Below, one piece after another: positions 1 to 64,000 of a DNA stretch of 64,000 nt. This DNA comes from a virus. The notes under the pieces are model-generated. The model was not told the origin of the DNA, did not search any database, and saw nothing but the letters and a program-made list of their open reading frames with translations. Position numbers and translations under genes: made by a program. The stretch lies in the IMG/VR virus record IMGVR_UViG_3300022752_000057, positions 7,103-71,102 of that record; one strand, given 5' to 3'. How positions within the stretch are numbered: position 1 is the first letter of the stretch; every line of letters starts with the position of its first letter.

Positions 1-2283
1 CATAGAAACACTACTGGAAGGCATAACGTTGCAATTGGTGCAAGTGCTGGATTTGGTGACGCTGCTGGATTAACTGGATCTCATAACTTCTTTGGTGGTT
101 ATCAAGCAGGATACTGCAACACCACTGGATCATATAATAACTTTTTTGGTCGCAACGCAGGATGTTGCAATTCTAGTGGAGGTTGTAATAACTTCTTTGG
201 TACTGCCTCTGGAAGAAATAATACCACTGGAGGTCGCAATAACTTCATTGGTCGTTATAGTGGATTTAGTAATAGTACTGGAACTTATAATAACTTTTTT
301 GGCAATATTGCAGGATATAACAACACCACTGGATGTAATAATAACTTCTTTGGTTATTTTGCAGGATACTACCATACCACTGGACTTGATAATACCTTCA
401 TTGGCAGATGTTCAGGTTGCGGTAGATTTGGATTTAATATCACTGGAGACAGCAACTTCTTTGCGGGTGTTGGAGCAGGTCTTAGTGCAACAACAGCAAG
501 ACAAAACGTTGCGATAGGTCATAGTGCATTACATAGAAATGAAACTGGAATTCATAACGTTGCCATTGGTGCCAGTGCTGGAGTCAATCAAACCTCTGGA
601 CAAAATAACATTCTTTTAGGCAACAATGTTAATTCTCCAGATCTTGCAGGAAGTAATCAATTAGTCATTGGTGTTGGAAATAGTGTTTGGATCTATGGAA
701 ACACTTCATTTAACGTTGGATTAGGAACCACAAATCCAACATCAAAACTTCATGTACTTGGTGATGTACGGGTTGTTGGAACTGTAACTGCAACAGCGTT
801 TGTTGGAGATGGTTCTGGACTTACTGGTATTTCTGCTGGTTCTGGTAGTACAGCAAACATTAGTGCCACTACCTTAGTAGTCTCTGGATTCTCTACGTTA
901 GGTAGTATCAGTGGAGGAAACTTAAGACTCACCGGCATCACCACAGGTCTCAGTATTCATGGATTTATAGGATTTACAACCAACAATAACATTAGAATTG
1001 GTAATGTATCTACTGGTTCTTCTATTACTTCTGGTACTAATAACTTCTTTGGTGGTAATAGTGCAGGTCAATTTACTACTACTGGAATTAATAATAACTT
1101 CTTCGGATGTAATGCAGGTCAGTGTAATGTGGGTGGAAATAATAATAACTTCTTTGGTGCTAGTGCAGGTAAATATAATGTGGGTGGATTAAATAATAAC
1201 TTCTTTGGACCTAATGCAGGACTGCAAAATGTTGGTGGAAATAATAATAATTTCTTTGGTAGTTATGCAGGATTTAAAAGTACTGGATGTTTTAATAACT
1301 TTTTTGGTATTCGAGCGGGATTCTATAACACTACTGGATGTAATAATAACTTCCTAGGCCAAAATGCCGGAAGATATAACTCAACTGGAGGTGATAACAA
1401 TATCTTTGGTAGTTCTGCAGGATATTGTAATGGATCTGGATGTCAAAACAACTTCTTTGGACCTGCTGCAGGATACTTTAATACCACTGGAAGTTATAAT
1501 AACTTCTTTGGTAATGGTACAGGATTCAATAACACCACTGGATCTAATAATAACTTCTTTGGTAATTGTGCAGGAAATTTAAACACCACAGGAAGTAATA
1601 ATAACTTCTTTGGTTCTTTTGCAGGAACTTTTAACGATTCTGGATCTGATAATATATTTTTGGGGCAAAGTGCCGGTAGCACTAATGTAACTGGATCTCA
1701 AAATATTGCTATTGGTTACAATCAACAAACGCCAATCACTTCTGGTTCCAATCAGTTAGTCATTGGTGCTGGTAATACTGCTTGGATTACTGGTAATAGA
1801 TCTTATAATGTTGGTATCGGAACCACAAATCCAATCACAAAACTTGATGTCATCGGATCATTTAAGGCTGCAGAAACAAGAATACAAAATGTTGCAGAAA
1901 AACTTACAAGAGTTGATGGTAATACAGTTTCGATTGCCTATACTGGTGGAGGTGGAAATATTGGATTTGCAACCAATCCAACAGGAGACATTACACTTAA
2001 TGTAACTGGAATTCCGACTGATAGTTCTTTTGATAATTACAGCATTACTTTCAGTGTAGTTGTAAATCAAACTGGAACTGCAAGATCTTGTACTGCAGTG
2101 AATTTAAATGGTGTTTCTAGAACAATTAGATGGTCTGGAGGATCCCTGGCAAGTGCAATAGTGGGAGTTACTACAACAAGTGGATACGATATCTACAATT
2201 TTACGGGCATTAATACTGTTGGATCAGCAAGCACCACATCAAATTATCAAGTTCTTGGAGTTGTAAATGGAGGTTTTAGATAA
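1..2283 (+). CDS. Tail fibre/adhesin-like protein with 14-aa NNFFGxxAGxxNTTG repeats; 5' end lies outside the window
   Basis: Frame 1 reads open from base 1 (HRNTTGRHNVAIGASAG...) into the 1129..2283 ORF; Gly/Asn 14-residue repeats and NVGIGTTNP fibre motifs. Confidence 0.8.
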   Translation, partial: HRNTTGRHNVAIGASAGFGDAAGLTGSHNFFGGYQAGYCNTTGSYNNFFGRNAGCCNSSGGCNNFFGTASGRNNTTGGRNNFIGRYSGFSNSTGTYNNFFGNIAGYNNTTGCNNNFFGYFAGYYHTTGLDNTFIGRCSGCGRFGFNITGDSNFFAGVGAGLSATTARQNVAIGHSALHRNETGIHNVAIGASAGVNQTSGQNNILLGNNVNSPDLAGSNQLVIGVGNSVWIYGNTSFNVGLGTTNPTSKLHVLGDVRVVGTVTATAFVGDGSGLTGISAGSGSTANISATTLVVSGFSTLGSISGGNLRLTGITTGLSIHGFIGFTTNNNIRIGNVSTGSSITSGTNNFFGGNSAGQFTTTGINNNFFGCNAGQCNVGGNNNNFFGASAGKYNVGGLNNNFFGPNAGLQNVGGNNNNFFGSYAGFKSTGCFNNFFGIRAGFYNTTGCNNNFLGQNAGRYNSTGGDNNIFGSSAGYCNGSGCQNNFFGPAAGYFNTTGSYNNFFGNGTGFNNTTGSNNNFFGNCAGNLNTTGSNNNFFGSFAGTFNDSGSDNIFLGQSAGSTNVTGSQNIAIGYNQQTPITSGSNQLVIGAGNTAWITGNRSYNVGIGTTNPITKLDVIGSFKAAETRIQNVAEKLTRVDGNTVSIAYTGGGGNIGFATNPTGDITLNVTGIPTDSSFDNYSITFSVVVNQTGTARSCTAVNLNGVSRTIRWSGGSLASAIVGVTTTSGYDIYNFTGINTVGSASTTSNYQVLGVVNGGFR

Positions 2284-2993
2284 TGTCTCCGATAATTAGT
2301 CGAGTAAGTTCTAGTTTTGGATTTGGCGCAATAAAAAAAATCATAGTTCCTTCGGGTGGTGGTGGAAGTGTATACAGTATTGTTTCTGGAAATAAAGCAC
2401 CAGTTTACGGTTCTGGTGGAGGAAGTTATCCTCCAACTGGTAGTTGGACTGGATTGCAGAATGGATCTGTTGATGATGCATTTGTCACTGTTTCATTACC
2501 ATTCAATTGGGCAATTAATAGTGGATTATGGGCAGTTGCGTATGTTGGATCAAATACTTATATTACTTTTGGAGCTGGTTCATCTCTTTATGCCAGTTTA
2601 AGTTCATCAAATCCAGGTTTAAATAAACTTATGCTTGGTGCAGCAGATAATTCCTATCAAAGAGTATCATCTATTAGTAATACAGCAGGTGGGCAAAGTT
2701 ATGTAAGAATAAGATATGAAGGAAACAATACTACTGTTGGGACAGTAGGATCTCCTGGAATTGTTTATGAATGTACATTTTTTAACCCATCTAGTTTTGG
2801 AAATAAAAATGTCGTTGAAGTTTTAGTTGGTAATCATAACCAAACAAGTGGACAGTTTGGTGTTGCTAATACGGCCACATATTATGCATCAGGAACCATA
2901 GCCGCAAATAAAAGTTATGTTTTTGAGGGAGATAGTTCGGGAACTTCTTGGACGATATGGACAGATTATAGAGTTTCTGGAACAGATTACTAA
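2283..2993 (+). CDS. Putative virion structural/fibre-associated protein
   Basis: 236 aa, Gly/Ser/Thr/aromatic beta-rich, coupled (TAATG) to the fibre gene. Confidence 0.55.
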   Translation: MSPIISRVSSSFGFGAIKKIIVPSGGGGSVYSIVSGNKAPVYGSGGGSYPPTGSWTGLQNGSVDDAFVTVSLPFNWAINSGLWAVAYVGSNTYITFGAGSSLYASLSSSNPGLNKLMLGAADNSYQRVSSISNTAGGQSYVRIRYEGNNTTVGTVGSPGIVYECTFFNPSSFGNKNVVEVLVGNHNQTSGQFGVANTATYYASGTIAANKSYVFEGDSSGTSWTIWTDYRVSGTDY

Positions 2994-3014
2994 TTCTAAA
3001 TATTAATAAAAATC

Positions 3015-3188
3015 ATGACAACATTTAATGTTTATAAATCTCAAGATGATGGTAGTAGAACACTTCTTTATTCCACTGAAAATGAAGAAGATGCTAAATC
3101 CGAAATGGATAAATTGGCACAAGAACTTATTAATGCAAACGATCCTTCAGTGATTTTCTATGAGGGAATAGATTATTTTGAGAAATAA
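3015..3188 (+). CDS. Small hypothetical protein (57 aa)
   Basis: Manual translation MTTFNVYKSQDDGSRTLLY...DYFEK; fills the intergenic gap. Confidence 0.6.
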   Translation: MTTFNVYKSQDDGSRTLLYSTENEEDAKSEMDKLAQELINANDPSVIFYEGIDYFEK

Positions 3189-3189
3189 A

Positions 3190-3345
3190 ATGAAAACTTT
3201 TAAACAATTCCAAGAAGAGTGGAGTAATAAATATAAAAAGAGTATTGATTGCTCAAATCCGAAAGGTTTTTCTCAACGTGCTCATTGTGCAGCGAGAAGA
3301 AAAAGAGCAAAGGGTGAAGAAACTAAATCAAAACCAGTTGAGTAA
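3190..3345 (+). CDS. Small basic protein with capsid-targeting-like leader (51 aa)
   Basis: MKTFKQFQEEWSNKYKKSIDCSNPKGFSQRAHCAARRKR...; stop overlaps next ATG. Confidence 0.7.
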   Translation: MKTFKQFQEEWSNKYKKSIDCSNPKGFSQRAHCAARRKRAKGEETKSKPVE

Positions 3346-6116
3346 TGCCACAGATCAAGACACATAAAACAGTTGAGCAAATTGCAAAGAAGCATCGTCT
3401 TGATGTGTCTTTTATACAAAAGCAACTTGAAATGGGCGAACCAATTGAGCATGAGCATACAAAAGATCATGACTTAGCAAAAGACATTGCACTGCAACAT
3501 CTTGATGAAATTCCGGACTATTATACACGTCTGAAAAAAATGGAGGCAGATGCTAAAAAGCATCATAAAAAATTTAAAGATGTAAAAGAGGATGCAGATG
3601 CTGGCGTAGATGATATGGATTCACCTTTTCATGCAGTACATTCTGTTCATGTCGATCATGACAAAAGATATTGCCCGAAATGCAAAAGGGTTGAAATGAG
3701 AAAAGAATGTAAATATGGTCCAATGTATTGGGACATGTTTTCTTTACCAAAAGAACTGAAAGAAGAAACAAAGTCTGGTGATGAAGGTCTTCATGATTGG
3801 TTTAATAAATCAAAGTCAAGTGATGGTAAAAAAGGATGGGTTCAGTTAGGTGGAAAGTGGGCAGGGAAACCATGTGCTCGTCAACCGGGACAAACTTCTA
3901 CACCAAAATGTGGAAGTTCCGAAATGAAGAGATCACTTTCCAAAGATGAAGAAGAATCGGCAAGAAGAAGAAAAAATATTCAAGATCCAAATCAACCACA
4001 AAAAACAGGTGCTGCCAAACCAACAAATGTAAGAACTGAGGACATGGATTTACAAGAAGTCAAAGACAAACCAAGTAAGGGTAGTGGTAAAAAAGACGCC
4101 TGTTACAATAAAGTAAAATCAAGATATGATGTTTGGCCAAGTGCTTATGCATGTGTTCCCGAAAAAACATCAAAATCTTTAACTAAAGAAGGATGGAAAG
4201 GTATTGATGAATTAAATATTGGAGATGATATATTAACTTATAATATTCAAAAAGATGAATTGGAATTTAAACCAATAATTAATTTACATAGATATAAAAA
4301 TGTAAAAACAAATATTATCAAAAGTGGAAATAATGGATTTATTTTTGAGTCAACAGATAATCATAAATGGGTGGTAAAATTACCAGAAACTACTGGTAAT
4401 CGGATTTGTAAATATGAAAGGATAAATGATAAATCTTTAATTGAAACTAGTGAAATTTTATTAAATAAAAATAATAAACATTTAGTAGTATCAGCACCAT
4501 ATTTTGGAGGGACTCCAACTAAAAGTGATAAAATTTTTAAATATGGTTCTAACTGGATTAAATATATTTTAGATATAACTCAGGAACAAAGACAATCGTG
4601 GTTATTCAGTGCTATTGTATATGATGGGAATCAACAAAAAATACAAAGATTGACAGAAAATGATGAGAATGTTAATGAGTTAGACTGGATGTATACTAGT
4701 TCTTGTGAAAACAAGCAAACTTTTGGACTTAAACAAAAAGATATTCAACACAGAGATGCATTCTTATTAGCAGCTTTTTTAAATTCGGGTTTGGTGACTT
4801 GGAAAAAATCTCCAAATAAGAATATATATTCTTGTCATTATACAAGTAATAAAAGATTCAAAAATACATCCAACTTTAAATTAATTAAAGAAAATATTTC
4901 AGATGTTTGGTGTCCAGAAACAGAAAATGGTACTTGGGTTATGATGCAAGAAACTAATGGAAATGGCATTATAACTATAACTGGTAATTCTGGAGCACTT
5001 GTTAAGTGTCGTAAAGTTGGTGCAGACAATTGGGGAACTAAATCGGAGGCGACCATGCACGAAGAAGAAAGATATTGCCCTTTGTGCAATAAAAGAGAAA
5101 CAAGATCTGAGTGTTCCTATGGTGAAAAGGCATGGGATAAAGTTTCTGTAAAAGACCACGAATACTCAATGGTTCGTTCAGAACTTAAAACAATCATGAA
5201 TGCAGCGAAAAGACTTAATGCAAAAGTAGGAAAGGGTGAAGGAAATCTTGAGGCATGGGTGCAGTCAAAAATTACTAAGGCAGCAGATTATATTGATACA
5301 GCAGCTGATTATGTTACAAGTGGAGAGATGGAAGAGCAAAGATTAACAGATAAAATTATTGATGAAATTTTAAATGAAAAATGTTGGTCTGGTTATAAGA
5401 AAAAGGGAATGAAGACAATGTTTGGAAAAAGATATCCAAATTGTGTAAAAGCAGAAGATGTATCACTAGAAGATGCAGATGGAAATACTTTTGCAGAAGT
5501 CATTGATTTAATTAAACCAGATCCAATTCAGGGTACGGCATCACAACCAGAAAAAGTCGAAGAAATGGTGAGACTTCAGTCAGAAAATGGAAACGTTGTT
5601 GCAATTACATTATCTTGGAGAGGAAAGTATTATGCAATTCAGATGTTCTTTCCACAATCAAAACTTCCAAGTCGTCAAGAAATAGCAGCAGAAATTCAGA
5701 AGATTTATCCAGACTCAAGATTAGTTCATCATTCAGTATCTGAAATTCAACCAGGTCAACCAATTATTAGAGTTGGATATCAGGGAGGAAGTCCTGCAAA
5801 ATTAGGACCAAATAAAAATTATGTAAAACCAATGGGAGAAGAAGTTGAGATTGATGAGGATTGGCAATCAGTTAATCGTAAGGATAAAACTGATGGATTA
5901 AGTCAAGCAGCAGTAAATGCTTATCGTCGTGAGAATCCTGGTTCAAAACTCCAAACTGCAGTGACTGAAAAGAATCCATCAGGTAAAAGAGCAAAACGTC
6001 GTGCATCATTTTGCCGTAGAATGAAGGGAATGAAATCAAAACTGACTTCTGCAAAAACTTCAAGAGATCCAGATTCAAGAATTAACAAAGCACTTCGCCG
6101 TTGGAATTGTAGTTGA
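3345..6116 (+). CDS. Modular intein-containing protein, likely virion-internal polyprotein
   Basis: 923 aa of short basic/Cys modules (EHEHT..IALQHLDEIPDYYTRL; KCWSGY..PNCV; SFCRRM..RRWNC) separated by acidic E-ending linkers. Confidence 0.75.
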   Translation: MPQIKTHKTVEQIAKKHRLDVSFIQKQLEMGEPIEHEHTKDHDLAKDIALQHLDEIPDYYTRLKKMEADAKKHHKKFKDVKEDADAGVDDMDSPFHAVHSVHVDHDKRYCPKCKRVEMRKECKYGPMYWDMFSLPKELKEETKSGDEGLHDWFNKSKSSDGKKGWVQLGGKWAGKPCARQPGQTSTPKCGSSEMKRSLSKDEEESARRRKNIQDPNQPQKTGAAKPTNVRTEDMDLQEVKDKPSKGSGKKDACYNKVKSRYDVWPSAYACVPEKTSKSLTKEGWKGIDELNIGDDILTYNIQKDELEFKPIINLHRYKNVKTNIIKSGNNGFIFESTDNHKWVVKLPETTGNRICKYERINDKSLIETSEILLNKNNKHLVVSAPYFGGTPTKSDKIFKYGSNWIKYILDITQEQRQSWLFSAIVYDGNQQKIQRLTENDENVNELDWMYTSSCENKQTFGLKQKDIQHRDAFLLAAFLNSGLVTWKKSPNKNIYSCHYTSNKRFKNTSNFKLIKENISDVWCPETENGTWVMMQETNGNGIITITGNSGALVKCRKVGADNWGTKSEATMHEEERYCPLCNKRETRSECSYGEKAWDKVSVKDHEYSMVRSELKTIMNAAKRLNAKVGKGEGNLEAWVQSKITKAADYIDTAADYVTSGEMEEQRLTDKIIDEILNEKCWSGYKKKGMKTMFGKRYPNCVKAEDVSLEDADGNTFAEVIDLIKPDPIQGTASQPEKVEEMVRLQSENGNVVAITLSWRGKYYAIQMFFPQSKLPSRQEIAAEIQKIYPDSRLVHHSVSEIQPGQPIIRVGYQGGSPAKLGPNKNYVKPMGEEVEIDEDWQSVNRKDKTDGLSQAAVNAYRRENPGSKLQTAVTEKNPSGKRAKRRASFCRRMKGMKSKLTSAKTSRDPDSRINKALRRWNCS
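4152..4988 (+). mobile_element. Intein (279 aa) with degenerate endonuclease-like insert
   Basis: Starts CVPEKT..LTKEGWK, block B TDNHKW, ends VWCPETENGTW..ITGN followed by Ser; removal rejoins WPSAYA-SGALVKCRK. Confidence 0.85.
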
Positions 6117-6118
6117 TT

Positions 6119-6772
6119 ATGTCAAATGAACTTTCCGATCTTTTTAAGTTAGTTGCTGAAGAAAAAAGAAGAAAAAAAGAAGAATTGGAATCTTTGATTG
6201 GAGATTCTTTTGAGAAACTTTTCATCGAACAACTTCAACCAAAAAAGAAAAAAGAGATTAAAAAAAATAAAGAAGAAATCAAAATAATCAAAGAAGAAGT
6301 AATTACTGAAGGTCTTCTTAATATTCCACCAGAAGAAAAAACTCCAGATCCATTAACTCCCCTAAATCAAAATTTTGTAACTTTAGATGATCTGAATAGA
6401 CATTATAACTTATTCCTTTCTCGTATTCAACAACAACTATCAACATTAGGTGGTGGTGGAGAGACAAATTTGGCATATATGGATATGCCAGTTACTTATG
6501 TAACATCATCTTCATATACAATAACTTCACGGGATTATTATATTGGTGTTAATTATGCTGGAGCAGTTACTATAACACTCCCAACACCAAGAAAGAATGG
6601 AAAGGTATACATAGTAAAAGATGAACTTGGAGAAGCATCCAAGGGAACGAATAGATATATAACAATTCTCCCATCAGGATCCGATTTAATTGATGATGAG
6701 GATAGAGTAATTCTTGCATATGATTTTGGTTCACTTACTTTTGTTTATAGAAACGGTTGGAGGGTAGTTTAA
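6119..6772 (+). CDS. Hypothetical protein, possibly virion-associated
   Basis: Charged N-terminus, QQQLSTLGGGGE linker, beta-rich C-terminus. Confidence 0.65.
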   Translation: MSNELSDLFKLVAEEKRRKKEELESLIGDSFEKLFIEQLQPKKKKEIKKNKEEIKIIKEEVITEGLLNIPPEEKTPDPLTPLNQNFVTLDDLNRHYNLFLSRIQQQLSTLGGGGETNLAYMDMPVTYVTSSSYTITSRDYYIGVNYAGAVTITLPTPRKNGKVYIVKDELGEASKGTNRYITILPSGSDLIDDEDRVILAYDFGSLTFVYRNGWRVV

Positions 6773-7992
6773 TGTCTCATTTATATAAACCAAGTCAAGA
6801 ACAATTTGATGCTTTTGGACGCTTAAGAACTTCAAGTCCATTAACACTTTTTGATTCTTCTCATAGATATAGAGATAATAATCTTTTTACCAGTTTGATT
6901 GTAGGAACTGGTTCAACAGTTGGATTTGTAACGACTCAAGGTTTAGTAGATATAACTGTTGGTGTTGGAAGCACTGCATCAGTTATCAGAGAAACTACAA
7001 AAGTATTTTCATATCAACCAGGAAAGTCATTGCAAATAATCAACACATTTGTAATGAATGCGCCAAAAACAAATCTTCGCCAAAGAGTTGGATACTTTGG
7101 TGCCGATAATGGAATTTATTTTGAGATTGATGGTTCTACTGTAAATTTTGTAGAAAGAAGTATTGTAAGTGGAACACTTACAGAAACTCATGCTCCACAA
7201 TCATCTTGGTTATATGATAAGATGGATGGAACAGGTCCTTCTGGATATACACTTGATCCATCTAAAGGACAAATTATGTGGACGGATATTGAGTGGTTGG
7301 GATTGGGAACAGTCAGAGTTGGATTTGTAATTGACGGTCAATTTATTCACTGTCATTCATTCCATCACGCAAATCTTATCCAATCAACTTATATTACAAC
7401 AGCAGCATTACCAATAAGATATGAGATTACAAACACTGGCGTTACAACCAGTGCAAGTACATTAAAACAAGTTTGTTCTACTGTATTGTCAGAAGGTGGT
7501 TATGAACTTCGTGGATTGCAACAAGCAGTTGGAACGGCAGTTACAAGCCCTGTAACTTTAGCAACAGTTGGGACAGATTATACTGTAATTTCACTTCGTT
7601 TAAAAGCATCACCAGATAGATTGGACGCAATTGTAATTTTGACTGCAGTTTCAATGTTAGGAACTACAAATAATGCAAACTATAACTGGAAAGTTGCGGC
7701 AAGTGGTATAACAAGTGGAGGAATTTGGGTAAGTGCAGGTTCTGATAGTGCTGTGGAATATAAGATTGATGGTGGAACTCATAGTGGTGGCAGAGTCCTT
7801 GCATCAGGATTTTTTAATTCATCTCAACAATCTTCAGTTCCAGTAGATATTCTAAAAGAAGCATTATTTAAATTTCAGTTAGAAAGAGATAGATTAACTA
7901 ACACACCTTATGAACTTACTTTGATATGTTCTGGTAGTACTATAAACGCACAACTTTTTGCATCAATGGATTGGGAAGAGATTAGTAGGTAA
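6772..7992 (+). CDS. Hypothetical protein, probably structural
   Basis: About 406-aa beta-rich ORF (DAFGRLR..., YQPGKS) coupled to the previous gene. Confidence 0.65.
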   Translation: MSHLYKPSQEQFDAFGRLRTSSPLTLFDSSHRYRDNNLFTSLIVGTGSTVGFVTTQGLVDITVGVGSTASVIRETTKVFSYQPGKSLQIINTFVMNAPKTNLRQRVGYFGADNGIYFEIDGSTVNFVERSIVSGTLTETHAPQSSWLYDKMDGTGPSGYTLDPSKGQIMWTDIEWLGLGTVRVGFVIDGQFIHCHSFHHANLIQSTYITTAALPIRYEITNTGVTTSASTLKQVCSTVLSEGGYELRGLQQAVGTAVTSPVTLATVGTDYTVISLRLKASPDRLDAIVILTAVSMLGTTNNANYNWKVAASGITSGGIWVSAGSDSAVEYKIDGGTHSGGRVLASGFFNSSQQSSVPVDILKEALFKFQLERDRLTNTPYELTLICSGSTINAQLFASMDWEEISR

Positions 7993-7998
7993 TTTACT

Positions 7999-9864
7999 AT
8001 GAGTGATGTATACCTTGGTAATCCGCTTTTAAAAAAAGCAAATACACAAATTGAATTTACTCAAGAACAAATACTTGAATTTGTCAAATGTAAGGATGAT
8101 CCTGTTTATTTTGCAAACAATTATGTCAAGATTGTAACTCTTGATCATGGACTGCAAACTTTTAAACCATATCATTTTCAAGAGAAATTAATTAATAATT
8201 TCCACCAAAACAGATTTAATATCTGCAAGATGCCTCGTCAGACAGGCAAAGCTTTGTCATTAGATACACCAATTCCAACTCCAAATGGTTGGACAACTAT
8301 GGGAGATCTTAAAGTTGGCGATGACATTTTATCACCAACTGGAGATTCTGTTTCAGTTATAATGAAGACCGAAACAATGTATAATCATGATTGTTATAAA
8401 ATATATTTTGATAATGGTGAAGAAATAATTGCCGATGCTGAGCATTTGTGGGAAGTGAATAGTTCGTATTGGAGAACTGGAAAAAAAGTTATAACTTCTA
8501 AGGATATATTTGACCAGTATCAATCAAAAATAAAAAATAAAAGGGGAAGAGGATTTCAAGGATCTTTATTTGTAGATAAATCAAAACCAATCAACTTTAT
8601 CAAAAATGTATTAAATATTGATCCATATCTTCTTGGTGTTTGGTTGGGTGATGGATATTCTTATGATGGAAGAATAATTGCACATAAAGACGATTACTAT
8701 TTCTATAAAGAAAAGTTTAATATAGAACATGAAAGAGAATCTAATAATTGTATTAGATTTAAAATTAAAAATTTACATTCCAAGTTAAAAGAGTATAACT
8801 TAATTAAAAATAAACACATTCCACTAAAATATCTCCGTTCATCCTATGAAGACAGATTGGAACTTCTTCGTGGTTTAATGGATACTGATGGATCTGTTAG
8901 AAAAAACAGCAGATCATTTGAATTTTATCAAAAAAATTATGATTTAATCTTACAGGTTGTTGAGTTACTTTCTTCTCTTGGTATAAAATCAACTGTAAGA
9001 CGAAAAGAAATTAAAGGAAATTTTTATTACACTGTATCTTTTTCAACTAAAGAAAGAGTATTTAATCTTCCAAGAAAGATTAAAAATATAAATTTAAAAA
9101 AGTCAGAAAGAAAGCAAGAAAGTAGACATTATATTCATAGAATAGAAAAAGTTGATAGTGTACCAGTTGCATGTATACAAGTTAATAGTGAAGATCATTT
9201 ATTTTTGTGTGGTAAAACTTTTATTCCTACACATAATTCAACAACTGTTGTTGCATTTCTTTTGCACTATGCAGTTTTTAACGATAATGTAAATATTGGT
9301 ATTCTTGCAAACAAAGCAGCTACTGCAAGAGAACTTTTAGATAGATTGCAGACTGCATATGAGAATCTACCAAAGTGGATGCAGCAAGGTATTATTTCTT
9401 GGAATAAAGGTTCTTTAGAGTTAGAAAATGGATCAAAGATTTTAGCAGCATCCACATCAGCATCTGCTGTTCGTGGTATGTCTTTTAATATTTTGTTCTT
9501 GGATGAATTTGCATTCGTTCCAAATCATATTGCTGATTCTTTCTTCGCATCCGTTTATCCAACAATTACTTCAGGTAAACAAACTAAAGTTATTATAGTT
9601 TCCACTCCACATGGTATGAATCACTTCTACCGAATGTGGCATGATGCAGAAAAAGGAAAAAATGAATATGTTTATACTGATGTTCATTGGTCTGAAGTTC
9701 CTGGTAGAGATGATGAGTGGAAAAAGCAAACAATTGCAAACACATCTGAACAACAGTTTAAAGTTGAGTTTGAATGCTTGGGTGGAGAAACTTTAATAGA
9801 AATACAAGATGATAATGAAAGTATCAGTAAAATATCTATGGAAGATTTATATGATAGAATGTGA
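7999..9864 (+). CDS. g17: Terminase large subunit, N-terminal part (ATPase), with a contiguous intein and a split-intein N fragment
   Basis: YLGNPLLKK start, Walker A PRQTGK/S, Walker B ILFLDEFAF, VSTPHG motif. Confidence 0.95.
   Translation: MSDVYLGNPLLKKANTQIEFTQEQILEFVKCKDDPVYFANNYVKIVTLDHGLQTFKPYHFQEKLINNFHQNRFNICKMPRQTGKALSLDTPIPTPNGWTTMGDLKVGDDILSPTGDSVSVIMKTETMYNHDCYKIYFDNGEEIIADAEHLWEVNSSYWRTGKKVITSKDIFDQYQSKIKNKRGRGFQGSLFVDKSKPINFIKNVLNIDPYLLGVWLGDGYSYDGRIIAHKDDYYFYKEKFNIEHERESNNCIRFKIKNLHSKLKEYNLIKNKHIPLKYLRSSYEDRLELLRGLMDTDGSVRKNSRSFEFYQKNYDLILQVVELLSSLGIKSTVRRKEIKGNFYYTVSFSTKERVFNLPRKIKNINLKKSERKQESRHYIHRIEKVDSVPVACIQVNSEDHLFLCGKTFIPTHNSTTVVAFLLHYAVFNDNVNIGILANKAATARELLDRLQTAYENLPKWMQQGIISWNKGSLELENGSKILAASTSASAVRGMSFNILFLDEFAFVPNHIADSFFASVYPTITSGKQTKVIIVSTPHGMNHFYRMWHDAEKGKNEYVYTDVHWSEVPGRDDEWKKQTIANTSEQQFKVEFECLGGETLIEIQDDNESISKISMEDLYDRM
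8251..9237 (+). mobile_element. Class-3 intein (329 aa) with LAGLIDADG endonuclease, inserted in Walker A
   Basis: Ala1 start ALSLDTPIPT, DAEHLW (Trp), VACIQV (Cys), PTHN/S end; LLGVWLGDG and LRGLMDTDG motifs. Confidence 0.93.
9775..9861 (+). mobile_element. Atypical split intein N-fragment (29 aa)
   Basis: VEFE/CLGGETLIEIQDDNESISKISMEDLYDRM then stop; resembles AceL-TerL/Cat IntN. Confidence 0.9.
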
Positions 9865-9891
9865 ATTTCTTGGATTATAAATAGTAATAAA

Positions 9892-10461
9892 ATGTATTAT
9901 ATCTATTTTCTTAAAGATTTAAATAACAAAGTTCAGTATATTGGACAAACTCAAAATCCAGATACTAGAAGAAGAGAACATAAAAGAAATAAACCACCAC
10001 ATACTTTTGAATTGATAGAGCAACTTCAAGTTTCATTGGAAGCAAAAAATTTGGAAATCGAATACATAAAAAAATATGATACTTATAAAAATGGATGGAA
10101 TAAATCTCCAGGAGGAGAAGGATTTGAAAACTATGATAGAAGTGGTATTGGTGGCGTAAAGAAAGGGAATATACCTTGGAATAAAGATGTTAAGCATTGT
10201 TTTTCCGAAGAAACAATCAATAAAATGAAATCTGCGAGAAAAGGTAGAGTTTTTAGTAGAAAAATAACTGATGATCAAATTAAAGAAATAAGAGATTTAT
10301 ATGAAAAAAGTCCTCATTTGAATGATGTTGGTTTAATAATGAAAAATGGCAAAAAAATGTCATATATACAATCATTTTGTAAAGAATATTGCAGTAAATA
10401 TAATATAACTCCACAAGGAATGAAAAGAATTATTTTGAGAGAGTGTTGGAAAAATGTTTAA
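9892..10461 (+). CDS. Free-standing GIY-YIG homing endonuclease
   Basis: YIY..YIGQT..R..H, LEIEYI, GWN; late promoter TATAAATA at 9876-9883. Confidence 0.85.
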   Translation: MYYIYFLKDLNNKVQYIGQTQNPDTRRREHKRNKPPHTFELIEQLQVSLEAKNLEIEYIKKYDTYKNGWNKSPGGEGFENYDRSGIGGVKKGNIPWNKDVKHCFSEETINKMKSARKGRVFSRKITDDQIKEIRDLYEKSPHLNDVGLIMKNGKKMSYIQSFCKEYCSKYNITPQGMKRIILRECWKNV

Positions 10462-10762
10462 ACTTAATAAAAAATTTCAAGTAAAAACTCCAACGGGGTT
10501 TAAATATTTTTCAGGAATTCAAAAAGTCTATAAACCATTTTATCATCAAATAATTTTTGATGATGGTACTGAAATAAAGTGTTCGGATAAACATGCTTTT
10601 GGGGCAGAAAAAATAAGAGCAGATTCAATAAAAGTAGATGATATTATACAAGGAAAAAAAGTTGTATATAATGAAATTGTAGAAAAAGGAATATATCTTT
10701 ATGATCTACTTGATGTTGGAGAAGATAATCTTTACTATTCAAACAATCTTATCTCACACAAT
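10454..10762 (+). mobile_element. Atypical split intein C-fragment (103 aa)
   Basis: MFKLN..KTPTGFKYFSGIQKVYKPFYH..YLYDLLDV..SHN followed by Cys+1. Confidence 0.9.
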
Positions 10763-11617
10763 TGTGAATTCTTAGGATCTGTTGATACACTAATTGCACC
10801 ATCTAAACTCAGAAACCTCGTCTACGACCACCCCAAGACCCGTAGTGCAGGTTTAGATGTTTATGTGGATCCTGAAGAGAATCATGACTATTTGATTACT
10901 GTAGACGTTGCTAGAGGTGTAGGGAATGATTATTCAGCATTTACCGTAATTGATATTACACAATTTCCTCATAGAGTTGTAGCAAAATATAGAAACAATG
11001 AAATTAAACCAATGCTGTTTCCAAGTATTATTAGTGAAATTGGAAAAAGTTACAGCGATGCATATATTTTATGTGAGGTAAATGATGTTGGAGATCAAGT
11101 AGCAAGTATTCTTCAGTATGACTTGGAATATAAAAATCTTTTGATGTGTTCTATGCGGGGAAGAGCAGGACAAATTGTTGGACAAGGATTTTCTGGAAAG
11201 AAAACTCAACTTGGAGTTAAGATGTCCAAGACTGTAAAAAAAGTTGGATGTCTCAATCTTAAAACAATGATTGAGGAAGACAAGTTATACTTAAATGATT
11301 ATGAGATTATTTCAGAATTAACAACATTTATACAAAAACATAATTCATTTGAGGCAGAAGAAGGTTGCAATGATGACCTAGCAATGTGTTTAGTCATATA
11401 TGCTTGGTTAGTTGCACAAGATTATTTTAAAGAACTTACGGATCAAGATGTAAGAAAACGTTTATATGAAGAACAAAAAAATCAAATTGAGCAGGATATG
11501 TCTCCATTTGGATTTATATCTGATGGATTAGACTCAAATAGTTTTGTTGATGTTGATGGCGATAGATGGTTTGTTGATGAGTATGGTGATCGTTCTTACA
11601 TGTGGGAGTACATGTAA
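10454..11617 (+). CDS. g17: Split-intein C-fragment fused to terminase nuclease domain
   Basis: IntC ends ISHN/CEFLGS; then VDVARG.G.DYS and GCNDDLAM nuclease motifs. Confidence 0.93.
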   Translation: MFKLNKKFQVKTPTGFKYFSGIQKVYKPFYHQIIFDDGTEIKCSDKHAFGAEKIRADSIKVDDIIQGKKVVYNEIVEKGIYLYDLLDVGEDNLYYSNNLISHNCEFLGSVDTLIAPSKLRNLVYDHPKTRSAGLDVYVDPEENHDYLITVDVARGVGNDYSAFTVIDITQFPHRVVAKYRNNEIKPMLFPSIISEIGKSYSDAYILCEVNDVGDQVASILQYDLEYKNLLMCSMRGRAGQIVGQGFSGKKTQLGVKMSKTVKKVGCLNLKTMIEEDKLYLNDYEIISELTTFIQKHNSFEAEEGCNDDLAMCLVIYAWLVAQDYFKELTDQDVRKRLYEEQKNQIEQDMSPFGFISDGLDSNSFVDVDGDRWFVDEYGDRSYMWEYM

Positions 11618-11848
11618 ATGGACTTAGATGATCAAATCAAATTGGGGCATCTTCTTCTTGTTGATAGAAAATGTAGGTCATGTGGCGAATTAAAAAATTT
11701 AGTAGATGAATTTTATCGTACAAGAAAAAATAGAGGACATGTCGCATCTTCATATTCTTACGAATGTAAGGATTGTACTAAAAAAAGAATAGTTAAAGGG
11801 AGAGTAAAAACTGTAGTTTTTGATAGATGGCAATATCCTGACTGGTAG
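11618..11848 (+). CDS. Small CxxC/CxxC zinc-finger protein
   Basis: RKCRSCG..YECKDC. Confidence 0.7.
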   Translation: MDLDDQIKLGHLLLVDRKCRSCGELKNLVDEFYRTRKNRGHVASSYSYECKDCTKKRIVKGRVKTVVFDRWQYPDW

Positions 11849-11933
11849 TGCTTGTTCATGCACGGTTTCCCCTATGAAAAGTATTTTTTTAATAAATATT
11901 TTTTAGATAAACTGAGAATTTACGGAGAAAAAC

Positions 11934-14150
11934 ATGGCGACTCCTCAATTATCTCCAGGCGTACTCGTCAGAGAGGTTGACTTAACAGTAGGAAGAGCTG
12001 ATAATGTTTTAGATAATATTGGTGCAATTGCTGGACCTTTTCCAATTGGACCTGTTGACTACCCAATTGATATTACTACGGAACAAGATTTAATCAACGT
12101 ATTTGGCAAACCACTGTCTACAGATGCTCAATACGAATATTGGATGTCTGCAGCATCTTACCTTTCATATGGTGGAGTTCTTAAGGTTGTTAGAACTGGT
12201 GGCAATGCTTTAAGAACTGCAACTGCTGGTGTAGGATCTGCATTAACAACATTACAATTAGATAACTATGATGATTATCAAAATAATCATCAAAATGATA
12301 CAACTTGGTATTATGCTGCTAAGAATGAAGGAACTTGGGCAAATAACTTAAAAGTATGTGTGATTGACGATCTTGCAGATCAAAGAATCGCAATTACAAC
12401 AGCAGCTGCTTCTTTAAATGCCGCAGTTGGACTTGGAGTTAGTTTAAGTCTCTCAAATGTCACTATTGCTGGAGTTGGAACAACATCATCATTCAGTGGA
12501 TATTTAAAAGGAATTATCACTGGTATTTCCACAAGTTCATCTACTGGAACTTCCACTCTTGATGTTAAAATTGTTTCCAGAGTATCCTCTACAGGAACGG
12601 AAACCAAAATCACTTATGCAGAAAATACTGCATATGCAGCATTTGGCACTGGATCTGTTAGTGGAGTAGGAACGACTTTTAGTATCGTAAGTGCCGCTGG
12701 TACAATCCTTGGTCTTACTACAATTTCATCAGTCTCTGACTGGTATAATGAGCAAACTTTAGGATTAACAAACTCAACAATTTATTGGAAGTCAATTGCA
12801 CCAAAACCAACTACAACTCAGTATGCAGCAAATAGAAATGGCAGAAATGATGGCATTCACGTTGTTGTAGTTGATGATCTTGGAACTATCACAGGAATTC
12901 AAGGAAATATTATTGAAAAACATGTAGGACTCTCAAAGGCAGTTGATGCAGTTTCTGCAGTCAATTCTCCACAAAAAATATGGTATAAAAATTACATCGC
13001 AGATTTCTCTGCAAATATTTTTGCTGGACACAATCCTTCTGCTGCTGCAGATTCCCATCAAGGTACAACTCCAACAGCAACTGGATTTACAACATATTCT
13101 GGAGTTGCTTCTGCATCATTTGTTGCAATATCAACAGCAAATGGTCTTTGGAATCAAAATGCTCAAGACGTAACATTCAGTTCTGTAGGAAACAAAACAT
13201 ACACGTTAACGAGTGGTGTTGATTATTCTTCTGGTGGTGGAATGGCAGCAGATCTTGGAAGTCTTGTCACATCTTATAATTTGTTTAGTAATAAAGATCA
13301 AATTGCAGTTGATTATTTAATCATGGGACCTGGATTGGGAAGCAAAGATCTTTCTCAAGCAAAAGCTAATCATTTAATTAGTGTTGCGGAGGCAAGAAAA
13401 GACTGTGTTGCATGTATTGGTCCGCACAGAGCAGACCTAGTTAACATCACAAATACAACAACTCAAACAACAAATCTTGTTACATACTTTAGTCCGATTA
13501 GTTCTTCGTCATACGCAATTTTTGACAGTGGATATAAGTACACATACGACAGATTTAATAACCAATTTAGATATATTCCATGTAATGCAGATGTTGCTGG
13601 TTTAATGTGTCGTACAAATATTGTTGCATATCCTTGGTTCTCTCCAGCAGGACAGCAAAGAGGTGTTCTAAACAACGTTGTTAAACTTGCATACAATCCA
13701 TCAAAGGCTCAGAGAGATCAACTTTATCCTCAAAGAGTGAATGCGATTATCACAAAACCAGGTGTTGGAACGATTCTATTTGGTGATAAAACTGCACTTG
13801 GTTATGCATCAGCATTTGATAGAATCAATGTTCGCCGTCTGTTCCTCACAATTGAGCAAGCACTCCAAAGAGCTGCAGATGCTCAACTATTTGAGTTAAA
13901 TGATGAATTAACAAGAGCCAACTTTAGAAATATTGTTGAGCCATACCTGAGAGATGTTGAGGCAAAACGAGGACTCTATGGATTCCTGGTTGTTTGCGAT
14001 ACATCAAACAATACTCCTGATGTTATCGATAACAATGAGTTTAGAGCAGATATTTATCTGAAACCAGCTAAATCAATTAATTATGTAACGCTTACTTTTG
14101 TTGCTACAAGAACTGGCGTAAGTTTCGAAGAAGTAGCAGGTAGAGTTTAA
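11934..14150 (+). CDS. g18: Tail sheath protein
   Basis: LSPGVLVREVDLT start, PWFSPAG, FDRINVRRLF. Confidence 0.96.
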   Translation: MATPQLSPGVLVREVDLTVGRADNVLDNIGAIAGPFPIGPVDYPIDITTEQDLINVFGKPLSTDAQYEYWMSAASYLSYGGVLKVVRTGGNALRTATAGVGSALTTLQLDNYDDYQNNHQNDTTWYYAAKNEGTWANNLKVCVIDDLADQRIAITTAAASLNAAVGLGVSLSLSNVTIAGVGTTSSFSGYLKGIITGISTSSSTGTSTLDVKIVSRVSSTGTETKITYAENTAYAAFGTGSVSGVGTTFSIVSAAGTILGLTTISSVSDWYNEQTLGLTNSTIYWKSIAPKPTTTQYAANRNGRNDGIHVVVVDDLGTITGIQGNIIEKHVGLSKAVDAVSAVNSPQKIWYKNYIADFSANIFAGHNPSAAADSHQGTTPTATGFTTYSGVASASFVAISTANGLWNQNAQDVTFSSVGNKTYTLTSGVDYSSGGGMAADLGSLVTSYNLFSNKDQIAVDYLIMGPGLGSKDLSQAKANHLISVAEARKDCVACIGPHRADLVNITNTTTQTTNLVTYFSPISSSSYAIFDSGYKYTYDRFNNQFRYIPCNADVAGLMCRTNIVAYPWFSPAGQQRGVLNNVVKLAYNPSKAQRDQLYPQRVNAIITKPGVGTILFGDKTALGYASAFDRINVRRLFLTIEQALQRAADAQLFELNDELTRANFRNIVEPYLRDVEAKRGLYGFLVVCDTSNNTPDVIDNNEFRADIYLKPAKSINYVTLTFVATRTGVSFEEVAGRV

Positions 14151-14185
14151 TTTATCAATCTAAATAACAAAAGGAGGATTTAACA

Positions 14186-14776
14186 ATGGCAACAACAAGA
14201 GAAAACAAAACAATCTCTCAGTTTAAATCAGCACTTATTGGTGGCGGTGCTCGCCCCAATTTGTTTGAAGTAGAGATGACAACTTTACCTTCTGGCATTG
14301 CTTGGAATGCTGACAACTTTAGATTCATGTGCAAAGCGGCTGCTCTTCCTGCACAAAATATTGCATCAATTGATGTTCCATTTAGAGGAAGAATTTTTAA
14401 AGTTGCCGGAGATAGAACAATTGATACTTGGTCTGTAACAGTTATTAATGACGAAGGTTTTATTCTAAGAAATGCATTTGAGCAATGGGCAGATTTAATT
14501 GCCAGATTAGACAATAACATTGGTGCTACTGATCCAGTAGCATATATGACAAATGCAACTGTTTATCAGTTAGGAAGAGGATCAACTCCCAATAGCACAA
14601 CAAATACAGGGAACGCTAATGCAGTATTAAAAGAATATCAATTTATCGATATTTTTCCAACTCAAGTTTCTCAGATCGATCTTTCATATGATTCGGGAGA
14701 TACGATTGAGGAATTTACTGTCGAGTTCCAGGTTCAGTCCTTCACTGCTGCTGGAGCTGGTGGTCCAAACGGTTAA
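14186..14776 (+). CDS. g19: Tail tube protein
   Basis: GGARPNLFEV, VPFRGR..KVAGDRT, IEEFTVEF. Confidence 0.95.
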   Translation: MATTRENKTISQFKSALIGGGARPNLFEVEMTTLPSGIAWNADNFRFMCKAAALPAQNIASIDVPFRGRIFKVAGDRTIDTWSVTVINDEGFILRNAFEQWADLIARLDNNIGATDPVAYMTNATVYQLGRGSTPNSTTNTGNANAVLKEYQFIDIFPTQVSQIDLSYDSGDTIEEFTVEFQVQSFTAAGAGGPNG

Positions 14777-14803
14777 TAAATAGTATTAAAGATACAATAA
14801 ATT

Positions 14804-16483
14804 ATGTCAAAGTTATTTGGGTTCTCAATTGAGGACACTGAAAAGTTATCACCATCTTCGGTTTCCCCCGTTCCTCAAAATAATGAGGACGGGGTTGACC
14901 ACTATTTAAGCAGTGGATTTTTTGGATCTTATGTAGATTTAGAAGGTGTATATAGAACTGAATTTGAACTTATCAAAAGATATCGTGAAATGGCACTTCA
15001 TCCAGAATGCGATAGTGCTATTGAGGATATTGTAAATGAAGCAATTGTTTCCGACAGTAATGACGTTCCCGTTCAACTTGATTTAGATAATCTAAACGCA
15101 AGTGACGGCATTAAGAAGAAGATAAGACAAGAATTTAAATATATTTTAGACTTATTAGATTTTGATAAAAAGTGCCACGAGATTTATAGAAATTGGTATA
15201 TTGACGGCAGAATTTATTATCATAAAATTATAGATTTTAAAAATCCACAAGAAGGAATTCAAGAACTGCGATACATTGACTCAATGAAAATGCGTCATGT
15301 TCGCCAACAAAAAAAAAGTTCTGAAAACAAACTTGCACCAATACAAAGGTTGCAGGGTGAAAATCCAATGGATTATGAATTTCCAGAAATTGAAGAATAT
15401 TTTATTTACAATCCAAAAACTCCATTTCACTCAACAAATCCAACTTTAACTGGTGCTGGTCAAGGAATTAAAATTGCCAAAGATGCAGTTACATATTGCA
15501 CTTCAGGACTTGTAGATAGAAATAAAGGAAATACCTTATCATATCTCCATAAAGCGATTAAGTCACTCAATCAACTTCGCATGATTGAGGATTCTCTTGT
15601 CATTTATCGTTTATCTCGTGCTCCAGAAAGAAGAATTTTCTATATTGATGTAGGCAATCTTCCCAAGATTAAGGCAGAACAATATCTTCGTGATGTAATG
15701 ATGCGTTATCGCAATAAACTTGTGTATGATGCAAACACTGGTGAAATTCGTGATGATAAAAAGTATATGGCAATGTTGGAAGATTTTTGGCTTCCACGTA
15801 GAGAAGGTGGAAGAGGAACTGAAATCTCGACTCTTCCAGGTGGTCAAAATCTTGGAGAAATTACTGACATTGAGTATTTTAAGAAAAAACTCTACCGTTC
15901 ACTCAATGTTCCACCATCAAGAATGGATGGTGAAGGTGGATTTAATCTTGGACGTTCTTCGGAAATTCTGCGCGACGAACTTAAATTTACTAAGTTTGTT
16001 GGTCGTTTAAGAAAAAGATTTTCAAATATGTTTAATGATATGTTAAGAACTCAATTGATTCTTAAAAATATTATTACTCCAGAAGATTGGGAATCAATGA
16101 GTGAGCATATTCAGTATGATTTTCTGTATGACAATCATTTTTCAGAACTTAAAGATGCAGAACTTTTAAATGAAAGATTGGCAATGGTAGCAACTGCAGA
16201 ACCATACATTGGAAAATATTTTTCTCAAGACTATGTAAGAAGAAAAATTCTTCGCCAAACGGATGAAGAAATTTTAGAGCAAGATAAACTCATTGAAAAA
16301 GAAATTAAAGACGGAATTATTCCAGATCCAAACACTCCCGTTGATCCGATGACTGGTATGCCATTGGATGCTGCAGGAGCACCATCAGGAATGGATCTTG
16401 GACAACCAGTTATGGAACCAGATTTGGAATCTCAGGGAAAGGCAACTGAAGCGCCAAGTATTCCAAAGGGTGGAGAGATATAA
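14804..16483 (+). CDS. g20: Portal protein
   Basis: YRLSRAPERRIFYIDVGNLPK, EDFWLPRREGGRGTEI. Confidence 0.97.
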   Translation: MSKLFGFSIEDTEKLSPSSVSPVPQNNEDGVDHYLSSGFFGSYVDLEGVYRTEFELIKRYREMALHPECDSAIEDIVNEAIVSDSNDVPVQLDLDNLNASDGIKKKIRQEFKYILDLLDFDKKCHEIYRNWYIDGRIYYHKIIDFKNPQEGIQELRYIDSMKMRHVRQQKKSSENKLAPIQRLQGENPMDYEFPEIEEYFIYNPKTPFHSTNPTLTGAGQGIKIAKDAVTYCTSGLVDRNKGNTLSYLHKAIKSLNQLRMIEDSLVIYRLSRAPERRIFYIDVGNLPKIKAEQYLRDVMMRYRNKLVYDANTGEIRDDKKYMAMLEDFWLPRREGGRGTEISTLPGGQNLGEITDIEYFKKKLYRSLNVPPSRMDGEGGFNLGRSSEILRDELKFTKFVGRLRKRFSNMFNDMLRTQLILKNIITPEDWESMSEHIQYDFLYDNHFSELKDAELLNERLAMVATAEPYIGKYFSQDYVRRKILRQTDEEILEQDKLIEKEIKDGIIPDPNTPVDPMTGMPLDAAGAPSGMDLGQPVMEPDLESQGKATEAPSIPKGGEI

Positions 16484-16511
16484 ATACTAAAGAATTTAAC
16501 GCAAGAATATC

Positions 16512-16667
16512 ATGGATGATCTTTTAGATATGATTGTTTCAGATGAGTCACCATCAGAAATTAGCGACAAAATTAAAGAAATTTTGTTTGCAAAATCTGC
16601 AGAAAAAATTGATAATTTTAGACCTTATGTGGCAGATTCTTTTTTTGGTTCAGATGAGGAAGAATAA
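16512..16667 (+). CDS. Small acidic prohead-core-like protein (gp67 position)
   Basis: Manual translation MDDLLDMIVSDESPSEISDKIKEILFAK..SDEEE; between g20 and g21, after a late promoter. Confidence 0.6.
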   Translation: MDDLLDMIVSDESPSEISDKIKEILFAKSAEKIDNFRPYVADSFFGSDEEE

Positions 16668-16707
16668 TTAAAACAATAAATAATTATTAAATGAATTATA
16701 AAGAATA

Positions 16708-17265
16708 ATGGCACATAGACCAGTTGGGGCGGGAGTCTCTGTTAGTACAAGCACTGTAGCTGCTGCTACAACATCGTTTCCAATTCAAAGTGATACTTTG
16801 AGAGTTGTTGCTCTTGGAGCAAATGCTTTTGTCTCTGTGGGAACAAATCCAACAGCAACTCTTGCAGATTATCTGATTCCTGCAGGAACTTCAGCAACTC
16901 TTGCTCTTACAAAAGCATCTCAAAGAGTTATTGGAATTACGACAGGAACAACAACGGTGATTACTTGTCCAGAGGGAACTCAAATGCCTTTTGGTGTTGG
17001 AGATAAAGTTACTCTTTCTGGTGCAAATTTTGCACAATATAATACATTAATTACTGATGCAGAAGTTTTATCTGTAAATACGAATACATCGTATAACGGA
17101 AACTTCCAAACATCTATTACTGTAGATGCTAACACGAGTGGAATTACAACTGCATTTAGTTCTCCAGATGCAACACTAAGGAGATCCAATAGAATTTCTG
17201 CAATTACTAATGGTGGAGCAGGATCTATTTTTGTACAACAAGTTCAAATCTCAGGACAAGCGTAA
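16708..17265 (+). CDS. Hypothetical virion protein
   Basis: 185-aa Thr-rich ORF in the head cluster. Confidence 0.6.
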   Translation: MAHRPVGAGVSVSTSTVAAATTSFPIQSDTLRVVALGANAFVSVGTNPTATLADYLIPAGTSATLALTKASQRVIGITTGTTTVITCPEGTQMPFGVGDKVTLSGANFAQYNTLITDAEVLSVNTNTSYNGNFQTSITVDANTSGITTAFSSPDATLRRSNRISAITNGGAGSIFVQQVQISGQA

Positions 17266-17915
17266 TGAAACTCATCAGAGAAGAAATCGAAAAAGTTGAA
17301 GTTCTTACAGAGAATGTAAATGGAAAGAAATCCCTTTTCATTAAAGGTATTTTTCTCCAAAGTGAGTGCGTTAATCGCAATGGAAGAATGTATCCATTTT
17401 CGATTATGGAAAGAGAAGTGAAACGTTATAATGAAAATTATGTACAAAAAGGTCGTGCTCTTGGAGAACTTGGTCATCCAGATGGACCAACGGTAAACCT
17501 TGATAGAGTTTCCCATAAAATTACTGAGCTTTATCAAAATGGCAACAACTTTGTAGGTAAGGCACAAATTTTATCAACACCAATGGGAAAAATTGCAGAG
17601 TCTCTTCTTAAGGATGGAGTAACTCTTGGTGTATCATCTCGTGGTATTGGTTCTCTTAGAGAAAATACTAAGGGTTACAAAGAAGTTGGTGAAGATTTTA
17701 TGTTAGCAACTGCTGCTGATATCGTTGCAGATCCATCTGCACCTGATGCTTTTGTTCAGGGAATTATGGAAGGAAAGGAGTGGATATGGGATGGTGGAAT
17801 CTTAAGAGAAAAGTTTGCAGAAAATACTAAAAAAAGAATAAATACATTTGTTGATCAGGGTATTCTTGAGGAATACAAGCTGTCACTCTTTAATGAGTTT
17901 TTAAATTCATTGTAA
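17265..17915 (+). CDS. g21: Prohead protease
   Basis: NRNGRMY, ALGELGHP, GVSSRG.GS, DIVADPSAPDA. Confidence 0.96.
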   Translation: MKLIREEIEKVEVLTENVNGKKSLFIKGIFLQSECVNRNGRMYPFSIMEREVKRYNENYVQKGRALGELGHPDGPTVNLDRVSHKITELYQNGNNFVGKAQILSTPMGKIAESLLKDGVTLGVSSRGIGSLRENTKGYKEVGEDFMLATAADIVADPSAPDAFVQGIMEGKEWIWDGGILREKFAENTKKRINTFVDQGILEEYKLSLFNEFLNSL

Positions 17916-17969
17916 TTTCTTAATTTATAAATAAATATAGATTTAATACAGGAAAATCGGAGAGTTCAA

Positions 17970-19196
<1,227 letters not shown>

Positions 19197-19239
19197 GTTT
19201 AATATTAATCAAACACAAACTTCACAAAGGTAAAAGCAA

Positions 19240-20670
19240 ATGTTCTATTCCGAACAATTGCAGGAAAAGTGGGCACCTCTCCTCAACTATGAGGGTCTTG
19301 ATCAAATCAAAGATTCCCATCGTAGAGCGGTAACCGCTGTCCTGCTAGAAAACCAAGAAAAATTTTTAAGAGAGCAATCTGCATTTGAGCATGGCTCAAT
19401 GAGTATGCTCATGGAATCACCAACCAACAGTGGTAATGCTGCTGGTGCCTCTGGTGGATTCGGTGGTGGTGCTACCCCAGGTGGTCCTGTTGCAGGTTTC
19501 GATCCTGTTCTGATCTCACTGATCAGACGTTCAATGCCTAACCTGATCGCATATGATCTGGCAGGTGTTCAACCAATGAGCGGTCCTACTGGACTCATCT
19601 TTGCAATGCGTTCTCGCTATACCAATCAGAGTGGAACTGAATCCTTCTACAACGAAGTTGATTCAGCATTCTCTGGTGAGGACGCAGGTCGTGACCAAAC
19701 TGCAGGATTTAGTGATACTGCAGCTGGTATGGGTACAACCTCACAGTCAGGTTCTAACCCATCAGTTCTCAACCCAGTTTCAACTGCAACCTCAACTGCA
19801 TATAATGTAGGTCAAGGTTTAGTAACTGGTGATGCAGAAAACCTGGATGGTACTGGAGGTAATGCCTTCAACCAGATGGCATTCTCGATTGAGAAAGTCA
19901 CCGTTACCGCTAAGTCAAGAGCTCTGAAAGCTGAGTACTCATTAGAACTCGCTCAAGACCTCAAGGCAATCCATGGTCTGAACGCTGAAGCGGAATTAGC
20001 AAATATTCTCTCAACTGAGATTCTTGCTGAAATCAACCGTGAAGTTATCAGAACCATCTACAAGGTTGCTGAGCAAGGTGCAGTACAGAACACTGCAACT
20101 GCTGGTATCTTCGACCTCGACGTTGACTCCAACGGTCGTTGGTCAGTTGAGAAGTTTAAGGGTCTTCTGTTCCAAATTGAGAGAGATGCTAACGCTATCG
20201 CTCAGAGAACTCGTCGTGGAAAGGGCAACATCATCCTGTGCTCTGCTGACGTTGCTTCAGCACTGACCATGGCTGGTGTTCTCGATTACACCCCTGCACT
20301 CAACGCTAATCTGAACGTTGATGACACTGGTAACACCTTCGCTGGTGTTCTCCAAGGTAAGTATCGTGTATATATCGATCCATATGCTGCTAACCTGACT
20401 GCAGGCAATGCTTCACCAGGCAACCAGTACTATGTTGTTGGATACAAGGGTTCGAGCCCATATGACGCAGGTATTTTCTACTGCCCATATGTTCCTCTCC
20501 AAATGGTACGTGCCGTTGGTGAGAACTCCTTCCAGCCTAAGATTGGCTTTAAGACCCGTTATGGTCTTGTTGCTAACCCATTTGCTGAAGGAACCACTCA
20601 GGGTCTTGGTGCTCTTACAATTAACGCAAACCGCTACTATCGTAGAGTTGCTGTAAAAAATCTAATGTAG
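19240..20670 (+). CDS. g23: Major capsid protein
   Basis: GVQPMSGPTGLIFAMR, KSRALKAEYSLELAQDLKAIHG, FQPKIGFKTRYG. Confidence 0.98.
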   Translation: MFYSEQLQEKWAPLLNYEGLDQIKDSHRRAVTAVLLENQEKFLREQSAFEHGSMSMLMESPTNSGNAAGASGGFGGGATPGGPVAGFDPVLISLIRRSMPNLIAYDLAGVQPMSGPTGLIFAMRSRYTNQSGTESFYNEVDSAFSGEDAGRDQTAGFSDTAAGMGTTSQSGSNPSVLNPVSTATSTAYNVGQGLVTGDAENLDGTGGNAFNQMAFSIEKVTVTAKSRALKAEYSLELAQDLKAIHGLNAEAELANILSTEILAEINREVIRTIYKVAEQGAVQNTATAGIFDLDVDSNGRWSVEKFKGLLFQIERDANAIAQRTRRGKGNIILCSADVASALTMAGVLDYTPALNANLNVDDTGNTFAGVLQGKYRVYIDPYAANLTAGNASPGNQYYVVGYKGSSPYDAGIFYCPYVPLQMVRAVGENSFQPKIGFKTRYGLVANPFAEGTTQGLGALTINANRYYRRVAVKNLM

Positions 20671-20692
20671 AAATTTACTACATTAGATTCAG

Positions 20693-20717
20693 GAGACCCG
20701 AAAGGGTCTCTTTTTTT
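20693..20717 (+). terminator. Rho-independent terminator
   Basis: GAGACCC-GAAA-GGGTCTC followed by T7. Confidence 0.9.
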
Positions 20718-20736
20718 ATCTAAATAATTAGAAAAA

Positions 20737-21291
20737 ATGGCAGGACAGTCATCTCAAATTGAGAATAGAAACTTTCTTTCTCCAACAGGATTTAAATTTA
20801 TTCTTAAAAGAAGCCCAAAAGTTGCTTTCTTTTGCAATCAAGCAAATATACCCGATTTAAATTTAGGAATTGCAATTCAATCAAACTATCTGAGAGATAT
20901 ACCAACACCTGGAGACAAAATTGAATTTGGAGATTTAAATTTAAGATTTTTGGTTGATGAAAATCTTGAGAATTTTATGGAAATACAAAAATGGATACGT
21001 GGATTAGGATATCCAGAAAGTGTTCAGGAGTTTAGAGATTTGGCATCTGGTGGAATTATTAAAGCACCTTATGTCCAAGACAGGCAAGATATTTACTCCG
21101 ATGGCACACTTCAGGTTTTAAGCAGCAATTTAGTTGCTAAATTTAATGTAAATTTTAAGGACTTATTTCCATACTCTTTGGCAACTTTAACATTTGACGC
21201 TACTGATACAGATATTCAGTACTTTACAGCAGACGTAAGTTTCAAGTATACTTCATATAATATAACCACGTTGTCTGGAAATCCTTTATGA
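20737..21291 (+). CDS. g3: Tail completion/tube terminator protein
   Basis: NRNFLSPTGF, FLVDENLENFMEIQKW, F..LFP.SL. Confidence 0.85.
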   Translation: MAGQSSQIENRNFLSPTGFKFILKRSPKVAFFCNQANIPDLNLGIAIQSNYLRDIPTPGDKIEFGDLNLRFLVDENLENFMEIQKWIRGLGYPESVQEFRDLASGGIIKAPYVQDRQDIYSDGTLQVLSSNLVAKFNVNFKDLFPYSLATLTFDATDTDIQYFTADVSFKYTSYNITTLSGNPL

Positions 21292-21725
21292 TTATTGATC
21301 TTGACAAAATTCAAGAAATGTGGGAAAAAGACTCAAAAATAGATCCTGACAATTTACATACTGAGTCTTTAAGCATTCCATCTTTACATGCAAAATATTT
21401 TGATTTATATAATACCATTGTTCTTTTGAGAAAAAAAGCAGAGCAACAAAAAAGAAATATTCGTCACGAAAGATATGAGTACTATTCTGGAAAAGCAGAC
21501 CCAGAAACTTATCATGACAATCCTTTTCCCAAAAAAATCAGAGATAAAGATACCATGCAAAAATATCTTGATGCCGATGAAAAACTTTCAGCAATTTGTT
21601 TAAAAATAGATTACTACGATACTATCTTGACATACATCGAAAGTATTTTAAAGATGATTCAAAATCGCACGTATCAAATTAAAAATGCAATAGAGTTTAT
21701 TCGTTTTAACGCTGGATTGGGGTGA
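21288..21725 (+). CDS. uvsY: Recombination mediator UvsY
   Basis: ESL.IP.LHAKY, YYSGKA, R.YQIKNAIE; position before uvsW. Confidence 0.88.
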   Translation: MIIDLDKIQEMWEKDSKIDPDNLHTESLSIPSLHAKYFDLYNTIVLLRKKAEQQKRNIRHERYEYYSGKADPETYHDNPFPKKIRDKDTMQKYLDADEKLSAICLKIDYYDTILTYIESILKMIQNRTYQIKNAIEFIRFNAGLG

Positions 21726-21754
21726 AATAAATACATATAGATGAATTTATATGT

Positions 21755-23230
21755 ATGCCCAATTTGAGCATCCAAAAAATAAACGAAGTATATTTCAGAA
21801 TAACCACAGAACCGCATATTGAACATGAACTTAGAGATAAGTTTACATTTCAAGTAGAATCTGCAAAGTTCATGCCACAATATCGAAGTCGATATTGGAA
21901 TGGAGAAATTCATTTGTTTGATATTCGAACAAAACAAATTTATATTGGGTTGTTGGACAAAATTATTAATTTCTGTGATCAAAACGGATATACTTATAAT
22001 TTTGAGAATAACAAGTTTTATGGCACACCATATGAAGAAAATGAAGAAATATCATATGAGGGTGTTAAAGATTATATGAATTCTATTTGCTCTCACACTC
22101 CAAGAAAATATCAAATTGAGGGAGTATATGATGCTTTAAAGCATAATAGAAAACTATTGATAAGCCCCACTGCGAGTGGCAAATCTCTGATGATTTATTC
22201 AATCGTGAGATATTATGTGAGCAAAGAACAAAAAATCCTTTTAGTTGTCCCAACGACATCTCTTGTAGAGCAGATGTATAAGGATTTTCAAGATTATGGT
22301 TGGGATGCTGAGTCATATTGTCACCGCATTTATTCTGGAAGAGAAAAAAGTAACGATGCTCCGGTGACAATCACAACTTGGCAATCCGTATATAAATTGG
22401 AAAAATCTTTTTTTGATGAATACAACGTTATTATTGGTGATGAAGCTCACTTGTTTAAGAGCAAGTCATTAGTATCTATAATGACAAAACTCCATCATGC
22501 AAAGTATCGTTTTGGATTTACTGGAACTTTAGACGGAACACAAACTCACAAATGGGTTTTAGAAGGTTTGTTTGGACCATCATATAAAATTACAAAAACT
22601 GAAGAATTGATGAGACAGGGACATCTCTCACAATTAGACATTCAGTGTCTTGTTCTTAAACACCCACCTCAGAAGTTTAACACATATGAAGATGAGATAC
22701 AATATCTAATATCTCATGACCAAAGAAATAAATTTATTAAAAATTTGTCATTGGATCTCAAAGGAAACACACTTGTACTTTTTAGTAGAGTTGAGGCACA
22801 TGGAGCAATACTCTATGAAAGCATAAATAACAATAAGCGAAATGATCGTAAAGTATTTTTCATACATGGTGGTATCGATACTGATGAAAGAGAATTAGTT
22901 AGAGAAATTACAGAAAAAGAAACAGATGCAATTATTGTTGCATCATATGGAACTTTCTCTACTGGAATCAATATCAAAAATCTTCATAATGTTATCTTTG
23001 CTTCACCAAGTAAATCAAGAATTAGAAATCTACAATCAATCGGAAGAGTATTAAGAAAAGGACAAAATAAAACTAAAGCAATACTATACGACATATCAGA
23101 TGATTGTACGTATAACTCAAAAAAAAATTATACATTAAATCATTTAATTGAAAGAATCAAAATTTATAATGAAGAAAATTTTAATTATGAAATTATCACC
23201 GTACAACTTAAAAAAAATGATAGAAGATGA
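21755..23230 (+). CDS. uvsW: SF2 helicase UvsW
   Basis: SPTASGKS, DEAH, TGT, QSIGRVLR. Confidence 0.95.
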   Translation: MPNLSIQKINEVYFRITTEPHIEHELRDKFTFQVESAKFMPQYRSRYWNGEIHLFDIRTKQIYIGLLDKIINFCDQNGYTYNFENNKFYGTPYEENEEISYEGVKDYMNSICSHTPRKYQIEGVYDALKHNRKLLISPTASGKSLMIYSIVRYYVSKEQKILLVVPTTSLVEQMYKDFQDYGWDAESYCHRIYSGREKSNDAPVTITTWQSVYKLEKSFFDEYNVIIGDEAHLFKSKSLVSIMTKLHHAKYRFGFTGTLDGTQTHKWVLEGLFGPSYKITKTEELMRQGHLSQLDIQCLVLKHPPQKFNTYEDEIQYLISHDQRNKFIKNLSLDLKGNTLVLFSRVEAHGAILYESINNNKRNDRKVFFIHGGIDTDERELVREITEKETDAIIVASYGTFSTGINIKNLHNVIFASPSKSRIRNLQSIGRVLRKGQNKTKAILYDISDDCTYNSKKNYTLNHLIERIKIYNEENFNYEIITVQLKKNDRR

Positions 23231-23609
23231 TTTTTATGCAACACTTAAATTAAAATCTGGTGAAGAAATATTTGCCAAAGTAGCTGCTTCTGAAGAGGAT
23301 GACAGAACCTTGTTAATTATTACAAATCCAATTGTAATAAATGAAATTAAATCTCGTATTGATGTAGTAGGATATAAATTAGAACCATGGTTAAAAACAA
23401 CAAAAGATGATATGTTTATCATCAATCTTTCTGATGTTATGACTATTTCTGAATCAAATGATATTGAAATGATTCAGATGTATCAATCATTCGTTAGACA
23501 CTCATACAGAGAAAAAAAGAATCAACCAAAACTTAGTCGTCAAATGGGATATATTTCTACAGTTAATGATGCTAAAGAAGTTTTAGAAAAGCTCTTTAAG
23601 AATAGTTAA
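23217..23609 (+). CDS. Conserved hypothetical protein (possible Sm-like fold)
   Basis: LKLKSGEEIFAKV...PW; usual position between uvsW and g55. Confidence 0.7.
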   Translation: MIEDDFYATLKLKSGEEIFAKVAASEEDDRTLLIITNPIVINEIKSRIDVVGYKLEPWLKTTKDDMFIINLSDVMTISESNDIEMIQMYQSFVRHSYREKKNQPKLSRQMGYISTVNDAKEVLEKLFKNS

Positions 23610-23660
23610 GCTATAATCTTTTCAACCTCCACAAAGGTTATTATAGCAAGAATTGAGTTC

Positions 23661-23689
23661 TTGTCAAGCATTAGTAAAAGTGTTATAAT
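23661..23689 (+). promoter_or_regulatory. Sigma70-like promoter for g55
   Basis: TTGTCA-17 nt-TATAAT. Confidence 0.7.
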
Positions 23690-23714
23690 GTCTACATATT
23701 AGTGAAAAGAATTT

Positions 23715-24251
23715 ATGATAACAACGACATTTATGACCAAAAAAAAGAGGTCAGAGCATTATGTTAACAATAAAGAACTTCTAACCGCTATGATAGATTA
23801 TCATAGCAATGTTGAAAATTCTTTTATTCAAAAGTATGGAAGATTACCCACTAAGGATGACCGATCTAAGAAGTGGGATACAAAGCCACCTATTCCAAGA
23901 TATATTGGAGAATGCTTTTTAAAAATTGCAAATCATCTTTCCTTTAAACCAAACTTTGTAAACTACATGTTTAAGGAGGATATGATTTCTGATGGGATTG
24001 AAAACTGCGTTCAGTATATTCATAACTTTGATCCGAATAAGTCATCAAATCCATTTGCTTATTTTACTCAAATTATTCATTATGCTTTTCTCCGTAGAAT
24101 CCAAAGAGAAAAACGCCAATTAGAAATTAAAAATAAAATTCTTGAGCGTTCTGGATACTCAGAAGTATTTGATGACAATTCACTTGACGGAAGTAACTAC
24201 AGCGACTATAATTCAATTAAAGACGCTATTCATAGTAAGTTACGATATTAA
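23715..24251 (+). CDS. g55: Late-transcription sigma factor
   Basis: HYVNNK, YIGECFLKIA, NPFAYFTQI..AFLRRI. Confidence 0.95.
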   Translation: MITTTFMTKKKRSEHYVNNKELLTAMIDYHSNVENSFIQKYGRLPTKDDRSKKWDTKPPIPRYIGECFLKIANHLSFKPNFVNYMFKEDMISDGIENCVQYIHNFDPNKSSNPFAYFTQIIHYAFLRRIQREKRQLEIKNKILERSGYSEVFDDNSLDGSNYSDYNSIKDAIHSKLRY

Positions 24252-25292
24252 ATGAAAGTCGCAATTATTACAGATCAGCATTTCGGTTGTCGTAAAAATT
24301 CTAAACTTTTTCATGATTATTTTTTAAAGTTTTATAACAATGTATTTTTTCCTACTTTAGAAAAAGAAGGAATTACTACAGTCATTGATATGGGAGATAC
24401 TTTTGATAGTCGTAAAGGTATTGATTTTTCTGCTCTGTCGTGGGCAAAAAGTAATTATTACGACAAACTTCAACAGATGGGAATCCAAGTTCACACTATA
24501 GTAGGAAATCATACATCTTATTACAAAAATACTAACGAAGTAAATGCTGTTGATCTTTTACTTCGTGAATATCCTAATGTGATTGTTTATTCCAAACCAA
24601 TAGAAATTAAATTTGATAAACTAAATGTTTTATTCATACCTTGGATTAATCAAGAAAATGAACAGGAAACATTAAAACTTATTCAAAAAACATCATGTAA
24701 ATGTGCAATGGGGCATCTTGAGCTTCAGGGATTTAGAGTCAATGCCCATATTGTTATGGAACATGGATTGGATAGTAAGTTATTTGATAAGTTTGATAGA
24801 GTTTATTCTGGACATTATCATACAAGGTCAACTAACGAAAAAGTTTTCTATCTTGGAAATCCATATGAAATATATTGGAATGATGTAAACGATACTCGTG
24901 GATTTCATATTTTTGATACTGAGACGTTAGTTCATACTCCAGTCAATAATCCATATAAAATGTTTCATAACATTTATTATGAAGATACTCCATATCAAAC
25001 GTTCGATGTTCGTGAATATGAAAATAAAATTGTAAAGTTAATCGTTCGCAAGAAAACTGATCTAAAAAAATTTGAAAAATTTATCGATAAATTATACTCT
25101 GCAAATATAGCAGAACTGAAAGTTGTAGAAAATTTTGTCATCCAAGAATCTGAAGAGTTTGAGGCATTTGAGTCTGAAGATACTCTTTCTATTCTGAATA
25201 GATATATTGAAGAATCTGAAATTAATTTGGAGAAATCAATCATCCAAAAAATGATTCAGCGAATTTATCAGGAGGCATGTGAATTAGTTTAA
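24252..25292 (+). CDS. g47: Recombination endonuclease, Mre11-like subunit
   Basis: DQHFG, GDTFD, GNH, GHYH metallophosphoesterase motifs. Confidence 0.95.
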   Translation: MKVAIITDQHFGCRKNSKLFHDYFLKFYNNVFFPTLEKEGITTVIDMGDTFDSRKGIDFSALSWAKSNYYDKLQQMGIQVHTIVGNHTSYYKNTNEVNAVDLLLREYPNVIVYSKPIEIKFDKLNVLFIPWINQENEQETLKLIQKTSCKCAMGHLELQGFRVNAHIVMEHGLDSKLFDKFDRVYSGHYHTRSTNEKVFYLGNPYEIYWNDVNDTRGFHIFDTETLVHTPVNNPYKMFHNIYYEDTPYQTFDVREYENKIVKLIVRKKTDLKKFEKFIDKLYSANIAELKVVENFVIQESEEFEAFESEDTLSILNRYIEESEINLEKSIIQKMIQRIYQEACELV

Positions 25293-25567
25293 TGTTTATT
25301 CTAACAATCTTAGGTAAAGAAGACGAAGGTGCATATTCTGTCCAAAATGAAGAAGGAGAACAAGTTCTTTATCTCTTTGAGGAAGAGGATGATGCAACTC
25401 GTTATGCTTTGATGTTAGAAGAAGATGATTATCCAGAAATGCATGTTATTGAAGTTGAAGATGATATGATGATTAGAATTTGCGAATCTCATGGATATGA
25501 GTATACTGTAATTACTCCAAATGATATTGTAATTCCTCCAAGAACACAAAAACATGATTACATTTGA
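25292..25567 (+). CDS. Conserved hypothetical acidic protein
   Basis: FEEEDDATRYA, DIVIPP; between g47 and g46. Confidence 0.75.
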   Translation: MFILTILGKEDEGAYSVQNEEGEQVLYLFEEEDDATRYALMLEEDDYPEMHVIEVEDDMMIRICESHGYEYTVITPNDIVIPPRTQKHDYI

Positions 25568-27281
25568 AAAAATTAAGTGGAAAAATTTTCTTTCTACTGG
25601 CAATCAATATACTGAAATTAATTTTCAAAATAACTCTACGACTTTGATTGTCGGTACAAATGGTGCTGGTAAAAGTACGGTTCTGGATGCTCTTACATTT
25701 TCTTTATTTGGAAAACCATTTCGTAGAATTAATAAACCTCAACTGATTAACTCAACGAATGAAAAGGACTGTGTAGTTGAGGTTAATTTTTCAATAGGGC
25801 AGACGAAGTGGAAAGTTATTCGTGGAATTAAACCTAATGTTTTTGAAATTTGGAGAAATGATTCTGCTTTAGATCAATCTGCTGCAACTTTAGATCAGCA
25901 AAAATGGTTAGAGCAAAATGTTCTTAAAATGAATTATAAGTCTTTTACTCAAATTGTAATTTTGGGTAGTAGCACTTTTGTTCCATTTATGCAACTTTCG
26001 GCAGCGCATCGTAGAGAAGTTATTGAAGATTTGCTTGATATTAAAATATTTTCTTCAATGAATACAATCATTAAAGAAAAAATAAGACAGTCCAAAGAAG
26101 ATATTAGAGTTCTGGAATTAAAGAAACAAACTCTCAAAGAAAAAGTTGAGATGCAAAAAAACTTTATTGAGGAACTTGAGAATCGTGGTAATGCCAACAT
26201 AAATGCCAATAAAGAAAAGATTGCCAAGTTAAATGCCGAAATTGACAATTATGAGGCAGATAATGATGCTATAGGATATAGTCTTAAGGGTCATCAAAAA
26301 GATCAAGAAGAACTTATTGGTGCGACTGATAAACTGAAGAAGTTGGGAAATCTCAAAGGTAAAATCTCTCAAAAAGTATCAACAATTACAGAGGAGCATA
26401 AGTTCTTCACAGAGAATACGGTTTGTCCTACCTGCACTCAATCAATAGAAGAAGTCTTTAGAATAAATAAAATTAACGACGCTCAATCTAGAGCAAAAGA
26501 GTTGCAATCTGGTTATCTAGAACTGGAGGGGGCAATTAAAGAGGAAGAAGAGCGAGAGCGTCAATTCATTTCTCTCTCTAAGGAGATTACAAAACTAACA
26601 CATGACATTTCTCAAAACAATACTAAAATCTCTGGATGCCAAAGACAAATCAGAGATTTGGAAAGTGAAATTCAAACACTTACCAATCAACTTGAAAACA
26701 GAAATACTGAACATGAAAAGTTAGAAACATTTAAAACAGATCTCCAAAATACATATGAAGAACTAGCAACTCAAAAAGAGTCTATTCAATATTACGATTT
26801 TACATATAGTTTACTTAAAGACGGTGGAGTTAAAACTAAAATTATCAAGAAGTATCTACCGCTGATAAATCAGCAAGTAAACCGTTATCTCCAGATGATG
26901 GATTTTTATATTAACTTTACTCTTGATGAGGAGTTTAACGAAACCGTCCAATCTCCAATTCACGAAGACTTTTCTTATAGTTCTTTCAGTGAAGGTGAGA
27001 AACAGAGAATTGACCTTGCGCTTCTTTTTACTTGGAGAGAAGTCGCTAAGTTTAAGAATTCAGTTTCCACAAACTTAATGATTTTAGATGAAGTATTTGA
27101 TAGTTCTTTGGACAGCCAAGGAACAGATGAGTTTTTAAAGATTATCCGTTACGTGGTTAAAGATGCTAATATCTTTGTGATTTCTCATAAGTCTGAATTG
27201 CATGACAAATTTGAAAGTGTCATAAGGTTCGAGAAAGTCAAAGGTTTTTCCCGTATGATGTCCTCACAAGCACAAGACTAA
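25554..27281 (+). CDS. g46: Recombination endonuclease, Rad50-like ATPase
   Basis: GTNGAGKST, CPTC hook, FSEGEK, LDEVFD. Confidence 0.96.
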   Translation: MITFEKIKWKNFLSTGNQYTEINFQNNSTTLIVGTNGAGKSTVLDALTFSLFGKPFRRINKPQLINSTNEKDCVVEVNFSIGQTKWKVIRGIKPNVFEIWRNDSALDQSAATLDQQKWLEQNVLKMNYKSFTQIVILGSSTFVPFMQLSAAHRREVIEDLLDIKIFSSMNTIIKEKIRQSKEDIRVLELKKQTLKEKVEMQKNFIEELENRGNANINANKEKIAKLNAEIDNYEADNDAIGYSLKGHQKDQEELIGATDKLKKLGNLKGKISQKVSTITEEHKFFTENTVCPTCTQSIEEVFRINKINDAQSRAKELQSGYLELEGAIKEEEERERQFISLSKEITKLTHDISQNNTKISGCQRQIRDLESEIQTLTNQLENRNTEHEKLETFKTDLQNTYEELATQKESIQYYDFTYSLLKDGGVKTKIIKKYLPLINQQVNRYLQMMDFYINFTLDEEFNETVQSPIHEDFSYSSFSEGEKQRIDLALLFTWREVAKFKNSVSTNLMILDEVFDSSLDSQGTDEFLKIIRYVVKDANIFVISHKSELHDKFESVIRFEKVKGFSRMMSSQAQD

Positions 27282-27427
27282 TGCAAGTCCCCAATCGCTA
27301 CCACCACTCTAAGAAGGAGCAGAAGCGGAAACTGAAACCGCAAGCACTCCGACAAGCAAAGGCACGACGCCAAGCACTCAAGAAGCGTCTCTCACAAGGA
27401 GACGCTTCTTATTTTATAAATAACTAA
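27281..27427 (+). CDS. Small basic hypothetical protein (48 aa)
   Basis: MQVPNRYHHSKKEQKRKLKPQALRQAKARR...; coupled to the g46 stop. Confidence 0.55.
   Translation: MQVPNRYHHSKKEQKRKLKPQALRQAKARRQALKKRLSQGDASYFINN
27380..27415 (+). terminator. Stem-loop/terminator
   Basis: AAGAAGCGTCTC-loop-GAGACGCTTCTT then ATTTT. Confidence 0.65.
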
Positions 27428-27442
27428 AAAGTATTTGTAAAG

Positions 27443-28168
27443 ATGAACTCACAAGAACTTCGTGCCCTTCAAGAAGCTTATAATCAAGTTTATGAACTTG
27501 ATGAAACACGCACAGATCCAAGAGGTCGCCCAGCTTCTGGTCCTATGAGTGTCTATGGTGGTCGTGGTCAAGATGCTGGTCCTGGTGGTTCTGGAAATGC
27601 TAATATTGATAGAATGGATGCTGCTCAAAGAAGAGTGAAGCAAACCCAACCTAAAAAAAAGGGAATGGCTGCTGACAGACTCTTTACAAAGTATTCCGCT
27701 AGACAGAAAGGAATGGAACACGGTGGTGAAGAAGGACCAGGACCAAATGCTCCAAGAAGAGGGGGGCGTTCTGGTCGTGGTGCAAATACTGATAGGGGGA
27801 GTGGAAATGCTGCAGCACGTAGAATGAGAGAAGAGTTTGAAGGTGACCTCTTTGATTTCATTCTTGAGCACCTAGTTGCTGAAGGTTATGCTGATACAAA
27901 TGAGGCAGCTCTTGCTATTATGGCGAATATGAGTGAAGAGTGGAGAGAAGAGATTGTTGATGAAGGATATAAAAAACTTCCTGTAGGCAAAATGATAAAC
28001 CAATCTGCAAGGCATAGCAATCCAAAACGAGTTGCAAAAATGGGCAAGGTCGCTGATGCTCATAATCCTGATAGATCTCAAAGAAAAGAGGACGATAATA
28101 GACGAACAGGAGGACGTAAAAGAGATACTGGAAGACCTAGAAGTAATGAACTTCAGGATAATTGGTAA
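27443..28168 (+). CDS. 'MSEEW'-family cassette protein, copy 1
   Basis: ELRALQEAY leader, Arg/Gly cargo, EGYADTNEAALAIMANMSEEW; TATAAATA at 27415. Confidence 0.8.
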   Translation: MNSQELRALQEAYNQVYELDETRTDPRGRPASGPMSVYGGRGQDAGPGGSGNANIDRMDAAQRRVKQTQPKKKGMAADRLFTKYSARQKGMEHGGEEGPGPNAPRRGGRSGRGANTDRGSGNAAARRMREEFEGDLFDFILEHLVAEGYADTNEAALAIMANMSEEWREEIVDEGYKKLPVGKMINQSARHSNPKRVAKMGKVADAHNPDRSQRKEDDNRRTGGRKRDTGRPRSNELQDNW

Positions 28169-28268
28169 ATTAAAATCTTAATGGTTGAAGACCACTTTTC
28201 AAACTGGCACACTAGAGGGTCTCACCACCCTCTTTTTTTGTATGATAGTTCCATAAGAAATCAAATCT

Positions 28269-30455
28269 ATGACCGTCCGCTACGAAATCAAGTCCCAACT
28301 TGCTAAACTTCTTGCCACTGAAGACCTTGTGGTTGAGCATAAAAAGGTATCCACTGCTTGCTTTAACGTTCATACCCGTGTGCTGACCCTGCCTCTGTGG
28401 GAGAAGGCAAGCAACACCGTTTATGACCTTTTGGTGGGTCACGAGGTCGGTCACGCTCTCTATACGCCTGATGAGGATTGGTTGCAGGAGCACAAGATTC
28501 CACCTCAGTTTGTGAATGTGGTTGAGGATGCTCGTATTGAGAAATTGATGAAGCGTCGTTATGCTGGTCTTGCTAAGACTTTCTTTAATGGTTATCGGGA
28601 ACTTGCCGACGAAGATTTCTTCCAGATTGGTGATGATAATCTGGAAACTTATAATCTTGCCGACCGTGCTAACCTGTGGTTCAAGATTGGAAACTATATT
28701 GATATTCCGATTGAGCGTGGTGAAGAGACTGAAATTATCAACCTGATTGCCGATACTGAATCTTTTGCTGATGTTCTGATTGCTGCAGAGGCACTTTACA
28801 AGTATTGTAAGCAAAAGCAGCAGGAAGAAACCAAAACTTCTTTGGATAATCTTGAATCTCAGCAAAGTGGTGCAGATAATCAACCTGCTTCTGATTTTAG
28901 TAACCAGCAGGAAGGTGAGAATGAACAGGAGCAACCTGGAGAAACTGATTCTTATGGTGGAACTTCCGAACAGGATCAACAATCTACTCCTACTAATCAG
29001 GGTGGTGAGAAGGATGAAGAACCTGAAGTTCGCACCGCAGATTCTTTGGAAGATAAGATTCGTGATTTGGTAAATCAAGATGGTTATGAGAATGTTTATG
29101 TAGAGATTCCCAAAGTTAATCTTGATACTGTAATTGGTAAAAATGTTGATGTTCATAACGACATTGATTCTTGCTTTGCTCAACAACAAAAATCATATGA
29201 GGAAAATCTAAAAAGTAATTACAAACACCTTCCTATTGATAGTTTGTTCTTGGATGCAGACGAAGGGTACAAAAAGTTTAAACTGTCCGCACAGAAAGAG
29301 GTCAATTATCTGGTAAAAGAGTTTGAGTGTCGCAAGGCAGCAGATCAATATGCTCGTGCTTCAACTGCTCGCACTGGTGTTCTTGATACGTCTCGTTTGC
29401 ATTCTTACAAATATAGTGAAGATCTCTTTAAAAAAGTCACTGTAGTTCCTGATGGAAAAAATCATGGACTCGTATTCATTTTGGATTGGAGTGGTTCCAT
29501 GCAGAACGTTTTACTTGATACTTGCAAACAACTTTTTAACCTTATTTGGTTTTGTAAAAAAGTTTCAATTCCCTTTGAGGTCTATGCTTTTACAAATGAG
29601 TGGCGGCGTGGTGAATATGATTATTCAACGGGAACTGTTAAAGCAGCAGATCGAACCTCTCATTATGAAAAGAAAGAGGGATTGATTTGTGTAGATGAAA
29701 CTTTTTCTCTCATGAATCTTCTTACTAGTAAGGTTTCTGGTAAGCAACTTGAGCATCAAATGTTAAATGTCTGGCGTCTTGCAGTATGTTTTTCTAATAC
29801 TTATCGCTCTGCTTATACATATCCTAATCGTCTATGTCTTTCTGGAACTCCTTTGAATGAGGCACTGATTTCTCTTCATCAAATTCTTCCCAAGTTCCAA
29901 AAAGAAAACAAACTTCAAAAAGTTCAGTGCATTGTGCTGACTGATGGTGAAGCAAATTATCTTCCCTATCATGTTGAGGTAAAACTTGGTTGGGAATCTG
30001 AACCTTATCTTGGTGTTCGTGGAGTAAATCCAGATAAAACTTTTCTTCGAGATCGTAAACTTGGAACAACATATACTGTTGGACGTGGATATCATGAGTT
30101 CACTGAGGTTATTCTTCGCAATTTAAAGGACAAGTTTTCTTCAGTAAACTTTATTGGAATTCGTGTTCTTGAGGGACGTAATGTAAACCGTTTTATTAGC
30201 ATGTATCACAAAATTGGTGATAAACAATATGAAAAAATCCAAAATGATTGGAAAAAACTGAGAAGTTTTACCGTTACTAACTCTGGGTATGATGCTTACT
30301 TTGGACTTTCAGCGTCAGCACTTTCTCAAGATACAGAGTTTGATGTTGCTGAAGATGCCACTAAATCTCAAATCAAATCTGCCTTTGTGAAGTCTCTGAA
30401 GACTAAGAAACTCAATAAAAAGGTTTTGGGGGAATTCATTTCACTCGTTGCATAA
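28269..30455 (+). CDS. HEXXH peptidase-like + VWA (CobT-like) protein
   Basis: HEVGH, NVVEDARIE, LDWSGSM MIDAS, GTPL, LTDGE. Confidence 0.85.
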   Translation: MTVRYEIKSQLAKLLATEDLVVEHKKVSTACFNVHTRVLTLPLWEKASNTVYDLLVGHEVGHALYTPDEDWLQEHKIPPQFVNVVEDARIEKLMKRRYAGLAKTFFNGYRELADEDFFQIGDDNLETYNLADRANLWFKIGNYIDIPIERGEETEIINLIADTESFADVLIAAEALYKYCKQKQQEETKTSLDNLESQQSGADNQPASDFSNQQEGENEQEQPGETDSYGGTSEQDQQSTPTNQGGEKDEEPEVRTADSLEDKIRDLVNQDGYENVYVEIPKVNLDTVIGKNVDVHNDIDSCFAQQQKSYEENLKSNYKHLPIDSLFLDADEGYKKFKLSAQKEVNYLVKEFECRKAADQYARASTARTGVLDTSRLHSYKYSEDLFKKVTVVPDGKNHGLVFILDWSGSMQNVLLDTCKQLFNLIWFCKKVSIPFEVYAFTNEWRRGEYDYSTGTVKAADRTSHYEKKEGLICVDETFSLMNLLTSKVSGKQLEHQMLNVWRLAVCFSNTYRSAYTYPNRLCLSGTPLNEALISLHQILPKFQKENKLQKVQCIVLTDGEANYLPYHVEVKLGWESEPYLGVRGVNPDKTFLRDRKLGTTYTVGRGYHEFTEVILRNLKDKFSSVNFIGIRVLEGRNVNRFISMYHKIGDKQYEKIQNDWKKLRSFTVTNSGYDAYFGLSASALSQDTEFDVAEDATKSQIKSAFVKSLKTKKLNKKVLGEFISLVA

Positions 30456-30478
30456 ATATCTAAAAAGTATCTACCAAT

Positions 30479-30991
30479 ATGAAAACTTTTCAAGAGTTTG
30501 TATCTGAATGTCATTCCATTCAAGAGACTTCTCTTACTCGCGTAATGAGTAAGTCTCAAAAAGGTGGAATGGCAATTATGTCTGCTCAAAGAGGAGACAA
30601 ATCAAAAGCAGAAAACAAAGCACGTTCAAGACAACTTGAGAGAGATGTAAGAGGTGCTGGTCTTCCTGGACCTACCAAAGTTTCTGGTAGATATACTGAA
30701 AATCCTGGAACTCCTCAAGAGACAAAGGTAGGTGAAAAATCTCACATCATTACTCCTGGCAAAAAAGGTAAAAGAAAGTTTAAAAAAACAATTGAAAAAC
30801 TTGGTAAAAAATACAATCAAGATTCCGTATTAATTCAGCGTAAACCTGGTGGAAGTTCAACTCTTAAAGGAACTTCTAAAACATCTTGGCCAGGCAAAGG
30901 TAAAAATGTTACAATAGGAAGTATGAAGCCAGGTAGAACTGGTGAATTTGATACTAAAGTTAAGAACAAAACATTTACAGTTGAACAATGA
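30479..30991 (+). CDS. Basic protein with capsid-targeting-like leader
   Basis: MKTFQEFVSE..IQE then Lys-rich body, KYNQDSVL. Confidence 0.75.
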   Translation: MKTFQEFVSECHSIQETSLTRVMSKSQKGGMAIMSAQRGDKSKAENKARSRQLERDVRGAGLPGPTKVSGRYTENPGTPQETKVGEKSHIITPGKKGKRKFKKTIEKLGKKYNQDSVLIQRKPGGSSTLKGTSKTSWPGKGKNVTIGSMKPGRTGEFDTKVKNKTFTVEQ

Positions 30992-31173
30992 AATCTAAAT
31001 TTCCATTTGACCATGTAGTCAAGTATGATACCAAAGAGGTTTGGGTAAAGTGTGATAGTGCAATTACCGCAATGGGTATTCCTGCCATGGTTGAAAGGTA
31101 CTATCCTGGATACAAGGGTCATTGTGGCAGCAAGGAATATCTTGAGACACTCCGAAACCAGTTGGCAAACTGA
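30988..31173 (+). CDS. Hypothetical protein (61 aa)
   Basis: Overlapping ATGA start; plausible ORF. Confidence 0.6.
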   Translation: MKSKFPFDHVVKYDTKEVWVKCDSAITAMGIPAMVERYYPGYKGHCGSKEYLETLRNQLAN

Positions 31174-31238
31174 CCACTAGGGGTCTTTGAGACCCCCTTT
31201 TTGCTTTATAATGACTTCAGTTAAAACAAACACACATT

Positions 31239-32339
31239 ATGTCTCGCATTCAAATGACCGACGATCAAATTATCAACGATTTAAAATCTACCTTTGGTAA
31301 AGAGTTTACTGCTGCTGATGTTCGCGGTTATTGTGTTTCTAAAAATCTTTCCTATCCTACTGTAACCAAACGACTGGAAAACTTTAAAGTAGGTCGTGGT
31401 AAATGGAATCTCGAAGTCACTCAACAAAAAATTCAGCAGATCGAACGCTCTTATCAATCTCCCGCCGTTCTTCCTGTTGTGGAAAAAAACCTTATTCCCG
31501 ATAAAGATGATACCTTCGTCAAGTTTGGTAATTTTAATGATATTAAAAAAATTATTCAGTCCCGTCTTTTTTATCCAACGTTTATTACGGGTCTTTCGGG
31601 TAATGGTAAGACGTTTAGCGTTGAGCAAGCTTGTGCTCAACTGAAACGTGAACTAATTCGTGTTAACATTACTGTCGAAACTGATGAAGACGATCTGATT
31701 GGTGGTTTCCGTCTTGTGAACGGTGAAACTGCTTGGCATAATGGTCCTGTAATTGAGGCACTGGAGCGTGGTGCAATTTTGCTTCTGGATGAGATTGACC
31801 TTGCCTCCAACAAGATTCTTTGCCTACAATCTGTTCTCGAAGGTAAAGGTGTTTTCCTGAAGAAGATTGGTCGCTTCGTGAAACCTTCTGATGGTTTTAA
31901 TGTGATTGCTACTGCAAACACCAAAGGCAAGGGTTCTGATGATGGTCGATTTATCGGCACCAACGTGCTCAATGAGGCGTTCCTGGAGCGGTTCCCTGTG
32001 ACCTTTGAGCAGTCTTATCCTGCTCCTGTTGTTGAGCAGAAGATCCTTGAGGGCATCGCTCTGGATCTTGGAGTTGAGGACCGAGACTTCTGCAAGCGGT
32101 TGGTTGATTGGTCGGACGTGATCCGTAAAACGTTCTACGATGGTGGTATTGAGGAAATTATCAGCACCCGTCGCTTGGTTCATATTATCCGTGCTTATAG
32201 CATCTTTAACGATAAGGCAAAGGCAATCCAAGTATGTGTCAATCGTTTTGATGATGAGACCAAGCAATCATTCTTGGAACTCTATGATAAGATTGATGTT
32301 AACTTCCAACTTCCTGTTGACCAGAAAGACCCTTTCTGA
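31239..32339 (+). CDS. cobS: CobS/MoxR-like AAA+ ATPase
   Basis: GLSGNGKT, LLLDEID, ATANTKGKG, AFLERF, ISTRRL. Confidence 0.9.
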   Translation: MSRIQMTDDQIINDLKSTFGKEFTAADVRGYCVSKNLSYPTVTKRLENFKVGRGKWNLEVTQQKIQQIERSYQSPAVLPVVEKNLIPDKDDTFVKFGNFNDIKKIIQSRLFYPTFITGLSGNGKTFSVEQACAQLKRELIRVNITVETDEDDLIGGFRLVNGETAWHNGPVIEALERGAILLLDEIDLASNKILCLQSVLEGKGVFLKKIGRFVKPSDGFNVIATANTKGKGSDDGRFIGTNVLNEAFLERFPVTFEQSYPAPVVEQKILEGIALDLGVEDRDFCKRLVDWSDVIRKTFYDGGIEEIISTRRLVHIIRAYSIFNDKAKAIQVCVNRFDDETKQSFLELYDKIDVNFQLPVDQKDPF

Positions 32340-32345
32340 TATAAT
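32317..32345 (+). promoter_or_regulatory. Sigma70-like promoter
   Basis: TTGACC-17 nt-TATAAT. Confidence 0.65.
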
Positions 32346-32379
32346 TGGGGAAGGTAAATTATGACCCTTCCCCTTTATT

Positions 32380-32907
32380 ATGGACGAGTATCCTTATTCA
32401 AACAACGATTGGAATTTAATGCCCAACCTATCAAATCAAGACTTTTGGGAAGAAGATGGAATTAGTTTGACTGGAAATCCCAATGCTTCACCAGACATGC
32501 TTGTTCTTGGATCTAGACTTCCTGGTGGACTGGGAGATGATCACCTGACTTTGAATTCACCTTACACCTTTAATCTTAATATGAGCGAATCTACAAATCA
32601 TCTTTGGAAATACAATGAGGATAAAATCCTCAAAGATGTTGAGGAGTATGTGACTAGCACTTATCACGGTCATTACTGTGGAGATGAAGATGGCTACAGC
32701 GATATCCAAACTATTGACTTAATGGCAGCGAAGAAACTTGCTGCTGGTTTTTGCCAGGCAAACATTCTCAAGTATGGAAGCCGTTATGGTGATAAGGATG
32801 GTCGCAACAAGCGTGACTTGATGAAAGTTATTCACTATGCTATGCTCCTGCTCCACTTTGACGGTCATTATACTCGCAAAGATAATGGTCTTACTGAATT
32901 CCGTTGA
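32380..32907 (+). CDS. Conserved hypothetical protein (DUF3310-like)
   Basis: TYHGHY, GFCQANILKYGSRYG.K, DLMKVIHYA. Confidence 0.7.
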   Translation: MDEYPYSNNDWNLMPNLSNQDFWEEDGISLTGNPNASPDMLVLGSRLPGGLGDDHLTLNSPYTFNLNMSESTNHLWKYNEDKILKDVEEYVTSTYHGHYCGDEDGYSDIQTIDLMAAKKLAAGFCQANILKYGSRYGDKDGRNKRDLMKVIHYAMLLLHFDGHYTRKDNGLTEFR

Positions 32908-32909
32908 TT

Positions 32910-33596
32910 ATGAAACTGAAACCTCAAATTATGAAACTTTCTGATAAAACTCTTTCTGTTCTGAAAAACTTTTCTTCGATTAATCAATCAATTCTTTTTA
33001 AGCAGGGAAATAAACTTCGCACAATTAGTGTGATGAAGAATATTCTTGCAGAAGCAACAATTTCTGAAGAGTTCTCCAAAGATTTCGGTATCTATGATTT
33101 AAATCAATTCTTGAATGGATTAAATCTTTATAAGACACCAGAGTTGGATTTCGCTAATGATGGATATGTTGTGATTCGTGAAGGAAAATCACGATCTAAG
33201 TATTTCTTTGCAGATCCAAATGTCATCATCACTCCTCCCGATAAAGATATTGTTTTACCCTCTGAAGATGTTTGTTTTGAGTTGAGTACTGATCAACTGG
33301 ATAAACTTCTTAAAGCAGCTGCAGTTTATCAACTTCCCGATATCTCTGCTGTTGGTGAAGCAGGTGTTGTGAAACTGGTAGTTCGTGATAAAAAGAATGA
33401 CACATCAAACGATTTTTCTATTGTGGTTGGTGAAACAGAATCCGATTTTGTTTTTAACTTTAAGGTAGAAAATATAAAGATTCTTCCTGGAACTTATGAA
33501 GTTGTCGTGTCTCAAAAACTTTTGTCACGATTCCAGTCAAAGAATCATGATCTTTGCTATTATATTGCTATGGAACCTGATTCGACATTTGGATGA
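32910..33596 (+). CDS. g45: Sliding clamp
   Basis: LKNFSSINQSI, FGIYDLNQFL, YYIAMEPDS. Confidence 0.95.
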   Translation: MKLKPQIMKLSDKTLSVLKNFSSINQSILFKQGNKLRTISVMKNILAEATISEEFSKDFGIYDLNQFLNGLNLYKTPELDFANDGYVVIREGKSRSKYFFADPNVIITPPDKDIVLPSEDVCFELSTDQLDKLLKAAAVYQLPDISAVGEAGVVKLVVRDKKNDTSNDFSIVVGETESDFVFNFKVENIKILPGTYEVVVSQKLLSRFQSKNHDLCYYIAMEPDSTFG

Positions 33597-34102
33597 ACAT
33601 CTTTGTAACTAACCAATTTCCTGCAGAGAGTGCAATCGTACTTCCTGACAAACATATAGTGAAGATGCCTCTTGAATGCTGCCAAATGCTTTCTATCGTG
33701 GCATCCAAGTGGTATCATAACTATGGCACTCTTCCTAAAGCAGATGGTACAACCTATGCAACTGAGAAGGGTGCCTTTCGCAATCATCCCTGCACTCAAT
33801 GGGCAGCAAAAACCATTGATAATGCCTACTGGTTGATTAAGCACGGTATGAATCTGTGTGATGAGTATGCAGTTCGTTATGGTAAGATCCATTCGTGCTA
33901 TAATACTCTTTTACAGGCATATTACCTTTTTCCTAAGGGAAAGATTACAGAAGTAACTCCATTTGCCCGTGCAATGCCAGATGAGTATAAACTTGACACA
34001 AGCATTGACACTTTTACTGCTTACAAGATGTATATCGCATCCAAACCTTGGGTTGCATCTAATTATCTTCGTATGCCGCAACGAAAACCTGATTGGGTCT
34101 AA
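33593..34102 (+). CDS. Pyrimidine-dimer DNA glycosylase family protein
   Basis: MNIF..DKHIVKMPLECCQML, NHPCTQW, EY..RYGKIH. Confidence 0.8.
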   Translation: MNIFVTNQFPAESAIVLPDKHIVKMPLECCQMLSIVASKWYHNYGTLPKADGTTYATEKGAFRNHPCTQWAAKTIDNAYWLIKHGMNLCDEYAVRYGKIHSCYNTLLQAYYLFPKGKITEVTPFARAMPDEYKLDTSIDTFTAYKMYIASKPWVASNYLRMPQRKPDWV

Positions 34103-34105
34103 ATT

Positions 34106-35050
34106 ATGAATAGTGATTTTATTTGGGTTGAAAAGTACCGCCCTAAAACAATTGAAGATTGTATTCTCCCTGAGAGTACCAAGAAGACATTTCAGGACTT
34201 TCTAAATAAGGGTGAAATTCCAAATATGCTTCTTGCTGGTCCTCCTGGCATTGGTAAGACCACAGTTGCAAAAGCACTCTGTAATGAATTGGGGGTAGAT
34301 GTTTATGTCATCAATGGATCCGACGAGGGTAGATTCCTCGATACTGTCCGAAACAATGCGAAAAACTTCGCTTCGACCGTTTCGCTTTCGTCAGATGCTA
34401 AACACAAAGTCGTCATCATTGACGAAGCAGATAACACAGGAAACGACGTACAACTCTTACTACGGGCGTTTATTGAGGAATTTGCTGGCAATTGCCGATT
34501 CATCTTCACCTGCAACTACAAAAACAAAATTATCGAACCCCTCCACTCCCGATGTGCCGTCATCGACTTTGGGATCAAAGGGAAAGAAAAAACCAAGTTG
34601 GCAGGATCCTTCTTCAAGCGTCTACAAGACATCTTGGATGCGGAAGGTGTACGATACGATCCTAAAGTCCTTGCCGAACTGATTAATAAACACTTCCCCG
34701 ATTGGCGTAGGGTTCTTAATGAGTGCCAAAGATACTCTGTTGGTGGAGAAATTGATTCTGGTATTCTTGCAAGTTTTTCTGATGTTTCCGTAAATGAACT
34801 GGTTAAATCTCTCAAAGATAAAAACTTTACTGAAGTCCGAAAGTGGGTGGTCTCCAACCTGGACAACGATGCTTCTCATCTACTCCGCAGGGTTTATGAC
34901 ACCGCTTATGATTGCCTTTCACCCGCAACTATTCCCGCTGCCGTTCTTATTATTGCTAAGTATCAATACCAATGTGCGTTCGTGGCTGATCAGGAAATTA
35001 ACCTCTTAGCGGCACTGACTGAAATTATGGTGGAGTGCGAGTTTCGATGA
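34106..35050 (+). CDS. g44: Clamp loader large subunit
   Basis: WVEKYRP, GPPGIGKTT, IIDEAD, PLHSRC. Confidence 0.96.
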   Translation: MNSDFIWVEKYRPKTIEDCILPESTKKTFQDFLNKGEIPNMLLAGPPGIGKTTVAKALCNELGVDVYVINGSDEGRFLDTVRNNAKNFASTVSLSSDAKHKVVIIDEADNTGNDVQLLLRAFIEEFAGNCRFIFTCNYKNKIIEPLHSRCAVIDFGIKGKEKTKLAGSFFKRLQDILDAEGVRYDPKVLAELINKHFPDWRRVLNECQRYSVGGEIDSGILASFSDVSVNELVKSLKDKNFTEVRKWVVSNLDNDASHLLRRVYDTAYDCLSPATIPAAVLIIAKYQYQCAFVADQEINLLAALTEIMVECEFR

Positions 35051-35265
35051 ATTTCTTTAAAATTAATAAAGCATCTCTTTATGAGATTCCAGTCAAGACA
35101 ACTCCTGAAAATGTAAAGGATGCAAATGAAGGTTTATTTCGTGCTACAATGAATCTTCCTGCTGCCGCAAAGCATTGTGGTATGACACAGAAAGAAATGA
35201 AACTCACTTTTAGAGAGTATTTGAAGTATCACAAACCTGATTATGACCAGTCAAAAGAGTCTTAA
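35047..35265 (+). CDS. Small hypothetical (possible HTH) protein
   Basis: MNLPAAAKHCGMTQKEMK. Confidence 0.6.
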   Translation: MNFFKINKASLYEIPVKTTPENVKDANEGLFRATMNLPAAAKHCGMTQKEMKLTFREYLKYHKPDYDQSKES

Positions 35266-36106
35266 AACCTGTCTCCGTTATCCTGGGGGTAAGTCCCGTG
35301 CTTGTGAAAAGATGGGACCTTACTTTCCCGATCTTCGCAACTATAGTGAGTTCAGAGAACCATTTCTTGGTGGAGGAAGTGTTGCAATTTACATCACCAA
35401 AAAATACCCAAGCCTAGATATTTGGGTGAATGATTTGTATGAACCTCTTGTAAACTTCTGGCAGCAACTCCAGATGTTTGGTGTTGATCTTTCCAATGCA
35501 CTTACAACTCTTAAAAGCACTTGCAATACTCCAGATAAAGCAAGACAACTTTTCTTAGTTTCTAAGGAGAAGATTAATGATAAAGATGTGTCAAATTTTG
35601 ATCGTGCTGTGGCTTTCTATGTTGTTAATAAGTGTTCTTTCAGTGGTCTCACAGAGAGTTCTTCATTTTCAGAACAGGCATCTAACTCCAACTTCAGCTT
35701 GCGGGGGATCGAAAAGTTGCCTGGGTATTCTAAGATAATTGAAAAGTGGCGTATAACTAACTATTCCTACGATTATCTGATGGATGGGAACAAAGGTGCT
35801 TTTATGTATCTCGATCCTCCTTATGACATTAAGGATAATCTCTATGGGAACAAGGGATCAATGCACAAAGGATTTGATCACGATAAGTTTGCTGCTGATT
35901 GCAATTCCAACAATATGGATATGTTGGTAAGTTATAATACTGATCAACTTGTAAAAAACCGCTTCTTAGGTGGAAAATGGAATGCTGTTGAGTTTGATTT
36001 GACTTATACGATGCGTTCCGTTGGTGAATATATGCGTGAGCAAAAACAACGTAAAGAACTCTTGCTTTTTAATTATGGAATTGAAGGACTGGTTAAACTC
36101 AATTAA
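35243..36106 (+). CDS. dam: DNA adenine methyltransferase (Dam/D12 class)
   Basis: LRYPGGKS, EPFLGGGSV, YLDPPY. Confidence 0.9.
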   Translation: MTSQKSLKTCLRYPGGKSRACEKMGPYFPDLRNYSEFREPFLGGGSVAIYITKKYPSLDIWVNDLYEPLVNFWQQLQMFGVDLSNALTTLKSTCNTPDKARQLFLVSKEKINDKDVSNFDRAVAFYVVNKCSFSGLTESSSFSEQASNSNFSLRGIEKLPGYSKIIEKWRITNYSYDYLMDGNKGAFMYLDPPYDIKDNLYGNKGSMHKGFDHDKFAADCNSNNMDMLVSYNTDQLVKNRFLGGKWNAVEFDLTYTMRSVGEYMREQKQRKELLLFNYGIEGLVKLN

Positions 36107-36443
36107 CTTCACAAAGGAAGATCTTTCCGAAAATATTAAGGAATATGCTCCTTACATTATCAATCGTTGTTTGTCTGGACACATTGATTGTGTAATGTAT
36201 GCAAATGAGATGAATATGCGTCATCAACTTGACAAAGATATGCAATATTCGTTCTATCTAAATAGTCTAAGGAAAAAGAAGAGATTTTCTCCCTGGCTCC
36301 GAAAAGAAAGAGTCACAGACTTAGAATGTGTTAAATCTTATTATGGTTATAATAATGAAAAAGCATATCAAGCTCTAAAAATTCTTACTAAGGAACAACT
36401 TAATTTTATTAAACAACGACTTGAAACTGGAGGAACAAAATGA
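36075..36443 (+). CDS. g62: Clamp loader small subunit
   Basis: PYIINRCLS, ANEMN, RFSPW, YYGY; position before regA. Confidence 0.9.
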   Translation: MELKDWLNSINFTKEDLSENIKEYAPYIINRCLSGHIDCVMYANEMNMRHQLDKDMQYSFYLNSLRKKKRFSPWLRKERVTDLECVKSYYGYNNEKAYQALKILTKEQLNFIKQRLETGGTK

Positions 36444-36871
36444 CGGTAGAACCAACTGTAGAATGGTCTCAGGACAAAATGGTGGAAGTGGTTCTTAATG
36501 AACCTGATGATTTTCTTAAAGTACGTGAAACTTTAACTCGTATTGGAGTAGCCTCACGTAAAGAAAAAAAATTATATCAATCTTGCCATATTCTGCATAA
36601 GCAAGGTAGATATTATATTGTCCACTTTAAGGAATTGTTTGCTTTGGATGGCAAACATGCAAACCTGACTGTGAATGATGTTCAGCGCCGCAATCGTATT
36701 GCTCGTCTTTTGTCTGACTGGGGATTGATTACTGTTGTCAAGGAAGATAATGTTTCAGATATTGCCCCTCTAAATCAAATTAAGGTTCTTTCGTATAAGG
36801 ACAAGGGAGATTGGGTTTTGGAGCAAAAGTATAATATTGGTAAAAAAGGAAAAGTAGTAGAAGGCGAATAA
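36440..36871 (+). CDS. regA: Translational repressor RegA
   Basis: DDFLKVRETLTRIG, LYQSCHILHKQGRYYIVHFKELF. Confidence 0.96.
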   Translation: MTVEPTVEWSQDKMVEVVLNEPDDFLKVRETLTRIGVASRKEKKLYQSCHILHKQGRYYIVHFKELFALDGKHANLTVNDVQRRNRIARLLSDWGLITVVKEDNVSDIAPLNQIKVLSYKDKGDWVLEQKYNIGKKGKVVEGE

Positions 36872-37028
36872 ATATAATTGAGACTTTCGTGCGGTCTCTA
36901 CAAAAGTCGGAACACCCTAAAGAGAAGTTCGGTTTTTACCTTGCTTCTCTTTTTGTTTTATGGTTAAATAGTATTGGATGCCTTCGGGGTCCACAAAACA
37001 CAAACTCGCTTTAAAAGGAGCTACCATA

Positions 37029-37463
37029 ATGACTAACCTCACAAGGTATACTACTGCGGATCTTCCTACATTGATGGATAAGATTACCCGCAATAGCATT
37101 GGACTTGATGAATACTTTGATCGTATCTTCAGTCTTCACGAAACGACTTCTAACTATCCTCCATACAATTTGGTTCAAGTTAGTAATGTAGAGTCAAGAT
37201 TGGAACTTGCACTTGCTGGATTTAAAAAGAAGGAAGTTTATGTCTATACGCAAGATGGGAAACTTTTTGTTGAAGGTCAAAAAGAAGATAAAGAAACGGA
37301 GAGCAACTATCTCCACAAAGGTTTGGCTCAACGGTCATTTACACGTTCTTGGACACTCTCTGATGACACGGAAGTTAGATCAGTTGATTTTGAGGATGGG
37401 CTTCTAACAGTTACTCTTGGTAGAATTGTTCCTGATCATCATAAGAGAAAAGATTATCTCTAA
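37029..37463 (+). CDS. hsp20: Small heat-shock protein
   Basis: NYPPYN, LALAGF, HKGLAQRSF, DGLL; AAGGAG RBS. Confidence 0.93.
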   Translation: MTNLTRYTTADLPTLMDKITRNSIGLDEYFDRIFSLHETTSNYPPYNLVQVSNVESRLELALAGFKKKEVYVYTQDGKLFVEGQKEDKETESNYLHKGLAQRSFTRSWTLSDDTEVRSVDFEDGLLTVTLGRIVPDHHKRKDYL

Positions 37464-37479
37464 ATAAAATAAAAACAAA

Positions 37480-37650
37480 ATGAAAACCTTCCACCAGTTT
37501 CTTAGTGAAATAAAAACAATTGCGTTTCCTGCAGCAAAACCACACAAAGTTTATCATAAGGGAAGAGTGACCAATGTAGGTGCTGGAAGAGCAGTTCCGA
37601 TTAATCCTGGAAGTGGTTCTGGTGGAAGTGGAGATGGAGATGGAGACTAA
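37480..37650 (+). CDS. Small protein with capsid-targeting-like leader (56 aa)
   Basis: Manual translation MKTFHQFLSEIKTIAFP..GSGSGGSGDGDGD. Confidence 0.65.
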   Translation: MKTFHQFLSEIKTIAFPAAKPHKVYHKGRVTNVGAGRAVPINPGSGSGGSGDGDGD

Positions 37651-37697
37651 ATATAAATGAATATCGTCGGCGCGGGAAGCACCTGGCAAAATCCAGG

Positions 37698-37726
37698 TTG
37701 ACTTCCCCATTTTTTTGTTCTATAAT
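37698..37726 (+). promoter_or_regulatory. Sigma70-like promoter for the g43 operon, with upstream inverted repeat
   Basis: TTGACT-17 nt-TATAAT; ACCTGG..CCAGGT at 37681-37698. Confidence 0.75.
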
Positions 37727-37747
37727 GAATAGAGGTATAAATGAATT

Positions 37748-38140
37748 ATGACTATTAAGGTTTTATTGCTAAAATCTGGAGAAGACATCATTGCAGATGT
37801 GCAAGAAATGGTTGTCGGTGAAGATGAAGAGCGCAGAGTTATTGGATATTTTTTAAATAAACCTTGTGTTGTAAAGTTAAGAACTGCTGCTCCTTTATCT
37901 GAGGATGAAGTTCATCCAAAAAAACCAGAAAAAAAATCCGAGTTACTTATTTCCATGTATCCATGGATGCCTCTGGCAAGGGAAAAAACGATTCCAGTTC
38001 CATCGGATTGGGTTGTTACAATGGTTACCCCTGTAGAAAAACTTTTTGAACTTTATGAAAAGGACGTACTAAAAAATGACATCGAATCTGATAAAGATAC
38101 TAGCGTTAATGAACAATCTGATTCTGATCAGTCAGATTGA
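37748..38140 (+). CDS. Conserved hypothetical protein (possible Sm-like)
   Basis: LLKSGEDIIADV, PWMPL. Confidence 0.7.
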   Translation: MTIKVLLLKSGEDIIADVQEMVVGEDEERRVIGYFLNKPCVVKLRTAAPLSEDEVHPKKPEKKSELLISMYPWMPLAREKTIPVPSDWVVTMVTPVEKLFELYEKDVLKNDIESDKDTSVNEQSDSDQSD

Positions 38141-38339
38141 GGAAGTTGGTTCTGAAATTGGGGAACCTGACTGTAGGTTAATTAAACCATTTGTGGTAAG
38201 AAGTGACCAAACAATGGAACCATTTCTTTGCGGATATACAAAACAATCTACTTTTATGATGAGTTCGGATAAGATTCTCACTCTTGTCGATCCGACTCCA
38301 ACACTTCTTGAAAAATATGAGGATTTGATTAAAGAATGA
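38076..38339 (+). CDS. Conserved hypothetical protein
   Basis: IGEPDCRLIKPF, SDKILTLVDP. Confidence 0.7.
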   Translation: MTSNLIKILALMNNLILISQIEEVGSEIGEPDCRLIKPFVVRSDQTMEPFLCGYTKQSTFMMSSDKILTLVDPTPTLLEKYEDLIKE

Positions 38340-39817
38340 CACAACGGTTTTATACTAATGTTCAGTTGATTGGAAATCAATTTTTAGTTCGTGGAGTCGA
38401 GAATGGGAAAAGATTTGAAAATAGAGATGAGTTTTTTCCTACATTATATGTAAAAACTAAAAAACAATCTAAGTATAAAACCTTAAATGGAGAATCTGTG
38501 GAACCAGTAAATCCTGGTACAGTTAGAGATTGTCGTGAGTTTTATAGTAAATATGATGGAGTAGATGGATTTGAAATCTATGGCAATGATAGATATATTT
38601 GCCAATATATTTCAGAAAAATATCCAGAAGATGAAATTAAGTTTGATATTAGTAAAATCAAACTTGTAACTTTGGATATTGAGGTAGCATCTGAATCTGG
38701 ATTCCCCGATGTAGAATCTTGTTCAGAGGAGATTCTTTCAATTTCAATTCAGGATTATACAACAAAAAAAATTATTACATGGGGAGTAAAACCTTTTAAC
38801 AATTCTCGTAAGGACGTAACTTATCATTGTTGTCCTTCTGAATACGAACTTCTCAATCATTTTATTAATTATTGGATGGTTGATGTTCCTGATGTGATTA
38901 CTGGTTGGAATATTCAGTTATATGATATTCCCTACATTTGCAAAAGACTGAATCGCGTTCTTGGCGAGAAGTTAATGAAGAGAATGTCTAATTGGGGACT
39001 TGTTACAGAAGGGGAAGTGTTTATAAATGGGCGTAAACATACTGTGTTTGATATTGGTGGTCTTACTCAATTAGACTATTTGGATTTGTATAAAAAGTTT
39101 ACTTATAAAGCTCAAGAATCTTATCGCTTGGATTATATTGCAGAAGTAGAACTTGGGCAGAAAAAATTGGATCACTCTGAGTTTGATACTTTTAAAGATT
39201 TTTATACTAAAGGGTGGCAAAAGTTTATTGAGTACAATATTATTGACGTAGAACTTGTTGACCGTCTGGAAGACAAGATGAAATTAATCGAACTTGCCCT
39301 AACGATGGCATATGATGCTAAGGTAAATTATGCTGATGTTTTTTATCAAGTTCGAATGTGGGATAATATCATCTATAACTATCTTAAAAAAAGAAACATT
39401 GTAATTCCTCAAAAGCAAAAAACCGATAAAGATTCTAAGTATGCTGGTGCTTATGTAAAGGAACCTATTCCGGGTAAGTATGATTGGGTTGTAAGTTTTG
39501 ATTTAACATCTCTATATCCTTCCCTCATTATGCAATATAATATTTCTCCAGAAACTCTTCTTGATGAAAAATATCCAGGAGTAACTGTTGACAAATTATT
39601 AAATAAAAAAATTATTATTGAAAATGTTGAGGGGAAGTGTGTGTGTGCAAATGGTTGTTTGTATGATACATCTAAAAGGGGAATATTTCCTGAACTTGTA
39701 GAAAAAATTTTTAATGATAGGCAATATTTTAAAAAAGAAATGCTGAAGGAAAAATCTAGATTGGAAGAGATTGAAAGTGAATTGAAGAAAAGAAAAATTG
39801 ATTTAAATACTTTATAA
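38336..39817 (+). CDS. g43: Family B DNA polymerase, N-terminal subunit
   Basis: Exo DIE, TGWN..YD, YNIIDV; motif A SFDLTSLYPS; ends in first fingers helix. Confidence 0.93.
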   Translation: MTQRFYTNVQLIGNQFLVRGVENGKRFENRDEFFPTLYVKTKKQSKYKTLNGESVEPVNPGTVRDCREFYSKYDGVDGFEIYGNDRYICQYISEKYPEDEIKFDISKIKLVTLDIEVASESGFPDVESCSEEILSISIQDYTTKKIITWGVKPFNNSRKDVTYHCCPSEYELLNHFINYWMVDVPDVITGWNIQLYDIPYICKRLNRVLGEKLMKRMSNWGLVTEGEVFINGRKHTVFDIGGLTQLDYLDLYKKFTYKAQESYRLDYIAEVELGQKKLDHSEFDTFKDFYTKGWQKFIEYNIIDVELVDRLEDKMKLIELALTMAYDAKVNYADVFYQVRMWDNIIYNYLKKRNIVIPQKQKTDKDSKYAGAYVKEPIPGKYDWVVSFDLTSLYPSLIMQYNISPETLLDEKYPGVTVDKLLNKKIIIENVEGKCVCANGCLYDTSKRGIFPELVEKIFNDRQYFKKEMLKEKSRLEEIESELKKRKIDLNTL

Positions 39818-39846
39818 TATAAATAATAAAAGAGTATTTAAGTCAA

Positions 39847-40521
39847 ATGAATTATTTAAAGACTTATTGTAAGTTAATTAGAAATGCAGAAAATAGAAAT
39901 TGGAAAAGAAAACATACTAATTTTTATATTGAAGAACATCATACTTTTCCAATTTCAATTTATGGAAAAAATGATAGGATAGTTGGGTTGACTCCAAGAG
40001 AACATTTTCTGGCACATTGGTTACTTTACAAAATTTGTTTAAAACGATATGGAGTAAGAACTGGCAAAACATTTAGTATGGGTTCTGCTTTTGCTATGAT
40101 GTGCGTTACTAATGATTTGCAAGAAAGAAATTATACTTCTAGAAAGTATGAAATAGTTAGAAATTGCTTATCTACCATAAGAACTGGAAAATCTAGAAAT
40201 GATATGAAAGGAAAAAAATACTTTGGGGCGAGTGAAGATGTTATAAAAAAAGGTATAGAAAAAATGAGGGAAAAGAAAACTGGAATGAAAATAGAATATC
40301 CAAAAAATAGAAAATCTTCTCCCTGTTCGTCAGAAAAGATGAAAAAAATATCAGAAACTAGAAAAAATACAAGAATTAAATTTATTTCTATGAGTGAAGA
40401 AGAATTTAATTTATGGATTTCTAAACAAAATCTTTATAGAAAAGATGGTGCAAGAAATTCAAACGTTACTCGCACATTAATGTGGAGAAACATTCCTTTG
40501 GAGAAATATTATGGAACTTGA
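39847..40521 (+). CDS. MobE-like HNH homing endonuclease
   Basis: MNYLKTY..LI..A, EEHHTFP, LTPREHFLAHWLL resemble the T4 MobE N-terminus. Confidence 0.85.
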   Translation: MNYLKTYCKLIRNAENRNWKRKHTNFYIEEHHTFPISIYGKNDRIVGLTPREHFLAHWLLYKICLKRYGVRTGKTFSMGSAFAMMCVTNDLQERNYTSRKYEIVRNCLSTIRTGKSRNDMKGKKYFGASEDVIKKGIEKMREKKTGMKIEYPKNRKSSPCSSEKMKKISETRKNTRIKFISMSEEEFNLWISKQNLYRKDGARNSNVTRTLMWRNIPLEKYYGT

Positions 40522-41620
40522 TTATTCTAAAATTTCAACAGATGAATTGAAAAAACTTCGCCAAAATTGCATTAAAAATATTTCAAAATATACCAATAAT
40601 CAAATGGCAAGAAAAATTCAAATTAATAGTTTGTACGGAGCAATAGGAAATCAGTATTTCCGCTATTATAAACTAGCAAACGCTGAGGCAATCACCTTGT
40701 CTGGTCAGGTTTCTATCCGTTGGATTGAGAACAAGATGAATGCCTACCTGAATAAAATTCTCAAAACTGATGGTGTTGATTATGTTATTGCTTCAGATAC
40801 TGACTCTATCTATCTTAATATGGGTCCTTTGGTTGAAACTGTATACCAAGGAAGAGAGAAAACTACTGAAAGCATTGTTTCGTTCCTTGATAAGATCTGT
40901 CAGGTGGAACTTGAAAAGTATATTGAGAGTTGTTACCAAGAACTGGCTGAGTATGTAAATGCTTATGACCAGAAGATGCAGATGAAGCGTGAGAACATTG
41001 CTGATCGTGGAATCTGGACTGCTAAAAAGCGTTATATTCTTAATGTCTGGGATAGTGAAGGTGTTCGTTACGAAGAGCCTAAACTGAAAATCATGGGCAT
41101 TGAGGCAATTAAATCATCCACTCCTGCACCTTGCCGTAAAATGATTAAGGATGCTCTGAAATTGATGATGAGTGGAACAGAAGATGATGTAGTTAATTTT
41201 ATTGACAAATGTCGTAAACAATTTAAAGAAATTTCTCCGCAAGAGATTGCCTTTCCCAGAACTGCTTCTGATGTTCGTAAGTATCAATCATCATTTGAAA
41301 TTTACAACAAAGGAACACCAATTCATGTTCGTGGAGCACTTCTGTTTAATCATTATATAAAAGAAAAGAAATTGACAAATAAATATTCACTTATTGCAAA
41401 TGGAGAAAAAATCAAGTTTGTATATTTAAAAAAACCAAATATTATTCATGAAAATGTTATTTCATTTATCCAAGATTTTCCAAAAGAACTTGGTCTTGAC
41501 AAATACATAGATTATGATTTACAATTTGAGAAAGCATTTTTAGAACCACTTAAAACAATTTTAAATTCTATTGGATGGAATATAGAAAAAACTAATACTT
41601 TAGAGGCATTCTTTCTATGA
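40511..41620 (+). CDS. g43: Family B DNA polymerase, C-terminal subunit
   Basis: Motif B KIQINSLYG, motif C SDTDS, KKRY. Confidence 0.93.
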   Translation: MELDYSKISTDELKKLRQNCIKNISKYTNNQMARKIQINSLYGAIGNQYFRYYKLANAEAITLSGQVSIRWIENKMNAYLNKILKTDGVDYVIASDTDSIYLNMGPLVETVYQGREKTTESIVSFLDKICQVELEKYIESCYQELAEYVNAYDQKMQMKRENIADRGIWTAKKRYILNVWDSEGVRYEEPKLKIMGIEAIKSSTPAPCRKMIKDALKLMMSGTEDDVVNFIDKCRKQFKEISPQEIAFPRTASDVRKYQSSFEIYNKGTPIHVRGALLFNHYIKEKKLTNKYSLIANGEKIKFVYLKKPNIIHENVISFIQDFPKELGLDKYIDYDLQFEKAFLEPLKTILNSIGWNIEKTNTLEAFFL

Positions 41621-41814
41621 AAGATCAAAATAGTATAGACGATAATGAATCAAAACAAGTTAAATGGAACAGGGGACTAGATTTGTTTGTTGAGAGTGTT
41701 TTAAAACCTGATAATGAACTTAGACAATGTGCTCACAATCAAAAATGTTATCATGAACTGATGGATGTGAGAGAAAATGTTTTGGATTATTTAAAAACTT
41801 TGAGGTGGGAATGA
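41617..41814 (+). CDS. Hypothetical protein (65 aa)
   Basis: KWNRGLDLFVESV..LRQCAHNQKCY; coupled ORF. Confidence 0.65.
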   Translation: MKDQNSIDDNESKQVKWNRGLDLFVESVLKPDNELRQCAHNQKCYHELMDVRENVLDYLKTLRWE

Positions 41815-42819
41815 ATGGATTTTCTTAAAGATATTGTAAAAGAAATTGGTGGAGAATATACGCAACTTGCTGCAGATATTGATGAGACCGAAAAGTATGT
41901 TGACACGGGTTCATATATTTTTAATGCACTGGTTTCAGGTAGCATATTTGGTGGTGTATCTGGGAATAAGATTACTGCTATTGCTGGAGAGTCTTCTACT
42001 GGAAAGACTTTTTTCTCTATCGCAGTGGTTAAGAACTTTCTTGATACTCATCCCGATGGTTACTGTCTCTACTTTGACACTGAGGCTGCTATCAATAAAT
42101 CTCTTTTAGAATCCCGTGGAATTGATACTTCTCGTCTCGTGGTTATTAATGTTGTTACTATTGAAGAGTTTCGTGGAAAAGCACTCAAAGCAGTAGACCT
42201 ATACTTAAAAAAACCTGTGGAAGAACGCAAACCCTGCATGTTTGTGCTAGACTCTTTGGGTATGCTCTCAACAGAAAAAGAGATTACTGATGCACTGAAT
42301 GATAAGCAAGTTCGTGATATGACTAAATCGCAACTTGTGAAAGGTGCGTTTAGAATGTTAACTCTTAAACTAGGTCAAGCAAATGTCCCGCTCATTGTCA
42401 CAAATCATACATACGATGTCATCGGAGCTTACGTACCAACTAAGGAAATGGGAGGAGGTTCTGGACTCAAGTACGCAGCAAGTACGATCATCTATCTCAG
42501 CAAGAAGAAAGAGAAAGATGGAACAGAAGTGGTCGGAAATATTATCAAGGCTAAGACTGCTAAATCGCGTTTGAGTAAAGAAAATAAAGATGTTGAGATC
42601 CGTTTATATTATGATGAGCGCGGCCTTGATCGTTACTATGGTCTTTTGGAACTTGGTGAACTTGGTGGACTCTGGAAGAATGTAGCAGGACGCTATGAGA
42701 TTGATGGTAAGAAAATTTATGCTAAGCAAATTCTTGCAAATCCCGAAGAATATTTTACTGGTGAAGTAATGCAAAAACTTGATGAGATTGCCAAGGCCGA
42801 ATTTAAGTATGGGTCATGA
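41815..42819 (+). CDS. uvsX: RecA-like recombinase UvsX
   Basis: GESSTGKT, FDTE, LDSLG, MGGGSGLKYAAS. Confidence 0.95.
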   Translation: MDFLKDIVKEIGGEYTQLAADIDETEKYVDTGSYIFNALVSGSIFGGVSGNKITAIAGESSTGKTFFSIAVVKNFLDTHPDGYCLYFDTEAAINKSLLESRGIDTSRLVVINVVTIEEFRGKALKAVDLYLKKPVEERKPCMFVLDSLGMLSTEKEITDALNDKQVRDMTKSQLVKGAFRMLTLKLGQANVPLIVTNHTYDVIGAYVPTKEMGGGSGLKYAASTIIYLSKKKEKDGTEVVGNIIKAKTAKSRLSKENKDVEIRLYYDERGLDRYYGLLELGELGGLWKNVAGRYEIDGKKIYAKQILANPEEYFTGEVMQKLDEIAKAEFKYGS

Positions 42820-43358
42820 TCAAGATTCTCAAGACTGGAATTAATGTATCAAAAGTCGTAGATCAACTTAAAAAATATCCTCAGGACTGGGATCATCAAA
42901 AACATATTAAGGATGTTCAATCTTTAGTTGATAGAGGATTTGCAGACTTGCCTGTAAGTGCTTTGCAACTTATAATGGGTGGAGTCAAAAATAAAGAAGA
43001 TTTTGTTGGAGACTCTGAAATTAATATTAAAACGCCAGCATATGCTCATCACAGTGAGATCCGAAAAATTATTCGTAAACATTTTGGAAACAGAGAAATT
43101 CATCGGTGTGGATTTCTTTCATTACCGATCAATGAAATAGTTGGTGCTCATATTGATGAGGGAACTTATTATCTTACCAGAGATAGGTATCATCTCTCAA
43201 TTCTTGGAAGATATCAGTATTTTTGTGGAACTGATACTGTAATTGTTGAACCAGGAACACTACTTTGGTTTAATAATAAGTTACCTCATGGAACAGTTAA
43301 CATTGGCGATGAAACCCGAATAACCTTTGTATTTGATATGCCTCATGGACCAAATTGA
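42816..43358 (+). CDS. 2OG-Fe(II) oxygenase, Asp/Asn beta-hydroxylase-like
   Basis: HxD (AHID), distal His (PHG), Arg (TRI). Confidence 0.8.
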   Translation: MIKILKTGINVSKVVDQLKKYPQDWDHQKHIKDVQSLVDRGFADLPVSALQLIMGGVKNKEDFVGDSEINIKTPAYAHHSEIRKIIRKHFGNREIHRCGFLSLPINEIVGAHIDEGTYYLTRDRYHLSILGRYQYFCGTDTVIVEPGTLLWFNNKLPHGTVNIGDETRITFVFDMPHGPN

Positions 43359-44721
43359 ATTTCTTATTCTTCGCAATCTCCTTTATAATGAAAATTATCT
43401 TCGCAAAGTTATTCCATTTATAAAGTCTGAATACTTTCAAGATGTAAATCAAAAAGTTGTTTTTGAGGAAATTTTAAAATTTGTTCAGGATTATAATCAA
43501 CTAGCATCAAAAGAAGTTCTTAATATTGAAGTAGAAAAACGTAAAGACATTAATGAATCTTCATTTAAGGAAATTATTCACCTTATTGATTGTTTGGATG
43601 ATGTTCCTTCAGAATTTAATTGGTTAGTTAATACTACTGAAAAGTGGTGCCGTGATCGTGCTATTTATTTGGCACTTATGGAATCAATTCATATTGCTGA
43701 TGGAAATAATGAGAACAAAAATCGTGATGCGATTCCAAGCATTCTTTCTGATGCCTTAGCAGTATCTTTTGATAATAATATTGGACACGATTATCTTCAA
43801 AACTACGAGGAACGATATGAGTTTTATCATCGAAAAGAATCCCGAATTGAATTTGATCTTGAATACTTTAACAAAATTACCAAAGGTGGGATTCCCAACA
43901 AAACTCTTAATATTGCCTTAGCTGGAACTGGCGTGGGCAAATCTTTGTTTATGTGTCACGTAGCATCATCAGTTTTACTCCAAGGTAAGAATGTTCTCTA
44001 CATCACTCTTGAAATGGCAGAAGAACGTATTGCTGAAAGGATTGATGCAAACCTTCTCAATGTCCCAATTCAACAATTAGTAGATCTTCCTCGCCAGATG
44101 TTTGAGAATAAAGTCACGAGTTTATCTAAAAAAACTCAAGGGTCTCTTATAATTAAAGAGTATCCAACTGCTTCTGCTCATGCCGGACATTTTAAGGCAC
44201 TTCTCAATGAACTTGCTCTTAAGAAGTCGTTTAGACCTGATATTATTTTCATTGATTACCTTAATATATGTGCTTCCTCTAGGCACAAGGCAAACAACTC
44301 TATCAATTCTTATTCATATATTAAAGCGATTGCTGAGGAACTTAGGGGACTCGCAGTGGAGTTTAATGTCCCGATTGTGAGTGCGACACAAACGACAAGG
44401 AGCGGATTTGGATCATCGGACGTAGAATTAACTGATACTTCTGAGTCCTTTGGTCTTCCTGCTACTGCTGATCTTATGTTTGCCCTTATTAGCACTGAAG
44501 AGCTTGAGCAGTTGGGACAGATTATGGTGAAACAATTGAAGAATCGTTATAATGATCCAACAATTTATAAACGGTTTGTAATTGGAATTGACCGTGCTAA
44601 AATGCGATTGTATGATTGTGAACAGTCTGCACAAAAAGATATTGTTGACAGTGGACAAGAGGAAGAGTATAATTATGAAGAAACAAAAATCAAAAAAACT
44701 TTTGAGGGATTTAAATTTTGA
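43345..44721 (+). CDS. g41: Replicative DNA helicase
   Basis: AGTGVGKSL, ITLEMAE, IDYLNI, SATQTTR, QLKNRY. Confidence 0.96.
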   Translation: MDQIEFLILRNLLYNENYLRKVIPFIKSEYFQDVNQKVVFEEILKFVQDYNQLASKEVLNIEVEKRKDINESSFKEIIHLIDCLDDVPSEFNWLVNTTEKWCRDRAIYLALMESIHIADGNNENKNRDAIPSILSDALAVSFDNNIGHDYLQNYEERYEFYHRKESRIEFDLEYFNKITKGGIPNKTLNIALAGTGVGKSLFMCHVASSVLLQGKNVLYITLEMAEERIAERIDANLLNVPIQQLVDLPRQMFENKVTSLSKKTQGSLIIKEYPTASAHAGHFKALLNELALKKSFRPDIIFIDYLNICASSRHKANNSINSYSYIKAIAEELRGLAVEFNVPIVSATQTTRSGFGSSDVELTDTSESFGLPATADLMFALISTEELEQLGQIMVKQLKNRYNDPTIYKRFVIGIDRAKMRLYDCEQSAQKDIVDSGQEEEYNYEETKIKKTFEGFKF

Positions 44722-45023
44722 AATATAAATCCGAAGATTATTTTTCAGTAATTGAAATTAAAACTGGAAGAAAAATTTGTGATTGTGGAGACGAAATTGA
44801 TGCCTTAATGATGGTTTCATTTGACCCACAAAACAGAACCATTACAAGAAATCAATTCTTGATGGGACAAGTGGTTGATATTGAAATTCCAAAGCAACTT
44901 CCTACTTCAAGCATCACAGTTTCTAATACTAAAGAAGGTGGATGTACTACTAGAAAAAAACAAATTGAAGACATCACACCAAATAAACTACCTCAAAGCA
45001 ATTTAGAACCATTAAATCTATGA
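44718..45023 (+). CDS. Hypothetical protein
   Basis: 101-aa ORF coupled to both neighbours (TTG start uncertain). Confidence 0.55.
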   Translation: MKYKSEDYFSVIEIKTGRKICDCGDEIDALMMVSFDPQNRTITRNQFLMGQVVDIEIPKQLPTSSITVSNTKEGGCTTRKKQIEDITPNKLPQSNLEPLNL

Positions 45024-45433
45024 CAAAAATTATTGATACAAACAAATATGTTGAGTTTGTTCGTCAAACCACTAGTCCTGCAAGTAGTGACTTTGCACAA
45101 CTCATTACTCGCATGACAGAACTTGAGGCAAATGATGATGTCGATGTACCTCGTCTTCTGACTGCTGCTTTGGGCATGGGCGCAGAGGCAGGAGAATTTA
45201 CTGAGGTTGTAAAGAAAATTATTCTCCAAGGAAAACCTTACAATCAAGAAGCAACATTTCATCTCAAGCGTGAACTTGGTGACATCTGTTGGTATCTTGC
45301 ACAAGCCTGTATGGCACTTGATATTACTTTTGATGAAGTTCTGCAGATGAATTTTGAGAAGTTGAGTGCTCGTTATCCTGAGGGAACTTTTAATGTGTGG
45401 AGATCTGAAAATCGTGTGGAGGGAGATCTGTGA
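45020..45433 (+). CDS. mazG: MazG-like NTP pyrophosphohydrolase
   Basis: EAGEFTEVVKK, RELGDICWY, KLSARYP. Confidence 0.9.
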   Translation: MTKIIDTNKYVEFVRQTTSPASSDFAQLITRMTELEANDDVDVPRLLTAALGMGAEAGEFTEVVKKIILQGKPYNQEATFHLKRELGDICWYLAQACMALDITFDEVLQMNFEKLSARYPEGTFNVWRSENRVEGDL

Positions 45434-45615
45434 CTAAAGAAAAACAAATAGCAGTTAAAATGGATGCTCGTACTGCTGCTGCAGTTCGTCAAGTTCTATT
45501 TGATGCACAGAAAGGATATACTTATGATGAAGTAAGTGTTCCTCCTCGTGTTTCTGATATTCGTTCGGTTATTCAAACTATTGATGATGGTATTAGTGTA
45601 GTGCTTGGTGTCTAA
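45430..45615 (+). CDS. Hypothetical protein (61 aa)
   Basis: Coupled GTG-start ORF. Confidence 0.6.
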   Translation: MTKEKQIAVKMDARTAAAVRQVLFDAQKGYTYDEVSVPPRVSDIRSVIQTIDDGISVVLGV

Positions 45616-45642
45616 TAAATACTTAGAAAAAAGAAAAAAACA

Positions 45643-46158
45643 ATGTACTTTTCTGAGTGGAGAAAACAACAAAGGTTGAGAGAAGGTCTCAACCTTTTTA
45701 AACTACCAGCACATCAAATCACAGCAAAAGATTTTGATAAAATTGTGTCAGTGTTTGTTCCTTATGCAAAAAAATATTTGAAACTCAGAACTACACCAAA
45801 AATTAATTTTGTTAAAGATCAAAAATTTGCCAGTAAAGTTGGTGCATTTGGACAAATCAACGGTAAAAATCAAATTACCATTGATATTTTAGATCGGCAT
45901 CCTATGGATATTTTAAGAACTCTTTCTCACGAATTAGTTCATTTAAAGCAGCATGAGAGTGGAAAAAATGGATCTGGACATGTTGGCAGCGATACTGAAA
46001 ATGAATCTAATATGATTGCGGGTATACTGTTGAGAAAATTTGGTGCTGAGTATTCGGAACTATTTGAGTTGTCTTCTATAAAAGAAGAAGAGAAAAAGAA
46101 AAGAAAGATTAAGTCAAAAATAGATGACTATGAACATTATCCGGTAGAACTAGTTTGA
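45643..46158 (+). CDS. Zincin-like metallopeptidase domain protein
   Basis: DILRTLSHELVH..ENE.N (HEXXH plus downstream Glu). Confidence 0.75.
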   Translation: MYFSEWRKQQRLREGLNLFKLPAHQITAKDFDKIVSVFVPYAKKYLKLRTTPKINFVKDQKFASKVGAFGQINGKNQITIDILDRHPMDILRTLSHELVHLKQHESGKNGSGHVGSDTENESNMIAGILLRKFGAEYSELFELSSIKEEEKKKRKIKSKIDDYEHYPVELV

Positions 46159-46188
46159 TTTATAAATAACTAAAAAGTATTTGTAAAA

Positions 46189-47121
46189 ATGGATCCTAAA
46201 GAACTGCGTGGTTTAATGGAAGCATATTCAGAAGTTTATGCTCCTGCTGATGAACTTTATGAGGGATATATGAGTCCTGAAAAAAAGATTAAACCATCTC
46301 CAACTCGTGGTGGACGCCCAACTGGAGATATGAGAAAACCATATAATGATACTATGAGAAGACAGGATCAATTGGCAATATCAAAAGGAAAACCATATAA
46401 TGATAAAGTAAAAAAGGACAGTCCAATTCAGTATAAAAGTAATGAAGAGTATGTTGGCGAAGCAAAGAGAGTCCAAATGTATGGACAATCTGGAATGAGT
46501 AGTGATTATGATGAAAGAAACTTAAAAAATAGAGGCGATTTAAGTAAGAGAGATGCTGGATCAATCGCAAGATCACGATTAAAAGGTGAACCATCCGCAG
46601 TAGGTAGAGTAAGAGGATCTTCGCCTCACATTGACGGGCGTCGTATTAATAATGAAGAAGTAGATTTTTACGATATTGTTCTTTCATATCTCCTTGATGA
46701 GGGATATGCGGAAACAGCAGAAGCAGCAGAAGCCATTATGGTGAATATGAGTGAAGAGTGGAGAGATAGTATTCTTGATGAAGCATATGTTGATTATAGA
46801 AGAGGAAAATTACCTAGTGGTAGAACTCCTCAACAAGCAGCAAAAGGAAGAGAAAGTGCTCTAAAAGCAAGACAAAAAAAAGATGAAGTTCTTGGAAAAG
46901 GGAGCAACCCCGAAACCTACCAACAAAGAGGTAGATTGTCGAAGCAAAGTGATACAGTTTCCCAAATGGATCGCGCCACTACTCTTGGTTCAAGATTTCC
47001 TACCCGTGGGAATCCAGGTATTGTAAGAGGTGAACCAAATACTGGTCGTCATCAATCTGCAATTACTAAGAGAGACGCAATCAAAACATCGAAAGAAGCA
47101 GATAAAAAAACTAGAGGTTGA
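46189..47121 (+). CDS. 'MSEEW'-family cassette protein, copy 2
   Basis: ELRGLMEAY leader, basic cargoes, DEGYAETAEAAEAIMVNMSEEW; TATAAATA at 46161. Confidence 0.8.
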   Translation: MDPKELRGLMEAYSEVYAPADELYEGYMSPEKKIKPSPTRGGRPTGDMRKPYNDTMRRQDQLAISKGKPYNDKVKKDSPIQYKSNEEYVGEAKRVQMYGQSGMSSDYDERNLKNRGDLSKRDAGSIARSRLKGEPSAVGRVRGSSPHIDGRRINNEEVDFYDIVLSYLLDEGYAETAEAAEAIMVNMSEEWRDSILDEAYVDYRRGKLPSGRTPQQAAKGRESALKARQKKDEVLGKGSNPETYQQRGRLSKQSDTVSQMDRATTLGSRFPTRGNPGIVRGEPNTGRHQSAITKRDAIKTSKEADKKTRG

Positions 47122-47140
47122 TATCAATTAGAGGATAATA

Positions 47141-47168
47141 AAAAAGGAGGGGATAAAACCCCTCCTTT
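47141..47168. terminator. Bidirectional terminator between convergent genes
   Basis: AAAGGAGGGG-ATAAAA-CCCCTCCTTT. Confidence 0.8.
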
Positions 47169-47172
47169 AATT

Positions 47173-47376
47173 TTATTTGGAACTTACAAAATCATTAATG
47201 ATTTCTGCTTGTTTAAGAACATGTTCCAAAGTAGGAAACTCTGGAAAATCCATCTTAATAGTATTCCTAGGTTCTTCGTTCCAACAACGAGCAGTATCAT
47301 GTTCAATACTAAATTTATCATTTAGCATGTTATATGCCTGCTTAAAAATTTCAAAGCGTAGTTCGTAAGGTGTCAT
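47173..47376 (-). CDS. Small hypothetical protein; the only convincing minus-strand gene
   Basis: MTPYELRFEIFKQA..FPTLE.VL..AE.IN.FVS; AGGAG RBS upstream on the minus strand; converges on terminator. Confidence 0.75.
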   Translation of the reverse strand: MTPYELRFEIFKQAYNMLNDKFSIEHDTARCWNEEPRNTIKMDFPEFPTLEHVLKQAEIINDFVSSK

Positions 47377-47458
47377 AGGTATTCTCCTGTGTGTTTGTGT
47401 GCGATGTGTAAAACATCAAGGTGTATTTTAAACTAAATATCTAAAAAAGTCAACCGTA

Positions 47459-47692
47459 ATGAAAACCTTTCAGCAATTTTGTGAAGATGCTGCTTCTGAT
47501 TATGAAAGAGGAATGATTGCATATAGTGGGTCACCCCGCGCAAGACTTGCTGCTAGAAGAAGTGCAGCACAACAAAAATCACATACTGCATCATCAAGAT
47601 TTAGAGAAAAATCTTTACAAAAAGCAGCAGAAATAAAAGCAAGGCAACAAAAAGCAAGACAAGATTATGAAGAAAAAATGGGAAATAAATAA
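47459..47692 (+). CDS. Small basic protein with capsid-targeting-like leader
   Basis: MKTFQQFCE then Ala/Arg/Lys-rich helix. Confidence 0.7.
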   Translation: MKTFQQFCEDAASDYERGMIAYSGSPRARLAARRSAAQQKSHTASSRFREKSLQKAAEIKARQQKARQDYEEKMGNK

Positions 47693-47715
47693 ATCGCAAG
47701 GTTGCTCTAACCCAC

Positions 47716-47744
47716 TTGACTTTTAGTTGAGTGGGTTTTATAAT
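47716..47744 (+). promoter_or_regulatory. Sigma70-like promoter for tRNA-Ala
   Basis: TTGACT-17 nt-TATAAT, 10 nt before the tRNA. Confidence 0.8.
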
Positions 47745-47754
47745 GTTTAAGTGA

Positions 47755-47826
47755 GGGGTGTTCGTATAACGGTTATTACTCTGGATTTGCATTCCAGCAA
47801 TAAGGATTCGATTTCCTTACACTCCA
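47755..47826 (+). tRNA. tRNA-Ala(TGC)
   Basis: Acceptor GGGGTGT/ACACTCC with G3:U70, anticodon arm CTGGA-TTTGCAT-TCCAG, TTCGA loop, A73. Confidence 0.85.
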
Positions 47827-47857
47827 CTTCTAAATACTTGAAAAGTATTTGAGTATT

Positions 47858-48811
47858 ATGTCATCAAACACTCCTGGAGCTGATATTAATGAAATACACC
47901 TTTCCGTCCTTTTAAATGGAAACTCTTATCCGGATGCTACTACCCAACAAAAATTTTCACAAAGAGTTTCGAGTTTACTAAAACAAAATAAACGATCTGA
48001 AGTTTTAGATCAAGAAGGAAGAGCAGTGGCTCAATATAATAAATTTGTAGAATTTCTTAAAAATAAAAATATGGGATCCCCGGTGAATGCGTGGTGGACT
48101 GCTAGACCCGGATTTTCATTTAATTCTGTCATTGGATTTTCAGTCGATCAAAGAAAAAACCCTACAGATGTTTTAGTTAAGACAGATAAAGGTATTTTTT
48201 ATGGCATATCTGCAAAATCAACTAAGGCAGGAAAAACTGGATTTAAAAATCCAGGGATGGGAGCCATACAAACATCTTTAGGGTTAGGTTCTACAAAACC
48301 ATTCGATGCCATCATATCAAAATATAAATCTCAGTTGCTTTCTTCTGAACCAGCGTTGCAAAGTATTGCTGATAGTGATACTGCTAGAAATGCTTATTTC
48401 AAGAGTAATGAATCCTGGTATAAAACAAATATTATACCTGTGTACGCTTATCCTTGTTATGAAGAATTGAGAGATTATCTATACAATCATTTAACAACTA
48501 AAATGGAAGTGTGGGAGCAACAGGTATTTTTGGGTCATGATTTTTTAAATGAAGATGAAGAAACTATGAAACTTCCCTACGTTAAAATTACAGGTAGCGG
48601 ACAAAATGGAAAATATACTGCATCTCTTTTTGATCCAATAGCAGAATCTAAAATGACAAAAATTATTGCATATGGTGCGACTTTTGAAAAGAAAATTACT
48701 ACTGCACAAAATAGCATTCAAGTAAAGGCAAATAATCAAGACTTATTTCAAATTAGGTGGAAATTTGGCGAAAGAGCTTTTGCCTCTTCTATGAAATTGG
48801 AGGGAGCGTAA
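47858..48811 (+). CDS. Putative PD-(D/E)XK-fold (restriction-like) endonuclease
   Basis: DINE..., NPTDVLV..YGISAK pattern; weak motif evidence only. Confidence 0.55.
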   Translation: MSSNTPGADINEIHLSVLLNGNSYPDATTQQKFSQRVSSLLKQNKRSEVLDQEGRAVAQYNKFVEFLKNKNMGSPVNAWWTARPGFSFNSVIGFSVDQRKNPTDVLVKTDKGIFYGISAKSTKAGKTGFKNPGMGAIQTSLGLGSTKPFDAIISKYKSQLLSSEPALQSIADSDTARNAYFKSNESWYKTNIIPVYAYPCYEELRDYLYNHLTTKMEVWEQQVFLGHDFLNEDEETMKLPYVKITGSGQNGKYTASLFDPIAESKMTKIIAYGATFEKKITTAQNSIQVKANNQDLFQIRWKFGERAFASSMKLEGA

Positions 48812-48844
48812 AAATTAATAAATAAAGGTATAAGAACAAACAAT

Positions 48845-50125
48845 ATGAAGAGTTTTTTCCAATTTTTATCTGAAGCAGCTGAGTCGCAAGCAGCGATGCA
48901 GGCGAAGAAACTTGGTTTGCGTGGAGATGGGCATGGCGGATGGGTAGATCGTGCTGGAAAATATGTTGCAAGAACTGAGAAAGGAAAACTTGAATTTATT
49001 AATAAAAGACAAGCGGGGCAGCAACAACCAACAGCAGAGAAGCAACCTGCAGGATCCGCTCCAACTGCACAACCTCAAGCAGCACAAGCACCAGCCCCAG
49101 CAGCACCACAAGCACCTGGAGCAACCCCACAAGGTCAGGAACAACCACAAGAATTCCCTCCACTGACTGTTGTATTTGGTCGTTTTAACCCACCAACGGT
49201 TGGTCACGAAAAACTTCTGAAGTCTGCAAAGAGAATTTCTGCTGGTGGAGACATTAAGATCTATCCATCAAGAACTGTAGATCCAAAGAAAAATCCACTG
49301 GATCCCAATAAAAAAGTTTCGTTTATGAAGAAGATGTTCCCTGAGTTTAAGGACAACATCATTAACGATGATGAAATGAAGAGTATTTTTAACGTTTTAA
49401 TTACTGCAAATGAAGATGGATATGCTACTGTTAATATAGTAGTTGGTTCAGATCGTCAAGCAGAATTTGAGAATCTTGCACAGAAGTATAATGGAGATCT
49501 TTACAATTTTGATTTAATTCGTGTCGTTTCTGCTGGTGTTCGTGATGCTGATGCTGAGGGTGTAGAGGGAATGTCAGCATCTAAAATGAGAAAGGCAGTA
49601 ATGGATGATGACTTTGATTCATTCCGCAGAGGAACACCAAAAACACTTGATGATGGAGATACACAAAATCTGTTTAATGCAGTTCGTCAAGGAATGGGAG
49701 TAAAGAAAACAAAGGTTAAAAAAGAATCATACTCTCTTTGGGAGATTGCTCCAAAGTATGATATGAGAAATCTTCGTGAGAATTATGTAAGAGGAAAAAT
49801 TTTTAGAATTGGCGATAAAGTTCAGAACTTAAATACTGGATTGATTGGTGAAGTCATGCGTAGAGGAACCAATCATTTAATCTGTGTGACCGAAGAAGGA
49901 TATATGTTTAAGTCTTGGATTAAAGATTTGATGGAATATACTGAAGTCAAGATGGATAAAATGTATAGATTACCAGGAAAACCCAATACACTTGCAGGTA
50001 CAACTGGATATTTAAAGTATGCAGTCCAACAAACTCCTGGATCAAAACTTGGAAAGGAAAACCTCCAACAGGGTGGTAGAGCATTTTTGGATTTCATAAA
50101 TAAGTATAAGGTAAAAAGTAAGTAG
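48845..50125 (+). CDS. HIGH-family nucleotidyltransferase (cytidyltransferase-like) with capsid-targeting-like leader
   Basis: FGRFNPPTVGH, VVGSDR, MSASKMR; MKSFFQFLSE start. Confidence 0.85.
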   Translation: MKSFFQFLSEAAESQAAMQAKKLGLRGDGHGGWVDRAGKYVARTEKGKLEFINKRQAGQQQPTAEKQPAGSAPTAQPQAAQAPAPAAPQAPGATPQGQEQPQEFPPLTVVFGRFNPPTVGHEKLLKSAKRISAGGDIKIYPSRTVDPKKNPLDPNKKVSFMKKMFPEFKDNIINDDEMKSIFNVLITANEDGYATVNIVVGSDRQAEFENLAQKYNGDLYNFDLIRVVSAGVRDADAEGVEGMSASKMRKAVMDDDFDSFRRGTPKTLDDGDTQNLFNAVRQGMGVKKTKVKKESYSLWEIAPKYDMRNLRENYVRGKIFRIGDKVQNLNTGLIGEVMRRGTNHLICVTEEGYMFKSWIKDLMEYTEVKMDKMYRLPGKPNTLAGTTGYLKYAVQQTPGSKLGKENLQQGGRAFLDFINKYKVKSK

Positions 50126-50132
50126 AATTGCA

Positions 50133-52424
50133 ATGTCTATCAATCCTCTGAATGATATTTCTAGAGTTTATCTGGAGCAGGTTGCTGTACAAGATGGTGA
50201 TCTTGATGAAGGAATGACAATGAAAGACTTCAAGCAACAAAGAAGTCGTCAAAAGCAAAAAGAAAAGAGAGCAGCAGATAAGATTGCTCCAGGGCGTAGA
50301 GCAGGTATGTCTTCATATGAAAGAGCAGTAAGACATCGTGCTAATGTGGACCCTGATTATGATTATGGTGATGAAGAAAGAGATTATCCTGGTGGAATGA
50401 CTAAAAATCCTAAAAAGGTTCGTAAGGCAAAAGCACTTGGAGAACTTGGTGAGTCTTCACATCTTGAGACTGATATGAAGAAACGTGCAGAAGCAAATGA
50501 AAAGGCACGTAAAGAAATTATGAAAACCAAAGCTCATGCTGATATGGTGAAGGCAGCAAGAAAGCACTTTAATGAAGCAAAGAAAGGCGATGGTAACTTA
50601 GCAAATAACTACCCACCATATGATAAGGTCACCAGAGGAGATGTAATTGCTGGTGCTCTTGGAAAAGATGAAATGGGTGGTAAGAAAAAGAAAAAGGTAG
50701 AGGAAGGTAATGATGGTAACTTAGCAAACAACTATCCTCCATATGATAAGGTTACCAGAGGAGATGTGATTGCTGGAAGACTTGGTAAGGATCAAATGGG
50801 TGGTAAGAAAAAAGTAACTAAAGAAGGTTTCTCAAACTGGAGACAAGATCTTTCTGAGATAGTATCTCAAATTGAAGGGGATAAAAAAATTACAGAAAAG
50901 AAAGTACAAAACAAAATTACTATTAATCCAAAACTTGGCGAATCAGTAGAAGAACTGGGTGGAACTCTTCTTGAGATGGTAGAAATTGATGAGTTTGATT
51001 TTATTGTTGAGTCTGCATATGATGAACTTCTTGATGAAGGGTATAGTGAGGATGACATTGAGGAAGCACTTGAGTATGCATTGACTGAAGCAAAAGTTAC
51101 CTTTGGGCATGATACTCCTGTTGAGAAAAAAAGAAATGGTCTTTTAGATGCAGCAAGAAAAAAACTTTCTGGAGTTAAAAAGGCAGCAAAGCAAGCAGTA
51201 TCAACTGGAGCAAGAAAAGTTGCTAAAGGTGCTTTAAGTGTTGCTCGTAAGATAGAAGGTGGAGATAAATCTCCAAGTGCAGCACATACAAAAACAAGAA
51301 GTGCATCAACTTATCGTGGTGCAGGTACGGGAACAAAGGAAAGAGTAAGTAGTGGTTCTTATACTCCACCTGCTAAGAAGAAAGCAGAGAAACCTGCTGA
51401 TCCTTGGGAGGGAAGTGCAACGACTCCTGCAAAACCAAAAACTAAAAAAGCAACAGCACCAAAAGCAAAAGCACCTACTGCAACCAAGAGAAAGAGAAAG
51501 TCTAAGTTGGATGATCTACTTGCTTCAGTAAGAAGTGAGAGTGTAATCAGTGATAGGGCAAAGAGAGTTGTTGGTGCTCAACGAGGTGGTTATCACGGTG
51601 ATGATGATGAAATGAATCACCTCCAAAGTGCTGCTCAAAAATCAGTTAACAAAGCAACAAGCGGTAGTAATGTATCCAGAGCATCTGCATCTATTGCCGC
51701 AAAGAGAGCAGAAAAAACTGCAAGAGCAATGCATCCAAAACCAGGTGTTGGTGGTTATCGCATTGAGGGAACTCAGATTGATGAAAAAACTTTAACTGCC
51801 AGTGAGAAAAAAAAGAGAGAAGAAATAGCACAGTCAATGGATCTTGCTGATTTTGAAAGACGTTATCCTGGTCGTGGAATGGAAGTGAAGATGGCTACTG
51901 CCACAAAAATGGCAAAAAAGATGGTAGAGCAGGCAATGGAACTGCAACCAAAAACACAATCTTCACAAAAACCAGATCAGCAACAAAAAAAAGTGCAGCA
52001 ACAACAAGATAGAATGAAACAGCAAGAAGTTCAAATTCTTCAAAGAAAACTTCAGGCTTTGAGATCTGCCCCTAAGGGAACTGATCCATCAATTATGGCA
52101 TCATATGAACCAGAAGGTGAAATGGTTGATGAATCAAGAGCAGAAGAAAAGAGAGGTCTTGGTTCCACTGGAGCACTAAGACAAAGACAAAAGACAAAAA
52201 TCGGAGGTTATAATCCAGCAACTGGGCATTCTGGAGGACAAAATCCTCATCTAAGAGGTAAAGGTGGTGGAACCAAAGAACAAAGAAGAGCAGCAAGTCG
52301 TAGATATGTAGATCAACCAGGTGGAGTTTATGCTGCACCTGAAAACGAACAGGGTAAAGGTAGATATGTTGGTATGCAATATAAGAAAAGAGATCAATCT
52401 CATATGCATTCGAGATTTGATTGA
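50133..52424 (+). CDS. Large modular basic/acidic protein, likely virion-internal polyprotein
   Basis: 763 aa; Lys/Arg-rich modules separated by LDE/LGE/LTE/IDE/VDE linkers. Confidence 0.75.
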   Translation: MSINPLNDISRVYLEQVAVQDGDLDEGMTMKDFKQQRSRQKQKEKRAADKIAPGRRAGMSSYERAVRHRANVDPDYDYGDEERDYPGGMTKNPKKVRKAKALGELGESSHLETDMKKRAEANEKARKEIMKTKAHADMVKAARKHFNEAKKGDGNLANNYPPYDKVTRGDVIAGALGKDEMGGKKKKKVEEGNDGNLANNYPPYDKVTRGDVIAGRLGKDQMGGKKKVTKEGFSNWRQDLSEIVSQIEGDKKITEKKVQNKITINPKLGESVEELGGTLLEMVEIDEFDFIVESAYDELLDEGYSEDDIEEALEYALTEAKVTFGHDTPVEKKRNGLLDAARKKLSGVKKAAKQAVSTGARKVAKGALSVARKIEGGDKSPSAAHTKTRSASTYRGAGTGTKERVSSGSYTPPAKKKAEKPADPWEGSATTPAKPKTKKATAPKAKAPTATKRKRKSKLDDLLASVRSESVISDRAKRVVGAQRGGYHGDDDEMNHLQSAAQKSVNKATSGSNVSRASASIAAKRAEKTARAMHPKPGVGGYRIEGTQIDEKTLTASEKKKREEIAQSMDLADFERRYPGRGMEVKMATATKMAKKMVEQAMELQPKTQSSQKPDQQQKKVQQQQDRMKQQEVQILQRKLQALRSAPKGTDPSIMASYEPEGEMVDESRAEEKRGLGSTGALRQRQKTKIGGYNPATGHSGGQNPHLRGKGGGTKEQRRAASRRYVDQPGGVYAAPENEQGKGRYVGMQYKKRDQSHMHSRFD
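50589..50812 (+). repeat. Tandem duplication, 123-nt period (DGNLANNYPPYDKVTRGDVIAG.LGKD.MGGKKK x2)
   Basis: Copies begin at 50589 and 50712. Confidence 0.9.
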
Positions 52425-52464
52425 TTCCTAAATAAGACAGGATACTCTTCTAACGGAGGTTATT

Positions 52465-52650
52465 ATGTCAATTGCAGCAATTATCGCTTGGGCAAATGCT
52501 AATCAAGCACTTATCGCAACTGTACTTTTTGCAGTTTCGGAAGCACTTGGGGCAAACCCAAAAGTAAAATCAAACGGTATTCTTTCACTCATTCTTCTTC
52601 AGGTGCAAGCACAACTGAAGAATAAGGGTGCTAAAGATTTAACGCCTTAA
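52465..52650 (+). CDS. Small hydrophobic protein
   Basis: GGAGG RBS, hydrophobic segments, downstream hairpin. Confidence 0.7.
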   Translation: MSIAAIIAWANANQALIATVLFAVSEALGANPKVKSNGILSLILLQVQAQLKNKGAKDLTP

Positions 52651-52730
52651 TTTTAAAAATTGGGATTGATTTATCAGTCTCCATTTTTTATAAATATTTC
52701 TACGCAATAAATTTAGTAAAGGTAAAAAGA

Positions 52731-53519
52731 ATGGCACTCTGGGGTATTTCAACAACAACTGAAACGGCTGATAATAATTATGCTATTCCAAAATATCAAC
52801 ATAGTGTGGATCGTAATAGAAGCCCTTGGAACACATTTGCAGATAGACGTGGTTGGATTCAGAGATGGTATGGAACCACTGAAAACTCTGGTCTTTCCAC
52901 AACATATTATGATGAAGTTCTTGTTCCTGTTGTAGGATTAAATACTGGAGTTGCTCCAGGTGCAGCAGGGCATGGTGCAAATGAAACTGGTTTAGGTCAA
53001 GCAACTCCAGTTGCCGTGTTCTTTGAAGATCCAAATAAGGCATCACCAATTACGCTTGGTGGTGGTGGAACAGCAGGAATTAGCACGGGAACCACTGGTT
53101 ACGTTCACGTTGTCTGGACTGAAACTGTTTATTGTTCTGCAGGTGCAACAGTTAATATTTTAAGATCTGCTCCTTCTGGTGGTGCCATTGTTGCTTATGC
53201 TGTTTCTTATGCAGCTGGTGCTGAAATTCCTGTATATACCAATACTGATGGGTATGTAATGGTTTCAAACTTTAATGGTCAAATCAGCAATCGGGTTGCA
53301 TTTGCCTTTACCGCACCTTCTTCACCAGGTTCTGGAATTGGAACAGTATTGAGCATTGATATTGCTCGCGGTGTTGTTGGAACTATTACTGATTTTTCCG
53401 GTGGCGGTACGGCAGCAATTAAGACATTTACTTCTAATATTACCTGTAATGTTGGTGGAGCTGGCACTTATCTATCTGGTGTCGGTATTGGAACAACTAC
53501 TTTAACCGTTGTTGCATAA
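52731..53519 (+). CDS. Putative virion structural protein
   Basis: MALWG start, Gly/Thr-rich, late promoter upstream. Confidence 0.6.
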   Translation: MALWGISTTTETADNNYAIPKYQHSVDRNRSPWNTFADRRGWIQRWYGTTENSGLSTTYYDEVLVPVVGLNTGVAPGAAGHGANETGLGQATPVAVFFEDPNKASPITLGGGGTAGISTGTTGYVHVVWTETVYCSAGATVNILRSAPSGGAIVAYAVSYAAGAEIPVYTNTDGYVMVSNFNGQISNRVAFAFTAPSSPGSGIGTVLSIDIARGVVGTITDFSGGGTAAIKTFTSNITCNVGGAGTYLSGVGIGTTTLTVVA

Positions 53520-53525
53520 TGATCT

Positions 53526-53939
53526 ATGATTTTTAATGAATTGAATGAAGATAATTTTCTTTTATTTGCCATTAAACATTATGAAAATCCCCAAGCTGTA
53601 ACAAAAGAGGACTTCGAAAAAGATCTTAATCACTTTAAATATATTAAAAGGTTGTTAAAGAGATATAGAAGTACAGGAGTCCTCAAGTCACACTTGTTAT
53701 TAAATCACTTTATAATTTTATATAATATTTTTGGAGAAGCCGCGACTCCAATGTTATTTTTTAAAATTGATAAAGAGTTTTGGTCTCCTATGAAAACTTT
53801 TATTTTGTTCTTAAATAGAATTCCAGAATATCCAAAATGTTATGTGCATGATATTGAAATTGATTTAAATTGTCTCAAAGAACTCAATAAAATCTATAAT
53901 GGAAAAGAAGAAACTGGATTGGATCATCTCAATAATTAA
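53526..53939 (+). CDS. Conserved hypothetical protein
   Basis: FAIKHYENP, FKYIKRLL, LLLNH.IILYN.FG. Confidence 0.75.
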   Translation: MIFNELNEDNFLLFAIKHYENPQAVTKEDFEKDLNHFKYIKRLLKRYRSTGVLKSHLLLNHFIILYNIFGEAATPMLFFKIDKEFWSPMKTFILFLNRIPEYPKCYVHDIEIDLNCLKELNKIYNGKEETGLDHLNN

Positions 53940-54114
53940 GGAGCAAATGGTCGCAAATGCTCCTGGGGGAAGTGGTGGATTTTCTGGATCTTCGGATCCA
54001 AAAGGTCCGACAGCAGGATTTGATCCTGTAATTAATATGGGAAAAAGAAAACGTCCACAAATAATTGGTAAAGGAAAATTTCCTGGATTAAGAAAACGCT
54101 GGTCTAAAATCTAA
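53899..54114 (+). CDS. Small hypothetical protein
   Basis: IKE/QMVANAPGGSGGF..AGFDP. Confidence 0.6.
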   Translation: MEKKKLDWIISIIKEQMVANAPGGSGGFSGSSDPKGPTAGFDPVINMGKRKRPQIIGKGKFPGLRKRWSKI

Positions 54115-54133
54115 AAATAAAGGAAATCCAAAA

Positions 54134-54556
54134 ATGTTTAATTCATCATCTACCGAAACAAAAATAGCACTTCTTGAAGAACGCATTAATGTTTATGAGC
54201 AGATGATGGAGCGTATTGATACTGCAATACAAAAAATTGGTGAGACTAGTCAAAATATTAGTCAAATGCTTGCTATTCATAATGAGAAGATTGAGCAATG
54301 TAATAGAACAGATAATATAATTGTTAGAATGATTGAAGATATTAAAGAATCATCAAAGCAACAACACGAAGAAATTAGTAAAAAACTTGGAGAAAGAATA
54401 GAAAAAGTAGAAGAAAAAATAGAAATAATATCTCAATTTAAGTGGAAGACTGTCGGAGCAATCATAATAATTACTTTTTTAATCGGAATCCTTCCAACAG
54501 CAATTTCTATCTTGACTCCCAAATCAAACCCTGCTACAATAGAACGTACGAAGTAA
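54134..54556 (+). CDS. Coiled-coil protein with C-terminal transmembrane helix
   Basis: Heptad-rich body, then WKTVGAIIIITFLIGIL. Confidence 0.7.
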   Translation: MFNSSSTETKIALLEERINVYEQMMERIDTAIQKIGETSQNISQMLAIHNEKIEQCNRTDNIIVRMIEDIKESSKQQHEEISKKLGERIEKVEEKIEIISQFKWKTVGAIIIITFLIGILPTAISILTPKSNPATIERTK

Positions 54557-54568
54557 TAACTTTTTATA

Positions 54569-55540
54569 ATGGATCTGATTGACTCCAAGTATATTGGACT
54601 CGTATCTTCGCGTCTTCAAAAATTTAAGAGAGTCAAAGCAGATCTCTACAACTTTCGCTGCCCTATTTGTGGTGACTCTCAAAAGAACAAAAATAAAACC
54701 AGAGGATACTTATATCCAGTTAAGAATAATACAAACTTTAAGTGTCATAATTGTGGAGCAAGTTTATCTTTTAACAATTTTCTCAAAGAGATAGACCCAA
54801 CGCTCCATAAGCAATATGCTTTGGAAAAGTTTAAGGAGGGGCATACTGGTAGAAACTTTGTAGTTGAGGAACCTAAGTTTGATTTTGTCAAACCAGTTTT
54901 TAAAAAGAAACTGAATTTGCCCAAGGCATCAGAGATTCCTATTGCTAAAGAGTATCTAGAAAAGCGAAAACTCAATCCAGAAAATTTTTATTTTGCTGAA
55001 AAGTTTAAGGAGTGGACAAATACTCAAAAAGAAACTTTCAGTGTTATTGGTAGAGATGAGAGTCGCATTATTATACCAATGTATGATACAGACTCGAATC
55101 TTATGGGGTTTCAGGGTAGAGCACTTGGATCTTCTCTCAATAAATACATAACCGTGATGCTTTATGATGATGCTCCAAAAATTTATGGATTGAATTTAAT
55201 TGATAAAAATAAAATAGTTTATATTGTAGAAGGACCTTTTGATTCGACTTTTATTCCAAATTCCATTGCTATGTGTGGAGCTGATGCTGATGTTACTAAG
55301 TTGGGAATTAATAATCCCGTTTGGATTTATGATAATGAACCAAGAAATTCTGAAATACATACAAGAATACTTAAAGTTATTAATCGTGAAGAAAAGGTTG
55401 TTATTTGGCCTTCATCAATAAAAGAAAAGGACATTAATGATATGATTTTGTCTGGACTAAATGTAGAATCTATTGTAGAATCAAACATATATTTTGGATT
55501 AGAAGCAAAATTAAAATTTACAATTTGGAAAAAGGTATGA
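54569..55540 (+). CDS. g61: DNA primase
   Basis: RCPICGDS..CHNC zinc finger, QGR, VEGPFDS, DNE, KDINDM. Confidence 0.95.
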   Translation: MDLIDSKYIGLVSSRLQKFKRVKADLYNFRCPICGDSQKNKNKTRGYLYPVKNNTNFKCHNCGASLSFNNFLKEIDPTLHKQYALEKFKEGHTGRNFVVEEPKFDFVKPVFKKKLNLPKASEIPIAKEYLEKRKLNPENFYFAEKFKEWTNTQKETFSVIGRDESRIIIPMYDTDSNLMGFQGRALGSSLNKYITVMLYDDAPKIYGLNLIDKNKIVYIVEGPFDSTFIPNSIAMCGADADVTKLGINNPVWIYDNEPRNSEIHTRILKVINREEKVVIWPSSIKEKDINDMILSGLNVESIVESNIYFGLEAKLKFTIWKKV

Positions 55541-57837
55541 GTAACGGAACTAAAGTTAAAAAGCGTGATGGAAGAATTGAGTCTCTTGACCTAGATAAGA
55601 TGCATTTGATGGTAGAAGAGGCATGTAGAGGTCTTGCGGGCGTCTCTGCGAGTCAAGTTGAGATTACCTCAGGTATACAGTTTTACAATGGTATTACAAC
55701 CGAAGAGATTCAGGAGATTTTGATTCGGTCTGCTTCTGATTTGATTGATCTAGATCATCCAAATTATCAATATGTTGCTGCCCGTTTGCTTCTTTTTGCT
55801 ATTCGCAAGCAACTTTATGGGAAGATGAAAGAACTTCCTTCACTTGAACAACACATTTATGCTTGCATTAATGCTGAGGTTTATGATAACGATATTTTTA
55901 ACAAATACTCTAAAGAAGAAATTGAACGTGCTGATTCGTTTCTTGATCATGATCGTGATTATTTGTTTACTTATGCTGGATTGCGTCAAGTTGTTGACAA
56001 ATATCTTGTGCAAGATAGAAGCACTGGGGGTGTTTATGAAACGCCACAGTTTATGTACATAATGATTGCTTTGACCATTTTTGCAGAATATCCTAAAGAA
56101 GTCCGAATGTCATATGTACGGAGGTACTATGACGCAATCTCCAAACACAAAATCAATATTCCAACTCCTATCATGGCAGGAGTTAGAACACCACTTCGTC
56201 AATTTGCAAGTTGCGTTCTTGTTGATGTTGATGACACTCTCGATAGCATCGGCAGTAGTGATTTGGCAATTATGCGATATGTCTCTCAAAGGGCAGGAAT
56301 CGGCATCAACGCAGGCAGAATTCGTGGTATTAACAGCAAAATCAGAGGCGGAGAAGTTGCTCATACTGGGGTTATCCCATTCCTCAAGAAGTTCGAGGCA
56401 ACTGTCAGATGCTGTACACAGAATGGCATCAGAGGTGGAAGCGCAACGGTCCACTTTCCAATCTGGCACCAGGAAATAGAAGATATTCTTGTTCTAAAAA
56501 ATAATAAAGGAACGGAGGACAATCGTGTCAGGAAACTTGATTATAGCATTCAAATCAGTAAAATCTTTTATGAAAGATTCATTCAAGATGCTGAGATCAC
56601 ACTATTCTCCCCACATGATGTCCCTGGACTTTATGATGCTTTCGGAACAGACAAGTTTGACGATCTCTACGTTTCATATGAAAAAGATTCGTCCGTTAAG
56701 AAAAAAACTGTTAAAGCGCAAGAACTCATTCTTAACCTTCTCAAAGAACGTGCAGAAACTGGTCGTATCTATATTATGAATCTTGACCACTGCAATTCTC
56801 ACTCTTCCTTTAAAGACAAAGTTGAGATGAGTAACTTGTGCCAAGAAATTACTCTTCCAACTTATCCAATTCAACATATTGATGACCAAAATGGAGAAAT
56901 TGCACTTTGCATTCTTTCTGCCATTAATGTTGGAAAAGTAAAGTCTGATGAGGAACTTGAGGAACTTTGTGAACTTTCAGTTCGTGGACTTGATGAGTTG
57001 ATTGATTATCAAAAATATCCCGTAGCAGCAGCAGAAATCGCTACCAAGGCACGTCGTTCTCTTGGTATTGGATTCATTGGTCTTGCACACTATTTGGCAA
57101 AACTTGGTTATAATTACGATTCACAACAAGCATGGGATGCTGTTCATGGTCTTTCTGAATCATTCCAATATTTTCTTCTGAAAGCATCTAATCAACTTGC
57201 TAAAGAAAAGGGACATTGTGAATACTTTGGACGTACTAAGTATTCTGATGGAATCCTTCCAATTGATACTTATAAAAAAGATGTAGACGAACTTTCATCA
57301 ATTCCATTGCAACATGATTGGGAAACTCTTAGAACCTCTATCTTGGAACACGGTCTCAGGCACTCAACATTGTCCGCACAGATGCCATCGGAGAGCAGTT
57401 CCGTTGTGTCAAACGCAACCAATGGAATCGAACCACCTAGAGATTACTTGTCCATTAAAAAATCAAAGAAAGGTCCACTTAAGCAAATTGTTCCTCAGTA
57501 CCAAACTCTTAAGAACAATTATACACTTTTGTGGGATATGCCTAGCAATCGTGGTTATATTAATATTGTTGCAGTTATGCAAAAATTCTTCGATCAAGCG
57601 ATTTCTGGAAACTGGTCCTATAATCCAGAAAATTATGACAATAATGAAGTTCCTACTTCAGTGATGGCAAATGACTTTTTGACTACATACAAGTATGGGT
57701 GGAAAACTTCTTACTATCAGAATACCTACGATATTAAAACTGATGAAGTGATTGAAGAAAAGAAACCCAATCTTCAAGATTTACTAAGTGAATTAAGTTC
57801 AGTAGAGGAGGGAGAGTGTGAATCCTGTGCAGTTTAA
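55537..57837 (+). CDS. nrdA: Ribonucleotide reductase class Ia alpha
   Basis: ATP cone VKKRDG, QFASCVL, SNLCQEI, MPSESS, CESCAV. Confidence 0.97.
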   Translation: MSNGTKVKKRDGRIESLDLDKMHLMVEEACRGLAGVSASQVEITSGIQFYNGITTEEIQEILIRSASDLIDLDHPNYQYVAARLLLFAIRKQLYGKMKELPSLEQHIYACINAEVYDNDIFNKYSKEEIERADSFLDHDRDYLFTYAGLRQVVDKYLVQDRSTGGVYETPQFMYIMIALTIFAEYPKEVRMSYVRRYYDAISKHKINIPTPIMAGVRTPLRQFASCVLVDVDDTLDSIGSSDLAIMRYVSQRAGIGINAGRIRGINSKIRGGEVAHTGVIPFLKKFEATVRCCTQNGIRGGSATVHFPIWHQEIEDILVLKNNKGTEDNRVRKLDYSIQISKIFYERFIQDAEITLFSPHDVPGLYDAFGTDKFDDLYVSYEKDSSVKKKTVKAQELILNLLKERAETGRIYIMNLDHCNSHSSFKDKVEMSNLCQEITLPTYPIQHIDDQNGEIALCILSAINVGKVKSDEELEELCELSVRGLDELIDYQKYPVAAAEIATKARRSLGIGFIGLAHYLAKLGYNYDSQQAWDAVHGLSESFQYFLLKASNQLAKEKGHCEYFGRTKYSDGILPIDTYKKDVDELSSIPLQHDWETLRTSILEHGLRHSTLSAQMPSESSSVVSNATNGIEPPRDYLSIKKSKKGPLKQIVPQYQTLKNNYTLLWDMPSNRGYINIVAVMQKFFDQAISGNWSYNPENYDNNEVPTSVMANDFLTTYKYGWKTSYYQNTYDIKTDEVIEEKKPNLQDLLSELSSVEEGECESCAV

Positions 57838-59005
57838 GATTTCTTCCACGGAAGAACAACCACAAATTAAAGGAATGACGGTTTTTAATACTGAGCAAGT
57901 GAATACAAAAAAACAACCGATGTTTTTTGGAAAACCTTTAGGTATTCAACGTTATGATTCATACAAATATCCGATCTTCGATAAACTGACTACCCAACAA
58001 TTAGGATACTTTTGGAGACCCGAAGAGGTGTCTCTTCAAAAGGATCGTGGAGATTATCAAACACTACGTCCAGAGCAGAAACACATTTATACATCTAATT
58101 TAAAGTATCAAATTATGCTTGATTCCGTTCAGGGTCGTGGTCCTGGTATGGCATTTATTCCATATTGCTCACTTCCTGAATTGGAAGCATGTATGGAAGT
58201 ATGGGGATTTATGGAAATGATTCATAGTCGCTCATACACATACATCATTAAAAATGTCTATTCAGATCCATCTGAGGTGTTTGATACTATCATCACAGAT
58301 GAGCGTATTCTGGAGCGTTCTAGAAGCGTTACAGAGTCATATGATGATTTTATTCAATCAGCACAAAATTATGCAACATCTAGCGATTGGATGTATAATC
58401 TTGAGAGATCACAAAACACAAAGGAAACACTCAATGATGTCAAACGAAAACTGTACAGAGCAGTCGCAAACGTTAACATTCTTGAAGGTATTCGGTTCTA
58501 CGTTAGTTTTGCTTGTAGTTTCGCCTTTGGTGAACTTAAGCTTATGGAAGGATCCGCTAAAATCATCAGTCTTATTGCAAGAGATGAAAACCAACATTTA
58601 GCCCTCACTCAAAATATTTTAAATAAGTGGAAAGAGGGTGATGATCCTGAAATGCAAAAAATTGCAAAAGAAGAGGAAGAGTGGGTGTATAAAATGTTTG
58701 ATCGCGCTGTAAATGAAGAAAAAAGATGGGCAGATTACCTGTTCAGAGATGGCAGCATGATCGGACTCAATGATAAATTATTACAACAGTATGTCGAATG
58801 GATTGCAAACCGTAGACTAAAGGCAATCGGACTCAAACCCCAATATGATATTCCAGCAAACAACAATCCACTTCCTTGGACTCAGCACTGGATTTCCTCC
58901 AAAGGTCTCCAGGTGGCACCCCAAGAAACTCAAGTGCAGTCGTATGTGGTTGGTGGAATCAAACAAGATGTCAAAAAGGATACATTCAGTGGGTTTAAGC
59001 TTTAA
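57818..59005 (+). CDS. nrdB: Ribonucleotide reductase class Ia beta
   Basis: FWRPEEV, EMIHSRSY, EGIRFY, RDENQH, VAPQE..SY. Confidence 0.97.
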   Translation: MNPVQFKISSTEEQPQIKGMTVFNTEQVNTKKQPMFFGKPLGIQRYDSYKYPIFDKLTTQQLGYFWRPEEVSLQKDRGDYQTLRPEQKHIYTSNLKYQIMLDSVQGRGPGMAFIPYCSLPELEACMEVWGFMEMIHSRSYTYIIKNVYSDPSEVFDTIITDERILERSRSVTESYDDFIQSAQNYATSSDWMYNLERSQNTKETLNDVKRKLYRAVANVNILEGIRFYVSFACSFAFGELKLMEGSAKIISLIARDENQHLALTQNILNKWKEGDDPEMQKIAKEEEEWVYKMFDRAVNEEKRWADYLFRDGSMIGLNDKLLQQYVEWIANRRLKAIGLKPQYDIPANNNPLPWTQHWISSKGLQVAPQETQVQSYVVGGIKQDVKKDTFSGFKL

Positions 59006-59065
59006 TTGACTTTAAGACTGAAATAGTGTATTATATAAATAATAATAGGTAAGTTCAGTCTTAAA

Positions 59066-59680
59066 ATGAATAACTATATTCTTTACTATTACTTAAGGGA
59101 GGACTTTGGTTCTCCCTTTTATGTTGGTTATGGAAAACCAAGAAGAATTAACTCTAGACACTCTAGAAGAAATGGTGCTGAAATTTTACCACCAAGAGAA
59201 AGAAGGTGGATTGTAAAATCTGGATTGAGTAAAGAGGAAGCAATAGAACTTGAGATAAAACATATAGCACTCTGGAAAAGAGAATGTGATGGTGGAGTTC
59301 TATTAAATCAAAATCTTGGTGGTGAAGGAAAACCTGGAGGACAAAGGACGAAGGGATTTAGTGGAAGAAAACATAGTGAAGAAGCAAAGAAAAGAATAAG
59401 TGAAAAGGTTGCTGGTAAGAATAATCCAAGATATGGAGTTAAATTATCGCAAGAGACAAGAAATAAGATAAGTCAAAATAGAGCACCAAAGTTTGGTAAA
59501 GATAATCCAAACTCTAAAACTTGGAAGATTGTTTCTCCAGAAAATAAAGAGTATATTATTACTGGAGCATTAAAAGAGTTTTGTAAGTCTCAAAATATTT
59601 CATATGCTACTATGCACGCAGCAATTCTTTATGATAGAAAAGGACCCAGAAAAAATGGATGGAGTATTGAGAAAGTTTAG
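59066..59680 (+). CDS. Free-standing GIY-YIG (Seg-like) homing endonuclease with NUMOD3 repeats
   Basis: YYYLRED..FYVGYGK..R, LE..HI, LLN...GGEG, GRKHSEEAKKRISE. Confidence 0.85.
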   Translation: MNNYILYYYLREDFGSPFYVGYGKPRRINSRHSRRNGAEILPPRERRWIVKSGLSKEEAIELEIKHIALWKRECDGGVLLNQNLGGEGKPGGQRTKGFSGRKHSEEAKKRISEKVAGKNNPRYGVKLSQETRNKISQNRAPKFGKDNPNSKTWKIVSPENKEYIITGALKEFCKSQNISYATMHAAILYDRKGPRKNGWSIEKV

Positions 59681-60068
59681 AATATCACTGCCAGAAGATG
59701 AGTGTGTAGTAAAACTTCAGGAGTATTGTAAGTTTTCTCATACTCTTTTAAAAGTTCCTGTAGTACTTAAACCTTTATGTGCTGATGCAAACTGCCACAA
59801 TAATGTAAATCATTATGTGAATACTTATGGCGGAGAAAAAATAAGTGGATATTATCTAATCACAGATGTTGGTGATGACACTTATGGGTGTGCGATATAT
59901 CATAGTATTTGGAAGAATACTTATGGAGACTTGATAGATATAACACCATTTGATGATGGAAGAGAATATAATATGTTCTCTGTACTGGATGCTACAGATT
60001 ATTACTCTGGAGTTTCTTATGATGGGAAGGTTTATAAAATATTAGAACCAGGACTAAATGTTGTTTAG
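59655..60068 (+). CDS. Hypothetical protein
   Basis: NCHNNV..GG...GY..HSIW..LIDITP; overlaps the end of the endonuclease gene. Confidence 0.65.
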   Translation: MDGVLRKFRISLPEDECVVKLQEYCKFSHTLLKVPVVLKPLCADANCHNNVNHYVNTYGGEKISGYYLITDVGDDTYGCAIYHSIWKNTYGDLIDITPFDDGREYNMFSVLDATDYYSGVSYDGKVYKILEPGLNVV

Positions 60069-60097
60069 AATATAAATATTTAAAAAGTAGTTGTAAA

Positions 60098-60604
60098 ATG
60101 GACGCACAAGAATTACGCAATCTTCAAGAAGCATATGTGGAAGTTGCTATGAATGAAGGTTTAAGAGTTTTTCCTAGGGAAAAGATGCAATCTAAGGCAA
60201 CATCTAAAAGATTAAAAGCACTTGGAAGTGAATTAAAATCAAAATTTACAACAGCAAAAGGAACAACTGAGAGAAATATTATAGACGCAAAAAATAAAAA
60301 ACTTAGGTCGCAAGCAGATAAGATGGATAAGGTTGCTCATGAACATACTCCATCGGATTCACGAAATAAAGAAGAAAAAAATAGGGGAGGTTCATATAAT
60401 CCACGTAATCCTATGGGTTCCGATGAATATGCAGAGAGACAATTTGCAAAAAATCGTGCTATGTTGGGAATTCCAGAGCAAGTAGATATTTACGACATCA
60501 TCCTCTCACACCTTCTTGATGAAGGATATGCTGAAACTCAAGAAGCAGCAGAGGCTATTATGGTGAATATGAGTGAAGAGTGGAGAGATAGTATTATTGG
60601 ATAG
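60098..60604 (+). CDS. 'MSEEW'-family cassette protein, copy 3
   Basis: ELRNLQEAY leader, basic cargo, DEGYAETQEAAEAIMVNMSEEW; TATAAATA at 60071. Confidence 0.8.
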   Translation: MDAQELRNLQEAYVEVAMNEGLRVFPREKMQSKATSKRLKALGSELKSKFTTAKGTTERNIIDAKNKKLRSQADKMDKVAHEHTPSDSRNKEEKNRGGSYNPRNPMGSDEYAERQFAKNRAMLGIPEQVDIYDIILSHLLDEGYAETQEAAEAIMVNMSEEWRDSIIG

Positions 60605-60642
60605 ATGTGAAAAAGGACACATTTAGTGGTTTCAAATTGTAA
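60604..60642 (+). pseudogene. Orphan duplicate of the last 12 codons plus stop of nrdB
   Basis: Encodes DVKKDTFSGFKL*, identical in protein to nrdB 58967-59005. Confidence 0.9.
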
Positions 60643-60665
60643 TAATATAAAAAAATCTTATAGAT

Positions 60666-60691
60666 AGAGGAGGTAACACTCCTCTTTTTTT
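60666..60691 (+). terminator. Rho-independent terminator
   Basis: AGAGGAG-GTAACA-CTCCTCT plus T run. Confidence 0.85.
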
Positions 60692-60847
60692 ATGGTTGAC
60701 TATAAAGACATTTTTTCTCTAAAAGCAAAACTTGATAAATTAAAGCACAAATTATATTCGGAACAAAAATCTTGGCAAGAGAAAGAACTTGCTAATAAAT
60801 ATCTCAATCAAGCTATTGACTATGTGAATGAATTGCAGTTATATTAA
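60692..60847 (+). CDS. Small hypothetical protein (51 aa)
   Basis: Manual translation MVDYKDIFSLKAKLDKLKHKLY..ANKYLN.. Confidence 0.5.
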   Translation: MVDYKDIFSLKAKLDKLKHKLYSEQKSWQEKELANKYLNQAIDYVNELQLY

Positions 60848-61274
60848 TGGTTGGAAATATAAAAAACCAATCGGAGAATGTTTTGAATCTGAAGATATAG
60901 GAGATAACTTTGGATTTGTTTATCTCATTACAAATAAGATAAATTCAAAACAGTACATAGGAAGGAAATATTTTTGGTCTTTTAGGACTCCAAAAGGCAA
61001 AAGTAGAAAAGTAAAATCAGAATCTAATTGGAAAGAATATTATGGGTCTTGTCCGGAACTTAAAGAAGACATTGAAAAGTTTGGCAGAGAAAATTTTAGT
61101 CGAGTTATCTTATCATTACATAAAACAAAGGGCAAAACAAACTTTGAGGAAACTAGACAACTTTTCAGACACAATGTCCTCACAGAATCCCTTGACAACG
61201 GAGAACCTGCGTTCTACAATAGCAACATCCTCAACAGGTACTTCCGAAAAGATTATTATGACCGCAACGACTGA
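60828..61274 (+). CDS. GIY-YIG-like nuclease-domain protein
   Basis: GFVYLITN...YIGRK, WKEYYGS, FYNSNI. Confidence 0.75.
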   Translation: MNCSYINGWKYKKPIGECFESEDIGDNFGFVYLITNKINSKQYIGRKYFWSFRTPKGKSRKVKSESNWKEYYGSCPELKEDIEKFGRENFSRVILSLHKTKGKTNFEETRQLFRHNVLTESLDNGEPAFYNSNILNRYFRKDYYDRND

Positions 61275-61431
61275 AGATATTGTTGCTCATGTGAGAACTT
61301 GGTCTCTTGACCGTGCAGCAGATAAAGGTATTTCTAAAGAAGATGCTCGCTCTATTCTTGCTGAGTTTTATGAGTGGATTGAACCAGAAGATGATGAACT
61401 TGAGATCGTTTCTTTGGAACCACAATCTTGA
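61258..61431 (+). CDS. Small acidic hypothetical protein (57 aa)
   Basis: MTATTEDIVAHVRTWSLDRAA..EFYEWI; 3' part of the 61042 ORF. Confidence 0.6.
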   Translation: MTATTEDIVAHVRTWSLDRAADKGISKEDARSILAEFYEWIEPEDDELEIVSLEPQS

Positions 61432-61456
61432 CAAAACCTAAATAAAAACTTATAAT
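61428..61456 (+). promoter_or_regulatory. Consensus sigma70 promoter
   Basis: TTGACA-17 nt-TATAAT. Confidence 0.85.
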
Positions 61457-61512
61457 GTTTTTAACCCACTCATAAAGGTGGGTTTTATATTATGAGATTT
61501 TGATGTGAAATT

Positions 61513-61577
61513 AGAGCCGTGGGGTCTGCCCTCTGAGAAGAGGGAAGTGCGCTTTCCCTATACGGATGTAGAGTTCA
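61513..61577 (+). ncRNA. Candidate structured RNA in the lysozyme 5' leader
   Basis: GC-rich island with nested stems and a GAGA tetraloop. Confidence 0.5.
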
Positions 61578-61587
61578 ATTTAAGTTA

Positions 61588-62220
61588 GTGCAAAATTTCT
61601 TTACAGTAGCCCTGCCTCTTCTGGCAACGGTTACAACCAATGCGGCAACACTGCCTGTATTTCCTCCTTTGACGACGCCTACGGCGCCGTTTTCTGTTAT
61701 TAAGGAGTTTGAAACGCCGACAGCGACCAAAGAGGTTGCTCCCGAAAAGCCAAAAGAGAAAAGGCTAATTTGTAAAGGGTGTAATGAAAATGAAAATGTA
61801 GCCCTGAATTATTTTCAGGACATTGGAATTAAAGACAGAAACGCCCTTGCTACTATCCTGGGCAATATTAAGCAAGAATCAACATTCGTGCCTAATATTT
61901 GTGAAGGTGGTAGTAGACGGTCCTATTCATCCTGTTGGGGTGGATATGGACTGATTCAATGGACATCTGCCAACCGTTATTATGGATTGGGTGATTTTGC
62001 TAGAAAGAATGGTGGTTCACCATCATCTCTGGATACGCAACTTCGTTATTTAACAAACGAAATCCAGTGGCAAAAAATTGAGGAGAAGATGAAAACTCCT
62101 GGTAAATCAATTAATTGCTATATGGATTATGCGTATAGTTGGATTGGTTGGGGGCATCATGGTGCCCGCACTTCGTATGCTCATGAGTATGCTTCCAAAC
62201 TGATCACGGTAGAAGTTTGA
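61588..62220 (+). CDS. Phage tail-lysozyme-family muramidase with signal-like N-terminus
   Basis: LATILGNIKQES, GYGLIQWT..R, QL.YL..E. Confidence 0.8.
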   Translation: MQNFFTVALPLLATVTTNAATLPVFPPLTTPTAPFSVIKEFETPTATKEVAPEKPKEKRLICKGCNENENVALNYFQDIGIKDRNALATILGNIKQESTFVPNICEGGSRRSYSSCWGGYGLIQWTSANRYYGLGDFARKNGGSPSSLDTQLRYLTNEIQWQKIEEKMKTPGKSINCYMDYAYSWIGWGHHGARTSYAHEYASKLITVEV

Positions 62221-62289
62221 TACAATAGAATAGTGGGGAGAGTGATTTACCTCTCCCCTATAAATAACAGAGAATTAATTAATTTTTTT

Positions 62290-62478
62290 ATGACTGAACA
62301 ACAACAACATCTTGTGCAACTTTTGCAACAAAGATCCGAATTGGAAAATGCTTTGTCTCAAAACAGAGAGTTATTTTGGAAAACTCAAGGGGCAATTGAG
62401 TATCTTACTCAAATTGGCGTAATCCTTCCTGAACCAGAAACAACAGAAGAAACGGTAGAAGAATCTACTGAAGAGTGA
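62290..62478 (+). CDS. Small hypothetical protein
   Basis: Late promoter at about 62259; coiled coil with acidic tail. Confidence 0.6.
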   Translation: MTEQQQHLVQLLQQRSELENALSQNRELFWKTQGAIEYLTQIGVILPEPETTEETVEESTEE

Positions 62479-62503
62479 TACATAATGAGAGTGCTGCACT
62501 CTT

Positions 62504-62899
62504 ATGATTAATTTTAACTTTGGAAATAAGAAACCAGATATCAAACAATATGCAATCATAGGAATTGTATTGAGTTCTATCATTGCAACACTTTCACAAT
62601 GCACTGGAATATCCCAAAATAATATTTGGGATTTACTTGACGAAGTTCAAAGAAGATATTTTCCAGGTACAATACTTAATGAGTTTGTGATTAAAGATCC
62701 AGAAAAACTTGACCGAAGAATACATCGTGATGTTGATAGGGCAATTGATGATTACTGGACACAATCTGGATTATCAAAAGCAGAAGTATCAAAACCACGA
62801 TACTCAGAGAAACCACCTGATGGGTCTTATGCTCAATCAGTTCTTGGTGGTGAAATGAGATTGTGTGCTCCATGGGTTGACGACTGCCCCAAGGAGTAG
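62504..62899 (+). CDS. Membrane-anchored hypothetical protein
   Basis: YAIIGIVLSSIIATLSQC transmembrane/lipobox-like segment. Confidence 0.65.
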   Translation: MINFNFGNKKPDIKQYAIIGIVLSSIIATLSQCTGISQNNIWDLLDEVQRRYFPGTILNEFVIKDPEKLDRRIHRDVDRAIDDYWTQSGLSKAEVSKPRYSEKPPDGSYAQSVLGGEMRLCAPWVDDCPKE

Positions 62900-62913
62900 T
62901 ACAATACTCTCAT

Positions 62914-62986
62914 GGGCATATAGTGAAGTGGACTATCACACGGCTCTTCTAAAGCCTTATCCTTGGTTCGAATCCAAGTATGCCTG
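62914..62986 (+). tRNA. tRNA-Arg(TCT)
   Basis: GGGCATA/TATGCCT acceptor, GGCT-CTTCTAA-AGCC, GGTTCGAATCC, A20. Confidence 0.9.
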
Positions 62987-63047
62987 TTATAAGTAACATA
63001 TGTGTAAGTTGTTAGTCTTATAAATACTTATAAGATATTTTAATTTT

Positions 63048-63473
63048 ATGAGAGAGCACCACACTAAAAATAAAGGAGATTTGGGAGTTTTAAAGGCACA
63101 ACTTGATTTATACGAAAAGGGGTATTTAATTCTTACTCCTCATACGGAACATTCCCAATTTGACCTTGTTGGATACAAAGACGGTAAGTTTTTGAGAATA
63201 CAAGTTAAATATAGAGCAGCAAAAAATGAAAAAATAGAAGTTTCTTTTACCACTTCTTGGGCAGATAAAAATGGAACTCATACACAAGATTATGATAAAA
63301 ATGAGATTGATGTAATGTGTATATATTGCCCGGATACTGATAAGTGCTATTATGTAAATCCTCAAGAATGTAATAAAACATTTAATTTGAGATTATCTAC
63401 TCCAAAAAATAATCAAAAAAACGGTATTCACTTAGCAAAAGATTATTTAAATATGCCAAATATATGGACTTGA
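63048..63473 (+). CDS. PD-(D/E)XK homing endonuclease, I-Ssp6803I-like
   Basis: KGDLG..L..KGY...P....FDLV....RIQVK; late promoter at 63019. Confidence 0.85.
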   Translation: MREHHTKNKGDLGVLKAQLDLYEKGYLILTPHTEHSQFDLVGYKDGKFLRIQVKYRAAKNEKIEVSFTTSWADKNGTHTQDYDKNEIDVMCIYCPDTDKCYYVNPQECNKTFNLRLSTPKNNQKNGIHLAKDYLNMPNIWT

Positions 63474-63660
63474 CATCCCCAATAAAAAATGCTATATTAC
63501 TTGTATAAATAAAATACACTTGTCAAAGACAATGACTTATCAGATTACCACAAAACAGATTAGTAATATCGATTGCCGCAAATGGCATATCGAGGGTACT
63601 CCCCTGTTTGTGGATATGGTAGGTCAAATGTAAGAACCAACCATAAAAACAAATAGATCA

Positions 63661-63692
63661 GGGGAGAAACCAAAAGGTTCCTCCCCTTTTTT
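63661..63692 (+). terminator. Rho-independent terminator
   Basis: GGGGAG..CTCCCC followed by T run. Confidence 0.7.
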
Positions 63693-63815
63693 ATTGCTTG
63701 TGACAGTTCTGCAAGTGACCCACCAATGCCTCTCCAGAGACCAAACGGTGGTATTCTATACAAGTGGTTGAGAGATCACCAGCACCTAGACAACTTAATA
63801 TTTTCCACATTATTT

Positions 63816-63888
63816 GGGTTAGTAACTCAGTTGGTAGAGTAGCGGGCTTTTAACCTGTAAGTCGTGAGTTCGAGTCTCACCTAACCCA
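63816..63888 (+). tRNA. tRNA-Lys(TTT)
   Basis: GGGTTAG/CTAACCC, loop CTTTTAA, GTTCGAG. Confidence 0.93.
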
Positions 63889-63892
63889 CCTT

Positions 63893-63965
63893 GACCCTAT
63901 AGTGAAGTGGTCTATCACGCTACCCTGTCACGGTGGTATCACGGGTTCGAATCCCGTTAGGGTCG
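63893..63965 (+). tRNA. tRNA-Asp(GTC)
   Basis: GACCCTA/TAGGGTC, loop CTGTCAC, GGTTCGAATCC, G73. Confidence 0.93.
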
Positions 63966-64000
63966 TTGCTACGCTGCCGATGGAGTGTCCCTCCTTGGCG

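Follow-up and report, generated by a model that had tools for sequence, protein, structure and literature searches.

The variability of the internal proteins of bacteriophage T4 has been linked to an arms race with host restriction. As summarized in a review of the phage, short N-terminal propeptides direct basic but otherwise unrelated internal proteins to the core before being cut off by the protease gp21 (PMC9026906). A second described principle is that of the PeSLs: these promoter-early stem-loop cassettes are reported to drive the shuffling of modules in T4-type phages (Arbiol et al. 2010, PMC2839356; Comeau et al. 2014, PMC4122927). The closest known systems for the genes analyzed here are the T4 internal proteins, which carry a capsid-targeting sequence (CTS), and shuffling of the PeSL type. 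Three of these genes, A, B and C, are found in a window of 64,000 nt from a freshwater T4-like cyanophage and are paralogues in a very large late-protein family of T4-like cyanophages. An earlier description of this family was not found in the literature on cyanophage capsid targeting, internal head proteins and the prohead protease, where the matches were limited to the T4 review and a paper on phage P1. The reading we favor, albeit with modest confidence, is that these are shuffled late paralogues that would be packaged into virions by CTS-like loading and cleaved by gp21, with the basic pieces being kept with the DNA.

Gene A (27443-28168) encodes 241 aa with a leader at residues 1-21, a basic cargo, an acidic module at 133-175 and a basic tail; gene B (46189-47121) encodes 310 aa with leader, basic cargo, module at 157-199 and basic tail; and gene C (60098-60604) encodes 168 aa with leader, basic cargo and a module at 128-168 that runs to a G-stop end, without a tail. 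The reading of the open reading frames of the window confirmed all three as real and as lying on the + strand. Each is preceded on the same strand by a constant 5' block, at 27415..27441 for gene A (a T4-type late promoter, TATAAATA, and a family-specific untranslated leader), at 46161..46187 for gene B (pattern match and identity to A) and at 60071..60097 for gene C (pattern match). The shared upstream block of the original prediction is borne out, as this 27-nt block, TATAAATANNNAAAAAGTANTTGTAAA, has three matches at 27415, 46161 and 60071 and none elsewhere in the window, all with 0 mismatches in a search that allowed up to 3, and 0 matches expected in 100 shuffles of the window. Between A and B the identity comprises 29 nt (27413-27441 and 46159-46187). 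TATAAATA occurs 12 times in the window, always on the + strand, versus 5.6 expected occurrences, and downstream of the remaining 9 sites the sequence is unrelated to the family block. In addition, of 62 family genes 56 have [TA]ATAAATA upstream, 53 of them at 19-22 nt ahead of the ATG, and the window encodes a gp55-type late sigma factor (23715..24251, + strand; phrog_234, E 2.7e-63) that would read TATAAATA promoters, all of which agrees with the late promoter that had been proposed. At the end of gp46 a terminator-like hairpin (AAGAAGCGTCTC ... GAGACGCTTCTT) with a T-run, read by eye, abuts the late promoter of gene A (27380..27414, + strand); such a hairpin is absent from the 30 nt inspected upstream of each of B and C. 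The GACGCTTCTT-T-run-TATAAATA junction is also seen ahead of many family genes in related contigs.

The constant 5' block of each gene comprises the late promoter, a family-specific untranslated leader of 19-22 nt and the first ~13 codons. Each protein starts with an acidic amphipathic N-terminal helix, which is followed by a basic, disordered cargo and by the acidic module of three helices and ~43 residues; in many cases another basic cargo comes after the module. The shared leader and acidic module had both been anticipated. Nine leader positions are invariant across A, B and C (M1, E5, L6, R7, L9, E11, A12, Y13 and V16), as are 23 module residues between D135 and I171 (A numbering). In a detailed family sample of 186 proteins, gathered with A as query and therefore enriched for A-like genes, the leader M..[QK]E[LIV]R.L.EAY..VY is detected by HMM in 171 proteins, A, B and C included, and is missing from 15. 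The module, for its part, makes up a stand-alone protein of 51 aa in P-SSM2 and forms the N-terminal part of a protein of 530 aa in S-SCSM2R. Since 15 proteins lack the leader and the module stands alone in P-SSM2, the leader is not the sole route to function.

AF2 predicts a helix at residues 3-21 and the three-helix module, with low confidence for the remainder. In A the module (27839..27967, + strand; residues 133-175 by HMM envelope) is modeled with helices at 123-147, 153-161 and 165-178 at a pLDDT of 72-86. Its 39-nt core in B (IMVNMSEEWRDSI; 46735..46773, + strand) is identical to 60557-60595 in C, as had been noted, and A has 24 of these 39 nt exactly (27925-27948), with one base different over 27917-27948. 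Synonymous sites hardly vary in this core: the synonymous codon identity among 64 modules is 0.80-1.00 at 9 of the 10 scorable core codons and 0.51 at one variable position. The original prediction regarded the constant blocks as crossover points; this part stands insofar as contigs share only the blocks, but the module goes beyond a crossover handle, being by structure prediction an autonomous, confidently folded small domain of ~43 residues. Foldseek returned 0 matches at E<=0.001 for the module model in the PDB (the best, at E 1, are short pieces of RNA polymerase beta'), the best Z of 5.9 in a wide VIA-align search is at the noise level for helical models, and all nearest neighbors in the ESM Atlas are clusters of viral hypothetical proteins, with TM < 0.3 in the structural rows. 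Complex predictions for two copies of the module, based on a 57-residue alignment, gave 0.39, 0.37 and 0.39 versus a mark of 0.42, and controls gave 0.12, 0.00 and 0.00, which speaks neither for nor against self-association.

The family is confined to viruses and comprises 3,919 representatives at E<=0.001 after clustering at 50% identity. It ranks among the largest gene families without annotation in T4-like phages of aquatic habitats. Pfam contains no family at cut-off for A, B, C, ORF171, ORF320, ORF154, a 48-aa ORF or a 763-aa protein, and in a PHROG search with A, B and C every match at E < 0.01 is a family of unknown function. A, B and C match phrog_3708 (3.1e-9, 1.1e-6 and 5.9e-5, respectively) with the module only, and phrog_22522 is a further match of this module in A and B. 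What is shared with these two profiles of unknown function is thus the module; with 499 and 265 positions they are far longer than the module, and only ~50 positions match.

How do the cargoes differ from the constant parts? Leader and module are acidic in ~100% of the 186 proteins, and among the 370 cargo segments of these proteins the net charge is positive in 92% of those before the module and in 100% of those after it; in A, B and C the cargo pI is 10.0-11.3. A RiPP-type leader/core reading was dropped, as the disordered cargoes are rich in Arg, Lys and Gly and the genes have no linked modification enzymes. The cargo that was thought to have moved, located after the module in A and before it in C, is confirmed by 12 identities in 22 positions between residues 201-222 of A and 75-96 of C (pairwise E 4e-5) and by similar cargo starts, EGYKKLPVGKM after the module of A and NEGLRVFPREKM after the leader of C. 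Moreover, the 370 segments fall into 111 clusters; 12 of the 41 multi-member clusters are found both before and after the module, and a single pre-cargo cluster is combined with 35 different tail clusters. Cargo junctions after leader or module are exact to 1-2 residues, at 80-92% identity. The gap between gp46 and the peptidase gene, in which 43 of 60 family genes with context are located, contains 21 pre-cargo clusters and 29 tail clusters in 38 combinations, with the adjacent gp46 being 67-90% identical; 38 combinations in 43 genes are not what vertical conservation of cargoes at fixed loci would produce.

Single lake samples point in the same direction. In lake metagenomes of three studies the summed contig depth is 222/2197/4793 for the 5' block and 239/1283/17879 for the module versus 8/51/0-3 for the cargo. 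Contigs have loose ends at the block edges, which for gene A begin at 27409-27416, and in one contig in each of two runs the cargo between the shared blocks is replaced, 437 nt giving way to 328 other letters. The cargoes are therefore exchangeable cassettes that are swapped by recombination at constant DNA blocks, both between paralogues and between related phages, and that move between the positions after the leader and after the module, which bears out the shuffling that had been proposed. Recombination also fuses adjacent genes, giving rise to two-module proteins. Contigs from an RNA library (X18) cover the module and the end of gp46; the library may include DNA, transcript ends are not readable from contigs, and parts lacking cover there carry no information.

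As in PeSLs, as far as these are characterized in the two reports, a repeated regulatory block is common to unrelated neighbors and borders the swapped DNA, here bordering genes that are swapped among close relatives, and gene A has both a hairpin and a promoter. However, the PeSL promoter is early whereas that of the family is of the late TATAAATA type, so that the combination of stem-loop and early promoter that defines a PeSL is not found. Furthermore, unlike the PeSL block, that of the family extends into the coding region by 13 codons, and its second crossover site is a coding module within the gene. The result is a clear and testable mode of protein diversification, in which coding cassettes are exchanged between fixed coding handles, visible in genome comparisons as well as in contigs of single lake samples.

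Compared with T4 IPI, IPII, IPIII and Alt, as portrayed in the review, the family shares late genes, a conserved N-terminal tag on unrelated basic proteins, (L/I)xE-type sites after the tag, an encoded gp21 and a content that varies between related phages; one family member is annotated as a virion protein. The T4 CTS differs in sequence from the family leader, and Pfam and PHROG searches revealed no similarity of A, B or C to IPI, IPII or IPIII. In contrast to the family with its acidic three-helix module, the T4 internal proteins are without a second conserved element, and whole genes are swapped in T4, within-gene cassettes between two coding handles, on either side of the module, in the family. 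The family copies are scattered among core genes, unlike the T4 internal proteins, and their processing and injection are suggested by analogy.

The enzyme proposed for such processing is a gp21-type prohead protease encoded in the window (17265..17915, + strand; phrog_207, E 6.7e-81). The observation that the basic segments start after a glutamate holds for all three genes, an [LIVM]xE tripeptide preceding each basic stretch: LDE 19-21 and VDE 172-174 in A, LYE 23-25, VGE 89-91 and LDE 196-198 in B, and MNE 18-20 in C. In the family [LIVM]xE motifs number 1521 versus 748 +/- 23 in shuffles; of 159 leaders, 152 contain L.E[AS][YF] and 150 are followed by [LIVM]xE, which also comes after the module in all 180 cases. 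These sites lie inside conserved amphipathic helices and may be kept for folding alone. In the reading we favor, the N-terminal helix would act as a T4-like capsid-targeting sequence for loading into the prohead core, gp21 would then cut the conserved [LIVM]xE sites beside the acidic parts, and the basic pieces would remain with the DNA in the head, either as counter-ions or as co-injected proteins. Both the cleavage by gp21 and the role as injected effectors that had been suggested are inferences.

Do family members reach the virion? SSCSM1_89 of the marine phage S-SCSM1 is the positional counterpart of B, aligning with it end to end (E 6e-10); leader, module (profile E 1e-9) and charge pattern of the family are all present in it, and both genes are situated within a MazG...NMNAT neighborhood. 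A fourth relative in the window (50133..52424, + strand), a basic and mostly low-complexity protein of 763 aa with a diverged leader and family cargo segments, retains of the module only a module-like EGY helix. It directly follows an NMNAT/cytidyltransferase-like gene (48845-50125), matches the tail of one family member with 69% identity across 88 aa (E 9e-32) and is the counterpart of S-SCSM1 gene 92 (E 5e-26); the module HMM does not match it or SSCSM1_92 significantly. ORF320 (47849-48811) has no similarity to SSCSM1_90; the synteny with S-SCSM1 thus does not hold for every single gene. The S-SCSM1 record annotates SSCSM1_89 and SSCSM1_92 as virion proteins, and likewise genes 90 and 91 between them; the corresponding paper reports mass spectrometry of CsCl-purified virions (PMC9602691). 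These counterparts of B and of the 763-aa relative, both virion-annotated, are new. By the annotation of this one isolate, purified virions contain members of the family, and the annotations together with the mass spectrometry make packaging plausible for the family.

The same data leave room for proteins that are abundant late in infection and act within the infected cell, for example by coating or compacting DNA or RNA, with their detection in S-SCSM1 virions being carry-over. Basic, disordered cargoes and a small helical domain would suit such a role, and the S-SCSM1 authors themselves caution in their paper that the non-structural proteins may be late products of high abundance that persisted through CsCl (PMC9602691). 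In addition, the module-bearing ORF205 is not named among the 23 proteins of the S-SCSM2R virion analysis. The capsid packaging of the original prediction is partly supported, by SSCSM1_89 and SSCSM1_92 as annotated, with this caution and ORF205 on the other side. We nevertheless regard a purely intracellular role as rather unlikely, as genes 89 and 92 and the intervening 90 and 91 are all annotated as virion proteins and as it does not explain an N-terminal tag with [LIVM]xE sites kept in 152 of 159 leaders. In S-CREM2, for which a virion proteome exists, tblastn detected no family member.

Somewhat less probable still is a role as accessory proteins of the scaffold or core, comparable to T4 gp67 and gp68. 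They would then help to assemble the head and, once broken down by gp21, for the most part exit it, the basic parts serving as weakly constrained spacers instead of cargo. The acidic helices do resemble scaffold chemistry, gp22 of the window being highly acidic, LQE at residues 7-9 also occurs in gp22 and gp23 of the window, and C weakly matches a head-scaffolding PHROG (E 0.014). However, 80-92% identity of cargoes across genes and positions argues for selection on the cargo itself, and copy number and content vary freely among relatives, unlike those of essential core proteins. That the constant blocks persist mainly as selfish recombination or homing targets, with genes of little function hitch-hiking with neighboring homing endonuclease genes, is very improbable: C is flanked by two homing-endonuclease-like ORFs, a homologue of these is the nearest recognized neighbor for 7 of the 60 family genes whose context is available and the synonymous sites of the core are frozen, but the frames are unbroken and 186 proteins adhere strictly to the charge pattern, the module folds confidently in prediction, and in the gp46-peptidase gap, with its 43 of the 60 genes, an endonuclease homologue is nearest in at most 2.

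If, as in the virion-packaged reading that we prefer, the products are head-internal and co-injected, the family would take the place in cyanophages that the internal proteins have in T4 and would offer many candidate anti-defense or DNA-packing peptides. A bolder version, which we consider doubtful, would see in it a combinatorial library with handles identical at the DNA level, in which homologous recombination during co-infection, perhaps triggered by neighboring homing endonucleases, reassorts dozens of basic peptide cassettes that are freed by the prohead protease within the capsid and injected with the DNA as a strain-specific cocktail for counter-defense or host takeover. Attached as a tag, the constant leader could also bring foreign proteins into cyanophage heads. 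The nearest isolate is S-SRM01, the paper on which is without virion proteomics; S-SRM01, S-CRM01 (g291 and g292) and S-SCSM1 carry family genes.

Genes A (27443-28168, +), B (46189-47121, +) and C (60098-60604, +) are real open reading frames of 241, 310 and 168 residues, and every sequence detail listed in the original prediction, from the upstream block, leader and acidic module to the 39-nucleotide identity and a moved cargo, is present. The three proteins have the leader M..xELRxLxEAYxxV in common, and the module contains 23 residues that are invariant across them. At the DNA level, positions 46735-46773 and 60557-60595 are exactly identical, with 24 of these 39 nucleotides also found in A, and the candidate moved cargo of A and C has 12 of 22 identical residues (pairwise E 4e-5). 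The window derives from a 71-kb IMG/VR contig with a completeness rating of 37%, belonging to a T4-like cyanomyovirus whose closest isolate is the freshwater phage S-SRM01 (gp46 and peptidase genes about 75% identical in nucleotide sequence), and codes for gp18, gp19, gp20, the gp21 prohead protease, gp22, gp23, UvsY, UvsW, gp47, gp46, gp41, MazG, NrdA and NrdB.

A 27-nucleotide block, TATAAATANNNAAAAAGTANTTGTAAA, occurs in three exact copies in the window, each abutting the ATG of A, B or C, where none would be expected by chance; between A and B 29 nucleotides are identical at this 5' block. Of the 12 TATAAATA motifs in the window, every one of them on the + strand, the nine outside the family blocks are followed by unrelated sequence; the block is therefore peculiar to the family and goes beyond a general late promoter. 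Moreover, the untranslated stretch CTAAAAAGTAnTTGTAAA reappears in contigs whose proteins match A at just 35-45% identity, and [TA]ATAAATA lies within 60 nucleotides upstream in 56 of the 62 family genes with enough upstream DNA, in 53 of these 19-22 nucleotides 5' of the ATG. T4-type late promoters are read in T4 by gp55, which the window also encodes, and from promoter and gp55 together we infer that the family genes would be transcribed late. Metatranscriptome contigs (run X18), which may carry DNA, span 27200-27441 and 27851-27941, that is the gp46 end, promoter region and module but not the cargo, and give a weak hint of transcription in lakes. A very basic 48-residue ORF (27281-27427, +) between gp46 and gene A overlaps a terminator-like hairpin and the promoter; at one related locus (L045) its homologue is joined in frame to a family gene.

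How large is this family? With A as query, 1,719 proteins were found at E<=0.01 out of 2,233 candidates of 132-422 residues; among the 120 matches listed, none has a Pfam domain and almost all are unnamed or 'hypothetical'. At E<=0.001 a 61-member profile matched 3,919 of 1.84 billion cluster representatives (clusters at 50% identity), against 2,810 at 1e-10 and 774 at 1e-30. In IMG/VR at least 602 stretches fit the search patterns, at least 427 of which code for a relative, and in the ESM Atlas the closest clusters are all viral. Pfam yielded no match for the family proteins, and similarity to PHROGs 3708 and 22522, both of unknown function, is confined to the module; no earlier account of a cyanophage family of this kind turned up in literature searches. 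The original prediction had proposed counting copies and cargo diversity with HMMs; by this count complete isolate genomes hold two to four module matches (S-SRM01 and S-CRM01 four each, S-SCSM2R three, DSL-LC02 two, P-SSM2 two, one of them weak) and the window's own contig three.

For protein architecture, 186 distinct proteins were pooled (the three of the window, 119 database matches, four from isolates and those from the best 80 of the at least 427 IMG/VR stretches), a set skewed to A-like genes because A served as query. HMMs of leader and module built from this pool placed the module in all 186 proteins, twice in 12 of them, and the leader in 171. Mean net charge per residue is -0.17 in the leader (positive in 1%) and -0.22 in the module (positive in 0%), +0.08 in the cargo before the module (positive in 92%) and +0.11 in the cargo behind it (positive in 100%). 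In the AlphaFold2 model of A, built on a 61-row alignment, residues 3-21 form a helix (pLDDT about 80), as do 123-147, 153-161 and 165-178 (pLDDT 72-86), the remainder being of low confidence. Modelled alone, the module again forms three helices (mean pLDDT 81.4), and comparison of this model with solved structures yielded no informative match. The module is an autonomous unit: PSSM2_140 of P-SSM2 (51 residues) consists of it from end to end, and ORF205 of S-SCSM2R (530 residues) carries it at the N-terminus.

Recombinational shuffling of the cargoes, as originally proposed, is well supported. When the 186 proteins were divided at the boundaries set by the HMMs, 370 cargo segments resulted. 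They fall into 111 clusters, of which 70 are singletons and 41 have several members; 12 of these 41 occur on both sides of a module. Pre-module clusters pair with more than one tail cluster in 15 of 43 cases, one of them with 35, and tail clusters with more than one pre-module cluster in 14 of 60. In addition, exact junctions were found: one cargo (91% identity over 57 residues) stands behind ...VYQELDEAL in one protein, where the module comes next, and behind ...MSEEWRESIVEAL in another, which it ends with G-stop. The cassette start motif [YFL][KRN].[LF]P..K[MV] comes directly after the leader in nine cases, directly after a module in 24 and between two modules in two; hence the tail of A and the first cargo of C belong to one movable cassette type.

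The genomic position of the family genes is partly fixed. The gap between gp46 and the peptidase gene holds 43 of the 60 family genes with readable context, as it does gene A; the others are found 3' of the peptidase gene, in the MazG-NMNAT interval that also holds B, or beside homologues of the homing-endonuclease-like ORFs flanking C, which are the closest recognised neighbours of seven of the 60. The 43 genes of the gp46-peptidase site comprise 21 pre-module and 29 tail clusters in 38 combinations next to gp46 proteins 67-90% identical to that of the window, and thus cargoes are not vertically conserved at this fixed locus. The ORFs on either side of C (59066-59680 and 60828-61274, +) both match homing-endonuclease PHROGs, the second also a family labelled 'NAD synthetase'. 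In two related contigs among the 80 loci, sequences matching the gp41 helicase ORF of the window lie on either side of the family gene, as if it had been placed in or beside a split gp41. At 9876 a TATAAATA motif of its own precedes a further homing-endonuclease-like ORF (9892-10461, +), and the ORF directly 3' of the latter (region to 11617) matches the profile of the large terminase just in its C-terminal part (450-630 of 807 positions), which suggests a terminase gene split by a mobile endonuclease. Immediately 5' of gene B, a 171-residue ORF (45643-46158, +) with a HELVH (HExxH-like) motif and no match in Pfam and PHROG searches could encode a small metallopeptidase tied to B-type genes; several related contigs have its C-terminal ...VELV-stop right in front of a family gene.

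Population data, new in this analysis, bear on the proposal that constant DNA blocks serve as crossover points. Positions 27200-28400 are present in 20 runs from 12 studies; almost all of these carry a freshwater, lake or aquatic metagenome label. When Logan contigs, which may be chimeric, of three DNA runs, each of a different study (X2/X5/X11), were mapped at 85% likeness, a level at which pile-ups contain relatives and paralogues, summed depth was 222/2197/4793 at the 5' block (27405-27445) and 239/1283/17879 at the module (27897-27937), against 8/51/0-3 in the pre-module cargo (27528-27814) and 6/69-197/154 in the tail (27979-28183). Many genomes per sample are thus alike at these two constant handles and unlike between them. 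Loose contig ends group before 27409-27416, behind 27462-27481 (27481 being the last base of codon 13 in gene A), before 27844-27880 and behind 27948/27960. One contig each in X2 and X5 matches 27341-27432 and 27870-27940 with 328 foreign letters replacing 437. In 64 modules with DNA, whose pairs are not independent, codon identity at same-residue positions reaches 0.80-1.00 for nine of the ten codons that can be scored in the core I-M-x-N-M-S-E-E-W-R (Ile 1.00, Asn 0.97, Ser 0.91, Arg 0.91; one variable position 0.51) and 0.30-0.80 at most positions of the module's first half, which fits a crossover core homogenised at the DNA level.

Are the proteins cleaved by the prohead protease and packaged? 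The 186 proteins contain 1,521 copies of the motif [LIVM]xE, as compared to 748 +/- 23 in shuffles, with conserved positions within the leader (L.E[AS][YF], 152 of 159), directly behind it (150 of 159, mostly LDE) and at most 14 residues behind the module's Trp (180 of 180). By analogy with T4, gp21 might cleave at these sites and release effector peptides, as the original prediction proposed. In T4, the head contains about 360 copies of the internal proteins, which are basic, show little conservation between related phages and have an N-terminal targeting propeptide of 10-19 residues that gp21 cuts off (PMC9026906). The analogy in logic is close; a search for sequence similarity between them and the family found none. 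The window's gp23 has LME followed by SP at residues 57-59, a plausible maturation site. Both gp22 (17970-19196, +) and gp23 (19240-20670, +) have LQE at residues 7-9, close to where the family leader has LQE/LME (9-11), a likeness that may reflect a common protease or targeting signal, or chance.

Capsid packaging is supported by the annotation of true family members as virion proteins in one isolate, marine phage S-SCSM1, a link first made here. Mass spectrometry of its CsCl-purified particles detected 45 phage proteins, 13 with unknown function, some of which, its authors caution, may be abundant carry-over (PMC9602691). The more important case is gene 89 (323 residues), annotated as virion protein, which has the leader MDSKTFNSLSEAYAAVYS, the module (profile E 1e-9, 23.8 bits), a charge pattern of -2/+12/-13/+16 and a similar AT-rich upstream block, aligns with B end to end (E 6e-10) and lies, like B, between MazG and NMNAT. 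Against packaging counts that ORF205, the module-bearing protein of S-SCSM2R, is not mentioned among the just 23 virion proteins found in the study of that phage; Lys/Arg-rich, perhaps processed proteins would be poor tryptic targets. Gene 92 of S-SCSM1, also annotated as virion protein, is the counterpart (alignment from the N-terminus, E 5e-26) of a fourth relative in the window, a basic protein of 763 residues (50133-52424, +) encoded directly 3' of the NMNAT/cytidyltransferase-like gene. The leader of this 763-residue protein is diverged (LNDISRVYLEQV...LDE), its EGY helix does not match the module HMM significantly, and some of its cargo recurs in family members (69% over 88 residues, E 9e-32; 70% over 93; 48% over 77). 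Its residues ~153-185 and ~193-225 form a tandem duplicate, DGNLANNYPPYDKVTRGDVIAG.LGKD.MGGKKK, a unit found at 82% identity in the marine Synechococcus phages QB2 and S-M1.

Follow-up and report, generated by a model that had tools for sequence, protein, structure and literature searches.

An endonuclease cassette lodged in a cyanophage nrdB gene, with the resident gene end displaced 1.6 kb downstream

Introduction

Endonuclease ORFs inserted within the 3' portion of conserved genes are described from fungal mitochondria, where they supply the host gene with a foreign in-frame C-terminus, as in atp6 of Allomyces macrogynus and in atp6, atp9, cox2 and nad3 of Glomus. The native C-terminus persists downstream of the insert and is closer to insert-free relatives, with largely synonymous differences (PMC3630166). 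Partial C-terminal duplications of atp6 and cob also lie beside GIY-YIG and LAGLIDADG ORFs (PMC6279837). In T4-like phages, the free-standing seg and mob endonucleases, including mobE between nrdA and nrdB, move by "intronless homing" (PMC2988022; the same topic is treated in PMC2790892); their cut sites lie hundreds to thousands of bp away from the endonuclease gene itself, and in segB and Aeh1 mobE a hairpin and a late promoter control translation (PMC2988022). I-TevI, from the T4 td intron, recognizes a bipartite target, cuts no more than 25 bp from the insertion site and remains bound downstream, which biases co-conversion upstream, and its late promoter lies within a hairpin that occludes the ribosome-binding site (PMC2988022). 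Finally, nrdA of Aeromonas phage Aeh1 is split by mobE and functions without an intron, as two polypeptides (PMC3653736). Here we compare with these systems a locus from the DNA of a T4-like cyanophage, in which an endonuclease gene lies between two copies of the nrdB 3' end.

Results

The 3' end of nrdB is duplicated around three genes

The window, the whole 64-kb stretch of DNA analysed, is part of a 71-kb metagenomic virus record with a completeness rated at 37%. It contains a full-length nrdB (57818-59005; this and all other features described are on the plus strand), encoding the class Ia ribonucleotide reductase beta subunit: the 395-aa ORF matched Ribonuc_red_sm (PF00268, 1.2e-57) and aligned end to end with E. 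coli NrdB chains (1.7e-123). An earlier sequence-only reading had claimed that the end of this gene is duplicated and synonymously recoded, and direct reading confirmed it. The final 12 codons and stop (58967-59005, the live tail) and a second copy at 60604-60642 each code for DVKKDTFSGFKL followed by a stop, and they share 31 of 39 nt, with all 8 differences synonymous. The pair was also listed by a repeat search as a direct repeat of 41 nt at 80%. Chance is ruled out as its origin, since the next best match of the 39-mer across the window was 23/39, and 300 shuffles of the downstream 5 kb gave 26/39 at most.

The insert measures 1598 nt and, as that reading had also stated, holds three ORFs (59066-59680, 59631/59655-60068 and 60098-60604), with a terminator following the second tail copy. 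The insertion point lies within nrdB, between codons -13 and -12 counted from the stop, and the left end of the cassette brings its own last 12 codons and stop, so that NrdB stays complete. As in Aeh1, a free-standing endonuclease thus sits within a ribonucleotide reductase gene; unlike Aeh1 with its two polypeptides, this phage has one complete NrdB, the missing end being supplied by the element. Among Logan contigs from sequencing runs, all of them short, none spans 59005 to 60604.

The downstream copy is the resident gene end

Comparison with relatives lacking the insert showed which copy matches the empty allele. The downstream copy (60604-60642), which is untranslated in the nrdB frame and is called here the orphan, was identical at 38 of 39 nt to the tails of two endonuclease-free alleles (L091 and L099), and identity over the first 60 nt was 96% and 95%. 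With 30 nt of flank, it reached 97% identity to L091; the live tail reached 82%. The same held among relatives: at 53 of 54 carrier loci, the orphan resembled an endonuclease-free tail more closely than the live tail of the same locus, and orphan plus flank was at least 90% identical to an endonuclease-free allele at 49 of the 54 (median 95%, versus a median of 72% for the live tail against the same allele). These loci comprise at least four different flank types. The proposal that the resident tail was stranded downstream is therefore borne out.

Moreover, what follows the orphan is the old right flank of nrdB. A terminator (60654-60697) with a hairpin at 60666-60685 and a T-run (-15.3 kcal/mol, z -3.4) is collinear with that of endonuclease-free relatives, and a hairpin of this kind is also found behind the nrdB stop of S-SM2, Bellamy, L091, L095 and L100. 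Next come the resident downstream genes (60692-61274), a 51-aa ORF and a 148-aa SegE_GIY-YIG-domain protein (PF19835, 3.5e-51), which directly follow nrdB in the same order in S-SM2, SynMITS9220M01, Bellamy, S-SCSM1 and most endonuclease-free loci. The endonuclease cassette is lodged in nrdB, and the resident tail has been displaced by 1.6 kb to just before its old terminator. The locus thus resembles the fungal mobile ORFs in having a replacement C-terminus and a duplicated native end nearer to insert-free relatives, and differs from them in being in a phage genome, in affecting nrdB, in the small size of the duplicated piece (only 39 nt), in carrying passenger genes and in that the stranded copy starts the next gene in most relatives.

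The live tail arrived with the element

Over its last 120 nt, the nrdB of the window was 90-91% identical to three carriers (L006, L026 and L052), whereas its identity to endonuclease-free alleles was 63-90%, mostly 75-86%; over the same stretch, identity to other carriers was 91% and 86% in the two 60-nt halves (L056) and 81-90% (L008 and L009). The closest carrier/non-carrier pairs were 93-100% identical until about 120 nt before the stop and then fell to 60-76% at -81 to -40 and to 62-90% in the tail. In these pairs, the final 80-110 nt of nrdB are thus foreign to what precedes them in the gene. The suggestion that the incoming DNA supplied a replacement tail can thus be extended: together with the live tail, the preceding 40-70 nt arrived with the element. 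Such identity profiles, a comparative inference rather than a cross, show co-conversion of flanking host sequence, and the arrangement is that of I-TevI, with an imported tract upstream and a surviving resident tail downstream. At a coarse scale, the live tail tracked the nrdB body (Spearman 0.77) and not the cassette (0.23), so that not every exchange brings in the tail anew, and the parts must also be shuffled by ordinary recombination between carriers.

The endonuclease is sporadic at one fixed locus

In all 80 related metagenomic loci, the nrdB stop is followed, at a distance of about 60 nt, by the same endonuclease. The comparison set of 165 nrdB 3' ends, in which many contigs are near-duplicates and three loci are counted twice, comprised 84 with the endonuclease (81 distinct contigs) and 81 without. 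Of the 84 carrier loci, 55 had a stranded tail, whose start varied by no more than about 10 nt relative to nrdB (homology begins at nt 1, 2, 4 or 10 of the tail). Cassette and nrdB-body identities were uncoupled (Spearman 0.13), with a higher mean identity for the cassette (0.87 versus 0.80), and identity leapt to 96-100% right after the live stop in 14 of the 18 carrier loci compared; it was 86-91% there in L048, L058, L062 and L064. On a tree of 131 distinct nrdB bodies, endonuclease presence changed at least 22 times, a single-tree count that is approximate because nrdB is mosaic among relatives. The element is thus sporadically present at one fixed locus, with a phylogeny uncoupled from that of its host gene. 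In a collection of cultured phages, no record had the cassette of the window: the best endonuclease matches were 26-45% identical and at other loci, the second ORF had no match, and the third gene matched in its C-terminal module only.

A carrier-linked glutamine patch lies just upstream of the insertion point

The sequence-only reading had offered the recoded tail as a possible cleavage-resistant allele. This part fails: no position within the 39 nt separates carriers from non-carriers, which rules out tail recoding as the immunity determinant, and the synonymous differences reflect lineage divergence. The peptide QETQVQSY just upstream, to which the same reading drew attention, did prove to be the carrier-linked signature. 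The patch (58925-58939), located in the beta-tail at the equivalent of E. coli residues 350-354 and 30-42 nt upstream of the insertion point, reads E-T-Q-V-Q in the window versus E-T-E-V-E in endonuclease-free alleles; the carrier-specific changes are Glu-to-Gln codons (G to C) at -30, -36 and often -42. None of the 81 endonuclease-free alleles had C at -36 or -30, and 61 of 70 carriers of clade 1 encoded Gln at both. A search for the Gln-type pattern alone returned 64 contigs, of which 58 extended at least 300 nt downstream, and an endonuclease-family gene came next in 57 of these. On the nrdB-body tree, in 11 independent pairs, the patch followed the endonuclease about 9.4 times and never the reverse (median p 0.004, likewise approximate given the mosaic gene).

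These per-position comparisons, a peptide table and the pattern search make the patch a candidate target and immunity region. The I-TevI cleavage motif is CNNNG; no conserved CNNNG was seen at a fixed distance in the per-position comparison. Like seg and mob genes, the endonuclease gene is free-standing, adjoins a conserved nucleotide-metabolism gene, occurs sporadically and has a co-converted flank. Unlike them, it has its carrier-linked changes 30-42 nt from the insertion point, an intron-like geometry, and its cassette lies within coding sequence and provides a spare gene end.

A free-standing endonuclease with a predicted, divergent catalytic domain

The first gene of the insert (59066-59680) encodes a homing endonuclease of 204 aa (phrog_314, 6.7e-17) with a predicted divergent GIY-YIG catalytic domain (approximately residues 1-95) followed by NUMOD3 and an I-TevI-type DNA-binding region, which would give it the module order of I-TevI with its NUMOD3 and HTH-type DNA-binding modules. 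NUMOD3 (residues 100-136, 1.7e-13) was the sole Pfam family named in the protein; a match to TIGR01453 (6e-7) was below cutoff (29.7 versus 56 bits) and covered the DNA-binding half only. The earlier label of a GIY-YIG gene depends on the profile of relatives. The GIY-YIG catalytic module has conserved Tyr, Tyr, Arg, Glu and Asn residues; in 88 relatives, Y7, Y19, G21, G23 and E63 were invariant and R27 and N81 at least 90% conserved, and the profile gave a marginal match to PDB chains named GIY-YIG domain-containing protein (E 0.0018) and values of 0.12-0.34 against UvrC N-terminal domains. The domain had no Pfam (E up to 10) or NCBIfam hit, PDB searches with the single sequence and with a 16-sequence profile were empty, and hhalign gave a probability of 0.5% for the SegE-like protein of the window. 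A homologue in Ralstonia phage RSP15 (29% identity, 1e-17) had only a sub-threshold LEM-3 GIY-YIG hit; Atlas neighbours bearing GIY-YIG or SegE_GIY-YIG families offer a lead only.

The C-terminal DNA-binding region is separate and modular, with at least three interchangeable variants among relatives: 49 of the 88 have NUMOD3, and others have NUMOD1, I-HmuI-like, I-TevI DNA-binding or HTH modules. The gene is an ORF of its own outside any intron or intein, its ATG at 59066 lying downstream of the nrdB stop (59003-59005), and there was no Rfam match in 57500-61500 at E up to 1. The endonuclease is thus unfused, unlike that in Glomus atp6 and nad3, although in-phase fusion is not universal in the fungal cases.

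The two genes are separated by a putative regulatory spacer of 60 nt (59006-59065). It contains a sigma-70-like TTGACT-17-TATTAT at 59006-59034 and a predicted hairpin (-17.5 kcal/mol, z -4.0) with arms at 59011-59022 and 59054-59065, the 3' arm abutting the endonuclease ATG; its 10-pair stem showed compensatory changes at four pairs among 23 sequences. The motif TATAAATA (59034-59041), of the T4 late promoter type, sits in the loop and was present in 39 of 41 distinct spacers. This architecture matches that of I-TevI, segB and mobE. An operator repeating the target within the spacer, such as I-TevI has, was rejected, because the best local alignment scored 7, a value reached by 498 of 500 shuffles; in this, as in the absence of an intron, the locus is unlike I-TevI.

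A constant passenger and a variable one

The three inserted genes had been read as one cargo cassette. This stands for the endonuclease and the second ORF, which occur in that order in 63 of 80 related loci; the third gene is a variable extra, and by this comparison the three inserted genes do not form one unit. The second ORF (59631-60068, alternative start 59655; 137-145 aa), a constant passenger of the clade-1 endonuclease, had 121 homologues, all at least 59% identical and without a Pfam family; its sole family-level match was phrog_37148 (unknown function, 2.5e-6), and its nearest named Atlas clusters scored 0.85, which is chance level. The third gene (60098-60604, 168 aa) is the third copy of an MSEEW family in the window, where other genes with this module lie at 27443-28168 and 46189-47121. 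It ends in MSEEWRDSIIG, and the G of its TAG stop is the first base of the orphan tail. A gene of this family lies between second ORF and orphan in only a few relatives (L007, L008, L012, L026 and L049). Contigs from RNA libraries span 59845-60311 and portions of 60390-60588; they cannot show transcription.

Discussion

Taken as a whole, insertion of a homing cassette with its own spare gene end is the probable explanation of this locus. The endonuclease would cut an endonuclease-free nrdB in or near the conserved beta-tail codons, a target span that resembles the bipartite site of I-TevI. Repair templated by the carrier would copy about 80-110 nt of the donor nrdB 3' end and then the cassette, with the downstream tail copy of the donor serving as right-hand homology; because this copy would pair with the recipient's own tail, the latter would survive as the orphan. 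The Glu-to-Gln changes at -30, -36 and often -42 would protect carriers, the start-region hairpin with its late promoter motif may confine endonuclease synthesis to late infection, and the second ORF would ride along, the MSEEW gene being lineage-specific cargo.

We consider it improbable that the duplication is instead a by-product of gene overlap, with the endonuclease being no more than one among several passengers of a recombination slot. In that case, the ATG of the next gene lies inside nrdB codons -12/-11, and any intervening cassette must duplicate the 38-nt overlap. The duplicated length does equal the overlap. From this ATG, in a frame other than that of nrdB, an ORF of at least 40 aa begins in 30 of the 81 endonuclease-free alleles and in 49 of 55 carrier orphans, where it is the next gene; most of these sequences have a stop only 5-6 codons upstream. 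Moreover, at one endonuclease-free locus with a Glu-type target (L093), a hydroxylase-like gene (PF05118, 7e-16) lies between live and orphan tail. However, TGA comes directly after this ATG both in the window, whose copy is a true orphan opening no gene, and in its flank type, and the tail is duplicated anyway; nor does overlap account for the carrier-specific Gln patch, the imported 80-110 nt or the same endonuclease family in 84 loci. Overlap does not conflict with homing being the driver and chiefly concerns the position of the boundary: since the tail junction coincides with the next gene's ATG in many relatives, selection rather than the cut position may fix it.

Still less likely is an ancient, vertically inherited cassette from which endonuclease-free alleles arose by repeated precise deletion between the tail copies. 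Direct repeats of 39 nt could mediate such loss, and the coarse-scale tracking of the nrdB body by live tails would agree with it, but deletion would leave the Gln patch behind in alleles that all lack it, the cassette is less diverged than nrdB and uncorrelated with it, and orphans match endonuclease-free tails of their own flank type. Chance similarity or an assembly chimera can be set aside almost entirely, even for an incomplete metagenomic record, given the shuffling result, the same architecture in 55 loci from many samples and the partial coverage of the insert by exact contigs of other runs.

With the homing cassette as the working explanation, a broader reading is conceivable, though we think it rather doubtful as a whole. 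The last 12 nrdB codons might be a joint common to T4-like cyanophages, in which the ATG in codons -12/-11 starts whichever gene comes next; with this ATG hidden in the tail, downstream cassettes would all begin with the tail and be swappable by recombination there. One endonuclease family would have specialised on the joint, and by carrying a spare tail and using the resident one as a homology arm it could reach any phage whatever the downstream context. Immunity would cost Glu-to-Gln changes in the radical-transfer beta-tail, including in most carriers the residue equivalent to E. coli E350, a cost that would explain the absence of the patch from endonuclease-free alleles.

Beside self-splicing introns and inteins, carrying a spare gene end would give homing endonucleases a third means of residing within essential coding sequences. 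To our knowledge, this lifestyle is known only from fungal mitochondria, and a search of open-access text found no phage case. The approximately 80 carrier and 80 non-carrier alleles constitute a natural experiment that points to three G-to-C positions in the NrdB beta-tail. For annotation, hitch-hiking genes of unknown function travel with such endonucleases, and short gene-end repeats near endonuclease genes mark insertion boundaries.

Duplication of the nrdB tail around an endonuclease gene

The nrdB ORF (57818–59005, + strand) closes with 12 codons and a stop at 58967–59005, hereafter the live tail, and a second + strand stretch at 60604–60642 (the orphan) encodes these 12 residues and a stop as well, the two copies differing at 8 of 39 nt, all synonymously. 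This duplication, first noticed in a sequence-only reading, stands as a real observation: a repeat search of the window returned the two copies as a 41-nt repeat at 80% identity, the runner-up match to the tail 39-mer within the whole window was 23/39, and shuffling the downstream 5 kb (n = 300) never gave more than 26/39. The copies are 1598 nt apart, with three + strand ORFs inside: the endonuclease gene (59066–59680, 204 aa), a second ORF (59631/59655–60068) and an MSEEW-type ORF (60098–60604, 168 aa, ending in MSEEWRDSIIG). Downstream of the orphan lies a terminator-like hairpin with a T-run.

The source record is a 71-kb metagenomic virus, and the window shows ~75% nucleotide identity to T4-like cyanophages (Kyanoviridae). 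A small ORF and a 148-aa SegE_GIY-YIG-domain gene come straight after nrdB in S-SM2, SynMITS9220M01, Bellamy and S-SCSM1; in the window this gene pair is found beyond the orphan, and the insert was absent from every record of the phage collection searched. The 148-aa product (60828–61274) consists of the SegE_GIY-YIG domain alone (3.5e-51), without a DNA-binding part; its gene is kept after nrdB in nearly all relatives, cassette present or absent, under record labels that include 'NAD synthetase' and 'GIY-YIG endonuclease'. Sequencing runs holding at least half of the sampled words of 58400–61000 were lake or freshwater metagenomes from three studies, with smaller shares in several freshwater, marsh, marine and aquaculture runs; the run with the largest share may be the sample of origin.

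Distribution among relatives and identity of the orphan

Searching IMG/VR with the 204-aa protein gave 113 relatives, of which the best 80 were used (L006–L085, 60–98% identity), together with the best 80 of the matches listed in an NrdB search (L086–L165); three contigs were present twice (L104 = L046, L109 = L009, L151 = L069). Among the 165 nrdB 3' ends compared, the endonuclease was present in 84 (81 distinct contigs; 70 of clade 1 and 14 of the shorter clade 2) and absent from 81. In the best 80 of the 113, the endonuclease gene lay ~60 nt past the nrdB stop in every locus, followed by the second ORF in 63. A tree built from 131 distinct nrdB bodies, with the last 150 nt left out, has at least 22 switches in endonuclease presence, a count that is approximate because nrdB is mosaic. 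Further insertions in the reductase operon were seen in tblastn maps of L019, L042–L044, L047, L057, L064, L067, L075 and L081, as nrdA–nrdB gaps of ~0.8 kb (up to ~1.8 kb in L081) or ~1-kb breaks within nrdA.

With up to 4 substitutions allowed in 11 residues and a stop required, an orphan tail was found in 55/84 carrier loci vs 1/81 non-carriers, its homology to nrdB starting, independently of the left neighbour, at tail nt 1, 2, 4 or 10. A flank of 30 nt or more was available at 54 carrier loci, representing 28 distinct patterns, and we compared the orphans there. In 53 of these loci the orphan was more distant from its own live tail than from an endonuclease-free tail; orphan plus flank was at least 90% identical to an endonuclease-free allele in 49 (median 95%), the live tail showing a median identity of 72% to that allele. 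Against the endonuclease-free allele L091, the window scores 97% for orphan plus flank and 82% for the live tail; over the first 60 nt, counted from the start of the orphan, identity to L091, L099 and L090 is 96%, 95% and 93%. Orphans of matching type occur with at least four unrelated flank types. The earlier proposal that incoming DNA supplied a replacement tail and stranded the resident one is largely right, with corrections to where any immunity would lie, to the membership of the MSEEW gene and to the function of the orphan in relatives.

Extent of the imported nrdB tract

We paired carriers and non-carriers with the most similar nrdB bodies (89–95%; for example L009/L096, L046/L103 and L026/L088). 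Identity in the closest pairs was 93–100% up to ~120 nt before the stop, dropping to 60–76% at −81 to −40 and 62–90% in the tail, which indicates that ~80–110 nt of the nrdB 3' end, live tail included, travels with the element. Directly past the live stop, 14 of the 18 carriers compared were 96–100% identical to the window and four (L048, L058, L062, L064) only 86–91%, and this sharp rise was seen even in carriers with nrdB 65–85% identical. The cassette does not follow the nrdB body in identity (Spearman 0.13), whereas at coarse scale the live tail does (0.77), so ordinary recombination among carriers must also reshuffle these parts.

Carrier-specific glutamine codons upstream of the insertion point

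In a per-position comparison, the sole differences separating clade-1 carriers from non-carriers were G-to-C changes at −36, −30 and −42 relative to the insertion point (C in 89%, 84% and 62% of distinct carrier alleles, and in 0/81 non-carriers). Non-carriers encode Q-E-T-E-V-E-S-Y; Gln replaces the second Glu in 65/70 clade-1 carriers and both the second and third in 61/70, while other variants of the motif accompany clade 2 and one clade-1 C-terminal variant. Within the 39-nt tail the same comparison gave no consistent carrier difference, so the tail's synonymous changes, once suggested as a source of cleavage resistance, do not fit that role, and immunity, if any, would reside in the Gln codons.

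Searched on its own, the Gln-type DNA pattern returned 64 contigs, 58 with at least 300 nt downstream. The endonuclease followed in 46 of the 58. In 11, the next gene shared its DNA-binding half but had a GIY-YIG-like N-terminus of another kind, and was accompanied by a relative of the second ORF; the remaining one, with only 479 nt downstream, showed no match. Across 11 independent pairs, the patch followed the endonuclease ~9.4 times and the reverse never (median p 0.004, approximate because nrdB is mosaic). By alignment the three codons correspond to E. coli NrdB residues 350, 352 and 354, which shortly precede Tyr356. According to PMC11482829, the beta-tail is positioned by E350, and replacing this residue disrupts radical transfer; the window retains Glu at the residue equivalent to 350.

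The nrdB/next-gene overlap and the MSEEW gene

The junction falls on an ATG formed by nrdB codons −12/−11 (G ATG T; 58968–58970 and 60605–60607 in the window). Read in a different frame, it begins an ORF of 40 aa or more in 30/81 non-carriers, entering different downstream genes (43–170 aa), usually with a stop 5–6 codons upstream; all these genes have in common an N-terminus that the nrdB tail encodes. It does so in 49/55 carrier orphans as well, which argues that the duplicated piece is an nrdB/next-gene overlap and that the orphan is still in use there; rather than a relic, the stranded tail appears functional in most relatives. In the window neither copy's ATG opens a long ORF, and the orphan is a relic because in its flank type the ATG is directly followed by TGA. 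The same junction occurs in locus L093 (2395–3020), where a gene for a 191-aa Asp/Asn beta-hydroxylase-like protein (PF05118, 7e-16) separates the live tail from an orphan; the locus has no endonuclease, and its nrdB carries the Glu-type motif.

The MSEEW gene, previously taken as cargo of the inserted unit, occupies the cassette position only occasionally among the best 80 of 113 loci, and does not belong to the core element. The window has three paralogues (27443–28168, 46189–47121 and 60098–60604) that share an M-x-x-x-ELR-x-L-x-EAY start and an '...EGYA...MSEEWR' module with low-complexity sequence between; the third stops right behind the module. In freshwater metagenomes, the summed contig depth of both modules is very high.

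The endonuclease, its leader and precedents

The 204-aa protein contains NUMOD3 (Pfam) and matches a homing-endonuclease family (PHROGs); a TIGR01453 match is limited to the DNA-binding half and falls under the family cutoff. Its N-terminal 95 residues have 2075 relatives (E up to 0.001). Across 88 of these, Y7, Y19, G21, G23 and E63 never vary, conservation at R27 and N81 is at least 90%, and the profile of the 88 matches PDB GIY-YIG proteins (E 0.0018), on which grounds we call the protein a probable divergent GIY-YIG enzyme. Between clades the catalytic half is >90% conserved and the DNA-binding half modular.

The 60-nt spacer folds as a hairpin (z −4.0) whose 3' arm adjoins the endonuclease ATG, with covariation at 4/10 pairs and TATAAATA in the loop of 39/41 distinct spacers, a layout that PMC2988022 also describes for I-TevI, segB and mobE. 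No intron model matched the region. By behaviour, seg and mob genes and I-TevI are the nearest phage relatives (PMC2988022). For the spare-tail arrangement, the open-access literature searched gave no case from a phage; the nearest precedent is a mobile endonuclease ORF of fungal mitochondria with a replacement C-terminus (PMC3630166).

At the same nrdB site, next to a Gln-type motif, L186 (1930–2661) carries a 243-aa endonuclease, a type also present in L172, L174, L177, L179, L191, L196, L203, L208, L213 and L217. Its C-terminal half matches the window enzyme, but at the N-terminus it has a GIY-YIG-like domain of another type, which points to catalytic-domain swapping onto a fixed DNA-binding module.
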